Positions 1 through 64,000 of a stretch of DNA of 64,000 nt are shown in pieces. Positions within the stretch are counted from its first letter, which is position 1; every line of letters begins with the position of its first letter. A program made the position numbers and the translations under genes. The DNA is from Phoronis australis. Lineage: Eukaryota > Animalia > Phoronida. Location of the stretch: contig NMRA01000302.1 in assembly GCA_002633005.1 (NCBI GenBank), forward strand, positions 319,760 through 383,759, written 5' to 3'. A model generated the notes under the pieces. The model saw only the letters and a program-made list of their open reading frames with translations, was not told the origin of the DNA and did not search any database.

Positions 1-732
1 CCTTCCTTGAGACCAGTTCTATATTAAAGTTCAAGTATGAATTGCCTGTCTGTGAAAAGTTGCCTTTTTTCGATGTCCTTGTACACTGTTGTGACTATGG
101 GTCTCGCACTTAAGTTTATCATAAGCCTACATATATTGGTACCCATTTACATGCCAAAAGTGATTGCCCTGAACGCTTCAAGCAAATCCACTGGCCCGAA
201 ACAACGGGTCAGGGTGTGCTTCGAGCGCTGGCCGTCTACGCCGTGTATGCAACCCTCTCCCCTCTAGGGATGTGCAAAATAGCCCCTCTTCTTCTCATTG
301 CTTCTCCCGTAATCTATGATAAAATGGAAATGTTTAAGTACTTCGACAAGACAGGAGAACACTCCCTCTCATACCCCTGGGTTGCTAGACGAAGAGCACG
401 TTGTTAGTGTGACGTCAAAAGAGCATTGTGTGAGTACTCGCTTCCCTTTGCAACCACCATTCGCTCCCTACACCCTTGAACGTAGCAGCTTCTTATCGGC
501 ATGGCAGCAAAAAAGTACATGCGTATAACATTTGTACAACAAACTATCAAAAAATTTTCTAACAACAACTACGTTGAATACGAAAGTGTTCTGCCAAATC
601 TTTCCAAAATTTAAGCTGTGTGCCATATATTGTCCTAAGTCTTGTTAGTTTTGTTTCATCCATTCCAGTATTTGGTTCCTGGAAAATCAAAATTACTCGT
701 TGCTTTACATTTGAATTTAAGAAATCCCCATC

Positions 733-915
733 GAGGGGTAAGGGTGACACAGGTTCCAGATACTAGTCTGTTACTTCATTTTGATGCACCTGAGGGGTAA
801 AGGGGACAAAGGTTCCCATACAACTAGTCTGCTACTTCATTTTGGTGCACCTGAGGGGTAAAGGGGAAACAGGTTCCCATACAACTATTCTGCTACTTCA
901 TTTTTGGTGCACCTG
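733..915. repeat. Tandem repeat, ~3 x 59-61 bp (gaggggtaaagggga...ttggtgcacct)
   Basis: Three near-identical units; a single unit at the paralogous site ~28530-28590. Confidence 0.85.
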
Positions 916-1060
916 AAATTTTCGACTCGTTTGCATATTTTACGGAGTTGTGTGAAGAACGACATTCTCCAGAAGAAACTTTCAAGAGAAAAATTTACTT
1001 CAAAAGTTTTGCTAGATGAGTGTAGTGTCACAAGAGGTCGACTCAATCAAACTGAAATTG

Positions 1061-1066
1061 TTTATT
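1061..1066 (-). terminator. Putative polyadenylation signal AATAAA of paralog A
   Basis: Conserved in the same context in paralog B (28735-28740), ~190 nt after the stop; a second AATAAA lies at 1125-1130. Confidence 0.5.
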
Positions 1067-1253
1067 GTCTATTTTGTGTTGCACGTTCACTTGGTTCCAG
1101 CTAATGATCGTAAGAATTTACTTTTTTATTCGGACCCCACTAGAAAATTCGAGTAAACCATCGAGTTTCACTAGATGTGAATGGTCAGTTTGGTGGTAAA
1201 GCGACACTTGATTAATGAGTTTCCTGCGCTTCTTGATTTTACTGATATGTGCA

Positions 1254-1417
1254 TTAATTGGAAAGTGTCGCTGCGGCCAAAATCAAAGTAAGCATTGCTG
1301 GTTCGGTCATCTTTGCCTTGGTCCCTGCGTTCTCTATGCTTGCGTCCATTTGTTGGTTGTCGGCGTAGTGTTCCGCCTCCTTGTTTGCATCTACCACAAA
1401 CGTCCCTTGAATTTGAG
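1254..1417 (-). CDS. Paralog A exon 9, stalk plus probable GPI-anchor signal (...IENAGTKAKMTEPAMLTLILAAATLSN*)
   Basis: ttttcag| acceptor; small-residue omega region, polar spacer, C-terminal hydrophobic tail and no cytoplasmic tail; stop at the same position as in B. Confidence 0.82.
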
Positions 1418-4400
1418 CTGAAAACAATTGAAAGAGACTTTTGTTTAGACAAAATGGTACAATTGGATGTTGTTTATATCAACGGGAGCTAAATACATGT
1501 ATCATTTGTATGCGTAATTGCGAAGCTACTGAGAATCACGTTTCTGCAAGAAAGGCCAGCTCGTGATTTGTACAAGTTCTGCTTGCAAAGATACTTTGAG
1601 CCCGGATGTTAATCTTATTGGTTTCTGGGCTCGGACGGGAAGCAGTAGCGGTACTTTATTGCGTTTAGCAATACTTGACCGTCACCCACCGTATTACCAC
1701 ACCTTTAGGAACAAGAGTATCCATCAGGAATAATGCTTCTTTCGCAGCCTCCTTTTCACCCAGTTGGTTCGTATACTGGCCCGTCCGAATAGGTTTTGCA
1801 TATAAGTCCAGTTGATGTCCCTTGTATAGGCCCAAACAATAATTCCCATATAGGCGCAGTAGCTTTCTTTTTGCAAAATTGTCTTGCTTTTCATGAACAA
1901 CTTTCTGGCGTATTGCCGCCCCTTTAGGTACATGGGCTTATATCCGAAGTGATGCCTTTTTTCAAGGACTTGCTTTACCGAAGGGGTTCGTATAAGTTCG
2001 CGTATCAGCGCTGTTCGTCAAATGGTCATGGACCTTATGGCGCGGAAATAAGTAAAACGACTTGCTGAGTAACGTCGATGTCAATTGAGCCACGACTCGA
2101 GCCCAGTCTAGGAATTGATACCGTCACGGACACGGATTTGCACTACCTGGCTAGAGCATTTTTACTCTTGAGAAAGGCAACTAACCTCCATTGCGACACT
2201 CAACTCGGTTATATCGTGACATATTTAGATGATTCAATTTTAAATATGCGAAAAATACCTCAATGTTTGATCGAAATCCAACTTCAGATATCCAAATCAA
2301 AAGTTGAAATTCCAGTGGCAAAGTTCAAATCGTACATTGAAAATGTGTTCCTTGCTAAAAATCCAACTATTTTGGAAAGTGAATGAGCTAACGGTTGCAG
2401 CAGCGAAGCACACTCATTTTCAGTTTCGTATGATTCTCTGTACTTGAAGCAATGTTCCAGCAAAATACCCAACTAAACTTTTCCAAAAAATAGGGAGAAC
2501 GGATAGATATTTCACAAAATGAACTTCAAAATAGGAAATTGACTGAAACACGGAGTTGGAAAAACTGCAACAGCGGAAGCAGGTTCCGGGAATTACGAAA
2601 CGAGGCTGCACTAAGAGCAAGCCCCTGTGGGGATTTTTCCAGAAACAAGGTTAAAACAATCCCTGCCGCCAGTCGCTTTATCGGGATTGTTTGACATGTC
2701 TGGTAATATTGAAAATGTCAAGAGGTTAAGGTTTTCTCATTTACTTTAAACATGTCCCTTGACATCAGTAGCGTCATGACATTTCATTGACAGCAGCCAA
2801 TTGATTGTCTACAAGCTGCAATCGAAAACACCGCAAGCATAGGCGGTGTAGCATTGAAATGAGTGGAGAAACGGTCACAGACACAAAAATCCTCTAGGGG
2901 GCATCACATTAGTGGGACCCGTCCGAAAATTAATGTCGAGCCTACTCTGTCAGTTTCCATGAAGATTCTTCAGTACCGGGTTTCACGAAATCAATCGCAC
3001 AATGGCCGCATGGTGGTGGCCCACCTTAGAGAGGAAGACTCGCGAAATTCAATAGGGCGGCTAGTGGTGGACACTGCTGTTTCAAGGACAGTAACGACAT
3101 TTAGCAAGCCGTGGGCCCAGGCGAAATCAAGAACGTCCACCATTGGATAAATACTCCATGAAATCGTACTTCCTCGACCAGACGCCCGCTAGGTATCGCC
3201 TCCGTCCATGAAATAATAATGGCTGCGGCCAATGAGATTATATACAGTCTTCTTATCGTCCATCCATTCAAAAATACAAATGAAAAACGTCATCAGGAAA
3301 ATCCGTCAACTATTCCGAAGATACAGAGGCAAACGTGAAAACTAGAATCCCAAGTCACAGCAGTAGGCCTAGTCAAGACCGTCTCGAACATTCGCCATGC
3401 TTTAACTTTTATATAACAAATGTGCAAAATTTCGCGTACATTCGTCAAAGTGTTTTGAATATACAGCAGCGTACGCCTGGCGGACGGTCAAACAGACAAA
3501 CGGGCGGGTGGGCGGATGCACGGACGGACGGATGGAGGAATGGACCCGTAGATGTGTGGGGATGGTTCACAAACAATTATTTAATGATACGTTCGCCTAA
3601 GTTATAGCTTAATAAAATGTGTCAAAACCCGGCCTTAGTATACAACAAAACAACTTACCACTGAGTTCGAAATTGTTTGAAGTCACTGTATTCGAAGTGA
3701 ACCCTTTGACAGCATCCGGCACCGTCATTTTGCAACTGTTACAAATAGAATATAGCTTTTAACGACAGTTTGTTTTCGTTAGTATTACAAAGAATGGAAC
3801 AAAGTTAGTAGGGAAACAAGGGTAGGAAAAGAAATATGTGTTTGAATTGATTCCAAATTACATTGTAAGTGCCACTAATGCAGTGCAGCCATATCCAAGA
3901 GCAACCAAAAGAGTTTAGGCGAAATAAAAGGAGCAACATCAGAGATGAGCACAGAGGCAATGAAAACCCCTTTCAGTAACTTAAAACGACGCTCAAACAC
4001 AAACCACTGCTCTAGAATCGCGTATTAGTAAAAGTCAAGTATGGATATGTCAAACCTTTTTCACAAAAATTGACTGGTCTACCAAAATACATTATATTTA
4101 TTCTTATCTCGGGGAACTTCAAATACGAAAACTATACCGTGTAGTGAGAAAAAAGATTTATCAGAGCCACCTTGGAACTGCACAACCGCGTGGAAATTTG
4201 TTTACTACTTATCCGAAGTCAAAGTTTACATGGCTCCCCGACACTCAACCGGAAGCTCCCGCAAGGATTAGAGCAGCTCCGTATGTTCCCTCAATTCTTT
4301 AATTCAGTGAGTCGACATAATATTGAGTCAACGAGGTGTACGTATGATAGAAAGATGCCAGGGAAAACGAAGACAAAACTAAGTTTCGATCCTGAGGGTG

Positions 4401-7400
4401 TTCTGCGTCTGCATGCATGCAATCATCGAGAACCTCACGGTAATTTTGTAATTGCCAAATAAACTAATAACAAAAAACGAATGCTCGGAGTCGCCGCACG
4501 CCTCTGTGACGTACCTCACCAAAATTCCTCCACTTCATAGGTAATTTTAAAATTTTGCTGTTCCGCTCTCATTTGAAAGTCCCAACGAGACCGAAGATGA
4601 AATGAATTCTCTATAGGACATATGACAGTAGTCTGTAACTGGGATAACATATATATTATGAGCAATGTATTGGAAACTCATTTTGCTCAAAGGCACCTCA
4701 ACTTGTCGTTTGCTGTAAACTTGCTCATAACCAACAAATCTGCATTCGCCGTAAGTCGCCCAGTTGTCGGGTCATATGAAAGCTTCGTTGGTAGCCGAAG
4801 TTTCCGGGAGCTTTTGGCCTCCTCTTTGGCGAATGCGACCAAGACCATTCGTGTTGCTGGAAATATGAGGTATGAGTTGGTCCAGCACAAATCAGTAGAT
4901 TATTTTTTGGTTGGAGTATCAACCAAGTTAACCGCCGTAATAGCTTGAGAATTATTTCAATTATAAATTGCGTATGCCTAAAACGGCCGTTGCGTGGATA
5001 CGCTTGAGAGACAATTCATAAGTATTGCCATTTCACCATTACTCGAAAAATACGCTGTGGGGAGAAAAAGTTCAAAGAGACCTGGAACGCGATAAACAGA
5101 CTAAATTGCAATACTGACAGTGGTTCTCTGCAACTGAAACGAAATAGAGCTTGCTCACCAGATATTTTATGATGTATTCATTAAGATTAATTTCTGTTGA
5201 TATCAAAGCATTTTCTTGCAGTTTAATATTTCTATGGTACATGTATGTGAACTGCGCGCCACTTCGACAATTTTTCTCCCACGTCAGGCAAAGCACGTCT
5301 CCTTAGTTGCTATGGCAAGACATCGACGTAACTCATTTCCCTTATTCGGAAAATATGACCTTTGACATCAAGCGACTTCAAGCAACTGACTGTGAGCGCA
5401 TGCGCACATTCAACCTAAATGGGAGAGAGATTCGAAACCCTGTGGTAACCACAAAGGTTTTCCTTCGAATGTTTTGCAAAAATCGTCAACATTATGATCT
5501 TTTTCTAGAAATTTCTGTACAGCGTAAAGTGAATTACTCTGAACTAGACGTTGTGAGATGGTACTTACGTCAGGAATTCTTTTAAACAATATTTTGACGA
5601 GCTTGTGGTTCTATGCCTATTTAGAGTTTGCCGGTATCGTAAGCTTTTAACTCCATGAAAATGGAGATGGCATAAGGCAAAATTCAAGGCATTGGTAATT
5701 GAACTTTCTCGTGGCCGGGCTGACCAGTCAGTGCTCTCTACTCCTACAAATGTTGCTTGTTGAATAGCAGACTAATCCATCTCTTATGTTAGAAAGATGT
5801 TTTCTGAAGACGTGGCTAATTCCGTTTAAACATGGATTGAACATGGTTATGAATGGTATTCTGTTAGTGGTATTGCCTTTAGTTTTAGTTCTTAAACATG
5901 CATTTCGTGTGATTGAACGGACTTTGTCAAACTGTTGGTGTATAAGATGTAAGGGGAAATGACTTTGAACTAGATAGTACTTGAGTTCTTTTAAACGGTT
6001 ATTAAAGGCAGTTTCTTCTGAACGAATGCGACAAATTATGCTCAGGGAAAATTCCATGGTTTAATTTCGTCGTGGTTTGAAACACATTGATTCCATCAAA
6101 ATTTATAAAATTTCCTTCAGAGTTGTGGTTAAGGTATGTGCACTCAAGTCATCAGGACTGCGTTCAATGTTCCTAAGACCTCACAAGAAAAGCAATTTGT
6201 CGCGAGATTCCATTAGATATCGCCGTGTATTTTCAATGAATCTACTTGATTTTGGTAGATTTTTTTCGACCGGAGACAATTATTGAATTCTATCCATGTC
6301 GTGGGGATAAATGGTATACCACAATTCTCTTCCCTGGGATGTGCACGCATCAGTTTTGGCATTTTCGTAAAAAGGCTAATGGTATTGTTCAGTATGGTGT
6401 ACAGTACCTTCCTCTGCTTTAACAAATCCGATCAGAGCGCTACATGAAATGGGGACCGTGGATCCGTATTTCAACGTTTTGCCGTTGATGCCGTCGAGTC
6501 TCATTGCTTGCGGTGTCACTGCAATGTAAAAATGTCGTGTTAAGTGATAAGTGTTACAGCCGGAATTGACTATTGCAAATACATGAGGGAATAGCTCCCA
6601 GAAACAATGTACATGTAAACTTTGTATATCCTTGCAACAATATCTTAAACGAAAATGACTAATTGTATGAATTTATGTCCACGATTTTGAACTCGTGTGA
6701 AACCAACGTTTGACCCCACGCTCGAACATACGAAAAGCAGTGTACAAAGCACACAGGGAGCAACGCAAAAATCTGATGTCGCCATTACTTTAATTCTTCG
6801 TTGCTTTTCCCTTTGAAATCCCTGATAAATTGGACGTACGACTTGGTCAGTTGTAATTTGCCGATTGTTTTCAGACAACGTAAGATGACTACATTTGCCG
6901 TTTTGAAGTAATTGTATTTTTAATTTCTCTAATTTGAATTGTGCTCAAGTCTCGTGAACTATTGGTTCGCAGGTTCTAAACTTAAACCTACAAATTTGAA
7001 ATGAAATCGAAATGTTGAAGCATAATCTAAACTTTGTGATCATTCAGTGCCCACTAAAATTAGTCTCTGGTCCGTACACATACAGGCCACAACATACTAA
7101 TGCAAAGAAAAAGAAGTCTTCAGTCCATGCTAAAACAAAGCATAAATATATCCAGAGAGAAACGAGTTCGTCTTTGAGTTTGGAAGTTATTTACAAAAAG
7201 TAAGACGTTTTTAAAAGCTTCAAATAGTTGTGCTCTACACTTAGCTTTTTGTAAATGAGATGGAATGACGCATGAACATTTTGATAACGCCATTATCGTA
7301 CCATACATGTACATGTAGTCCAAAATCCAGTCCCTTGTCTGGAGGTAAAATCGTTTTAGAAATTGAACCTATTTTCTAGGTTGACCCTGAAGTCACAAGT

Positions 7401-10400
7401 TTCAAAACAGACACTAAAATGTGACAAGAATCGGAATTTTTGTTAAGTGATAAATTCTGAGGACAAAAGAATCACAGGTTTGTCAGAAAACTTCAAAATC
7501 AACGTAATTGTCAACCTCAAAGCAAAAAATGCATTTTTTGATAAACGCCTCCCTTGATATCATACCTTTGACTTAGCCTTTTATAGGAATCAAAATAAAT
7601 TTGAAGAAACGCTTTTTAGAGGTTTTTCACCGCCCACTTTCCTCCGTCTATCCCTTCTCTTTCCGTCGAGGATTTAGCTCCGCCCAATGACCAAATCACA
7701 CTTTCCGGCCGTAATTTCCGCGATCGGCGGAGCACTACCAAGCGCTTTACGGTTACCGCCATTTTCGTAATAGTCAACTTTCATTCATTCATAGGTCTTG
7801 TGGATCCAATAAACTAGCATGCATGCAATGGCATAATCCGATGGGAGTTTATATTAGTTAGCATAATGGACAGAGCCTACGATTTATTGCATCAGTGAAG
7901 TCGGTGAATGATGAATGCATTCGGCTATGCAGTGTATTTCACAAGTCCCGGACCGGGATCCAGGTCAGTGGCACGCCAAATACGGATTGATACCTATCGT
8001 CAGACATTAGTTATGGAAACCAGAAAAAACATGATATCCAGCGCGCACCCATGCAGCCAAAAAGGCGGGTGGACTAAAAAAAACGGGGACACCACTATGA
8101 ATTGCGCGTTTGTGCTTGTGGACTTTTGTCTCATTTTCCTGGACTTTTTGTTTCTCAGAGGCGGACCTTTTTGCCCACTTCGATGGGGGGCTCGTTCGGG
8201 GAGCCTCCCCCGGGTGCGCGCATGAGTAAACTTATACTTCAGTCTCCGGTAAGACCGGCCCAGCGAATAACGATCAGACCCTCGAGTGCCTCCGATAAAA
8301 TGAGCGAGACTTCACACGTTTGAGAACTTGATTTGTACAAGAAAGGAAGACTAGAGACAAGGTTGTAGTTCTATTTTGCAACTTGAAAGTGGATCAAAGT
8401 AGCAACACAAAATCACTGCTAAATCTCACCCCTGAGCTCGGTCATTTCTCGACCAATTTCACAGCATAATTCGTTCAGTATTTCTTTCAGTGCCTTTCGA
8501 AAATTCTCCGTCAAGAAATGTTTCTGTTCTGTATTTCATTTACATATCACGTCCACGTTGTACCATCATAGATACTCGTTAAGTCTAAGGTACCATTTAC
8601 CCCCGATAAAGCCGCGTTGACCTACTTCAGCTGAATGACATACAAACTCCGCCCACGGTTAATCACGTGATTCTGAGCGTATGGGTACTGCATAATTCTT
8701 GAAACTTCTGATATGATGCCGAATTTGCACTTGTCGGTCACCGCCGTAGGTTATTGCCGACTTCTTACGTTGCGATTTCGTAGATTATTTCAATTTTTGA
8801 ACATCGATTTCTCGGAGATGTGTGAATGGATTGCTTTGAATATTCGAATATTTGCTATTTGATACCTTAGAAAGAGAATGACGTCTAAAAATTTCGATTT
8901 ATGTCCTTAGCTAGTTTTTCATAACGAAGCCCTCAAAAATCAAGAGTACGGCCGTTTTTGCTCTAAAAAGTATATAATTAAACAACTAAGACCTAGTTCA
9001 AAAATCTGACACAGGGTTCCCTCGACAATGTCGTTATCACCTTGTTTACAAAATACCAATATGATTGGAGAAATAATATGTTTTAAAATCTCTGTTCGAA
9101 GTCATTTTTTTATTAAAAATGCATAAAACTCACGCCGATTTGTATTATCCTGACTTGAACCTACTGTGTAAGGGAAGTCAAGTCTTAACTTTACTCAGCT
9201 CAACTGCAAATACATGCTGCTCATCTTCCGTTCAAGTGGCTATAAACCAAATTTTGATTTGAACCATTTACTATTACGGAATTGGCCTGGGATTGTTCCT
9301 CAGTCAAATTTCTGTCTTAACAAACAACTAACAGTTCGTTACTGATACAAATCAGGCTCTACAGGTTGGCTTGTCAAGGCGTATTTCCTTTTCTCACACG
9401 ACTTGGAATGTGTTACGACACGACTGATTAATAACACTGAGTATGTATTTTTATATTACATGGGCGAATCACAAATTAGTGCAAAGTAGAAATCCATACG
9501 CCTTACATTTTATCGTCTGCAAAACATCAAGCGCGCGCCAACCAAGCAATGCCGGAATTCCATGAAGATATCAAGATTATGATTGACAAATCGACTCGAG
9601 CAAATGTACGTAATCCCAGTCGGAACGATATGCAAATAACTTCTTAAACGGACTCATCTTCGGCGGTGAATTCCATATCCACTTTCATTCATACGGAGAC
9701 GAACTCCCACTCAAGAAACGCGGTGCTGTCTCAAAGTCAATCCAGTGCCCACGCGCGGGGAAGCTCTGCTGACTCTTACTGATAATCATTTAAGTTTTAA
9801 TAGTACAACTTCAAATACTATTTATTGGGGTCTACTGACCTGAACATTTGTTACGGAAACTGGATGCAATTTTAAATTGTTAAGTTTAAGTAAAACTGTT
9901 GACAAAAAGTAACTGAGTCTTAATTAAATTGCGCAAATGTGTTTTTCAAAAGTGGCATCTTGCGGTTGAAAGTTTTAGACACGTCGAGTTTATCGCCAAA
10001 AACGATGGTTTTTAAAGTTCATGTGAGAAAACAAATCCTAAACTAGTCTCAGGTTTATGACATGGGCAAAACCTTGTAGAAATTTCGTCAAAATCCCGAG
10101 GCCAATGCACCGAGTACGCTACAGTGTACCATCTCGAGCGAGCCCCATGGCATCTGCGCAGGATCAAGTTGAGACCAATGTTATTGCATTAGGTGATCTA
10201 GATCGAAACTTCGCATCTTGTCAGAATTCATCAAATTTAGAATAGTGAGGTCAGAAATCGGATTTAAGGATCTAGTGGCCTTCCTCAACAACTCACAATA
10301 ACTTCCCTTCTTGTCAACAGGTGGCGTAGGATAGACCTTGGGACGTACTTTTTCTTCGGGTACCTTGGGACGTACTTTTTTTTCGGGTATCATCACGGTG

Positions 10401-13400
10401 CCATGTCGAACACCCAACATGTTTCTGCGCAATTTGAAACCGTTGCCTCCCTTTAAGTGTTGCTCGGCTACACATCTACATGTAAAAATATGTCAGTAAT
10501 GAAAAAGTTGACTAAAAACCTACCCTAATGTAAATTGGAAGAAAAATATAGATCTGTGACAAACAAAACGATGAACAAGGCATTATTTCACGATAATCTT
10601 CATATCTCAGAAGCCATAATAAAACGGACAGGAACAGATATTCATTGCATCATCTCTCTGCCAGATAGCTTCACAGACCCGCGTTCGCAATCTTTGTGCA
10701 GCTTTCAATCCCCGGGTGCACAGTGATGATGTGAATTAAGAACAGACACGTCAAACAAATAAATTGAAATACCAGCTACACATGTACCTTGCGAGAGTAC
10801 GTGTCTCATCATCAGGTGCATAGTGAAATGAACATGTTAAAAACAAAATGAACAGTGAAGGTGGAAACTAAGTATCAAGCTCGTCACTTAGATATCGACA
10901 GATAGGCGTATCCATTGTTCACTTTGTTTTATTTCTTATAATAAAGATAATGGCAAGCATTTATCGGTAACGGGCTGATGTGCACCCAAGGTATTATGAC
11001 CTGTATTGTTATGCCGTACAATCAGTAGGTGCGAATACCACACACTGTGGGAAGCCTACAACTCATGGAGCCATTGACCCAGTGTCCAGTAAACCGATGG
11101 GAGTTTGTCATTCATCACAGTTTTTTTTCATAACTGATCGTAAATGTACTTCAAAATCGTCAACCGAAATTTGTCGTTTTCTACACAAAGATTATCCGTA
11201 ATATTTACTACTGTAATCCGAGTTATTTTCCGGCCACAGGTGCAAACGCATAGTCTTGAATGAACCCATATCCGGCAAATATATGGACAACAGTCGGCAA
11301 AGAGAGTATTCCTTGTGCCCAATACAACCCTGTTTTATTCTTTCTTGTTTTATGCGCGTGACGTTGATTCTAATCATGGTGCTCCCTCTTGAAGTAGGCT
11401 AACTGGTCAACCGAAGTATAAAACACAAAATGATGTACACGGACACCGCGAAACGACAATTTCTAACGGACAGGCCATGCGTACGTGATCTCCAATACAA
11501 AATTGCATTCGGGAAAAGTCCGGAGAGTCCGTGGCAATTGTGCACCACGTGAACATACGCAAAACTATCGTCAACATAGCAAACACAAATGGGGATTTTG
11601 ACCGTATGATGAACGGCCCGTTTTTTACTTATGACATGAAAAATAGGGCAGCTTCCGTATTGGAACTCTTTAGAGTAATGAGAGCACGAATATGACTTCC
11701 GATGGATACCGACTCTGATTTGGTAAACAGAAATTCAATAATTATACAGTGGTTCGTTTAATTTAAGGCAGAGGAATAAAGTCCACTGCCGGTTCCTTCC
11801 ATTGTATAATTAGTTTAAGTGCATTAGTTTACTGTCTTTTTGCATTTTGACACCGGATGGGATCGAAATTCCCCGTTTCTGTTATCAGCCGCAGCCACTG
11901 ACTACTATTTTTTTCGCAGTGGGATGATGTCCTTGTTCATCCATTGATACACTGTATTTCGAAAGCTTTTTCGTTGAACAGCAGTGGAAATTTACCAGCA
12001 TTACGATAACATGAAAGATGTTGAAACGAATTGTTGATAGTCAATGTGACTATTGACCTTGGCTATGTTCTTTCATCGTTTGGACGTTAACATTTGTTTT
12101 GTGAGTTGAACTGGACACAATCTATCTCACATGTGCAATGGGAATTATCTAAAAGCAATGAACACTCGTGATTGCTACATGGAATTTTGCTTTAAGCATC
12201 AGATACCTGTGCTCTTTCTTCTAAGAACGCTGTAACACGTGAAGATGGCTGGAGAAATGGCCACCAGAGATAGACTAGGGTTTGGTGTAAACAGACCACG
12301 AAATTAAAACATGTCATTTCTTCATCGCCAATCTAAAGCCCAACCAACCTTAGCGAGTATCTTAACTGTGAAATAGCACGAGAAAAAAATTCCGTGAGTC
12401 GCTCCCTTATTATTAAAGCGAAGGGATAATGGTATTCATGAGCATTTCGTGAACGGCTTGAGTAACAAACGTTTACGTGTTTTGAGAAAAATACGGTATT
12501 GGTTAAGAATTTTTAAAACGTCTAATGTTAGATGTTTAAACTTTTAGGATCTGGAGTAGAAAATGTCTACTTTTAATAGAAAATATTGGGTTCAAAATGT
12601 TAGTAATTGCTATTTCACTGGTTTTGGCGCCGGCTGGTTGGATCAAGGAGTTGGAGGGTGAATATTATATAACGGGGAATGTAATCAGTATTATATAACG
12701 GGGAATGTAATCAGTATTATATAACGGGGAATGTAATCAGTATTATATAACGGGGAATGTAATCAGTATTATATAACGGGGAATGTAATCAGTATTATAT
12801 AACGGGGAATGTAATCAGCGCTGTGAGACATTGATACCAACTGCCAAAACTAGATTCTTGTTGCAAAGCTATGAAGTCAACTTACTTTCTCAATCGTTAA
12901 GCGCCAGACGTGATTCAGACGTGCAGGCCAATTTTAATGAGTGTTAAGGGAAGTCATATCAGGATTCAGAGTCAGGTAATAGGCTACTGTACCTCGAAAA
13001 CAGAGCGAAAACCGTACCTATAATTGTTTCCTTCTGTGTACGTGGTTTCCTTGGATATAATCACTGTCCTATCGTCAGTACTAAGTTTCACATCGTGAAT
13101 AAGCCTTATGTTTTTAAAGTCACTGTCTGTTTCATACAGACTCACGGAGTTTGGTCCTGAAAAGAAACTATCAGTCACTTGCCTTGGCTGTGTTTCGGAA
13201 ACGCAAGAATCTCGTGAAGAAAATCATTGTGATCCCTTGCTACGCTTGTTACACCATAGACTATGGTGCATGGACCGCCAACTCCGCATACATTCAATGG
13301 ACGAATTCTGTGCTCTTACGCATAAGCCGTTACGTCATTATTCTCTAGCGACACTTGGCCAAATCATCTGGTGTTATTTCCGGCAAGAACGCCGTCAAAT

Positions 13401-16400
13401 CATGGTCGGTTGTTGTGTGGTCGGGTGGTAGTATAATTGATAAAAGTACCCACGATACCTATTGTTCTGCTATTGGAAGACTGAACAGCGTTTCAATGCT
13501 GAATTTTTTTTTCGTGTTACTGAACGATAAAGTAGATGCGAGAATTTCCCGTCACAGTACACTAACTGCAAACTACACCAGATAATTCAGGAGAGTTGCG
13601 AATCTGTTGTCTATAATCTACGGTTACACACAGAAATATATCGCAACGTTTTAGCGCGAGGTTCTTACGTCTAAGGAACGCACGCCAGGTGTTAATCAAA
13701 GTAGCGTCTCTGACCAAAAGACCAAGATTGTTCACCTGAGGTAAACCAACGCTTTCTAGTGGCTAGCAGACATTTATTTTTCATTAGAGACTTTTCTGAA
13801 TGCGATTAAAGATGAATGCAAGTATTGGTGGACTTGAGGCAAAATTATTAAAAGATGACAGTGGTCATTCAGAAAACCAGATAGCAAATCTTACAATCTT
13901 TCAAAAGATCTAAACCCTGTTTTGGAGAATCAACCAAACCTCGTTCTGTAACCTTCTAATTTGTGATTGGTGTATCACTTTGAGTGGTAACAGGTGGATT
14001 GAACTAAAAACTCGTACTCCATATGTCACACGGTGGATATTATGGTTCTTTGTGGGCTGACTCTCAACAAAGTTACAATGTACTAACTCGCCGAAAGCGT
14101 AGGTTACGTTCATCCATTTAACAGACTTTGAATTAAGTTTTGAAATTTTGTTCCAAATTTTGAGGATTGTCGATGATTACAGAGCAATATTTTTGTTTCA
14201 GACAAATGGTTGGGAAGGTTGTTCTTAATGTCTTTTGATAGGCTGAAACCGGATGTGGTTCCCGGTGTAGATGGGAATAACTTATTCTATTACCAAAACC
14301 GAGACCGTCAAAACTCAAGAAACATCTGTCTCCCGTCGCTTCCAGCATGCCAACGACAGCATGACTAGTTGAATCTGAACAATGCCACTGGCGAAAAGGA
14401 TGTTTGCACAAAAGTATAAGCGGATCATTACAATATGTTGTGGTTTCTTTAAAAATGCCCATTAAAATACGAGCAATGCCATTTAAGTTGTACGCAAAAC
14501 TAAACTAGGAAAATGGGCAAAACTTCCCGGGCGCTGGCTGTTGGTAACATTTTACAATACTGCATTATACATATTTTTCTCATTTTCCTCTTACCTTTCT
14601 GTTAAAACCAACCCAAAAACTCAAATTTCGCTCAGTTCCAGAGAAAATAAAGTAGGCCTACTAGTGACCTATTCAAACTAGGTAGCCATTTGGAATGCGC
14701 GATTTTTGCCAAGTGGCTGCTAATCTCAATGTTTCGTAGCTGAAACTGAATGCCTCGATGTTCAAAAAGTCATTCAAAACTGCTAAAAGGTGGGGTGAGA
14801 CAGGAATAGGGCGGGAGACAAGAAGAACAAGACAGATGGGAGAAAGGAGGAGAAAGGGGCGGAGAGCGGGTAGGGGGAGACAGTCACAGGGCCGAGAGAC
14901 ATTGTGTGTCTCTGTGTCTGTGTCTGTGTCTCTGTGTGTGTGCGTGCGTGCGTGCGTGCGTGTGTCTGTGTCAAGCGTCCAATATTCTTACCTGCACTGA
15001 AGTCTTCCTGGCCATCCATAAAATGAGCTCTGCAGACGATCGTCAGTTTTTCACCGTTCTTTTTACTGTTCCAGCCCGTTGACGCTAACTTCGAAATGCG
15101 GGGTGACCCTGAAATAAGTGATCGTCCACTGTACCAAATTCCAATAGGCCAACCTAATAATATGCGTTTGATTAACCACACCACAACAAGAATTGTACCA
15201 TCGACATGCCGAAGGTTCCAGAGCTTATGACAATGATAATCAGTTCTAAATCCTGTCTAGCACAAACCAAAGTAAACATTTTTGTTGTTTTTTTATTGAT
15301 ATTTTTGACAAATTATTGTTATCTTCGCCTGAGCTAGGCAAACAGTGACAAAAAGGACGAGTGAATATTAAAAATGGACTCTATCGAGGCACGTGTCCTA
15401 AAAGCTTTGCCTATGCTCAACCCACCTCTAAAAGGTACACTTTAACTAGAACCTTGTTGTTTGAAGCCACTTATTATCCTGTTTAGTGTTCCGAGAAGGT
15501 TGAAAGAAATGCTTCACACAATCTATTGAATTAAAGTGTACTTTTATTTAATGATGCATTTAACCGAGATGTACGGGATAGTGTCCCACTGATAATTTCA
15601 TAAAAAGAATGCTGTTAAAGGAAATTTGAATTTACATGGAAATGTTTCGATAATTCATTACTTAAATTATTTTGCAAACATTTTTAGTCTGGTCTGCACG
15701 TCACCTGTTTAAGACTTGCGTATTCATATTAATTTACTTCATCAAATATTGAGCATAAATTAAGACAAATTCGCTGTTCTATTAATACGTAATTTCGAAT
15801 GAGATAGTTCTGCAAAAATTGTCTTCCTGTGTCCTATGTGGTGAAGTGCCGGGCTGAATATAGGCGAGAATATAGATCGCGAGACTTGTTGAAGAATTTT
15901 TATTGAACCTGAAACAGGAGCTAAGTTTTCCATTTTATATTCGTTTTATTTTCCCTTCATTTAAGAGTTGCATCTGGAACCAAATACGGAAGAATGCAGC
16001 TCATGAAGATTTTTTTTGTACTTTTGTATCTTTTCAGTTCGGGTGGGTGGTGGCTTAAAAAGTAAAACTTTAATAAAGTACATGTATGTAGATTTTGAAT
16101 TTTTGAATTATAAGCTTTTGAGGGGTTTAAGGATCTTTTTTTAACTAAACTAATTTTGAACTTTGCCAGCCGGTACTCAAACTTACTAGGTTTACGTCAC
16201 GTTTTATCCTGCGCGTCAGAAATATTTTCGAAGATAGCCAACAGAAGACAAAGCAACATGTATTGTTCCCTTTGCGTTGAAATCGGGCAATGTTTGATGC
16301 GTGAAGCGACCGCCTTCTCCGGTGGACAATTCGGGGGTTCTCTAGTCTGTTTTGTATGGCTGTCCAATCAATTTCGAATAAACCACTCACAGACTTGCAG

Positions 16401-18043
16401 TATTGTGCAAATAAAATAAAGTGATTTAACCATTTTCCGGTTGAAAAAACGTAAACCATCCTCTAAAAGTACGACCTTCTCTCGACGTACATACATTTGC
16501 ACTTGTGTTTGTCGTTATCAAATTTGTCCCACTTGTTGTTGCCCATGCACGTCGCTTCGATTGCATTATCTTTGCGTTCCTCATCACCGTTGAATTTGTG
16601 GCCACGTATACAATCGTGCGTTATCTTCACACCCCTCGCGACCTCTCCCGTGCGAGACGGTTTGTAGCCAAAGTACTTTTCGATTTTACACATCTCTGCA
16701 ATCGAATTGCGTTGCAAGTGATTAATTCGACTGTTCATTATCGTCTGAGGCCTGTTAGGCTACCACATCAACGTTTCAGAGTTAACTATTTCAACTGTAA
16801 GTAACCCATTGCAATCATAAGAATGTTTTGGTTCCTATGAGTAGCGAAAAGGTTGGTGTTTAAGTAGCTAAGCACGCGTGCTCTCCGCGGAGTAGTAAGT
16901 TTCACAAGTAAATTTGTTTCCTTACCAACCGAGTCGCTCCTCAGGAAATTGTGAACCTTGTTTACCTGGTTGTACCTACGAGCAAATATCTTAGCTCTAA
17001 GCCCTACAAAGTATATGATTTTCTTAAAGGTAAATTAATTTCGTAACAAAATTGATTATTATTATTTACTTGTGATTATTTTCGGTTATTGAAAGAAATT
17101 TTAAAACTATTCTTCTTCCAATCATATTGGTCTTATTTCAACAGTCATGATACTAACAGCATTTTTGAGGGAAGTGTGTCTCAGATTTTTTAAATAGGTC
17201 CTAGTTTTTCGGAACGAAGCCTTCAAAAATCAAGAGTACGGCCAACTTGGCTCAATATTTCTTGCAAAATCGATAATTAAAAAATACGACCTATTTTATT
17301 ATTCACCTGTTAACGGAATACTAATATGATTAGATGAACAATATTTTTAAAAACTCTGTTCAAAGTCAAAGAAAATCTTTTAACCAAAAACTAATTTTTG
17401 GTAAAATAATAAAGACAATGAATAAGAATAAAAATGTTGATAGGAAATTTATTCACCATTCATGAAAAAATATTTTATAGAGGTTAGAGCAAAAGAATTT
17501 AAGATATTTGCTCATAAGTACAACATGGTAACTAAGGTTCACGGTTATCTTAAGCGAAATTAAATGTCAAATTGTCACTCTGCCGTAAATTGAATGATAT
17601 GATAATATAGAACAAGGGCCTATTACTTTTGTGGATGTTCGTCCTCTCGAGTAAGTCTGGATGCAACAACGCTAGCGAAAACGCCTGTAGTTTGGGGGTA
17701 ACTGAAACCTCCGGATAAGCTCCAGCAGAAGTGACTCCTTTGACCGTTCACAATACTGGCGTTTTTGATGCTGGCGTCAGTGCCATGCAAAAAATCTAGC
17801 GCTTTATCCAGCGTACGATACGGGTAAAAAAGTAGCTTAGTGAGATGAGATAGGACTATTTTTAGAAAACAAATGTGTACAGGTCAACGCTGCAATTCCT
17901 CTGATGTCAACGATAACCCAGTGACTTTTTAAATTTTGCACGTGACACATGGCAGTCTTACCTCCAGTGGCCTGAGATATGAGAAGGCAGACGGCAATGT
18001 GTACCGGAAACACAACTGAAACAAGATGCGAAATAACGTGCAT
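1254..18043 (-). CDS. Paralog A: 9-exon gene for a predicted GPI-anchored Sushi/CCP + 2x Ig-like surface protein, 409 aa. join(complement): 18043-17962, 16695-16495, 15108-14992, 13156-13018, 10475-10297, 6518-6408, 4856-4697, 3735-3659, 1417-1254
   Basis: All 8 introns are GT-AG with compatible phases (1,1,1,2,1,1,2,1). The spliced CDS is 1230 nt and open from ATG to TAA. Every exon has a counterpart in paralog B of the same length (exon 5 differs by 9 nt) with conserved splice sites. Domain calls come from motif inspection only. Confidence 0.88.
3659..3735 (-). CDS. Paralog A exon 8, Ig2 F/G strands (S-CKMTVP...NNFELS)
   Basis: taacag| acceptor, G|gtaagt donor; homolog at 30370-30446. Confidence 0.85.
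4697..4856 (-). CDS. Paralog A exon 7, Ig-like domain 2 middle
   Basis: tttccag| acceptor, AG|gtgcct donor (phase 2); homolog at 34085-34244. Confidence 0.82.
5790..6031 (-). mobile_element. Internal fragment of a Penelope-like element in intron 6 of paralog A
   Basis: Near-identical to 59270-59511 (RIRSEETAFNNRLKELK...HVFRKHL); absent from paralog B. Confidence 0.85.
6408..6518 (-). CDS. Paralog A exon 6, Ig-like domain 2 N-part (LTPQAMRLDG...[10 protein letters not shown])
   Basis: ttgcag| acceptor, G|gtactg donor; G-x-T-V-x-I-x-C B-strand; homolog at 35061-35171. Confidence 0.85.
9440..10102. mobile_element. Non-autonomous hairpin-ended element, truncated at the hairpin centre
   Basis: Reverse-complement match to 37453-37870 plus 39385-39680; absent at the paralogous site (~36690). 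Confidence 0.6.
10297..10475 (-). CDS. Paralog A exon 5, Ig1 F/G strands (Y-R-C-VAE) plus Pro/Lys hinge
   Basis: tgtag| acceptor, T|gtgagt donor; completes the YxC motif across the intron. Confidence 0.85.
12663..12818. repeat. Minisatellite, 6 perfect copies of 26 bp (tattatataacggggaatgtaatcag)
   Basis: Directly visible; not expanded in copy B (~45520). Confidence 0.95.
13018..13156 (-). CDS. Paralog A exon 4, Ig-like domain 1 middle ([11 protein letters not shown]...EGNNYR)
   Basis: ttttcag| acceptor, AG|gtacgg donor (phase 2); homolog at 45729-45867. Confidence 0.85.
14903..14971. repeat. (TG)/(CGTG) microsatellite next to the exon 3 donor
   Basis: Visible; paralogous (TG)n at 49575-49690. 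Confidence 0.85.
14992..15108 (-). CDS. Paralog A exon 3, Ig-like domain 1 N-part (WSPRISK...[11 protein letters not shown])
   Basis: tttcag| acceptor, G|gtaaga donor; Ig B-strand pattern G-x-x-L-T-I-x-C. Confidence 0.85.
16495..16695 (-). CDS. Paralog A exon 2, Sushi/CCP-like domain (EMCKIE...HDCIRG...ATCMGNNKW...HKCK)
   Basis: ttgcag| acceptor, T|gtatgt donor, 201-nt symmetric phase-1 exon; 4 Cys plus Trp in CCP spacing (C..CxxG..CxxxxxW..C). Confidence 0.85.
17962..18043 (-). CDS. Paralog A exon 1, signal peptide ([27 protein letters not shown])
   Basis: ATG, hydrophobic core, G|gtaaga donor (phase 1); homolog at 57764-57845. Confidence 0.85.
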
Positions 18044-18327
18044 AAGTCTCGCCTGGACATTCCTTGGTCTTTGGTAACACCAACAATTTTAAACACTTTA
18101 ATTTTTCTAAAGAAACATTACAGAATTTGAACACACTGACTGCTAGCTAACATTACATCCGGCATTGAGTCATCCGTAGATATCATAAAGTATTTGAAAT
18201 CATCACGGTTGGTTTACTGATGCCGACGTGTGCCCCATGTTTCTTACATTGCCTTTCAGTGAACCAACAAATTGACTATAGCAACTCAGTAATTAAAATA
18301 ACAGATCAGTTTTTGGCCACAATAAGA

Positions 18328-20084
18328 TTAAAAACCGGACTATCGCCGCACAAATAAAAAAGTTCATGTTCAATTCAACGTTTCGTTTTTTCATTAGACA
18401 TCATCAGGATCATATTTACAACAATTTAGGACAACAAGTGCCAACATACAGCTCAGGTAACATCCATAGAGTGAAGTGAGAGATACATAGAATATAGTCA
18501 GTAGCTGGTCATCACCATAGTTGCAGGGTCACTGAGCTCTGCATGTTATTCAGAGAATCAGTGGCATGCTGGTTTTGAATGGCCAATGACTCTTTAATGT
18601 ACAGTAACTCCTTATTATGTTCTCTGCAGATAATACTAACAGAGTTGGCTTAGTGATTGTAGCGAATACAATGCTTATACATGTATGTGTTACTTTTCTC
18701 TGAGGTGTGATGTTCTTTCAACCTGTCACAGAGGCGTCTTTGTGTGAGTCCTATATAGAATTCCTTACAGTTGTCACATTCAACCTCATACACAACCTTG
18801 TTTTTGTTCAATAAAGGGATGGGTGACTTGAGTTTAATCAGCATATTGGAAAGTTTCCGAAGAGGTTTGAAAACAACTATCAGTTCAACTGCTGGGTCTA
18901 TGCAATGAATAAGGCGACATAACTGACGTTTCAATTTTATACTACTTGGCCCGGTGTAACCAAGAGAAAAGAAAACTTTCTTTTTCTCGGTTCTAATAAC
19001 AGCTACCTTATCTGCCTTATTCATTTTTGAAAGAAAGTGCCTTTTACAGCTATTCAGAAAATTCAGAGGATAACCATTGGCACGAAATAACTGGAAAATC
19101 GTAGCTACGTCACTATCAAAATTTAAATTGGTGGAGCAGATTCTCCAGGCACGGTGTAACAAGCAATTGACTAGACCTCTCTTGTACTGGATAGTCACAA
19201 AACTATCAATTTTAAGATAATGTCCAGAAAAACTGGGCTTACGATACACAGATGTAACAACGGTGCTATTCTCACGTTCAACCAAGACATCTAGAAAAGG
19301 TAAACACGACTCAGATTCAATGGTGAAGTTGATGGACGGATGCATATTGTTCATGTGATTAAAAAAGGTGTTGACTGCGCTCTTGGACGAAAACACAACA
19401 AACGTATCGTCAACATACCTACGATAAAATTGTGGTTTACAATACGGTGGACAACTAGCCATAGCCTCAGTCTCGAGACTGTTTAACAGAACCATTTTCT
19501 GTTTGATGATAACTTTTATGATCAGATTGACGGAATAGCCATGGGTTCACTCCTGGGACCAGTGTTAGCTAATAGTTTCTTGTGCAATCTCGAGACTGAA
19601 GTCACCCATCCCTTTATTGAACAAGAGCAATGTTGTGTATAAGGTTGAATGTGACAACTGTAAGGAATTCTACATAGGACTCACACAGAGACGCCTCTGT
19701 GACAGGTTGAAAGAACATCACACCGCAGAGAAAATGCATTGTATTAGCTACAGTCACCAAGCCAACTCTGTTAGTATTATCTGCAGAGAACTTAATAAGG
19801 AGTAACTGTACATTAAAGTGTCATTGGCCATTCAGAATCAGCATGCCACTGATTCTCTGAATAACATATGCAGAGCTCAGTGACCCTGCAACTATGGTGA
19901 TGACCAGCTACTGACTATATTCTATGTATCTCTCCCTTAATTCTATGGATGTTACCTGAGCTGTATGTTGGCACTTGTTGTCCTAAATTGTTGTAAATAT
20001 GATCCTGATGATGTCTAATGAAAAGACAAATAGTTGAATTGAACATGAACTTTTTTATTTGTGCAGCGATAGTCCGGTTTTTAA
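18328..20084 (-). mobile_element. Penelope-like element (RT + GIY-YIG), 5'-truncated and rearranged, with inverted ~490-bp pseudo-LTRs
   Basis: ORF 18650-19495 has RRYVDDTF, LPFLDV, VYRKP and GIY-YIG (VVYEVEC..C..FYIGLTQRRL..RLKEH). 18328-18829 is the reverse complement of 19599-20084. RT motif B (GIAMGSLLGPVLAN) sits on the opposite strand at 19490-19600. Confidence 0.92.
18376..18407 (-). ncRNA. Minimal hammerhead-ribozyme-like motif in the Penelope pLTR (degenerate)
   Basis: Minus strand reads CTGATGA-tgtc..aac-GAAACGTTG; the second copy at 20005-20036 (+) keeps the gtc/gac stem but has lost GAAAC. Confidence 0.55.
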
Positions 20085-20831
20085 AATAACAGAAGTTGTT
20101 AGCCAAAGCCTAGACAAAGCCATCAATATCTATTTTTTGCGAGACGCCAATCAATTAGTCACTGGCCAGCAAGCTAACTGCACGTGTATGCCTGAACGTC
20201 AAAACACAAGAGCTACGGTTCAAGTTTAAAGTTGTTAAATTCATAAATGCTCGTGTAGCGTTTCACAAAGTAGTTATAACAGGAACGAATTTTTTTAGTT
20301 ACCCAAACTAAATTCTATCACTCTTTAAATACTCGAATTTTGCAGAAGGATACGTGAATACATTCCGTCTTTAGATGACTAGAACAGGCAGAATGGAGTT
20401 ATGGAAGGAAAGAAGCGACGCTCACAATTTCAGTTCGCTACAAGTCTTTTTGCGGTCCTCGAGCAATGAGATTTACATCAAAATGTAACATGTCTACAGG
20501 GCATGTAGGTTGATGCAACTCCGACGACGCTAGGAGAGTCATTTCCTATTTCTCCACTTTAAAAAAAATAGGTGTCAATTTCAAAATAGTGCGCTCGTGA
20601 CACAACGCCCACATTTGTTCGATTTTTGGTCTGGTGAATTGGCATTTTTTCAGAGGTGGTAAAAACTTCGCCACAAAGAGAATTGGCTCAGATTTCGGCT
20701 GCTGGTAACAAAATGATCAAAGCTACTAACGAATTGAAACCTTTCCTAGCAATTTGTATACAGCTATGCTCCCCAATAACCATTTCTTGAGCAGAACCTA
20801 TCATTTATTAGGAAGGGATGGGACAAAAGAT

Positions 20832-20988
20832 CAGCCTCCCGTTCAGTAACGCTACGACCTCGCTAAAAAGCAAGACTTCGCGAGAATACGTGAGATTTCG
20901 CCGTGTATTTTGCATAAGAACACGTGAATTTGACTAGGTTTTAGCTAGGTCCTAGCGTAGGTCCTAGCGTCTACTGAACGCACGCCAG
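20832..20988. mobile_element. MITE with cgttcagta(g/a)cgcta...tagcgtctactgaacg inverted termini
   Basis: Close copy at 40782-40938; older degenerate copies at ~6160-6260 and ~34825-34920. Confidence 0.75.
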
Positions 20989-22859
20989 ACTAACGCCTCA
21001 CCCAGTCCAGCCAAAGCGCCTCTTAGCAACTACCGAAGACACCGGGATGCACGACCAAAGTCCAAGAGTAACCTTTCGACAACTCGCCACCCAGATAGAA
21101 ACGAAACGTGTGTTGTGACACACATTGTGGCACTCGACACATGTTGTCCCCGAGTATTGTTATATGTGGCTGTGGTAAAAAAGTGTATAAATTCATGTAT
21201 ATAGCTTTTGAAAGACTAGCAAAATAAAATCTAACAAAAACTGGAGCTAGAATGCCTTCGTTATGCTGTTTCTTGCGGATCTACAGCAAAGTGCCAAGAA
21301 ATAGAGTGTTATTTAATTAATGGCCAATATCTTTTTTCGCCGATTCTTTAATCAATGTTTCTTCTTTCCTTAGGTTGCGTACACTTCCCTGCACTGAATT
21401 TACTTGGAATGGTTTCTCTGTCACGAGTTTTTAGCATTTTAATAGCAGCAAATTGAATTTCCGATTATCTTTTCCTTCAGCGCAGCTCTCGTTATCTCAC
21501 GAACGATGTCGATGTCGCAAAGTTCGAGCAAATGGCACGTGTGTGTGTCAAGTTGACGCGAATTTTTCTTTGTTACAAGTGGCGGAATTGACCACAGCCA
21601 GACGAATTTTCCAATGACTCTTAAACGTACAAATATATACACAAAACGTACCGAGGGTGGCGTTCATGAAGTAATATCGAACGAGACATTATTCCACTTA
21701 TCGACCGAGACCGAAGGTGCTGCAACTACTTTCCATGTCAGAGGTCACTGTTGAAGTAGTGCGGGAGCTGAATACGGAAAACATTATTACATGTACATGG
21801 CCGTATTGCAATCGACAGATTCAACGCTTATGGGATAAACATAAAGGCTGGACACTAAAACTTTGCCGAGCCGAGGTTACCAACTTCAACTGTCCCAAAT
21901 CGAAATGAAGGTGCGTGCATCTCCCTCAGACTAGTATTACATACACATCCTCTTTCGTAGATCGCATTAAATGGTTTTTGTGAGAGGTGAATTGGCAACG
22001 GAATCTCCACAGCAAACGGATTTCAATTGTTCTTTAACTTGTACTCCTGTCAAGAAAAAACTTCGAATTTCATCAAGCACCCCCAATGTCAAAATCAAGA
22101 AATTTTTCACTAATTTAAATGATTGGGGTTATTAAAATTAGTATTGCACTTATATGTGTAATTTGCTCGTTTCGTCATTTAACTTTGAATTTAGTTGCGA
22201 GAACTGCCGTATCTTGTGTTTCATCTTGACATCACGTGCTACTCTTGGTTGAAGCACAACGAACATTCGGCTTTTGTCGGAATTTTCCGATGTCTGACCG
22301 CATGTTTAACCAGAAGAAATCACTTATCGACCTGCCGGATTTCGCAATACGCCTACGTTAGTAGCCAGTATTCCGTGGTTTTTCGGATATATTTTACAAA
22401 ACCAAAATTAAAACACATTCAAACTGACATTAAATTATGTGAAGGCACTCTGAATAACCGGATCTATACGAATGTCGTCTGCTATGAATGTCACAAAATA
22501 AGGTTGTTGAATTTGTGGTTTCGGCGTTTTTTGACATTTTTGTCGTCAAATCACCACTCCGCAGCAATTTGATGTGATCAAGCCAAAGAAGGCATTCAAA
22601 CGTTTGTTCGATGCTGACTTCGTAGAGTTCCATGCACATTTGAGCAGAAAATTCTGAGCAAACATCGTTTTTAGTTTCAGTGGTGATCGAGGAACCGAGG
22701 AACTCAAGCGCCAGTGAATTTTGCATGTACCCTGTCTGCAGGTTTACAAAATGTCATGACAAGATGTAACAATTTTTTCGTCGCAACAACCTTGCACATT
22801 ATAGCCTTTGCAAATATTGTAACCAACAATTTTGGAAGAATAGCGTCAAATTACAGCCT

Positions 22860-24380
22860 GTGGTAGCCAGCCAGCTAGGTGTATGAAGACTATCGTCAAA
22901 ATACAGCTACATGTAGGTACCGTTTAGCCTTGGGTACAAAGCTGTATACTAAATATGCAGTTTTGCGCCAACGTGGGTAAAACCTGACCAGATAAAATAC
23001 GACACAAAATAAGTGTCATTAAAAACTACACACTTACTTGAGTAAATAACATATTTCTGGTTTTGGAGAAATTGGAGTTCTACCCTTATTCTGCTGTTAA
23101 ACCCGTGGAGTGATCTTCTGCGTTGACTTTCGTCACCTATTGGCCAGTTTCTTTTTTCGCCAATTCTTCAATCAGTTGCAGCTATTTCACGAGGTTGCGT
23201 ACAGGTCACAACAAATTATCGGAACTGGTTACACTTCATTATGAGATTTTAGAATTTTGATACCAGCAAACAGCATACAGCTTTGTACCAAGGTTATCAT
23301 GTACCTAGCTGTACTTTGACGATAGTCTTCGTACAGCTGTCTGGCTGGCTAGTAGCCTTGGTACAAAGCTGGAAAGTAAAATATACAGCTTTGCACTGAT
23401 ATGGGTAAAAAAGTGGTAAGAAGAAATCTGACACAAAAGTAGTGTCATTAAAAACTACAGTCTTCCTTGAATAAACTAGATTATTTAACGGTGTAGGAAA
23501 AAATGACGTTCTGCCGTTATTGCTGCTAAAGTTGTGGAGCGATCTTCTGCGTGGACTTTCGGCGCCATGAAATATTGCGTCACCTATTGGCCAGTTTCTT
23601 TTTTCTCCGATTCTTCAATCAGCTATTGTTCTTTCACGAGGTTGCGTACACGTCACAACAAATTATTGGAACGGGTTTCACTTCATTACCAGTTTTTAGA
23701 ATTTCGATACCGAAAAACCGAATTTCAGAACAAATTTTGCTGCTGCGAAGTTGTCGCAAAAACTTCGGAGATAACGCGTGCACGTGGCACGAGCGTACTG
23801 TTTTCAAAACGGCAACATACTTTTCATTGTTACGAAAGGTCGAAAATGACGCAAAAAATGACGTTTGTTGCATTGATTTTCACTTAAACGGTTGTAAAGG
23901 GCAAGGTGAGGGTTGACTGAGTCCTAGATTTTGCATGCACCCCGTCCGGTCTTTAGTTTTACATGTTGAAACAAGTTTCACCATAGATTATAGACAAAGT
24001 CTATGGTTTCACTGCGAGGTGACGAGCAGAACTACCCTGGCTGTGTGCAATTTCGGGGTCTATGGAAGATAAGCACACAGTGATACGTACACTGTAGCTG
24101 TATTTAGACGATAGTCTTCATTTGGGACAGTTGAAGTTGGGAGCCTCGGCTCGGCAAAGTTTTAGTGTCCAACCTTTATGTTTCTTATTTTTGGTTATGA
24201 GTCATCGGGAAATTCGAGCGCCTGTGATTTTTTCCAACACTGTTAAATAATTTCGATTACTCAAGGAGGAGTGTAGTCTTTAATAATACTAATTTTGTGT
24301 CAGATTTTATCTGCTCAGTTTTTTACCCACATCTGCGTTATATATATTTTTATAGGCCTACAGCTTTGCGCCAAGGCTAA
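22860..24380. repeat. Cluster of DNA-transposon-like repeats: ~350-bp direct duplication (22925-23270 / 23350-23720) and inverted pieces (23275-23350, 24090-24380)
   Basis: Recurrent tagccttggtacaaagctg and gaagactatcgtcaaaatacagct motifs, also at ~40740-40955. Confidence 0.6.
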
Positions 24381-25049
24381 GCCAGTGGGCGATAGCAGTG
24401 ATGGGTGTAAGTGATATATAGACTTCAAAATTTCACATATTTGTGGTGTCGCCCGGGAGAAAATAACTACCCATTGCGACAATGAAGGTTGCATTAATCC
24501 CTCGCGCTTTTTACGGGCCAGCTAAAATGTTGTGATGGAATGGAGTGAATGTTGCTTGCTCGGCCTTCCCTTATTTTGCCATGAGTTGCGACGATCAGGC
24601 ATATAAAGTTTGTTCCTATCTGATTCTTGAGAATTTTTGCAACGGGTTTCTAAACATGCACTTAACCTCCACAACCTACCTTCGATGTAATCCGCGAACA
24701 TTGCACTGGGTTTTTTTTCAGAACGTACGCTGATCTTGATTTTAGCGTTCAATCAAAAAGTTGTAGGAAACGCAGTTTCTTTCCAGATGAACACGCGGTC
24801 ATACAATCATGATCCGTCATTAGCAGAACAACAACAAAAACAAGCATATCCATTCTTATAGTCATTCACACCTCAGGAAAGAACATTGTCGTATCTCGTA
24901 TAAAGTTAATTGCTACATGTACATGAAGTTACCGTGAAGAATAAAATTGTCCCTTTCCTCAGAGAAGCTGTCATACACAAAATTTTCATCCGCAATTAAT
25001 TTTCCAGCATGATAGTTCTCATGAGTATATGTAACAAACTTGAGAATAT

Positions 25050-25625
25050 TAGTTATACTTTTGTGGCGCCTATATGTATTGTTTGGCTAGTAATAACAAA
25101 TTGTTAAATACATTGTAGAGCAGCGTGTGTCTCATGAAGTTCAAGACCAACACATTTGTAAGGGAAACAGTCAGGAGGTTGAATGAGAAACTTTTAAAGT
25201 ACTTTTCTCATTTTCCTTCCAAAAATGTTCTACAAGCGGACCTTCCCAAAAAAGGCGTGACACCGTATCTGGAGAAACCCCAATTTGGAGTTTGACTAAA
25301 AGGTTTTTGTCCCAATAGCACTGTGTAATATTCCAAATTGGAACCTTTTTAAAGCAATGTTTTCTTTCAATCTAACTCTCTATTTCCCTTTTGCACACTG
25401 ACTTGGAGGTTTCTTGATGTTGTTAAAAAGAGAACGAATATGTCTACACTTCACATCCTTCCGTAAGTGGATAATTGCTAAAGGCACGCTAGGAGAATTG
25501 CATCTAAATACCTAATCTTTTAATAACAGTTACTCTACCAAACGGCGTTAAATTTCGTCGACTCCAATTTTTTAATAAAGACTTGATCACCGCCACTTTT
25601 GCAGTGAAGCTCTTTTGCGTCATAC
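25050..25625 (-). mobile_element. Decayed L1/Tx1-type LINE fragments
   Basis: KVAVIKSLLKNWSRRNLTPFGRVTVIK (post-RT region) plus a zf-RVT-like remnant shared with 59800-60300. Confidence 0.65.
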
Positions 25626-26254
25626 TATCTGATTGAGTATCAAAATAGTAGTATAGTAAGTTGTTTAGGCGCCCCATTTTATGAGAGTCCTCGTTCAAAG
25701 GTCATAAGTCCGAAATGAAACGTCAACGGTCACGGGTGATAGATGCAACCTAAAGAACCATCATCCGCCTACCGAACGGAAGTGTCAATGACGTCACACC
25801 TCATTACGTAATAGGTTTAATTGGACCCGTTAGAGTGGGACATCGATCCAAGGTCAAGATCATGCGTGTAACCGAAAAACGTCGGTAAACCCGGGAAGGA
25901 TGACGAGGTTGAATTGGAAATCACGTGACTGCTGACGTGATCAAGTAAGTTAGGGCGTGGCACCGTCCGCCATCCGGATGTTCTGACACGAAAAAGATGA
26001 CGTTGGGTTTGTTCAACTGATCGAAAATGGAGCCTCCACGGTAGGAGTTACTTTCATCAATTTTGTATGAGTTATAAGAATAACAATTATGGAAACTAGT
26101 TCAAAGGTGGTAAACTGAAACGTCAACGGTCACGTGTGATGGATGCAACCGAAAGGACCATAATGCGCCTACCGGACGGAAATGTCAATGACGTCCTACG
26201 CCTTTCATTCGCAATGAGACAAAAGGGAAGGATACAACGTAAGGTTGATGGTAA

Positions 26255-26597
26255 ATTAAGACGAGTGAACTACGATCCAAGGCACCCAGGAGGTTTTGGA
26301 GGAATAGACTCCACTCAACAAGGCCTGAAAGGCAAATCGTAGAAATGATTGTGAAAAAATGGCTCAGTAACCAAGACACTTACCTGTAAGTTCGGCACAA
26401 ACCTCTGGTTAGAAATTTTAGGAGACGACATGTTGTTGTGTATACACTGACCAACAGTTTCAGGCGGACTTTGTAGACGTGTTCAAGTTGGCAAAATTTA
26501 ATGACGGTCACAGGTACATTCTTACCTGTATAGACGTACTCATTAGGTGTTCCACTCAGAGATAAGACGGGAAAAAGTTTAGTTGAAGCTTTTAAAT
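26255..26597 (+). pseudogene. Polinton/Maverick integrase (rve) N-terminal remnant
   Basis: YDPRHPGGFGG, KKWLSNQDTY, HKP, RRRHVVV, DQQFQADFVD, NDGHRYILTCIDVL, PLRDKTGKSLVEAF; frameshifts and stops. Confidence 0.85.
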
Positions 26598-27640
26598 TTT
26601 TTGTCTCTGGTTTGGGTGACGAATACGTGGACTTGGCAAACGCGGAATTTTACGTCAGGGCAAATATAGCCAATGCAGATGGATCGGATATCGCTGCGGA
26701 TGTCGACTGTGCCCCAACCAACGTGTGGCTACATTCGATGTTCAGTAAAGTCGTTGTCTTACGGGAGGACAAGAACGGACATTTAACTGCATCGCTATAT
26801 GATACAAGGATACTAGCGGTAAATTTGACACCCTAAGCGACGTTGATTTAGGATACAAGACACGTAAAACCCTTGCGGCAGGAAGCGCTACCATTATTTT
26901 AAAAGGGAAACTCCACATGTATTTATGCAATACAGATACCTACTCAACAACGTTGACATAACAATAATATTGGTGCAGAGCAAGAATTCGTTCGCCGTCA
27001 TGTTCCCGACGGCGGCTGCGAGTTTCAAAATCAAGATCAAAGACGCAGCCTACGGCGTGAGGAAAGTGAAACTCAGCCCCACTGTGCAACTAGCACAAAT
27101 GAAGGCCCTCGAGAAAAGCACTGCAAAGTACCCTCTGCGACGCGTCGAATACAAAGTGTTTTCAATCCCCGCCCAACACCTGTCTATGACGCAAGATAAT
27201 TTGTTTTTAGGTCAAATTCCGAAGAGGGTCATCGTGGGCTTTTGTGATACTGGCGCCTATAACGGATCGTATGGCAAGAACCCTTTCAATTTTAAACTTT
27301 GCTGTATCAATCATCTCTTTCTATATATATAAACGTCGACGGGGTGCAAGTTCCTTCTAAACCCCTGAACCGAAATTTTGAGCTTTCACCACCTTGTTTT
27401 CGGCAACGGGGCAGAATTATGGGGACGAAGGACGACATAGGACGTCTGGATTATGCCGGTGGCAACACGCTGTTTGCTTTTGGTCTGACCCCTGGCCTAT
27501 GGAATGGCGGTCACTTTAATCTCATAAAACAAGGAAACCTCCGCTTGGAAGTTGATTTCCCGTCGGCGCTGCCTTCTACTATAAACGCCGTTTGTTATGC
27601 CGAGTTTGAGAACATTGTGGAAATTGACAACTTTCATATC
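26598..27640 (+). pseudogene. Polinton/Maverick (adintovirus-like) major capsid protein remnant
   Basis: GDEYVDL, LHSMFSKV, RKVKLSP, AKYPLRRVE, NLFLGQIPKRVIVG, YNGSYGKNPFNF, GNTLFAFGLTP, GNLRLEVDF, YAEFENIVEID; several frameshifts. Confidence 0.85.
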
Positions 27641-28734
27641 CAATTCTTTGAATTAAAATAATGCTTTGTAACCCTCGACAGCCCTCAAAAGCTTTGGAAA
27701 ACTGGGAAATTCTTTTTGAAGTGTGCAAAATGGATGACTGAACGACAATTGATTGAAATCATCAACTCGGAGTTGAGTATCCTTTAAACACCAGTACAGT
27801 GAGGTTGTGTCTTAACGTCCTGTTTCCTTTTTCAATGATGGGAACATAATCTTTAATGAGTTGCCTTTGTTTCCAGCGTGGTAGCAGTCATCAGTTGTAT
27901 GTATCTGTGGTCATGATTTCACCTGTTCTTTTTGGGAGTTGGCGCAACTTAAAAAGAGCCATTTACAGGAAGCTTGTAGGACATCAAGTTGAAGTAGCCT
28001 TATAACACCCTTTTCATGGAATATGACCGTGCAAAACGCGCCTTCTGAGAAAATCAACCCGTCTATGTCATGTATGAACCCCCCCCCCCTCCCTTTCTAG
28101 GAACGGGTAAAGTCGTTCTTCTTCTAACTGCTTCTCCTGCAAACAATAATACGATAAAACGGAAATGTTTAAATTGTTAGACACGATAGAAGACCACTCC
28201 CTCTCCTACTATTGAGTCACTAGACGAAGCACGCGCTGCTAGAGTGACTCCAAAAGAACATTCCGTGGGTACTCGCTTCCCTCCCCAACCACCAAACACT
28301 CCCTGAACCCTTCAACAGAACAGCTTCTTATCGGCATGGCAGCGAAATAGCGCGTGCACCTAAACTTTACAGTAAAAAAATTACCTAAAGTTTTTTTCTA
28401 ACAACAACTTCGTTTAATCTTTAAAAGGTTTAAGTTGTGTACCGGTTATCTTGCTAAATCTTGTTAGTTTTGTTTCTTCAACATCAGTGTTTATCAAAGT
28501 GATTACTTTGAAATGAAGGAATCTCCCTCAAGGGGAGACGAGGACACAGTTTCCCAGATAGGTAGTCTTCCACTACATTTTGGAGTGCGTGAAACGTTTG
28601 ACTTGTTTGCAAATTTTACGTAATTCTGTATGAAGACATTCCCCAGAAGAAACTTTCACGTGAAACATCCACTTCAAAAGTTTTGCTGGATTAGTGTAGT
28701 GTCAAAAGAGGTCGGCTCAAGCAAATTGAGACTG

Positions 28735-28740
28735 TTTATT
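28735..28740 (-). terminator. Putative polyadenylation signal AATAAA of paralog B
   Basis: Conserved with 1061-1066, ~125 nt after the stop. Confidence 0.5.
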
Positions 28741-28863
28741 GTCTATTTTGTGTTACACGTTTTGCTATGCACTTGTTGTTTACTTGGTTTTTTGTCAATG
28801 ACCACAAAACTTTACTTGTATTCAGACTCGACTCGAAAGTTCGTGACTTCCCTGATATGTGCA

Positions 28864-29027
28864 TTAATGGAAAAATATCGTTGCGGCCAAAGTCAAAGCA
28901 AGCATTGCTGGTCTGGTCATCTTTGCCTTGGAGCCTACGTTCTCTATACTTGCGTCCATTTCTTGGAAGTCGGCGTAGTGTTCCGCTTCCTTTTCCGCGT
29001 CTACCACAAACTTTCCTTCGACTTTCT
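28864..29027 (-). CDS. Paralog B exon 9, stalk plus probable GPI signal (...[27 protein letters not shown])
   Basis: 164 nt to TAA, as in A. Confidence 0.82.
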
Positions 29028-32000
29028 CTGAAAACATTTGAACAAGACTTGTGTTTCAAAAAATGGTGAAAATGAATGTTGCACTTGTAGATGAGCACTA
29101 AATGTCCTTTGTTACGTAATAGTCAAGTTAGTGCGAACCATGTTTGTGCTAAAAACGCCAGGGGCCCGTTCCAAGAGACTGACTTAAGTTCATTTTTGAC
29201 TTAAGTCTAAGATTTGGCTCAACTTCCAAACTTTGAAACTTCTCCACCCACTAAGATAGTCAAAATTAAGAGAAAACTAAAGTTAAAAAATTAAGTCAAA
29301 CTTATGATCTCTTTCTTGAAACAGATTTGAGATAATTTGAAGTTTTGTTTTGAAATTGACGGAAATTTAAGATTTGTCTTAGCTAAATCATTTTTCTTGG
29401 AACAGGCCCCAGCTCTTGATTTGTACAGCTTCTCGTTGTAAAGGTAGTCCAAGTCAGGCCGCTAATCATATTGAGTTCTGAGCTCTGTCGGGAAGCAATA
29501 ACGGTTCCCTTTTTGGTTTTGGCCATTGGTCGACCGTCGACTGCAGTATTGCCACTACATCAGGAACACGAGGCTATATCCGAAATAATGGCTTTTTCGC
29601 GGCCTCTTTTTACCCAAGTGCTTAGCATGTATTATTGGTGCGTCTGCCTACGTTTCGCATATAAGTCCAGGTGATGTCCCTTCTACAGGTCCATACATTA
29701 ATTCGCATATAGGCGCAGACGTTTTCTATTTAATAAATTGACTTGCTTTTCATGAACAACTTTGGCTCATGGACTTATATCCGAAATGATGACCACCTAG
29801 TTTTGCCCAAGTAGTTCAGATATTGGCGCGTGCGCCAAAGTTCGCATATTAGCACAGTTCCGCACAGACCCCCATGGACCTGATGACGCGGCAATACAAT
29901 AAACCGATTCGCTGAGCCAAGTTGATGTCAATTCAGCTACGTCTTGAGCTTAGCCCAGGGCGTGATAGCGCGACGAACTCTGATCTGAAAGCTCGTGCGT
30001 GCACTACCTGGCAAATGCAGTTGTTCTGTTGAGCAGTACAACTAACGTCCATTGCGACAACCCACTCAATTAAATTATGACACATTTGGGTGGTTCAATT
30101 TTCAATATGTGAACGTAAGTACATGTAGGACATCCGGCGTCACTGTTTGATTGAAGTACAACTTGAAATATCCAAAACAAAAACTGAAAACACGATTTTT
30201 GTTCAAAATTCCAATGGCAAAATGTAAATTGTACATTGAAAATGTGTGACTTGCTCAAAATCCCGTTTTGTGGGGATGCACATACAATTACTTAAAGATA
30301 CGTTTGCCTAAGTTATAGCTGAATAAAATGCGTCAAATCCCGGTCTTATGTTGCAACAAAACAACTTACCACCGAGCTTGAAATTGTTTGAGGTCACTGT
30401 ATTCGATACGAATCCCATGGTGTCATCTGGTACCGTCACTTTGCAACTGTTACAAATGGAAGATAGCTTTAACGACAGTCTATTCTATTGGTATCACAAA
30501 GTATGGTACAAAGTTAGTAGGGAACCAGGGGTAGGGAAAGAAATATGTGTTTGAATTGATTCCAAATAATGAGATTTATGGCACTTTGACATAAATTCTA
30601 TTGTTTGGGAAAATAACATTCTACAGCCGTTCATGCTTCATGTCCATAATCCTAGTTACATGTAGTTCCTACCAAGTCCGATGGTAACGCTGTGTGTTCT
30701 TTCTCTTCAGCTTCCTGTTGGCCCAGCCAAAAGCAACAGTACGTTCACTTGTAAGTTATCCTAATTTGATACCTAGTAGACTCCTTCCTGTTCGGCGTTA
30801 ATTGTCCTGGACAAAAGTTACTTCACGCATTTATTACTTTTAGCCACAGATGGCTTTTCTAACGGCCGATTTCTTTGGATTCTAATGCCCCTCAAACCCA
30901 AACCAATCCCCTCAGTCCCCAATAACGCTTCCTCACTTGGCCCTGGTTCCAAACAACCACTCCCCTGGGTATAAGTGGGATATCATGCGTCTGGTTTTGG
31001 AGGAGACCCAGCGGCGAGGTAGAAAGGTTATCAATGGGTCGGATAGGCAAGGGACCTGCCATGCTGCCAAGGTTGAGTTTGTCCCACGCCTGTTGGGATG
31101 GGTGAGTTGCCGATATCAAATTTCTTGTTGTGGTGTAGCTTTTCGTGTCCGTGTATTGTAACCTAAAGCTATTTTAAGCCTTAACAAGGAGTGAAGCATA
31201 GTTAGGGTCCGGGTACCCATGTAGAATGCGTTAGTGTCAGCGGTTGACAAGTGTGTGACCCAGGCTCCAGAGGTACTGGTGGCCCGGGTTCGAAACAGGC
31301 CTCGGTTTCCCGCCAAAGTGTTATCTCACTAGTGAGATAACTTTATGGGTTATTACACACTTGTATCTGCCATTCGAGGCTAATATTGTGGCATAAAATA
31401 AAGAAACAATAAAAATATACAAAACAATAAAAACTAACCTGTGAAATGAAAAAACTGATAATGATAAATCAAAAATTAGCAAAACGTACATTGTATTTAA
31501 ACGACATTTGACACGATTCGTGGCGATTGGTACCACATGACAGGATTGTTCATCCATGAACAGCCCTGCCCACCACGTTCCTTACAATGTCTCTTTTTAT
31601 CTCTCTGGCTGGTCTGCTCACTCAGCTTGTCCAGAACTTGCTTTGAAGTTTGTTATAGCCCAGTTGGCTGTTTGGTGTACCCACTTGGTACTTTATATAT
31701 TTGCACATTTGGCATTTTGTACCCACTTGGTACTTGTTATTGAATTTGCCGTTTTGCTCGACCCACTTGGCAGGCAATCGGCCAATACCCATTTTGGATT
31801 GTGTACCCATTTGGTACTATGCTAACCTGTGCCACTTAGTATCCCATACTCAATTACACATTGGGTATCGGAAATGTGTGTGTTATCTCTTGTAATTAAG
31901 AAACCCATCTGGTTCCTTCTGTGAAATATTCAATTGTAAAGCTGTGACCCTGAAATTCCAAATACAATCTAAAATATATGTTATTCTTGTTGTTTTATTT

Positions 32001-35000
32001 GTCCCCAATAAAGTACCACTAATGCAGTGCGGCCATATCCAAGAGCAACTAAATGATTTCACTGGCAGTAAAAGGAACAACATCAGAGGCAGTGAACAAC
32101 ACTTTCAGTGATTTAACACGAGGATCAAACACAAACATTTACACCAGAGTCGCGTAATAGTAAAAGTCAGTTAAGGATAACTCTAACCACAAAACATTTT
32201 CCGTTTTTACAATATTTTAAATATGTCCAGCAAAATACTTTTTCATCTTCATTCTCGGGGAACTTCAAATACGAAATATATACATGTACCTTGTACAGAG
32301 AAACAATATTCTGCAGATTTTAAAAAACGCTGTGAGGATTTTCAATATGAAGGCCTAGTTTTTGGGTAATGTAACAAAGACGTATACGACTGCTATTTTA
32401 CAGCAATATCTTACGTTTTGCGAGTTGATTTGTCATAGAAACCAATTTAAAAGACCAATCAAGAAACTGGTGAAACTTTTGTTTGAAAGAGATTTCATAA
32501 AACTCCACCGACTGGTCATTTTGCTATGAATGTTCCCCACTAAAAAAGAAATTGTGACTCAAATAAGATGTTGATGTAATAGCAATAAGATTATAAATAC
32601 TTTGACTAGTTGACGATGCCTGTTATTCTGATGAGCAAGTTAGAATGGAGGCCACTAAATAAGGTTTTATATAATCTTACAAAGAAATTTACAAGGTCCC
32701 CATCAATCTAAACAACAATATTCTCTAAATTGTTGTTTATATTTATTATTATAAATGCCGTATTCTTAACATTAACCGAATTTCCCCTCGCTATGCGCAG
32801 TTACTTACATATTTAAGTGCCGCGGTGTTGTAACGCCATGTTGTAACCGAAAATACAAACACCCCCATTTTTGTTTGTTATACATCTGTGACGTAGTGTA
32901 GAAAAAGAATAAATATAGCATCAGATGAGCATAGAAGTATGGATGAAGAGTAGTTTGAACGGTACAGGGATGATTAAGCGGACTATTCGTATGATTCCGA
33001 CCGTTCAAATATCGAGGAGGAGACGAGAGACTCAATAAGAACGATTACTGTTCACAGACAGCTGTTCTTCCTCGACCCCCGGCCCTTTCAGCCCCAGCTG
33101 GTTTGTCGAGTGGGGCGGACCTACTTAGGCAGAGGGTACGCAAGAGTTACGACAGGACGTTAGTGACTGATAAGAATATTGTTTAGCAGGTGGAGTAGGT
33201 TTAAAAAAATATTTTGGTGTTTAATATATAGGCGGCCCTTCAGTGACAACACTGCTATTCATAAGGGTTCGCCCGATCGGTATTGTCTGTTTTGATTAGT
33301 GGTAAGTGGGTGCCGATAGGGTTCAGGTTGGAAGTACAGGCCTCACGACTTGTGACCAAAAAGTCGTAATGTTCTAAAACCACTCGACCCCACACCCAAC
33401 AATCCCCTGAATCCACGAACCCTTTTACCGGCCCACTACCCCCACAACCCCCCTTGACCCACGACCTGCGGCCACTTCCTACACGCAGATCAGCTCTGGC
33501 TCTAGTCTGGTGGTTCAAAACAGAGAGTGACGAAAGAGCATGATCTGATACAGCGGACTATGAGCGTGCTATCGTTGTCATGGAAATAATCCACGAGCGC
33601 CTACAAATGGCTCCGCTCTACTAAATTTAGGGAGAGAGTACATTATCCTGAATGCACATATGTTTATATTTCCAGGTGAATTATTTCTAAGTGTCCGACG
33701 AAATTTTAATCTTTTGAATGGTTCATTGTTTTACCTTGCATATATACTGAATTTTTTATAATTTTAATATGGAATAAAACTTAACTAGTTATTTCACATC
33801 ACAGATAACCGGCGCGGGTACACTTGGCATATATATAACCTCATATACATATAACAACAATCCAAAGCGCATGGCAACAAGATATGGCCGCGATGCAAAT
33901 ATGGGATAAATAGGTTATCCTACAAACATAGCAATACTGCTGCGACATAACAGTATCTCGAACTCATTTCATCTTGTAATGTCCTAACAAGATCGAATAT
34001 GAAATGAATTTTGGAGTAGTATGTACGTGGAATAAGCTATGCATCATGGCGAATGTTCTCGAAGCACAGTTTCCTCAAAGGTACCTTAACTTGTCTTTCG
34101 ATGTAAACTTGCTCATAACTAATAAATCAGCTTTCCCTGTAATTCGTCCAGTGCTCGGGTCATAGGATAGCCTCGTTGTTAGCTGAAATTTCCGGGATTG
34201 CGTGGGTCCCACTTTAGTGAATGTGATCATGACCATCCGTAAAGCTGGAAAATATAAGACATTTGTTGGTGCAATACAAATCAGAAGGTTACTTTTTGGT
34301 AGCCGCGTTGACATCGGTGAAAGCTTACAAAAGTCTTTTAAGCATAAATTACGTATTCCTAAAGCAGTCGTTGTTTGGATACGTTAGAAAGACGACTCAT
34401 AAGTATTGCCATTTCAACAGTAGTTGGGAGATACGCAGTAGGAAGACAAAGTTTAAAGTTTGCCATATCGTAAGCTTTTAACTCCATGAAACTGGATATA
34501 ACAGAAGACAAAGTTCAAGTCATTGTTGCTTGACCTTTCTCATGACCAGATTGATCAGTCACTGCTCGGTACTCCGACACATTGCAGTGTTTGTTGAAAA
34601 GCAGATTAAACCATCACTTATATTTGGCGTGGACACAGATTTGCTACTGAGACAAGTACGAGACAAATTACTTTGTTATTTAGATTGTTACGAGTGATGA
34701 AGGGTGTTCAGAGAAAATGATATGAGTTAAATTCGTCACGGTTTTGAAGCACATTGATTGCATTAAATTTATTTATTTTCCACCTGATTTGTGGTTAAAA
34801 TATTTGTACTCTCTCAACAGGATAGCGTTCAATAACGCTGATACCGCACAAAAAAGCAAGTTCTCGCGAGATTCCGCGAGATATTGCCCTGTATTTTAAA
34901 TGAGACTATTTGTTTTTGTCTAAATTTTTCTCGACGCGAGACAGTTATTGAACTCTATCCAAGTCGTGGGAATAAATGGAATACCACAATTCTCTTCCCT

Positions 35001-38000
35001 GTGATGCGCACGTATATTCGTAAATAGGTCAACAGTATTGTTCAGTATGGCGGAAAATACCTTCCTCTGTCGAGACAAATCCGATCAGAGCGCTACATGA
35101 AATGGGGACCGTCGATCCGTATTCCAATGTTTTGCCGTTGATGCCGTCGAGTTGCATTCTTTTCGGTGCCACTGCAATGTAACAATATCGTGTTTAGCGA
35201 TAAGTGTTACAGCCGGAATTGGCTATAGCTAATCTATGGGGATTAGCTCCCTGAAGCAATGTACATGTAAGCTTAGCATATCCTTGCAACAATATCTTAG
35301 ACGAACTTGACAAATTATATGAATTTAACTACACAATTTTGAACTCATGAGAAACCAACATTTAACCACACGCTCAAACATACGAAAACCAGTTTTCAAA
35401 GCTAACAGAGAGCAATGCAAGAATCTGGTGTCTTCATTTCTTAGCTCTTCCAAACTCTTGATATATAGGACGTACGACTTGGACAATTGCAATTTGCCGA
35501 TAGTTTTCAATCAATGCAAGATGACTAGATTTGCCCTGACGTTATCTAATCGGTTGTGTGATGGTGTGACTTAATTCTGTTGGAAGCGAAAGTCGTCTTT
35601 CTTTGATTGCTTATTCAAAATGTGCTCAAGTAAAGTGTCTTTGAATTTTTATTATGTTTGCAGCCTAATCTAGGCTCGCACTTGATGGCTCTCAACCTAA
35701 ATTTACAAATTCAAAATGAAGTCGAAATTTTGAAGTATGACCTTAACTTTATCAAGTGCAGACTAGTTCTCATGTGTACAGGCCACAACATGCTAATCCA
35801 AAGAAAAGACATCGTCAGTTCATGCTAAAGTAAAAAAAATCTGGAGAGATTCGAGTTCGCCTTCAAGCTTGGAAGTTTTGCAAAAAAGTAGGAATTTTTG
35901 AAAAAAACTGCTACACGTGACTTTTCCTGAGTGAGATGGGGCGCATCAACTGTTCGATAACGACATTATCAGATTATAGTCTAAAAGCTAGTCCTCGGAC
36001 TGGAGTTAGAACTAAAAAATTATGATTATAGACCGCCTGGACTTGTGATACAGTGCATTGAGAGTGACGTACATGTAGATAACTAACCAATCCAGGGTCG
36101 TATTTCGCGACTCCAACATCACAGCTACGAATTTCTTTGAACGTAATTGTCGAGCTTCAAAACAAGCGAGTAAAATTTGACAATAATGCGGAATTTTTGA
36201 TAACTGACAAATTCTGACGGCAACTGAATTCCAGGGGATCGGGCAACTTCACCTTAAATGCGCTAAGTTCACCCTTGCGGAAACGATTTTAAGAGGTACA
36301 AAACACTAACTACAGAGACATTTAGAAGTTGATGGCAATGGGGGGAGCAATGCGTGAATTTCGAGACTTTCTTATCTTACAGCTACATGTCAAATAAAAT
36401 TGAGGTCGATTTTTAATGTCTCAAAAGCTAGTCTCATAGCTTGTATCTACTGTGCGCGGGCAGTCAAGCCCTTACTTCACTAATCCGCAACTGCAAAACC
36501 ATGCTGCACGTCTTCCGTTCATTCGTGAAGCGGATACAAAGCAACTTTTGATCAAGACCGCTTACTGTTATGGAATTGGTCTCGGATTGTTTCTTATACA
36601 AATTGCAATCAATTTTTGTCCTTCGAAACAACTTCGTTTTTGATGCAATTCAGGCCCTACAAGTAGGCCTGTCAACGCTCGTCTCTTTTTTACGCGTCGA
36701 GTATCATCGCAAGCGATTCCCTTGCCACCTGGGCAGGATTAAGTTGAGACCAATGCTATTTCATTGGGTGATCTACAGTAGATCGAACTTCGCCTCTTGC
36801 CGGAACTTATCAAATTTTGAATGGTTTTCGCGTTCGATATAAGAAATTGAATTTAAGGCCCTGGTTGCTTTCTTCAAGAACTCACAAAAACGTCCGTTCT
36901 TGCCAACAGGGGGCGGTGGGTTCTTGGTGCGTTCCGGTGGAGAATGTGGAGGTTTTGTTGTTTTGAGTGTCTCGATTACACCCTGGCGAACACCACACAA
37001 GTTTGAGCGCAATTTGAATCCGTAGCCTCCCTTTAAGTGTTCCTCGGCTACACATCTAAATGGAAAAATATTTCAATGATGAAAAAGTTGACAAAAAACG
37101 ACCCTAAAAATTTGATCAGTAAAGAAGAAAAATAGTAAATCTGTGACAAACAAAATGAAGAGCAAGTTGTTAGTTCCGGGCATTCTTGACAGCGGGGAAG
37201 CCGTGGTAAAATATGCAGGAACAGATATTCATTGTATCTGCTCTCTTGATTAAAACACGACTGCACTCAGATAGCTTCACAACGCTTGTTCGCATTCTTA
37301 GAACAGTTTGCAATCATCAGGGTTGGGTTGCATAAAACTTTAAAACGATGCGCTGGATAAGTTTGATTGTTGCTATTCGGCGTATAACTTTCATGCAAGT
37401 GGGCCCAGGTGTACAGTTACAAAGTAAATAGAGAATCCTACACAAGTCTTATGTTATGACATGGGCAAAACCTCTTGGAAATCCCGAAGCTTTCCGAGGG
37501 ACTTTGACGAAATTTCCAACAGATTTTGCCTATGTCATAACCTGAGACGAGTGTAGGATTTGTTTTCTCACATGAACCGTAAAAACAATATCTTTTGCTG
37601 AAAAACTCGACGTGTCTAAAACTTTCAATCACCAACTTTTGTAAAAACACGCTTACGCAATGTAAAGTGACTCAGTTACTTTTTGTTAATATTTTTAGTT
37701 TAAGCTTAACATTTGTAAATTGCATTCAGCTTTAGTAGCAAGTATACTAAAGTTAGAATCTAATAAATAATCTTTAAAGTCGTAATATTAAAACTTAAAA
37801 GATATTTATAAATAACAATCGGGAAGGCTTGCTCGTGCGTGAACACTGCATTAACCTTAAAACTGCACAGCTACAACCGATTTCATAAGGGTGGTTTTAA
37901 AGTTAAACCTGGTTTAAACTGGATAACCCGCACTTCATGAAGGAGGTTTAACTCTTAGAGCAGTGGTCTAGTAAAACGTGGTTTAATTCCAGGTTAGACC

Positions 38001-41000
38001 TGATCTAAGTCAGTTTTCATTTCACCATTTCACCTGTATTATGAATTTAAACCAAGTTTAACTTTAGACTTGGTCAGACCCAGGTTTAATACAGTTAAAT
38101 ATGTCAGACATGTACGGTATAGATGCAACTGAAGGATTCTACGACGTCCATTTACGACGCAGTTTAAGAGAATGGAGTATTTTCAATTTTCAGTATTACA
38201 GCACAAGATTAATAAAATAAACGTAGTAGGTGCGTATCCAGGATTTTTAAGGGAGGGGGATCGGATCAAGGATTTTTTTAAAAGGTGGTCCAAGTCAACA
38301 ACTTGAAAGTTATAAATTTGATATCACTAAAATCAAGGGAAAAGGGGGTCCGGATCCCTTGATCCACTGGACCTGTACATGTTGCAGGGTTTACTTTGGA
38401 CTCCTCAGAATACGACTGTTGGATCAGCGCCTGATCGCCGCAAGCGCTAAGGGTCTGACTGAAGACGGCATCTTCTGATTCTTATGTGTGAGTACTACTC
38501 CAATAATGGTCCCCAATTTTAGGTTGCAGGCAGGGGTCCTGCCTCCCCTCCCTTGGCCGCAAAACAGCACTAAAATGAGACGAAAATGAATTTTCTCAAT
38601 TATGTTGCGGTTAATCGTGAGCATGTACTTTAATGCGTGTGCGTGTGGTGGGCACAGACATTACAAAATTAAAAATGTCCCCTCATGATACCCTATATCT
38701 GACATTGTGTCCCTGAGGCGGATCCAGGATTTTGAGTTAGTGGGGGAGGCAGGGCAGAGTAATAGCCAGAGTTTTACCCGTCAGACATTTGCACCTCCAA
38801 GCTGTCAAATGGAATATGGGATAATTTCAGAGGGGCATGGCTTAAATGCCCCTCCCCCGTAAATTCGCCACTGGGACCGTCACCGTTTTTCTTTGAAATT
38901 TTATTAATGATGAAACTTTCTTCCTTGCCTTGATTTTTCAGTGATACCCTTTAACTGTTTGTCGCTGCATTTATCCGATTTTGGTAACTGCAGCCAGTCT
39001 GGACCAATATCTCTCTAAGTCGGCTGCTTAGGTTGACTTGATTTGGCACTAGTCTTCTTGTTCCAGGAGGGAACATTTTTAGACATTTTTCGGAAATGTC
39101 TACTACTGTGTGTCATTGTATACTTATGTGATCAAGGTTTCTTTGAAGCACTTCAATAGTTTCTTTGTTGGGTTAATCCAGGTCGACACAGTAGGGTGGT
39201 TTGGATACTTTAAACCTGGTTTTACTAAACCTGCTCTCTGGTCTAATAAAACCAGGCTCTCAGACTTTTAAAATAGGCTGGTGAAATGCAAGTTAGGTTT
39301 CAAATAAGACTGGGTTTAGGAAGACCAGGTTTAAGACTTGAACTTGGTTTTGTTAAATCACCTTTATGAAATCGGCTGCTAGAGTCTAGCCGCGTTTCTT
39401 GAGGTGGGGCTCGTCTCCGTTTGAATGAACGTGCATATGGAATTCGCTGTCGAAGATGGATCCGTTTAAGAACTTGTTTGCATGTCTTTCCATCTGGGAG
39501 TACGTACAGTTGCGTCACCCAATTTGTCAATCATAACCTTGTCACCTTTACAAAATTCCGATGGTTTGGTTGGCGCGCGTTTGATTGTTTTAGTGTTTTG
39601 CAGACGATAAACTGCATGACGTATGGATTTCTTCTTTACAGTACTTTGTGATTTGCTCATGTCATATCAAATACTTACTATACTCTATCACAATGCTACA
39701 AAAGGTAGCACTGTGGTGTTGTTTATCATGGCTTCTCATTGGTTAAAGTGATGAAACCGACGTCATAACTTTCAGTCATTCCCATTGGTTGAAATACGGG
39801 AAACCCTTTCAGTTTACTGTACCGTAGTATGGCGATCACCTTTGACTTGAATAGTTGCAATTTATTAAAACGGGCAGTGATCGAAGTAAACAAAATCAAG
39901 GAAACCCCGATTCCGTGGCTAAGCCCAAGCAAGTACAATGTATTGAAGGCGTGTGCAAGTGGTGGCGACGTGATCCATAAACTTCCGACCAAGCATGCGC
40001 ATTGATGCCCACACACGGAATTCAGTGTGTCGTTCATCATGTTTCCACAAGGCCACTTTCCATTATAGGTGGTGCTGTGTCAGAGGGTAGTGCTATATCA
40101 GCAGACACACAAAAGAACTCGTGCGCTGGCTTAAAGTCCTTCTCTCACGCGTTGTTAACCCTTATTGCATGGTTAGAAGATGTTATAAGGATCCAAGAAG
40201 TACCTACCCCATAACTAATACACGATCCGTACTCGAAAACAGTTTAAATGAACGTGCCACTCACGATTCGCACCCGAAGAAACACCGCTTTTTTGAACTT
40301 GCCGCGAACCCGGAGGTACAATTCATTCAGGAACCCAGGCCGAGAAAACGCCGCCAGTGCGACTGGAGCAGTGCCTGTACTGTTACCAGCCAGCAAACGG
40401 GGATAAAAAAAAATCGACAGCGCGCCTTAATTTTGATAAAATCAAACTACGGACAATTTTATGGAATTTGCTGAAGAAATGTGGCGAATAAATTTTGACA
40501 GAAATTATTTTGCCAGACTCGGGACCGCAGCCTATCGGACCCGGTGCGGATCGAGACCAGACACTGGCGAACGGTAAATGCATGCGGTTGCAAGCTGTTT
40601 TGTCGAAGTAAAATGGTCAAATGATAAATGCTGCATATATTCAAGGGTAGTTTCAGACACTTGCATGAAATTACGGGCTGGTTAGTCCTGTGTCACACTG
40701 CCGCGGCAGACCTTAGTTAGCCTCAGTCACCAGCTACCAGTGAAGACTATAGTCAAAATACAGCTTGTTAGTAGGCCTAGACAGCCTCCCGTTCAGTAGC
40801 GCTAGGACCTCGCTAAGAAGCAAGACTTCGCGAGATTACGTGAGATATTGCCGTGTATTTTAAATGAGAACATGTGACTTTGACTAGGATTTTGCAAGGT
40901 CCTAGCGTAGGTCCTAGCGTCTACTGAACGCACGCCAGCTTTGCGCCAAGACTACCCTTAGGCCTAACTGGTCGCTGGCCACAAACACAAAAAACACGAA

Positions 41001-44000
41001 AATTGAACAAAGTTTCTTTTTTGTAGCAACGTTTGTCAAAATGTATCAACGTTAAATCTTCACAAATTACAAAGTAGCCGATTGAACATGCCTTTCAGTT
41101 CAGCAAAAGTCGACATTGTAGGTGCCGCCAGAAATGAGACGAAGTCCAACGGGAATTGTGAGCACATTTATCACTTAATGAGTAACAACTGCGAGGCTGA
41201 AATTTGGTGAACACTGCTAAATCGTGCAGAATAGTAAGTAAAGATATGTCTAACTAAATTTCACCGTAATTTGTTGGCGAAAACAATTTACACAAAGTTT
41301 TAAACTCGTAACTCATCCCGCTGTCCTCCAATATGGCCGACGCGATCCAAACAAAGTGACCCAAATTTCGCCACAAAACTTGCAATAACTTTACAGTGCT
41401 TGCCCCGATTTTGATATTTTTTCGATTTTTACTGAGTAGAATGTACTACTTTTCCGATGATAGCAAAGTACTTTTTCAAAACGAGGACAAAATAAAGCCG
41501 AAAAAAATTGGTTCGACCCATATTGGTTCCTAGGTTCGAACCGCCTACGTAAGGAACTAACCACCAATGCTATTTTAACATACTAAGTACGCGTAACATT
41601 CCAAAAAAAATCAACGACCACTAACTACAAACTATAAATACACTACATATGCAAACGAATCACGATATATTACTAATAAAACAAAAAATAATGAAGACTT
41701 TTCGAGCAAGCCATAGCACATTCAGTTACAAGGAAAAAATGGCGGCGTTCAGGACAAGTTCCTGAACTGATGAGCCGGAAATGTGGGTACGGAAATAACC
41801 GATGACAACCGGTAATCATACGCTCAGAGAGAAAGGTCAAATACTGTTAAAAAATCGCTTTTGGCAAGAAAGGCAAAAAGAATATATAGAAAGGGTGTCG
41901 AAAATAAGAATTTATGTAGTAAGTATTTTCGGATACTGGAACCACATGGGCAGTTTGCAAGAAGGACTTTAAAAATGGTCTTGAATGAACCCATCCGGCA
42001 AATATACGGACAACCTTCGGGAGAGAGAGTATTCCGTGTGTCTAACGCTGCTTGCCAACATTGTTGTGAAAAACAACCACAGTCGGGGAACATTACTCTG
42101 ACAAGAGTTCTTCTGAAAAAAGTGAAATAGGGAACTTTAGTGTTTTAAATAAGCTTCCCGATAATTTTGCTATGGAGCTTGAGGCACACATAACACATTA
42201 AGAACTCTGGTATAGATTGAAAAGTTCGAAAAATGAAAAAGCCGCTGGTCAGATGGTTTCACAAATGAACTTTTCAAGTTGTTCTGGACAAATTTAGACT
42301 ATTTTCTTTAAGTCACATAAACGAAAATTATGAAAAATCGGAATGTTAAACACGCAAAAAACGGGGGTTATAATTTCAATTCCGAAGTCAGATAAGGCTA
42401 AAAATTCATAAAAATTGGAGACCAATAACTTTGCTCAGCAGTGTTTACAAGTTGGCATCCGGATTTTTGCTACACGTGTGTAATTTCCCCGGATCAGACG
42501 GGATTTATAAAAGGAGATGATGGGTGAAAACAGTAGATTTACAAATGAAATTATGAATGTAGTGAACAAATGGTATACAGGGGCTGTTATTACAAGTAGA
42601 TTTTGAAAAAAGCTTTCGATAGCTTCATAAATAACGTTTTGGATATTGTTAATTTTAAAGCCTCAATTAAGCGTAGGATTAAAACTTTTGTCCGGTGTCA
42701 TACATTGTTCAAAACGGTTTTCTGTCCAGAAGTTTTACTCTGAACAGGGGCTGTAGACAAGCTGACTCTCTTTGTCCACGTGTTTTCATCTCGTGTGCTG
42801 AAATACATGTATTATGGTGACGAAACAAGGTATGAAAATTAAAGGCATTCAAATAAGAAATGATGAATGTATACTTACTCAGTATGTTGATGATACAACG
42901 TTTTTCTTAGATGGTTCTCGGCGTAGTTTGGAAGCTACTATGGAAGTCTTGAGTAAATATGCAGAAATTTCTGGTTTGACTCCAAAACAACTATTATTTG
43001 AATGGGCAGTAAAAAATCTATAAAGATGTTTTTCACAATGCAAGGTGGAAGTTAGAATGGAGCATATCACAATTTAAGATACTAGGTATCAATTTCAGTG
43101 GTAACCTAAGAAAATGATTGACATCAACTACATTGAGAGGATTGATAAATTCAAATGATGGTGGCAAAATTATTCACATAATGACAACACTGCGTACTCC
43201 ATCAGGAATTATTATGACTGAATTTAAGGCAAAGAATTTAAGTATATTTGGAATAACAAAGGTGAGAGAGTGAAGAGAGATGTATTAAATAATTCTGACG
43301 ATGATGGGTACAGTGAAAATGATGATCATGATTCTTTAACAAGGCTATAAAAATTCCATGCCTTTGGATAAAAAGACTACTTACCTTTGAATCAAAAATA
43401 GGTGAAGTTATTTGAACTTGAAACAGGCATTGCGAAGTCAAATATTACAGTTTTGGAAATGATTATATTAAAACTCATACTGAAGTAACCAATCCTTTTA
43501 GAACGAAATTCTAAGTAACTGATCTTTTCTCATATATTAAGATCCCCGTAATGATGCAAACGGTTTACTCTAAACAGGTTTATGGCATATTGATGAAATG
43601 CTAATAGACAAAAAATCTATCTACTTTAGTAAGTACGCTAGTGGTGATGTTCTTTTTATTAATGACCTACTTGATGAAAATAACAGGTTTTACTTATTTA
43701 TTGAACATAAAAATATCTCAAAAATACCGGCACACTTTTTGGAATATTGATCTCTGATCGAGTTTATTATGTCGTTTCTGAAAAGAACACCATTACAAGT
43801 GCACTTCATTAAGATATATTGACCAATAATACCTTTTTATATCCGTGGCTTAAAGTGCACGTCAGTATGTAAAATGATATATGAAATTATTTGCCAATAT
43901 AAAATTTTGCCTATTGCCCAAAAAAGATATCAAGAGGAAGCTTTTAGCTTTGAAAGTGATGACGGGAAAAATAATATTCATTGTCATTTGAAAGTACGAT

Positions 44001-47000
44001 TTCACGTTATGTACACTGCAGTTTAAACTATTACATAGAATTCTTGTAACCAACTCTTTTCTAAAAAATAACGTGGTGGAATCTGATATATGTATTTTCT
44101 GCCAGTCACAAACTGAAACAGTAGATCACATCCTTTTCGAATGCAATAATATAAAAACATTGATGGAACAATTACGCCGTTGGGTGTTGTCGGTAAAAAG
44201 TATCAATTTCATTATTGACAAAAACAATGATTTTCGGCTTGCCCATAAGTAACTGAAATAAAGTTTTAAACTGAATTTTTTTGCAAATAAAATATTTATT
44301 TACGTATCTATGTGTAAAAATTATCTCAAATTTCCGCCATTTTGTTAAAATATTAGAAAGATAATTTTATACTTAAGAAGAATTTTTATTATTAAATAAT
44401 CGTAATTTAGATGAATACCAGGCAACCTGGAGAAACTGGTTAACCATATTTTTCCTGACAACATCCTACTAAAAGTGCGTGGGTATGTTGAGGGTGGCGG
44501 GTGCATGCGTCCATGTGTGTGTCTTCAAAATGAGAATGGCTTGCATTTTTGTCTTAGTATTTATGTTCTTTATACCATTAAAAAAGACAACAAGTGTCAT
44601 TGCAATGCAAAAGGTGAATTTGGGCGTTTGATTTGAGTGTGACACATATGTGCAAACTCATTAAGTACTATTTGAAATTCTTAAACATGAATGACGATAG
44701 ATTGCCAAGACGATGTTACATAATGCAGCGTGAAAACGATTTGAAAGGTCAAAAGAACTGGTTTACCTTAGTAAAATTTATCATTCACAACTGGATTTGA
44801 CTGTGTTTGGTTGCAACAAGGGGCTGGTGATGAAATGATTTTTAAAATTTTTTAAGTAAAGACATAGGGATATAAATTTTCAATTGTGGTCGTTTTCACT
44901 TGCAAATACGGATAAATGAAATTTTCACCGTTCAAATAAATCTGAATTAACATGCGAAAAGTATTTATGTAGTAGAATGTCATTACATAAAGTATTAGTT
45001 ATAGCAAATTTGAGGTGTTCGACGCATCATCTTATGACTGAGTTGAGTAGGGGAAACAATGTACCTTGACCAGAAAGAATTTGTAAAGCTTGTAACACTG
45101 ATGAAATTGAAACAGATGCACACGTTTTATTTGATTGTCCTATCCTTGCAGACCTACGGAAATATCTATTGCCACAATGTATTCTTGGAGATAGAAACAT
45201 TAAAGCACTCTTAGGTTCAGATTCTATTTCGCTTTAAGTAATACAACATCCTTCATTCAAGAAGCAATTGTAATTAAGAGCGAATTTTTGAGTATTTGAT
45301 GAATTGGCGAGATGGTACTTTTTGTTAATAAGTTGAACTGTTTTGTTGTTGTTGTTGTTGTTTTTTGTTATTGTTATTAATGTTACATGTTAACTCTTTT
45401 AAGGTCAGGTGTAGAAAATGTCTACTTATGATAGAACATGTTGAGTTCAAAATGTAAGTAATTTCTATTTCAACACAGTTTTGACACCGTCTCGTTGGAT
45501 CAAGGAGTTGGTGGCAAAATATCATTTAACGCACTTTGAAGTCATCGATATCATTTACGAAAACTGAATACGTGTTGCCAAGCTATAAAGTCAAATAATT
45601 TTTTTCAACAGCTAAGCGCCAGGCATTATTCAGACGTGCAGGACATTTTTACTCATTGTTAATGAAAGACATGTGAGATTACAGTCAGGCAACAGTCCAC
45701 GTCTTCATAACACAGCATAAAACCGTACCTATAATTATTTCCCTCTTTGTATGTGGTTTCCTTGGATATGATGTCGGTCCCTTTATAACTGAGTAGCTTC
45801 ACTTCGTGAATAAGCCTGATGTTTTTAAAATAACCATCTGTTTCGTACAGACTCACGGATCTTGGTCCTGAAAAGAAACCTTGAGTCACTCGACTTGACT
45901 GTCGTTCCGGAACTGCAAAAATTTAGCGAAAGAAGTTAAAGAGATCTCGTCATCGTTTATTACAGAGTGGAAATATATCGCAGTTTTATGTGAACTTGCA
46001 ATTTCAGGAGGCTCAGGTCCTCACGTCTACGGACTAAAGCACGCCAGGTGTCAATCAAAGTTGCGTCACTGACCAATAGACCAAGATCGTTCTCATGTTG
46101 TAAACAAACACCTTCTGATGACATTTTCCTCGGACACTTTTCTGTATGTTAAGACAAATGCAAGCATCGGTGAATTTGAGACAATAGGGTTAAAAGGTGT
46201 CGGAGAACATTCCGTAGATCAGATAGCAGATATCCCGATCGTTTAACGGGATATAAAACCTAGTTTTCGTCAGTCTACTAAGACTCGTTCTGTCACCTGC
46301 TAATTTATCATTTGAGTGAGGCTTAAACCAAAAATGCATACTCCCCATGCCACAGGTTGGGTATCGGGGTTCTTGGCGGGTAATCAGTGTATCTTGCGTA
46401 AAGCTTGGGTCACGCTTGTCCATTTAGCAAACTTTGAAATGAGATTTCAAATTTTGCTCCAAACTTTTGAGGGTTGTCGATGGTTACAGAGCAATATTTT
46501 TGTTTCAGAGAACTGGCACGGAAGGTCGTTTGGAATATCTGTTGCTTGGCCAATACTGGACTTGGTTCCCAGTTTATCTGGAAATAACTTTTTCTATTAC
46601 CAAAAAAAACCCTGACCGGCAAAACTTAAATGAAAGCGCTCCGAGGAGCAACACTTGGCGAAATTAACAGGAAAGACGACGATAGAGATGATGACAAAGA
46701 GGACGACTATGACGACGATGGTGGCGATGATGAACAATTCAAGTAAGGATAACATTCACAAGACGAACGTAGAGGCCAGACATCATATAGGCTACAGTCT
46801 TGAACGACACTTGGCGAAATTAACTGAAAAGACGACTACGGAGATGATGACGAAGAAAATGAATATGATGACGATGATGATGATGCTGAACAACATCATA
46901 AAATTCATATGAAGCACTTAGATGTCATAAATCAGCAAGAAATAGGCTACACTCTTGCCCAATAGAAACTAAACAAACATCAATGCAGCAAGAGCGCTCA

Positions 47001-49602
47001 ACAACGGAGCAGCGCTATCAGGAAATCTCAAATAATTCAAAAAGTAGACGTCCTAGCGAAAAATGGAAAACATCTTCTGAAAGCCCGTTTAAAACTTTAT
47101 GTAGACTGATGATATAGCTTAATTCCGTAAATTTTTTGAAAAATGAAATTTTGCGTTCTTTTTAAGAATTTCAAAGTCAAATTACTTGAAAAAGGTAAGT
47201 TTGAGAAAAAATTGTTCCAGGTCATATGAAAGGCTATACTTTAAAGAATCCACATGCAAAAATTCACGTCATTCTCTCTTCCCGTTTAAAATGGCACTCC
47301 AGTATGACTGAAAATAGATCAACATAAGCCAAATCCGCTATCTTGGAAGCAATTTCCGGTTTTTTAGATGTAAATAATAGAATGTCACAAGAAACTAACA
47401 CCTGCAAAAATTTGGAGGAATTGCCCCTATAATGCGCCCTCTACAAGAGAAAACGTTTTTGTCCCAAAATCGAGATGCGCATGCGCGATTGCCGATATTT
47501 CCGCCATCTTTAACCGGAAGTTAACAATTTCCGCCCTCTTCAGTAATTGTATCTATTCTCAGTGCCGTACGTACAAAATTATAGCCTCCAGGAGTATTTG
47601 AATCTTAAAATGGAAACAAAATGGCTGCCATATTCGTCACCTTGGATCCGATTATGACGAAAAACAATAGGCTTCCAGGACTTCCGAAACTACGGGTTAT
47701 GTGTAAATTTCGTGATGATCGGACAAAAATTGCGACCTGTAACGTGCGAACAGACAAACAAAAAAATGAAAGCGCTCTGAGGAGCGAAACTTGGCGAAAT
47801 TAACCAAAAAAACACGTTCGAGAGGACGAGAAAAGACGACGACAGAGATGATGACGAAGATGACAGCTATGACGACGATGGTGGCGATAATGGACAGCAC
47901 TAGTTATGATATCATTCATATGACGAACGTAGAGGTCAGAAATCACTAAGACATAGGCTACAGTCTTGAGCGACACTTGGCGAAATTAACTGAAGAAAAG
48001 ACGACGTCGGAGATGATGATGAAGATGACGAATATGATGATGGTGGTGGCCATGATGAAGAACATCGTAACATTCATATGACGAATTTAGATGTCATAAA
48101 TCATTAAGAAATAGGCTGCAGTCTAGTTCAATAGAAGCTAAACCAACCTGAATGCAGCAAGAGCGCTCAACAAAGGAGCAGCGTGATCACAAAATCTCAA
48201 ATAACTCAAAAAGTAGACGTCGTAGAGAAAAATGGAAAGCATCTTCTGAAAGCCCGTTCAAAGTTCTATCTAAATTGATGGTATCGCTTAATTCCGTAAA
48301 TTTTTAGAAAAAAATGAAATTTTGCGTTTTTTTTTTAAGAATTTCAAAGTCAATTAACTCAAAAACGCTAAGTCTGAAAAAAAATTGTTACAAACTATTT
48401 GAAAGGTAATACTTTAAAGAATCTACATGCAAAAAATCACGTCTTTTTCTCTTCCCGTTTAAAATCGCACTCCAGACGACTGAAAATGGGTCAACATGCG
48501 CCATATCCGCCATCTTGGAGGAAACTTCCGGTTTTTGGTTTTGTATAATAGCATGTTACAAGAAACTAATACCTGTAAAAATTCGAAGGAATTGGTCTGA
48601 TAATGCGCCCTCTAGAGGAGAAAACGTTTTCAAGCCAAAATCGAGGTGCGCATGCGCGATCGCCGATATTTCCGTCATCTTTAGCCGGAAGTAAACAATT
48701 TCCGGTATACTTGTAGCAAGCTTCCGGTCCATTTACTGTGCCGATTCTTAGCCTTTTACGTAAAAAATTGTAGCCTCCAGAAGCATTTGAACCTTTAAAT
48801 GGAAACAAAATGGCCGCCACAGCCGCCATCTTGGATCCGATTNCCAGTTGAACCTGACCAATGTCAACCACACACCAATTGGATGTTTGCACACAAGTAA
48901 GAGGATCTTTACCGAAGATGTGGTTTCTTTAAAAACCCCATTAAACTCTGCATTGTCACCTAAGTTGCGCGCAGACTTAATTGAAAAAATGTACAAAACT
49001 TCCCTGCCGCTCACTGGTGGTAATAGTTTACGAGACAGCATACATATTTCTCTCATTCCTTATATGGAGTTTGATCTTTTACCTTTCTGTTGAAGCCAAC
49101 CAAAAAGCTCAAATTCGGCTCAGTTCTAGCGAAATTAAAATACTTTGATCTACTTAGACTATGTAGCCATTTTGGAATGCCCGATTTTCTTCAAGTGTTT
49201 GTGAATCTTCTAATCTTTTCTGCAGACGGAGCTAAAATTTAATTACCCAATGTTAAAACAGCCATTCAAAACTGAGATAAAGTGGAGTGAGGCAGTAAGG
49301 GAGCGGGAGAGAAGGGAAAAAGCCAGCAGGACGGAGAAAGACACAGAGAGAGGAAGGGAGGGGCGGAGAAAGGGAAAGGGAGACAGGCAGCGAAGAAAGA
49401 AACGCGATATACATGTATATATGTACATATGCATACACATATACACACGCGCGCGCGCACCCACACACGCGCGCGAAGGAGACAGCCCGTTAACAACAAG
49501 TATTGTGCCTTTAACAAGTTTTGCACCATGCAAAACGTGCTGCCCAAGTACAGCAAGTCAAATATCTGCATATCTGTGTGTGTGTTTATGTGTGTGTGCG
49601 TT

Positions 49603-49648
<46 letters not shown>

Positions 49649-52600
49649 AGTGAGAGTGTGTGTGCGCGCAAGTGAGAGTGTGTGTGAGTGTATTTTGAGA
49701 GCCTATGACAAGTCTCCATTTTCTTACCTGCACTGAAGTCAGCCTGGCCTTTCATAAAATGGACTCTACAGACGATCGTCAATTTTTCACCGTTCTTTTT
49801 ACTGTTCCAGCCACTTGACGATAACTTCGAAATGCGGGGTAACCCTGAAATAAGTGCTCGTCCCCTGGATCAAATCTCTATAGGCCAACCGAATAGTATG
49901 CGTTTGATTAAGCACACCGCAACAAGAATGGTACCATAAACATGCCGAAGATTCATCAGAGTTTATGACCCATGGGAACCAAAAAAATCACTTTCAAGTT
50001 ATACATAGCACAAACCAAAGCAAACTTTATTGTTGTTGTTTTTATTTTGTATTTGATATATTTTTTTGAAAAACTATTGCTATGTCTACGCTCGAGCTAG
50101 GCAAACAGTTATCAAACAAGACGAGTGAATATCAAACAATTATGCTTTGAATTCAAGGCAAGAAACACAATAGAACCGGTTTCTACATAACTTTTGTGTT
50201 ATCATGTCCTTGTTGTTTTCTTTCATTAGTAATCTCACAAGTTTATAATAAGTAACTTAAAACCTCTAATAAATTACATTTGCTAAGTATTACTAAAAAT
50301 ATGCCACATGAAATGCTGAAAATTATACTGACATAAATCTTCATTAAGAAAGCACCACTGGATTTTTGAAGAACAGCACGAGATTGCAGCTATACTGACA
50401 CCAACAAGGATGTTTTTGAAAACAACATTCCCTTTCATGTTGAGGTCACGTTTACACTGAACTCAAAAATAATGTGATTTGTGTTTTCCAGCCTCACATA
50501 CGTATATCTGAGGATGAGGGCATTGTACACAAGTTGATGTGCCCATGCTCACTGGGTGATGGTGGGTATAACCAGCGGAGCTGTGATAGTCATGATGCTG
50601 TGCCTGTGGCAGATGCTGAGAATAGTCCATTACAGTGAAAAGGGGCCCGTTCCAAAAACCTAACTTAGCGAAGACAAATCTTAAATCTTAGTAAATTTGA
50701 AAATAAAAGTTAAATTTGCGCCAGTTATTAGTTTATTATTGTTGTGGCATATACATGTACGTTTGTGCGACCCCTGTCGAGTTGTCTACTTCTTCCGCTT
50801 TTGTGTCACGAGCTTGCGTTTAAATACAGTTACATATTTGGCTGCACTTTGGTGTTTGTTTGTCTACTGGCGTTGTCTAAAAACCCTTTCAAGAAACAGA
50901 TCTTAAGTTTGAGTTAAGTGTTTGACATAAGTTTTCTATTGATTTTAACTAACTTACTAAACGTGGAAGTTTCAAAGTCTGGAAGTTTTAAGACAAATCT
51001 TAAACTTAAGTCAAAAATGAACTTAAGTCAGCGTCTAGGAACAGGCCACAGGTCTATAAAAAGCGACCTGTCACCTGTATTTTGCTCATGCCTGTGAGTA
51101 TTTCGTATAAAGACAGTTTTGGAAATTCAGTTAAGCACACTCACTATGCATTCATGTGACTCTGTGAAAGAAAACACTGCTGACATGACGTTTGGAATGA
51201 CCTTTATCATGTTCCTTCCAAAGCCCTGTCTACCCCCCGCAAAATCCCAGATCCCCATGTGTGCAGTCTGCGTCAGAACGTTATTTCACTTCGTAATGCT
51301 GCTTAGTGTTGTTAATGCGCCCTTGATTTGTAACAGTGAGCATTCTGTACAAATGTCTAAAACTGAATTGTGACAAACCGAGTCATTTTTCTTGTGTGTC
51401 AGTTGAACAGAATTATAAAAAAGCGAATTTGCATGGGCTGAGAGTGTGCTATTTGGGAATATTGACAGGGCTGTTGATATATTTATTCATGTTTAGCACT
51501 GTATGTAGTCCTTATTATCCATTTAGCTAAATAATCAACTGTTTTGGCCCTGCGCAAAATATGGTCTACATCTTGTCCTCGCGAAGTAATTCAAAAGTTG
51601 TTGCAACCAGAGAATCAACTGACCGAAATAAGATACGCTTAGGGCCTTACACGAAACAGGGTCCGCTTCGTCGCTTTAGGTGCATCTCGAAAGTGGTGGT
51701 GACCGCTGAGGGAGAGCGGCAGTACGATAATTGTGACGACGGAAATTAAGTGTTGGCGCCACAGGGGTGTCTTTCATGAAAATTGACTTAAGACAGAGAT
51801 TTGGTCTTGCAATCCACTCACTTTAGAAAATAAATATAAATTATCTGAAAATATACTCATAAATCTTTCTTATTGATAAAATTTGTACAAATTATTTCCA
51901 GGCTATTGTGTATTGATGGTTACAGGACTAAACCTTGCAACTGTGAAGTGAAAACATTATTACGGCTTCACTGTATGCCTCTGACATGAATGTTCATTAA
52001 AGGCTGTATTATTGGCAGGTTCATAATAAGGTACGGGTTTTGGCAAACTAAACAAAGCACAATAAAACAAATTCATTATTTGACAGTTTTGTATAATGTT
52101 TGTCTGAAAATTAAGTATAAATACTGAAACAGCCATGACAATGTATTGCCAACAGCACATTCTATCAAGTCTTCAGCTGTTGAAGTACACTAGGCAATGA
52201 AAGGTGTTTTTCTCGTATATATTGCAGTGAAGAAAATTTTATTTTATTTCATTTTTTTTTTGATTCATCACTTTTGGTTTCTTTATCATAAATGAGGAAT
52301 TCGCAAGAGTCTACTGTTGTTATATGCTGGCCTTATACAAATATACTGACCACAACAACGGGCGTCTACCCCAACATATTTCCGCAATACAAGGGTTTGG
52401 TCACATATTGTGCCGCTTTATCTACTTTGCTTGGAGTCAAGAGTCAAGCAAATGATATTTTACTCAGACTCAGTACTTAACGTGTCTAATGCATGTATTC
52501 GTTTTTCCTGCTACTTAGTACTCGGATAAATGTGATTTCTTTATGGTACTAATAAACAGAATTTATGCCCGATATCATTTCCTAGTTTCATAATGAAAAT

Positions 52601-55600
52601 CGTATGAGGACTTAAATGCAATGCAACCGAATTATTAAAGCTGCTACCAACCCACATTCCATCAATAGTAAACCTAACTTTTCATTTAAATCATTTTCTG
52701 CATCAAACCTCCTTTCAGTAAGTTTCTTTACCCACCTAGAAAAAATGACATGATGTTTCAAGCCAACTTCATAGCTGAGGCTCGGTCTATAACGAACTGT
52801 CAGTTCTTTCAAATTCAAGGAATCACCTGCACTTTGAGTAAGGAATAGGTCGATTCAATTAATAGTCAAAACCAAGAGGGGTTTAGTTGAAGGAAGGCAG
52901 GTTTATAGCAGCTTTAACAGCAATGACGTAATCACATTAAGGAACAGAATGTATTTTCACTGCCAAGGTTTAACCCTGCACAACATCAAATGCATTTCAC
53001 TGAAGTAATTCTCAACATAACATAAATGCAAATGCACACAATAGTTGCTGCATGACATAATAAATACGCAAAACGTACCGTAGAAGACGTAATATCCCAC
53101 GAGACATTATTCCGCGTATTGACCGAGACCGAAGGTGGCCCCTGGAAATCATGTGTCAAGTTTGTGCACCCCTTGATATTTCTTCATACACGCCACTCTC
53201 GGTACGTTTTGTATTTATCCCATATACGCTTCGAATTCCTAAGTTTCTTTCATTTTTCAGCAAATTCTTAAATACTTCACTTGGCGGATCCTATATGTAT
53301 GTACTTGCGCGATAAGTTGCAACTTTCTCTAGTAACAGAAACCATTTTAAATGTAACGATTTATTACTTGAAGAGATAAAAAAGATGAAAACAAAAATAA
53401 CTGTGCATTGAATTTGTGACATTTCCTGAAAATAGTCAACAATATTTGATATTGAAGTTACCAAGGAATCAGCGCCTGAGTTGCAGACGATATAATGTTT
53501 AGCAATTGAATGAGACAGAACTGTCATTTAATTAACAGTCCTGTTCCAGGTGCATCCAACTGAGACCTGATTGTATGTTGAGTGTTATTTACACTGCTGC
53601 AATTGTATTACTTTAAACTATTTTCGTTTGATACTTGAACTGGCTAACGACGTCGAGTAGACATTGACCTACCCTTTGACCTTTCCATTTTAGATGTCAC
53701 TGTTCAAGTAGTGCGGAAAGGGAATACAGAAAACATTATTACATGTACGTGGCCGCATTGCACTCGACTGATTCAACGCGTATGGGATAAATCGGAAAAA
53801 GGTTGGAAGTCATGGACACGTATTACGTAGTCAATTCTTACCACCACGTGGTTCAACAAAGGCAGATGATGCTAGCTGATAGAATCAACCTTAACCAAGT
53901 TACATGAACATTTCAGTTACAAAGCAGATACCATATCAGTGTTTTGGAGTCACAAGTAGGCAAACAGTGATCAAGTAGTGTTGGTTTACTTTCATAAAAG
54001 TAAAATGTCAGACTTTTATGCTGCACAGTAAACAGATAAGGTTAAAATATTGTCATGTCCTGTTGTATTGACTATAGTCTATATCCCCGCCAAGCTACTG
54101 TGCATAAGTAACTTTAAAAATAGTGTCAAGTGTTCACTGAAGCAGTGATAGTCTCTTTTGATAGATCAATTAACATTTGTTGCCATTGCAAGAACATTGA
54201 CCTCACGGCAGTGCACAGGGTGGCCCCTGGAAATCATGTGCCAAGTTTGTGCACCCATTTTTCTTCTCTCAAGTATCTGCTAATCAGTATGGACGCCAGA
54301 GGAAGTGGCGTATAGACCTTTCTTAGCCTTTTACTGCAGACTCCTTGGATTTCTCACTGAACTGCCTGTGTAGCCTGTACATCTGTACGTGTAAACGAAT
54401 TGTAAAAAGTTACAATATAATTGATCACTGCCGGAAACACTAATCAACGATTCATGGCAAACAAAACCACCATTGAGTACAATTAATGAACAATCGTACC
54501 CATGCCACTGCCAATGCTAATGTCAACACGTGCGATAGGTTGTACTGTAAGTTAAAAAGATGATGCAAAAACTAACGCACGCATTGCCATTTGACTCTTG
54601 GTATAAATCTTCATCGCATCATAACTTTTGATGGCCATTACAAAACACTTTATAGTTTACATGGCTCCTAGAGCTCTAAGACTGGAAATTGAACCCAGAA
54701 CAATATGGTTATGTCCCAAGTGCTACTCAGTAGCAGTTGCATGACTATGAAGCTACCACATAACTGTTTTATCAATCTCATACTAGGTTCGTACTATCAT
54801 CGTCGATCAGCAGGTAATAAAAAACATCATTCATAGACGATAAAGTTCTATTTTTTGCAGAACAATTACTGTGACTATAAAACCCTACACAACTTAGCTT
54901 TTGATTTTAACCACTTACCAGTATCAAACCAATCTCTGTTTTTTCCTTATTGAAATGATAAAATAATTTTTGGTCTTCCAAAGAACTGGCTGTTCATCAT
55001 GGTTGAGACCATGTCAAATGAATGAAATGTCATGCTGTAGCAAGTCAACCTAAAGAGACTGTCTCAAGTAGTAACAAATCATTGGAAATTTTCAAGCCCC
55101 AAATTCACACCTATTTTTATCGAGAAACAATTCGAGATCAATTTCATACTAACGAAACGTTGGTTTTCGTGTCAGAAGGCAGGTTTATGGCTACCTTAAA
55201 TTCCAATAGAACATAGACTCTTTACACGAGCAGACACAAACCTTTGATGCAGATTGTGAGGACGGCTGTAGGTGATAAAGAAGTTAAGGACAAGCAGCAG
55301 ATCTGAATCCCTGCAAGATGACAATAGTGATATTTGTAAGAAGACATTCAGTTTAAAATTCATTCTGAGGACCCTATACTGAAAACTCAGATCTGCATAT
55401 ATGAATCTGAAACATTGACATTGAATCGACAGATGGAATCATACAAAGGCGAATTCAGGGGAGACGAAGGGGCTCGGGTCTCATTATGAACTTGGAATGA
55501 GAACCAGTCAAAATACCGGCTTTCAGTTATGCTGATGGTTATAAATCAAGGGTGTCATGTGCACACACAATGGGCCTTTTGGAATTGACACCGCAAGTGC

Positions 55601-57845
55601 AGTGAAAATAATTCTTTATGAAGCCTGTTCTTGGCCATACAATATCCCAATTGGGACTCCTCCGACTGAGATCAGTTACCCATTGAATACTCTAAGGGTG
55701 TATAGAAGTCACTGAATATTTTAAAAATTGCACACTTACTTGCCCATCGAAAGCCTTGCAAATCTTCACGAGCTCTAACATACAATCTTGCCCTCATTGT
55801 TTCCCACCTCATTACATTCTGTAGTTCAGACGAGAGGGGTGCTGAACGTGCGATAACATCTGGCTCTTTTGTTAACTGCCCAACTCAGTCTTTTGTTCCG
55901 TATGATAAGAAGCAGGCAAATTATCTCCCAGGCTTCAAAGGAAACGTATGGTGGTTGCACGCTATTGCCGAACGCGTATTCAGAACACAGTCAAACCAAG
56001 TGCGTTGGTAATCCGTTTGGACGGAATAGATTTCTTAAATTCTCTTGTAGTTGGGCGATTTTGGTGGTTCAAAAACTTAACATGATCAGCATTTGACGAG
56101 GAATTCAGAAATGCTATTGGTTTAAGCGCAAATATGTTATAACTTAACTTTCGTTTTTATCAGCCCAGCCCAGTCAGGCTAGATATGATCTGATTGGGGA
56201 TTAGAGCAATTATCGAACAAAAGAGCGCAGGCCCTCCAACCATAAGTGACAGACTGGAGTTAATCAGTCGTGTAAGATATTGGCTAGGGGGGTAAACTTC
56301 CCAACTTGTTGGGCTATAGAATCGAACAAGTTGGGAGCAACGGGATGTCGACGTCATGTTTCGAACAAGTCGCTTAGGTACACGGTTTGTTGGTAATGCC
56401 ACTTTTTGTACTGACTAACTCGTCTTTTTTCCGAATCTCGTTGAGCAGGACGACCGCGTTTCGCCCTCGGCCGTACACTACCAGTCTCCACCATTTGTAT
56501 TTTTGTTAACTTCTGTGGCTGTGCATCCGTTGTTGTGTACTATCATTTTATTTTAATGATTATCCTTTTTATTCCTTGTAAATATCTCATTCGTTCGCAG
56601 TATTAAAAGCGATTTCTTCGTTTTTTTGCTCGTGTTCAAAGTTAATTCTAACCTTTTGAACTTTAAGTCATACCAAAAAAACGGCTAAAACGGCGTTAAG
56701 GGGTATTTTGTCTATAACTCGGACAATAGGCCTTTAAAATCAAGCAATGTTTGATGAACCCGAAGGACAATCCGGCTTGTCTCTACCCAAAAGGGAACCT
56801 CTATTCTGTCTGTAGATAGTCATCCAATGACTTATCAGTGCTGAGCAAACGAATTAAAGTGAGCAAACCCTTTTCTAGTTGAAAAACATTTAAACTAATT
56901 TCCAAAACTACTGCATGGTAATCGAACGACCTGACGTCATCGTACATTTGCACTTGTGTTTCTCGTTGTCAAATTTGTCCCACTTGTTGTTGCCCATGCA
57001 CGTCGCTTCGATGGCATTATCTTTGCTCTCGTCGTCACCGTTGAATTTCAGGCCAAATATACAATCGTGCGTGATCTTCACACCCTTCGCGACCTGTCCC
57101 GTGCGAGATGGTTTGTAGCCAAAATATTTGTCGATTTGGCACATCTCTGCAATCGAATTGCGTTCTAAAAATGACTTAATTCTACTGCCCATAATCGTCT
57201 GAGACCCGTTAGGCTACCACGTCACTATTTCAGAGTTATAATAAAGCCCAATTATTGAAATGTTAAGGTTCACACCAGTGGCGAAAACTCTAGCGTTTTA
57301 CAGTAAATAGCCAAACAAGATAGTTCTCCGCGGAGGGGTAAGTTTCGCAAACGGTAAATTTATTTCCATACCACTCGAGTCTCTCTTAAGGCGAAATTTG
57401 ATGTCAAATTGGTACGTTCGCTCTCTGCCTTCAACTTTGAATGACGTGACTATAGAACAAATGCCTCTTACCCCTGCGCAAGTGTGTCCTTTGAAGTAAG
57501 CTGTCTGGATGCAACAGCGATGGCGAAAACGCCTGTAGTTTAGGGGTAACTCAAATCTCCAGCAGAAGCGATTCTTATCATCGTTCACGTTACTGGCGTT
57601 TTTATGTTATCTGCAGTACTATGCAAAATTTTTAGCCAGCGTTTTAGCCAGCATTTGAACCGATTAACAAATAGCTTGCTGAAATGAGATGAATTGTTCA
57701 ATGCTGCACTTCCTGATAACGATAGCCCTGTGACACACTGTACGTGACACACTGTATTCTTACCTCCCCTGGCCAGAGAAATGAGGCTGCAGATGGCAAT
57801 GTGTAACGGAAACACAACTGAAACAAGATGTGAAACAACGTGCAT
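28864..57845 (-). CDS. Paralog B: 9-exon gene for a predicted GPI-anchored Sushi/CCP + 2x Ig-like surface protein, 406 aa. join(complement): 57845-57764, 57146-56946, 49844-49728, 45867-45729, 37055-36886, 35171-35061, 34244-34085, 30446-30370, 29027-28864
   Basis: GT-AG introns with the same phases as paralog A. The spliced CDS is 1221 nt and open with no stops. Introns are enlarged by TE insertions. Confidence 0.88.
29162..29409. mobile_element. PIF/Harbinger-type MITE with CAG target-site duplication in intron 8 of paralog B
   Basis: TIRs gggcccgttccaaga / tcttggaacaggccc, flanked by cag...cag; empty site gcCAGctc at ~1557 in A; second copy inverted at 50643-51048. Confidence 0.85.
30370..30446 (-). 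CDS. Paralog B exon 8, Ig2 end
   Basis: 77 nt, 18/25 aa identical to A. Confidence 0.85.
31230..31400 (+). mobile_element. tRNA-head SINE-like repeat with a 22-bp palindrome gttatctcactagtgagataac
   Basis: B-box ggttcgaaac; shares ~100 bp with 63480-63580. Confidence 0.5.
31660..31870. repeat. Degenerate ~41-bp minisatellite (core gtacccacttgg)
   Basis: 4-5 visible core repeats. Confidence 0.7.
34085..34244 (-). CDS. Paralog B exon 7, Ig2 middle
   Basis: 160 nt, 34/54 aa identical to A. Confidence 0.82.
35061..35171 (-). CDS. Paralog B exon 6, Ig2 N-part
   Basis: 111 nt, 30/37 aa identical to A. Confidence 0.85.
36886..37055 (-). CDS. Paralog B exon 5, Ig1 end plus Pro/Thr/Lys hinge
   Basis: tttag| acceptor, T|gtgagt donor, 170 nt (9 nt shorter than A, frame kept). 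Confidence 0.85.
37873..39379. mobile_element. Harbinger-like DNA transposon remnant nested in a hairpin-ended element, itself carrying short MITEs (~38230-38380, ~38715-38875)
   Basis: Terminal inverted repeats ccgatttcataa(g/a)ggtg; subterminal aaacctggttt arrays; splits the element homologous to 9440-10102. Confidence 0.6.
42190..44450 (+). mobile_element. Decayed L1/Tx1-type LINE (RT through zf-RVT) in intron 4 of paralog B
   Basis: [60 protein letters not shown]...[10 protein letters not shown]; many frameshifts. Confidence 0.85.
44680..45300 (+). mobile_element. 3' fragment of a second non-LTR retrotransposon (CR1/L2-group-like)
   Basis: [11 protein letters not shown]...LRCSTHHL..E...ERICKAC...[12 protein letters not shown]; clade assignment uncertain. 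Confidence 0.65.
45729..45867 (-). CDS. Paralog B exon 4, Ig1 middle
   Basis: 139 nt, conserved splice sites, 36/47 aa identical to A. Confidence 0.85.
46630..48842. repeat. Tandem pair of ~1.1-kb units (46630-47765, 47766-48842) with internal (GAC/GAT)n-rich subrepeats, ending at an N
   Basis: Both units start atgaaagcgctc..gaggagc..acttggcgaaattaac; absent from copy A; n at 48843. Confidence 0.8.
49575..49690. repeat. (TG)n microsatellite
   Basis: Visible; paralogous to 14903-14971. Confidence 0.9.
49728..49844 (-). CDS. Paralog B exon 3, Ig1 N-part
   Basis: 117 nt, conserved splice sites, 33/39 aa identical to A. Confidence 0.85.
50643..51048. mobile_element. Harbinger-type MITE, same family as 29162-29409
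   Basis: gggcccgttcc...ggaacaggcc termini; reverse-complement similarity. Confidence 0.75.
56946..57146 (-). CDS. Paralog B exon 2, Sushi/CCP-like domain
   Basis: 201 nt; 58/67 aa identical to A; all Cys and Trp kept. Confidence 0.85.
57764..57845 (-). CDS. Paralog B exon 1, signal peptide ([27 protein letters not shown])
   Basis: ATG, G|gtaaga donor, 82 nt as in A. Confidence 0.85.
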
Positions 57846-58538
57846 AAGTCTCGCGTTAACATTCTGTGATCTTTAGTTTTAGCTATTTTTAAACAGAAGT
57901 TTAGTGTCCAAGCTTTATGTTTTAATAGTGAGTGACATCAATGGTGATCGACGAACAGATAAACTCAAGCGCCTGGGAATTATGCATGTATCCCGTCTTG
58001 TCGTTAGCTCTGCAGGTTTATATGTCATGCCCAGATGTTACAATTTTTTCGTCGCAAAAACCTTGCAGAATGTCGCTTTCGGGAGATATTGTAGCCAACC
58101 ATATGGAAAGAATAACGTAAAGGTAGCCATGTTGTTATCTATGTTTCGCATTGACTTTCTACGATCAGGCAAATGAAGCTTGCTTCTATCTGATTCTCAC
58201 GACTTTTTAGTAACGGATTTCTAAACGTGCGCTAAAAGTCCATTACCTACTTTTGATGTAATCCGCGAACATTGCACTGGTATTTTTCAAAATGCACGCT
58301 GGTCTTGGTTTTAGCGTACAATCGAAATCATGCACGAAACTTTATTTTCGAGATTGACACGTGCTCATGCAATCACGATCCGTCACTTGCAGTTTCTGTA
58401 TAAATTATTAGCATAAGTAAACAAGTACAAAATACACAAACAAGCACATCCATTCATACACGCATGCACACGTCAGGAATGGTAATTCTCGTATCTCGAG
58501 AAACTGTCAAATATTTTTTACAAACTTGTGAATATTAA

Positions 58539-59785
58539 TCGGTAAATAAAACAACAAGAATGGATCAACTGAAATTTGAAATTTTCGGATGTAACAACTT
58601 CCTTTATCAACAAAAACAGAAATAAAGTAAAATCAAACACAAAATGACAATTGACATATAAGATATGGTGTAATGAAAATGATACATTTTTGCGTAAAAA
58701 ATTAAATGACATATTTTAAGAAGTTTTTATGTTCAATCCATGAGGTTCTATTATATTCAGTTTGTCTATTCAATATTGTTCTCTTTTAAGTCTGTGAGGG
58801 GTACTGGGGTGTAGGAGTTTTTCTATTATTTGTACAGGAAGATTTTGAATATTATGGTTTTTGGAATTGAAATGATTACCTATAGTATCAAAAATGTTTT
58901 TATGTATTATGTTAAATATATGATTACGAAACCGAGTTTGTAGATTATGTTGAGTTTGTCCTACGTATTGGATAGAACATTTTTTACAAGTTATAAGGTA
59001 AATAATATTGTTGGTGGTGCAATCAGAATAATGTTTTATTTCAAAGTTTTCATTGGTTTGGGAAGACTGGAAAAAAGTGCTATCGTTGATGAAGTTACAC
59101 ATTTTACACCTAGTTTTGTTACATTGTGTGTTGCCAATAGGTTTGTCAGTTTGGTGTATATTGTCGATATTAGCTTTAACTAAATAATTTTTTAGATTTT
59201 TACATTTTCTCCAAGAAATTATAGGGGGATGAGGAAATAGGTTTTTCATTTGAGGGGAAATATGCAGTGTAGAAAGATGTTTTTTGAAGACGTGGCTAAT
59301 TCCGTTTAAACATGGATTGAACATAGTTATGAAAGGTATTCTATTAGTAGTATTGCCTTTAGTTTTAGTTCTTAAAGATTCATTTCGAGTAATTGAGCGG
59401 ACTTTGTCAAACTGTTTGTGTATAAGATGTAAGGGGAAATGACGTTGAATTAGATAGTACTTGAGTTCTTTTAAACGGTTATTAAAGGAAGTTTCTTCTG
59501 AACAAATGCGTCGAATTCTTAGGGCAAGGCTATATGGAAGGCTTTTCTTGCAATGAAAGGGATGACACGAGTGATATGACAGATACTGGTGTTTGTCAGT
59601 TTCTTTACAGAATAAGTCAGTTTCTAGTTTATCATTATTAAGAGTGATAGTTACATCTAAAAATGAGACTTTATTTTGAGAAATGTCATGAGTGAACTTT
59701 ATAGTAGGGTGAAATTTGTTAATATTTTCTAAAAATACATCGAATTTTTGTGGACCATGGGTCCATATCATAAAAATGTCATCAA
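58539..59785 (-). mobile_element. 5'-truncated Penelope-like element (RT C-terminal half + GIY-YIG) with a 12-bp TSD
   Basis: Begins at the (Y)IDDIF motif; FLDV, IIYLITCKKC..QYVGQT..L..RF..H; REQY*IDKL (apparent TGG>TGA); TSD tgtgaatattaa at 58527-58538 and 59786-59797; degenerate hammerhead at 58578-58610. Confidence 0.93.
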
Positions 59786-59799
59786 TGTGAATATTAAGT

Positions 59800-60790
59800 A
59801 TACTTATGGGACACCTCTCGTTGTAAATGTACTATTTGGCTGGTAATAGCCAAATGTAAGTAGAACATCATGCGTCTCTTTAAGTCTAAGAATAACACAT
59901 TTGCCAGTACGAGAAACAGTTGCGAACCAGAATTAGAGACTTTTGAAGCAGTTTTCTGAATTCCTAACAAAAATCGTCTGCAGGGCGACATTCCCAAACA
60001 GGGTGTGACAGTGTCTCTGGGACTTTATTACAAAATGAAGTGTTTAGAATCCTTAATTTGGATTTTGACTAAAAAATATTTGTCACAATAATCCTATGTA
60101 ATATTCTCAATTTGAACCATCTAATGTTGGGACAAATGTTTAAAGCAATTCGTATATTTTCTTCCAACCTTAACATCTTTTATCTATTTCCCATTTACAC
60201 TCTGACATGGAAGATTTCTTGATGTCGTTTAATATGGAACAAATATGTCTTCAATCTTTCACATTCCTCCGTAAGTAATTTCTAGACGCGTGTAAGGAGA
60301 ATAGATTAACTTTAAATTTACTTTGAAATAGACTTTTTTGAAACCTTCTTAGCATAGAACAACACCACTATACTCTACAAATCGAAACCGTTTATCGTAC
60401 GTCTAATCTAACGAAATCGCCATCAAAGGTATACACATTTCTGATAAATCTTAAGCCTTTTATAAGACTCATAAAATACTTCTGCCTCCGATACCCAAGT
60501 TACTATTATATCACAAAGGTTGATTCAAACAGTCTTCTTTACTCGCTACGATTGTTTTCCCATAAAAAGTTGTCCTGCTTCCAAGTACACCGCGCCGATA
60601 GGAATTAACAATAAGAGTCAATCCTACGCTAAGTTGAGTTCCCACCAAACATCAGCAATATACAGTCCTGAACAAATCTCCATCAACTTCATCCGCGACT
60701 TCGGGTTATTAAGCTGGCGATAATTAAGCTTGTCTTCAGACTAATCGAAAGCAAGATTAAAATCGCCTGCCCAAATAACACAGTAATTTC
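59800..60790 (-). mobile_element. Decayed L1/Tx1 LINE remnants (APE endonuclease piece and zf-RVT piece)
   Basis: VIWAGDFNL...NNPKSR...DVW near 60780-60630; LRWFKLRILHRIIVTN...FCNKVPETLSH near 60125-60000. Confidence 0.7.
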
Positions 60791-60800
60791 CTATCAATAT

Positions 60801-62095
60801 ATATAGGTTATACAATGTACTTGTTTGTATCAGTGTGTTAGTATATCGAGATTCGTGATATGCAAAAGTATTCGCCCTCGTTCAAATACTTCTGCATATC
60901 ACGAATCGAGATATAATAACACACTGCTACAAACACGTATGTTGTATAATCTATTTATCCTATGCGCCCTACTGAGGATTCTTTAAAGAAGCGGGTTTAC
61001 ACAGATTGCTCCGCTTGTCGTGGTGTCGATTGTCATCTTTTCTCAATGATGGTCGCAGCTCGCGTGACACGTATACGTGCACGCAATTTTTATGAATGAA
61101 TTTTTTGCAGCGATTGCACGTCACGGTAGTCAAGTTGTATTTTACACCAGCTACAGGCTTGGGGCCATGTGCATATCTGCGATTTTCAGTATTTTCGTCA
61201 AAGTTTGCATTTAGCTAAATCTATTTCTAAGTTAAAGTTTGCTTACATTTCTGACGATTTTTCTTGACTTTGTTGAGTAATATCTGTGCAAGACACCCAG
61301 ACGTTGTGGCTGATGCACGTTCAGAAGCTTCTTTAAAATGCTCCTTGCGCGCGGTTCTTATCATTTTTAGGTAGAAAGTATTCTGAAATTTATCGTAAAA
61401 TTGACAAAAAATACAGTGCTTACAGAAGTTGCAGTTTTGTTTTTGGGCTCGACGTATTTTGATTGTTATGAGAACAAATTTAGAACTCACATTTGACCGT
61501 AAATATCATCAACTAGTGTAGTGCAATAGATGACTAAAAGCAGGCATGCAGTGGTAATGTATATTGCTTTCCTAAGCCCAAACATACAGTATTGTGGCAA
61601 GTTCGAGATTTTTTTGTGATTTAAGTGTTCTGCGTCAGTGCAAAATTTCACGGTATATTAAGAAACATTGTCAACAACATTTTTATTTCACTTTTTTGTT
61701 TAGTTCTCAGAAGTCATATCATAGTATGGACGTGAAATTATTGCGCACGGAGCTGAACCCAAAGTGATGCTATATATATAATCATGTTACAGCTACTTGT
61801 AGTGTATTGTGTGCACAGGACGGAACTTTGGCGAGAAAGAAGGCATCCGTATTCAACGTGCGTTGAATACTGAAATTCCATATTTAATGCGCGTTGAATA
61901 TGGAAAAGTAGTTCTTCATTAAAAAACCTCAAAATACGATCCGTATTTTATGGCCATACAATCACGCGTTTATGATAAATTTAGATTATTACATGGCGAA
62001 GTCGTTATACCCCGTTATCTAGAGCCCGAGTGGATTTTGGAGAATTATCGCCCGAGGGGCGCTAGCCCCAAAGGTGATAATTCTGCATAATCCAC
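60801..62095. mobile_element. Putative non-autonomous element bounded by long hairpins (Crypton-like, tentative)
   Basis: ~70-bp-arm palindrome at 60801-60956 and a second hairpin at 62029-62095; no convincing coding sequence between them. Confidence 0.4.
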
Positions 62096-62188
62096 TATTT
62101 ATACCACATACTGAGCGAGAAACATTGCAATGAATCGATCTACCTTTCTCGACTCGCCTCGGCTTTGTAACTACTTTCTATGTCAGAG

Positions 62189-62997
62189 TGTCAGAATATA
62201 ATCTGACAGTATTTTTAGTTGCATTGTTTTGTTTTGTTATTCTGTTTGATTGGCATGACCCCTGAGTTAAGTACAGTGATGATGTAATTTGTTTACTACA
62301 AAATAGTGTGGAACTTTCTAGAAGACTGAGGTCAGAACAGCGATGATGTAATTTGTTTACTACTATTGTGGAACTTTCTAGAAGACTCTAGCATGACAGT
62401 GATTAATGCAGTCTGGATTATTCTAGAGACTAGTACATGTTTGTAGAATGATTGGGTAGGTTCCAGAAAGTTCTGGTATGTGCTTGAATTGATGAAAAGT
62501 TCTAGAACAATGCATTAGGCTATAAATACACAAGCACTGGTTTGTGTTAGGGACTTGAGTCCAAGGTGATTAAGTCAGTTGAGTTAAAGATTAAGTTAGC
62601 TGAGTCCAAGAAGATCAAGTCGGGAGATCAAGAGAAGATCAAGTAAGTTCAAGCAATTTAATCAAGAGAACTACAGTTGAGTTGCAGTGAAGAGAATCAG
62701 CAGTTACAGCGATAGTCAATAGAGAGCCAGCTACAGAGACAGCAGGTTATTGAATCAACGAGTGTAACAGTTGCTGGAAATATCTCAGAAGTTCAATACA
62801 AGTCAAGGCTTCGCAGCACTGGCTGGAGCATGAACAGACATTACGTCGGACGTTTTGTTTGAGTAGGCTTGTGAACGTACAGTCGGGATTAATAAAGGAT
62901 TAACTCGAACCAGTCTTCAGTCAATCTTCGCACCGAAAGCTATTAGCACCGGTCTGTAACAACCTGCGCCCACCCACACACGGGGAAAAACGTGACA
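62189..62997 (+). mobile_element. Solo LTR (809 bp)
   Basis: TGTCA...TGACA termini; perfect 5-bp TSD CAGAG (62184-62188, 62998-63002); TATAAATA at 62521; AATAAA at 62891. Confidence 0.88.
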
Positions 62998-63445
62998 CAG
63001 AGGCCCGGGGTCGGAGGTCGTGATCTTTTAAGAAAAGCCGAGATATTTTTGTAAAATAATGCTTTTACTCAAAACCAATTGAAAAATAAAACAGAATAGA
63101 AATAAAGTAAATCTATAAATTAAGGTTTAGCAACTATAATAGCTTACTACACATTTTATCACACTAAGCTTCGACCGGGACTACATGTACATGTATATCG
63201 TCTGCTAAAATAGGTTACCACTAGTAACTGACTATAATGCTCAAGTCAAAGGATTCCGACCACACGACACCTGCATTCAAATTGGAGATCGGTGATTTAC
63301 AAGTGAGAGAACACGAGAGAAAATTTTCACTGAATTAAAATATCGTTTTTATGGAAATTATGCTTTTTATTTGTCATAGCGTTTAAATGTCGGTGCAATG
63401 CCATACTTAAAAGTATTCTATTTTCACGTTCGATGACGTCATCCT

Positions 63446-63598
63446 CTGAGTGGTGCAGTGGTCGGTGACTCGCAACTGTTGAGGCCCGTGTTCGAATCCG
63501 GCCTCTGTTTCCCGCCAAAATGTTATCTCACTAGTGAGATAACTTTATGGGTTATTACACGAGGCTAATATTGTGGTATAATAACCCATATAGTTATC
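63446..63598 (+). mobile_element. tRNA-derived SINE-like repeat
   Basis: A-box tggtgcagtgg (63451), B-box gttcgaatcc (63490), 22-bp palindrome 63522-63543; related copy at ~31230-31400; no complete cloverleaf. Confidence 0.5.
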
Positions 63599-63668
63599 AA
63601 GTTATTCTGCCACGTTCTTCAGGTGTGTTTCTTTTTCAAGCTGTCTGGCCCAGCATCTTAAATATAAA

Positions 63669-63905
63669 TTAGCGACAGAATTGAGGAATCCCCGGTTTCG
63701 TCGTTGTCGTTTGTTGATTTGGTGCTGGCGTCCGCTTGCTTTCGTTGCCCACGCGCATGGTTCTTTTCAGTAGTGCCGTTGTTTTAACATCCAGTGGATT
63801 AGGTTTGAACATAAAGTATACTAGACCAAGGATGCCACAACAAAGAATAAATCCAAAGTTTCGCCGGAAATGCCGGATTCCACGGATCCACCTGTTTAGC
63901 CCCAT
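63669..63905 (-). CDS. Possible first coding exon (or pseudo-exon) of a type II membrane protein (MGLNRWIRGIRHFRRNFGFILCCGILGLVYFMFKP...)
   Basis: Strong acceptor tttcctttgcacag one base before the ATG; basic N-tail, signal-anchor, Pro/Thr stem; stops after 78 aa with no clear donor. Confidence 0.35.
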   Translation of the reverse strand: MGLNRWIRGIRHFRRNFGFILCCGILGLVYFMFKPNPLDVKTTALLKRTMRVGNESKRTPAPNQQTTTTKPGIPQFCR

Positions 63906-64000
63906 TCTGTGCAAAGGAAATGTTACTTCAACTGTGTCAGCACTGGAGTAAGCGCCACCAAAGGCGAATGCCACTCACTATATTATATGCTCGGTACAGC

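Follow-up and report, generated by a model that had tools for sequence, protein, structure and literature searches.

The stretch of Phoronis australis DNA analyzed here (64,000 nucleotides, referred to as the window) contains two collinear tandem paralogs on the minus strand, A (from ~24.75 kb to 1.06 kb) and B (from ~58.33 kb to 28.7 kb), which are spliced and co-expressed according to RNA reads. The initial annotation had described two collinear genes of nine exons with open reading frames of 409 and 406 aa. The collinear minus-strand arrangement was recovered, and the nine-exon models do splice at GT-AG sites without a stop, but RNA reads revealed an extra exon upstream, giving 10 coding exons in each gene and proteins of 407 aa (A) and 404 aa (B; Table 1). 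This exon 0, with a 22-nt coding part in each gene (A, 24701-24680; B, 58272-58251), is spliced to an acceptor located 28 nt within the previously predicted exon 1 (A, 18015; B, 57817). In the transcripts seen, the start codons proposed at 18043 and 57845 thus fall within introns, and they were rejected.

The exon 0-1 junction was seen as joints in B (360 and 325 reads) and as loose ends in A (345 and 265 reads, with a consensus at 18017 matching exon 0, and a GT donor); A-type reads of this junction also turned up in the examination of the B reads. Overall, 9/9 junctions of A and 6/9 of B have read support, the reads having been examined for B at junctions 0-1 to 4-5 and at 6-7. Among the 16 junctions predicted initially, all eight of A were found as joints (339-705 reads in RNA run X1, 254-562 in X2, and 0 in X3), as were three of the eight of B, while two more were found as loose ends (4-5, from exon 4, in 241 and 206 reads; 6-7 in 386 and 271 reads). 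Exon lengths and phases are preserved between the paralogs, as had been claimed, except for the length of exon 5 (A, 179 nt; B, 170 nt). No further family-like exon was detected elsewhere in the window using tblastn, each gene having a single CCP exon, and Rfam returned no match. A Penelope-like element was also observed, the named relatives of which (38-40% identity) are from a brittle star, an ascidian, and a jellyfish.

Table 1 Exons and other features of genes A and B (window coordinates)
Feature	Position	Strand	Evidence
A exon 0 coding, including true start codon 24701-24699	24680..24701	-	Loose-end reads, GT donor; 5' UTR extends upstream
A exon 1, remainder of predicted signal peptide, true acceptor 18015	17962..18015	-	Reads
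A exon 2, one Sushi/CCP-like module, Cys28, 54, 75, 91, Trp81	16495..16695	-	Junction reads, Pfam Sushi E 0.095, ESM Atlas 0.96
A exon 3, Ig1 A-B strands, Cys118	14992..15108	-	Reads, profile
A exon 4, mid Ig1	13018..13156	-	Reads
A exon 5, Ig1 Cys179 and domain end, then Pro/Lys-rich hinge	10297..10475	-	Reads
A exon 6, Ig2 A-B strands, Cys263	6408..6518	-	Reads, profile
A exon 7, mid Ig2	4697..4856	-	Reads
A exon 8, Ig2 Cys329 and domain end	3659..3735	-	Reads
A exon 9 coding: acidic stalk, candidate omega N383, 13-14-residue hydrophobic tail, stop	1254..1417	-	Reads, hydropathy, simple rule
A 3' UTR, AATAAA at 1130 and 1066	1060..1253	-	Read pile-ups stop at 1060-1069
B exon 0, start codon 58272-58270, main donor after 58251	58251..58333	-	Reads with 5' ends close to 58333
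B exon 1, predicted signal peptide, true acceptor 57817	57764..57817	-	Reads
B exon 2, Sushi/CCP-like module	56946..57146	-	Reads, pattern
B exon 3, Ig1 A-B strands	49728..49844	-	Reads, profile
B exon 4, mid Ig1	45729..45867	-	Reads
B exon 5, Ig1 end, extra Cys198 absent in A, then Pro/Lys-rich hinge	36886..37055	-	Splice model, loose-end reads
B exon 6, Ig2 A-B strands	35061..35171	-	Splice model; junction 6-7 loose-end reads
B exon 7, mid Ig2	34085..34244	-	Splice model, loose-end reads
B exon 8, Ig2 end	30370..30446	-	Homology to A
B exon 9 coding: stalk, candidate omega N380 or S383, hydrophobic tail, stop	28864..29027	-	Splice model, simple rule

Exon 2 likely encodes one Sushi/CCP module, an assignment well supported by the sequence. 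The four-Cys/Trp pattern, recognized from the start, lies at residues 28-91 in both proteins and was matched by 0 of 5000 shuffles; its features are the C1-C3, C2-C4 four-Cys spacing, a C-x-x-G motif, a Trp before the last Cys, a length of ~60-65 residues, and a single phase 1-1 exon. An HMM derived from 22 fetched Sushi repeats scored A at 18.8 bits and B at 12.4, compared to 8.7 for the best of 2000 shuffles. Pfam Sushi (PF00084) matched A below its gathering cut-off (13.6 bits versus 20.7; E 0.095) and did not match B; this and one chance-level match were the only ones obtained with 14 exon translations. In the ESM Atlas, the first match of exon 2 scored 0.96, with 207 of 256 features in common, and 15% of the members of that cluster carry Sushi. 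No CCP was found among PDB sequences using the exon 2 profile. AlphaFold2 gave low-confidence models of exon 2 both from the sequence by itself and from a 6-row alignment (mean pLDDT 45 and 46), and Foldseek and VIA-align gave nothing informative on them.

The Sushi module is likely followed by two Ig domains, as indicated by an A-B strand profile and the Cys pattern, each domain being split over three exons. The Cys spacing given in the initial annotation stood (60 residues between the pair in Ig1 and 65 in Ig2), and a profile built from exons 3 and 6 of the two genes matched 264 PDB sequences at E up to 10 (best E 0.0038); IgSF chains aligned around the first Cys in 60 of the 60 matches listed, the PDB being over-rich in antibodies. 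Profiles of the middle and end parts of the domains matched no Ig structure, exon 7 had no usable match in the ESM Atlas, and the D/E-x-G-x-Y-like F-strand motif is degenerate in Ig1 and mostly missing in Ig2. The C-strand Trp is absent from both domains, the only Trp residues (81, 93, and 105) all preceding Cys118; Ig domains without the core Trp are known, according to the accessible part of one study (PMC9546547). We infer two disulfide-linked Ig folds. That they arose by internal duplication is a guess, as the intron phases match but the sequences do not, the Ig1-Ig2 alignment being no better than shuffles (z -1.25 to 0.86).

Hydrophobic stretches are present only at the N- and C-termini of A and B. 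The signal peptide would be cleaved after Gly25, 2 residues before the start of the Sushi module, and reads join exons 0, 1, and 2 directly. At the other end, the hydrophobic stretch spans 13-14 residues with nothing beyond it (19-residue hydropathy mean of 1.1-1.2), and a simple rule identified small-residue omega candidates 21-29 residues from the C-terminus in both proteins. The omega-spacer-hydrophobic tail reported initially is thus present in both paralogs, at an equal distance from the end, and a GPI anchor attached near residue 380-383 is predicted by eye, from hydropathy, and by this rule. Neither protein contains a transmembrane helix, cytoplasmic tail, ITIM, or ITAM. A transmembrane isoform as the main product was rejected, as read depth is zero at 100-716, downstream of the A 3' UTR, and the joints listed include no alternative last exon of A. 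The mature chains are basic (pI ~9.2-9.3, net charge +14) and lack N-glycosylation sequons, for which the chance is 3% and 5% given their composition. The hinge encoded by exon 5 is Pro/Lys-rich, and its A copy holds a 27-bp tandem duplication (10335-10389).

The same tail might instead be a processed pro-peptide, in which case A and B would be secreted structural or matrix proteins of a tube, cuticle, mucus, adhesive, or synaptic matrix. We consider this rather improbable, even though the tail is short with a low hydropathy mean, the abundance, Lys/Pro richness, and tissue restriction fit, and secreted matrix proteins can carry CCP and Ig modules, examples being Drosophila Hikaru genki (Hig; PMC9083331) and Oikopleura house proteins (PMC3390340), as described in the accessible text of these papers. 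The omega-spacer-hydrophobic arrangement has been retained equally far from the C-terminus in A and B, and there are no low-complexity repeats outside the hinge, both of which argue against it.

Selection on both genes, also proposed initially, is supported by a dN/dS of 0.48 (0.35-0.64) between A and B and by the absence of frameshifting gaps in 1215 coding nt, where ~21 would be expected. These are better evidence than the intron decay invoked at first, which was overstated: alignable non-coding blocks are 78% identical (a value biased upward because the blocks were picked by BLAST), compared to 82% for coding DNA. The data support A and B being functional paralogs under purifying selection, and a pseudogene or chance reading frame was rejected on the RNA reads and this selection evidence. 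By exon, dN/dS is lowest for Sushi (0.22) and reaches 0.95 for the hinge; identity is 87% in exon 2, 85% in exon 3, 50% in exon 5, and 63% in exon 7. Of all parts, the distal Sushi is best conserved between the paralogs, and comparing A with B gives no hint of positive selection on this domain.

Transcripts of both genes are abundant in two of three raw RNA runs (X1 and X2) and absent from the third (X3). Junction reads per million records amount to ~38 (X1) and ~35 (X2) for A and ~27 and ~26 for B, with 0 in X3 for both, and the expression level is roughly 700 TPM under the assumptions of the estimate. Expression is likely restricted to one tissue or stage. Minor isoforms include skipping of A exon 4 (41 and 30 reads), which causes a frameshift and a stop at residue 134, in-frame skipping of B exon 2 (16 and 6 reads), and a minor donor of B exon 0 after 58247 (20 and 23 reads).

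The on/off pattern across runs would suit surface proteins of the gonad or gametes (on sperm, egg, or follicle cell) binding to the coat of the other gamete, like the GPI-anchored ascidian Urabin. The high level, basic charge, relatively fast evolution, and lack of database relatives are consistent with this role, and the accessible part of PMC9265791 describes sperm proteins with a GPI anchor and a follicle-cell protein with a sushi domain in ascidians. Such a function is possible but unlikely, as X1 and X2 are nearly alike in levels and ratios and as the distal domain lacks the sign of positive selection.

A third, minor transcript type was found at approximately one-eighth of the A level. 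All five of its visible differences from A alter an amino acid, and three lie among the first Sushi residues; its presence suggests a further copy or allele beyond the window. Approximately 92-93% of A-specific reads are at least 99% identical to the reference, a value from a rough subtraction that uses X3 as repeat background and from runs that may be of the sequenced or a related individual; there is therefore no equally expressed A allele more than ~0.5% away in X1 and X2. For the 5' half of B, ~26% of reads are at 95-99% identity, cross-mapped reads included, and a contig of a different study has 7 of 159 sites unlike those of A (4.4%), compared to 18 for B.

No ortholog could be named, in agreement with the initial annotation. 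It should be noted that the homolog queries were single exons of 52-66 residues, for which the absence of relatives is weak evidence. Exon 2 scored with 0 of 5 candidates among longer proteins and gave six weak repeat-protein matches among 1.84 billion representatives, three of which are Pfam Sushi proteins. The exon 7 alignment of A and B yielded 0 of 121 candidates, and 0 of 492 and 0 of 147 pattern matches were confirmed in metagenome contigs. These searches support A and B as apparently lineage-specific proteins with no identifiable ortholog or close relative. Sushi-plus-Ig surface proteins are already known (Botryllus FcoR, Drosophila Hig), but the literature searched, with most subscription papers outside its scope, describes no Sushi-Ig-Ig order with a GPI anchor, so that the order and predicted anchor of A and B appear undescribed there.

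The known systems are compared below from the accessible parts of the cited papers. FcoR resembles A and B in its signal peptide, Sushi followed by two Ig domains, and clustered paralogs, but it carries one more Ig, an N-terminal V-type domain ahead of the Sushi, as well as a transmembrane helix and tail with ITIM, hemITAM, or core tyrosine motifs (PMC12582321, PMC12065747). By eye, no sequence likeness to A and B is seen, and FcoR shows extra Cys in its Sushi, a tighter Cys spacing in its Ig domains, and many N-glycosylation sequons. The fester family (FF) also consists of small, duplicated surface proteins with one Sushi plus Ig, although in the order Ig then Sushi and with three transmembrane segments, and FF1 variation is concentrated in the distal Ig (PMC12582321, PMC12065747). 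Ig domains over three exons, as in A and B, occur in the FF and FcoR families (PMC12582321). Hydractinia Alr proteins share divergent Ig domains, many without the core Trp, and tandem paralogs, but have a single exon per Ig domain, as well as an ECS, transmembrane helix, and tail (PMC9546547). Ciona vCRL1, another invertebrate Sushi-domain surface protein, was first proposed as a self-marker and is described as highly polymorphic and required for the blood system (PMC9265791, PMC8849226, PMC6916515). No vCRL1-like protein was among the homolog-search matches to A and B. vCRL1 is a transmembrane protein with several CCPs.

A fester- or Alr-like allorecognition locus, as suggested initially, is not supported so far, since those proteins are transmembrane with tails and their polymorphic members vary most distally, as far as the accessible sources describe. 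A and B could still be polymorphic self-markers in the manner of Botryllus fuhc/FF/FcoR or Hydractinia Alr, serving as GPI-linked ligands or decoys for an unlinked receptor, and the resemblance to the FcoR ectodomain, the three-exon Ig domains, the non-synonymous third type, the divergent contig, and the B reads at 95-99% identity are in line with this. Such a role seems quite unlikely given the lack of a transmembrane helix, tail, ITIM, and ITAM, the closeness of most A-specific reads to the reference, the conservation of the distal module (Sushi exon dN/dS 0.22), and the absence of transcripts from one run.

Hig combines CCP and Ig modules in one extracellular protein but has five CCPs and one Ig, and it is a synaptic-cleft matrix protein for which the accessible text mentions no GPI anchor (PMC9083331). 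The Dpr/DIP/IgLON and ZIG-8 proteins are, like A and B, small, possibly GPI-anchored, non-signalling adhesion proteins, with two or three Ig domains, that expand by duplication (PMC10084454, accessible part). They gave no sequence match to A or B and are not known to have a Sushi module or a Pro/Lys hinge between Ig domains. Their Ig cores are canonical. They offer the best model of how A and B might act.

We give about an even chance to A and B being co-expressed, likely GPI-anchored, non-signalling surface proteins, the basic Sushi-plus-Ig head of which binds, in a single tissue or stage, a shared and likely acidic partner for adhesion or innate recognition. The signal peptide and predicted anchor would place them on the cell surface without signalling of their own, and the flexible hinge would hold the conserved head outward. 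An acidic partner is suggested by composition; it could be a sulfated glycan, the matrix, a microbial surface, or a protein presented by a neighbouring or other cell, and a separate transmembrane co-receptor would carry any signalling. The duplication likely serves dosage or a finer adjustment of reach and avidity to a greater degree than novel specificity, since divergence is greatest in the hinge and Ig2 and smallest in the Sushi and the start of Ig1.

A CCP module with a predicted GPI anchor also recalls CD55, which shields host cells from complement, and basic CCPs, as in factor H, can bind polyanions. We regard a complement regulator as very unlikely. A and B have one CCP exon each, while CD55/DAF-type regulators carry several tandem CCPs and are not known to have Ig domains, and known complement regulators need two to four tandem CCPs; absence from one run also poorly fits general host protection. 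An objection to binding of a fixed ligand by A and B comes from the third transcript type, as its five amino-acid changes out of five fit diversifying selection better. A cluster of three or more co-regulated Sushi-Ig-Ig genes with GPI tethers, swapping sequence and diversifying at the Sushi tip, might provide the ligands or decoys of an as yet undescribed invertebrate system for recognizing self, gametes, or microbes, one that evolved independently of Botryllus FcoR and Hydractinia Alr and lacks a signalling tail of its own, a scenario we hold to be improbable.

As it stands, the pair adds to the lineage-specific Ig/Sushi mosaics, which have turned up repeatedly in several invertebrates, and is plausible and only mildly surprising. 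Invertebrate recognition genes come to light one lineage at a time and cannot be aligned between phyla; an abundant, tissue-restricted family under selection and without relatives in the databases is therefore a usable candidate, and the exact exon map permits direct cloning and allele surveys. If the genes prove polymorphic and tied to fusion, fertilisation, or microbe binding, they would represent another independent use of Sushi and Ig domains in recognition, in this case lipid-anchored.

The A/B gene pair, two minus-strand paralogs predicted to encode a Sushi-Ig-hinge-Ig surface protein, is real and expressed, and its initial annotation was slightly wrong at the 5' end. Comparison of the window with itself revealed two collinear copies, and reading the conserved blocks recovered the nine exons per gene proposed previously. 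GT-AG splicing of these yielded stop-free frames of 409 (A) and 406 (B) codons, with equal phases, equal exon lengths save for exon 5, and 294 of 409 protein columns identical. RNA data comprised three raw runs (X1, X2 and X3) and one contig set, all under the same species label; paired counts refer to X1 and X2, respectively. All eight A junctions of the nine-exon model were joined (254-705 reads each in X1 and X2), the read orientation agreeing with transcription from the minus strand, and no read joined them in X3. That the genes encode a gamete or gonad protein seems unlikely.

The upstream exon had been missed. At the first annotated exon of A, 345 and 265 reads depart from the reference at 18017, and the letters that continue map to ~24.7 kb; in B, the corresponding splice was seen directly (360 and 325 reads), and 5' read ends lie close to 58333. 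Each gene thus comprises ten exons, with translation starting in a 22-nt upstream coding exon (exon 0); the ATGs assigned earlier fall within introns, and the products measure 407 (A) and 404 (B) aa. GT-AG borders flank 18/18 introns. Reads support nine of nine junctions in A and six of nine in B, where 5-6, 7-8 and 8-9 lie outside the covered stretches, so that the 16 junctions annotated initially were verified completely for A and in part for B. Minor forms lack exon 4 in A (41 and 30 reads), which brings in a stop at residue 134, or, in frame, the Sushi exon in B (16 and 6 reads).

Features of the window and their coordinates
Feature	Position	Detail
Gene A and surrounding copy	~0.2-25 kb	gene ~24.75-1.06 kb, minus strand
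Gene B and surrounding copy	28-58.5 kb	gene ~58.33-28.7 kb, minus strand
Earlier start ATGs	18043 (A), 57845 (B)	
B exon 0 splice	58251 -> 57817	
Mismatch near B transcript start	58330	41/41 and 43/43 sense reads disagree with the reference, 3 nt from the start; abolishes upstream ATG at 58331; could reflect allelic variation, a further copy or a fault in the assembly
A 3' UTR replacement	1097-1139	swapped for three letters in 4 and 5 reads
A hinge tandem duplication	10335-10389	27 bp, 96% match
Penelope-like fragments	18650-19546, 58770-59831, 5728-6060	reverse-transcriptase-associated and GIY-YIG parts
Two overlapping frames between the genes	26868-27661	plus strand; resemble a broken Polinton-type capsid gene; no match in Pfam
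Minisatellite arrays, non-coding	733-916, 12663-12818, 47829-48152	units of 61 bp, 26 bp, ~160 bp

Both genes are under selection and are evolving fairly fast. Between them, dN is 0.17, dS 0.36 and dN/dS 0.48 (bootstrap 0.35-0.64), computed on the nine-exon model and thus taking in about ten intronic codons; by exon, the ratio is 0.22 for the Sushi exon and 0.95 for the hinge. Non-coding blocks carry 69 non-triplet gaps per 3984 columns, which predicts ~21 over the coding length, where there are none. Selection on both copies, as first claimed, is thus borne out; the accompanying claim of intron decay is overstated: identity is 78% in alignable non-coding blocks and 82% in coding DNA, so introns have decayed little more than silent sites. 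A Penelope-like piece in A intron 6 shares 93% identity with a portion of the copy that lies upstream of B.

A third transcript type was also detected. About 70 reads per run (X1, X2) have an exon 2 start unlike A and B, with M27T, K32E and F34V relative to A, and Q22H in seven of them (X1); S94T occurs in a similar number of reads (66 and 52) and may belong with these changes. All five visible differences alter the residue. Over 159 Sushi-exon sites, a contig from a different study has 7 differences from A, and B has 18. The third type reaches about one eighth of the A level (reads over 57122-57776 and 15105-16494), and the constancy of this ratio in X1 and X2 would fit a third paralog better than an equal allele; the window holds no third copy. 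A- and B-like stretches may be combined in it as a mosaic, and the replaced 3' UTR is possibly its own.

Once a repeat background scaled from X3 was subtracted, reads with 95-99% identity made up 7-8% of those on A, all others reaching at least 99%; in a heterozygote whose alleles differ by 1%, ~17% would be expected below 99%. By this rough measure A shows no equally expressed divergent allele in these samples, whose genotype may be that of the assembly. In the 5' half of B, 26% of reads were at 95-99%, cross-mapped reads included. A polymorphic self-marker is quite improbable, and an allorecognition role for the locus is not favoured.

The CCP Cys/Gly/Trp pattern noted initially is indeed present in exon 2 of both genes and in 0/5000 shuffles. 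An HMM built from 22 fetched Sushi repeats ranked both proteins above 2000 shuffles, Pfam matched Sushi in A alone and below threshold, the top ESM Atlas match (0.96) fell in a cluster with 15% Sushi members, and three of six distant matches were Sushi-repeat proteins. AlphaFold2 models of exon 2 had low confidence (mean pLDDT 45 and 46). The Ig assignment held for the B-strand Cys region: when exons 3 and 6 were searched as a profile, 60/60 best rows were IgSF chains that lined up at the first Cys, at weak E-values. Profiles of the remaining Ig-like parts gave no Ig match, the C-strand Trp is missing, and Ig1 and Ig2 align no better than shuffles. In both genes, each Ig-like domain is spread over three exons (3-5; 6-8) with phases 1, 1, 2, the phase 2 intron lying just ahead of the second Cys. 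The hinge duplication gives A a repeated 9-residue Pro/Lys motif that B lacks; B exon 5 has an extra Cys that could link dimers.

Both N-termini read as 25-residue signal peptides. The C-termini offer omega candidates with small side chains, followed by a spacer and a hydrophobic run of 13-14 residues that ends the chain, an arrangement from which we infer a probable GPI anchor; a secreted matrix protein is about as improbable as a self-marker. The mature chains are basic (pI ~9.2-9.3, net +14), and neither has an N-glycosylation sequon.

As had been stated, no ortholog could be named: single-exon database searches returned no close relative, and our literature searches brought up no Sushi-Ig-Ig-GPI protein. 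For comparison, Botryllus FcoR is IgV-Sushi-Ig-Ig with a transmembrane helix and tyrosine motifs, and FF is Ig-Sushi with three transmembrane segments, one or three exons coding the first Ig in these families (PMC12582321, PMC12065747); in Hydractinia Alr, one exon encodes each domain, and a transmembrane helix and a tail are present (PMC9546547); Hig combines a single Ig with five CCPs (PMC9083331); and Ciona vCRL1, a sushi protein that is polymorphic, is linked to the blood system (PMC9265791, PMC8849226, PMC6916515). The A/B pair departs from FcoR, FF, Alr and CD55-type regulators in features that define them; a complement regulator is very improbable. Its mode of action may be most like that of small lipid-anchored Ig adhesion proteins, such as Dpr/DIP/ZIG-8, which are possibly GPI-linked (PMC10084454).

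We give an even chance to an abundant coat protein, limited to some tissue or stage and likely held by a GPI anchor, whose binding partner is shared and probably acidic. In such a protein, a variable Pro/Lys hinge would hold out the conserved, basic Sushi-Ig head, the head would contact the partner, and the protein would have no signalling of its own. The A/B pair is a lineage-specific variant of an already known kind of protein.
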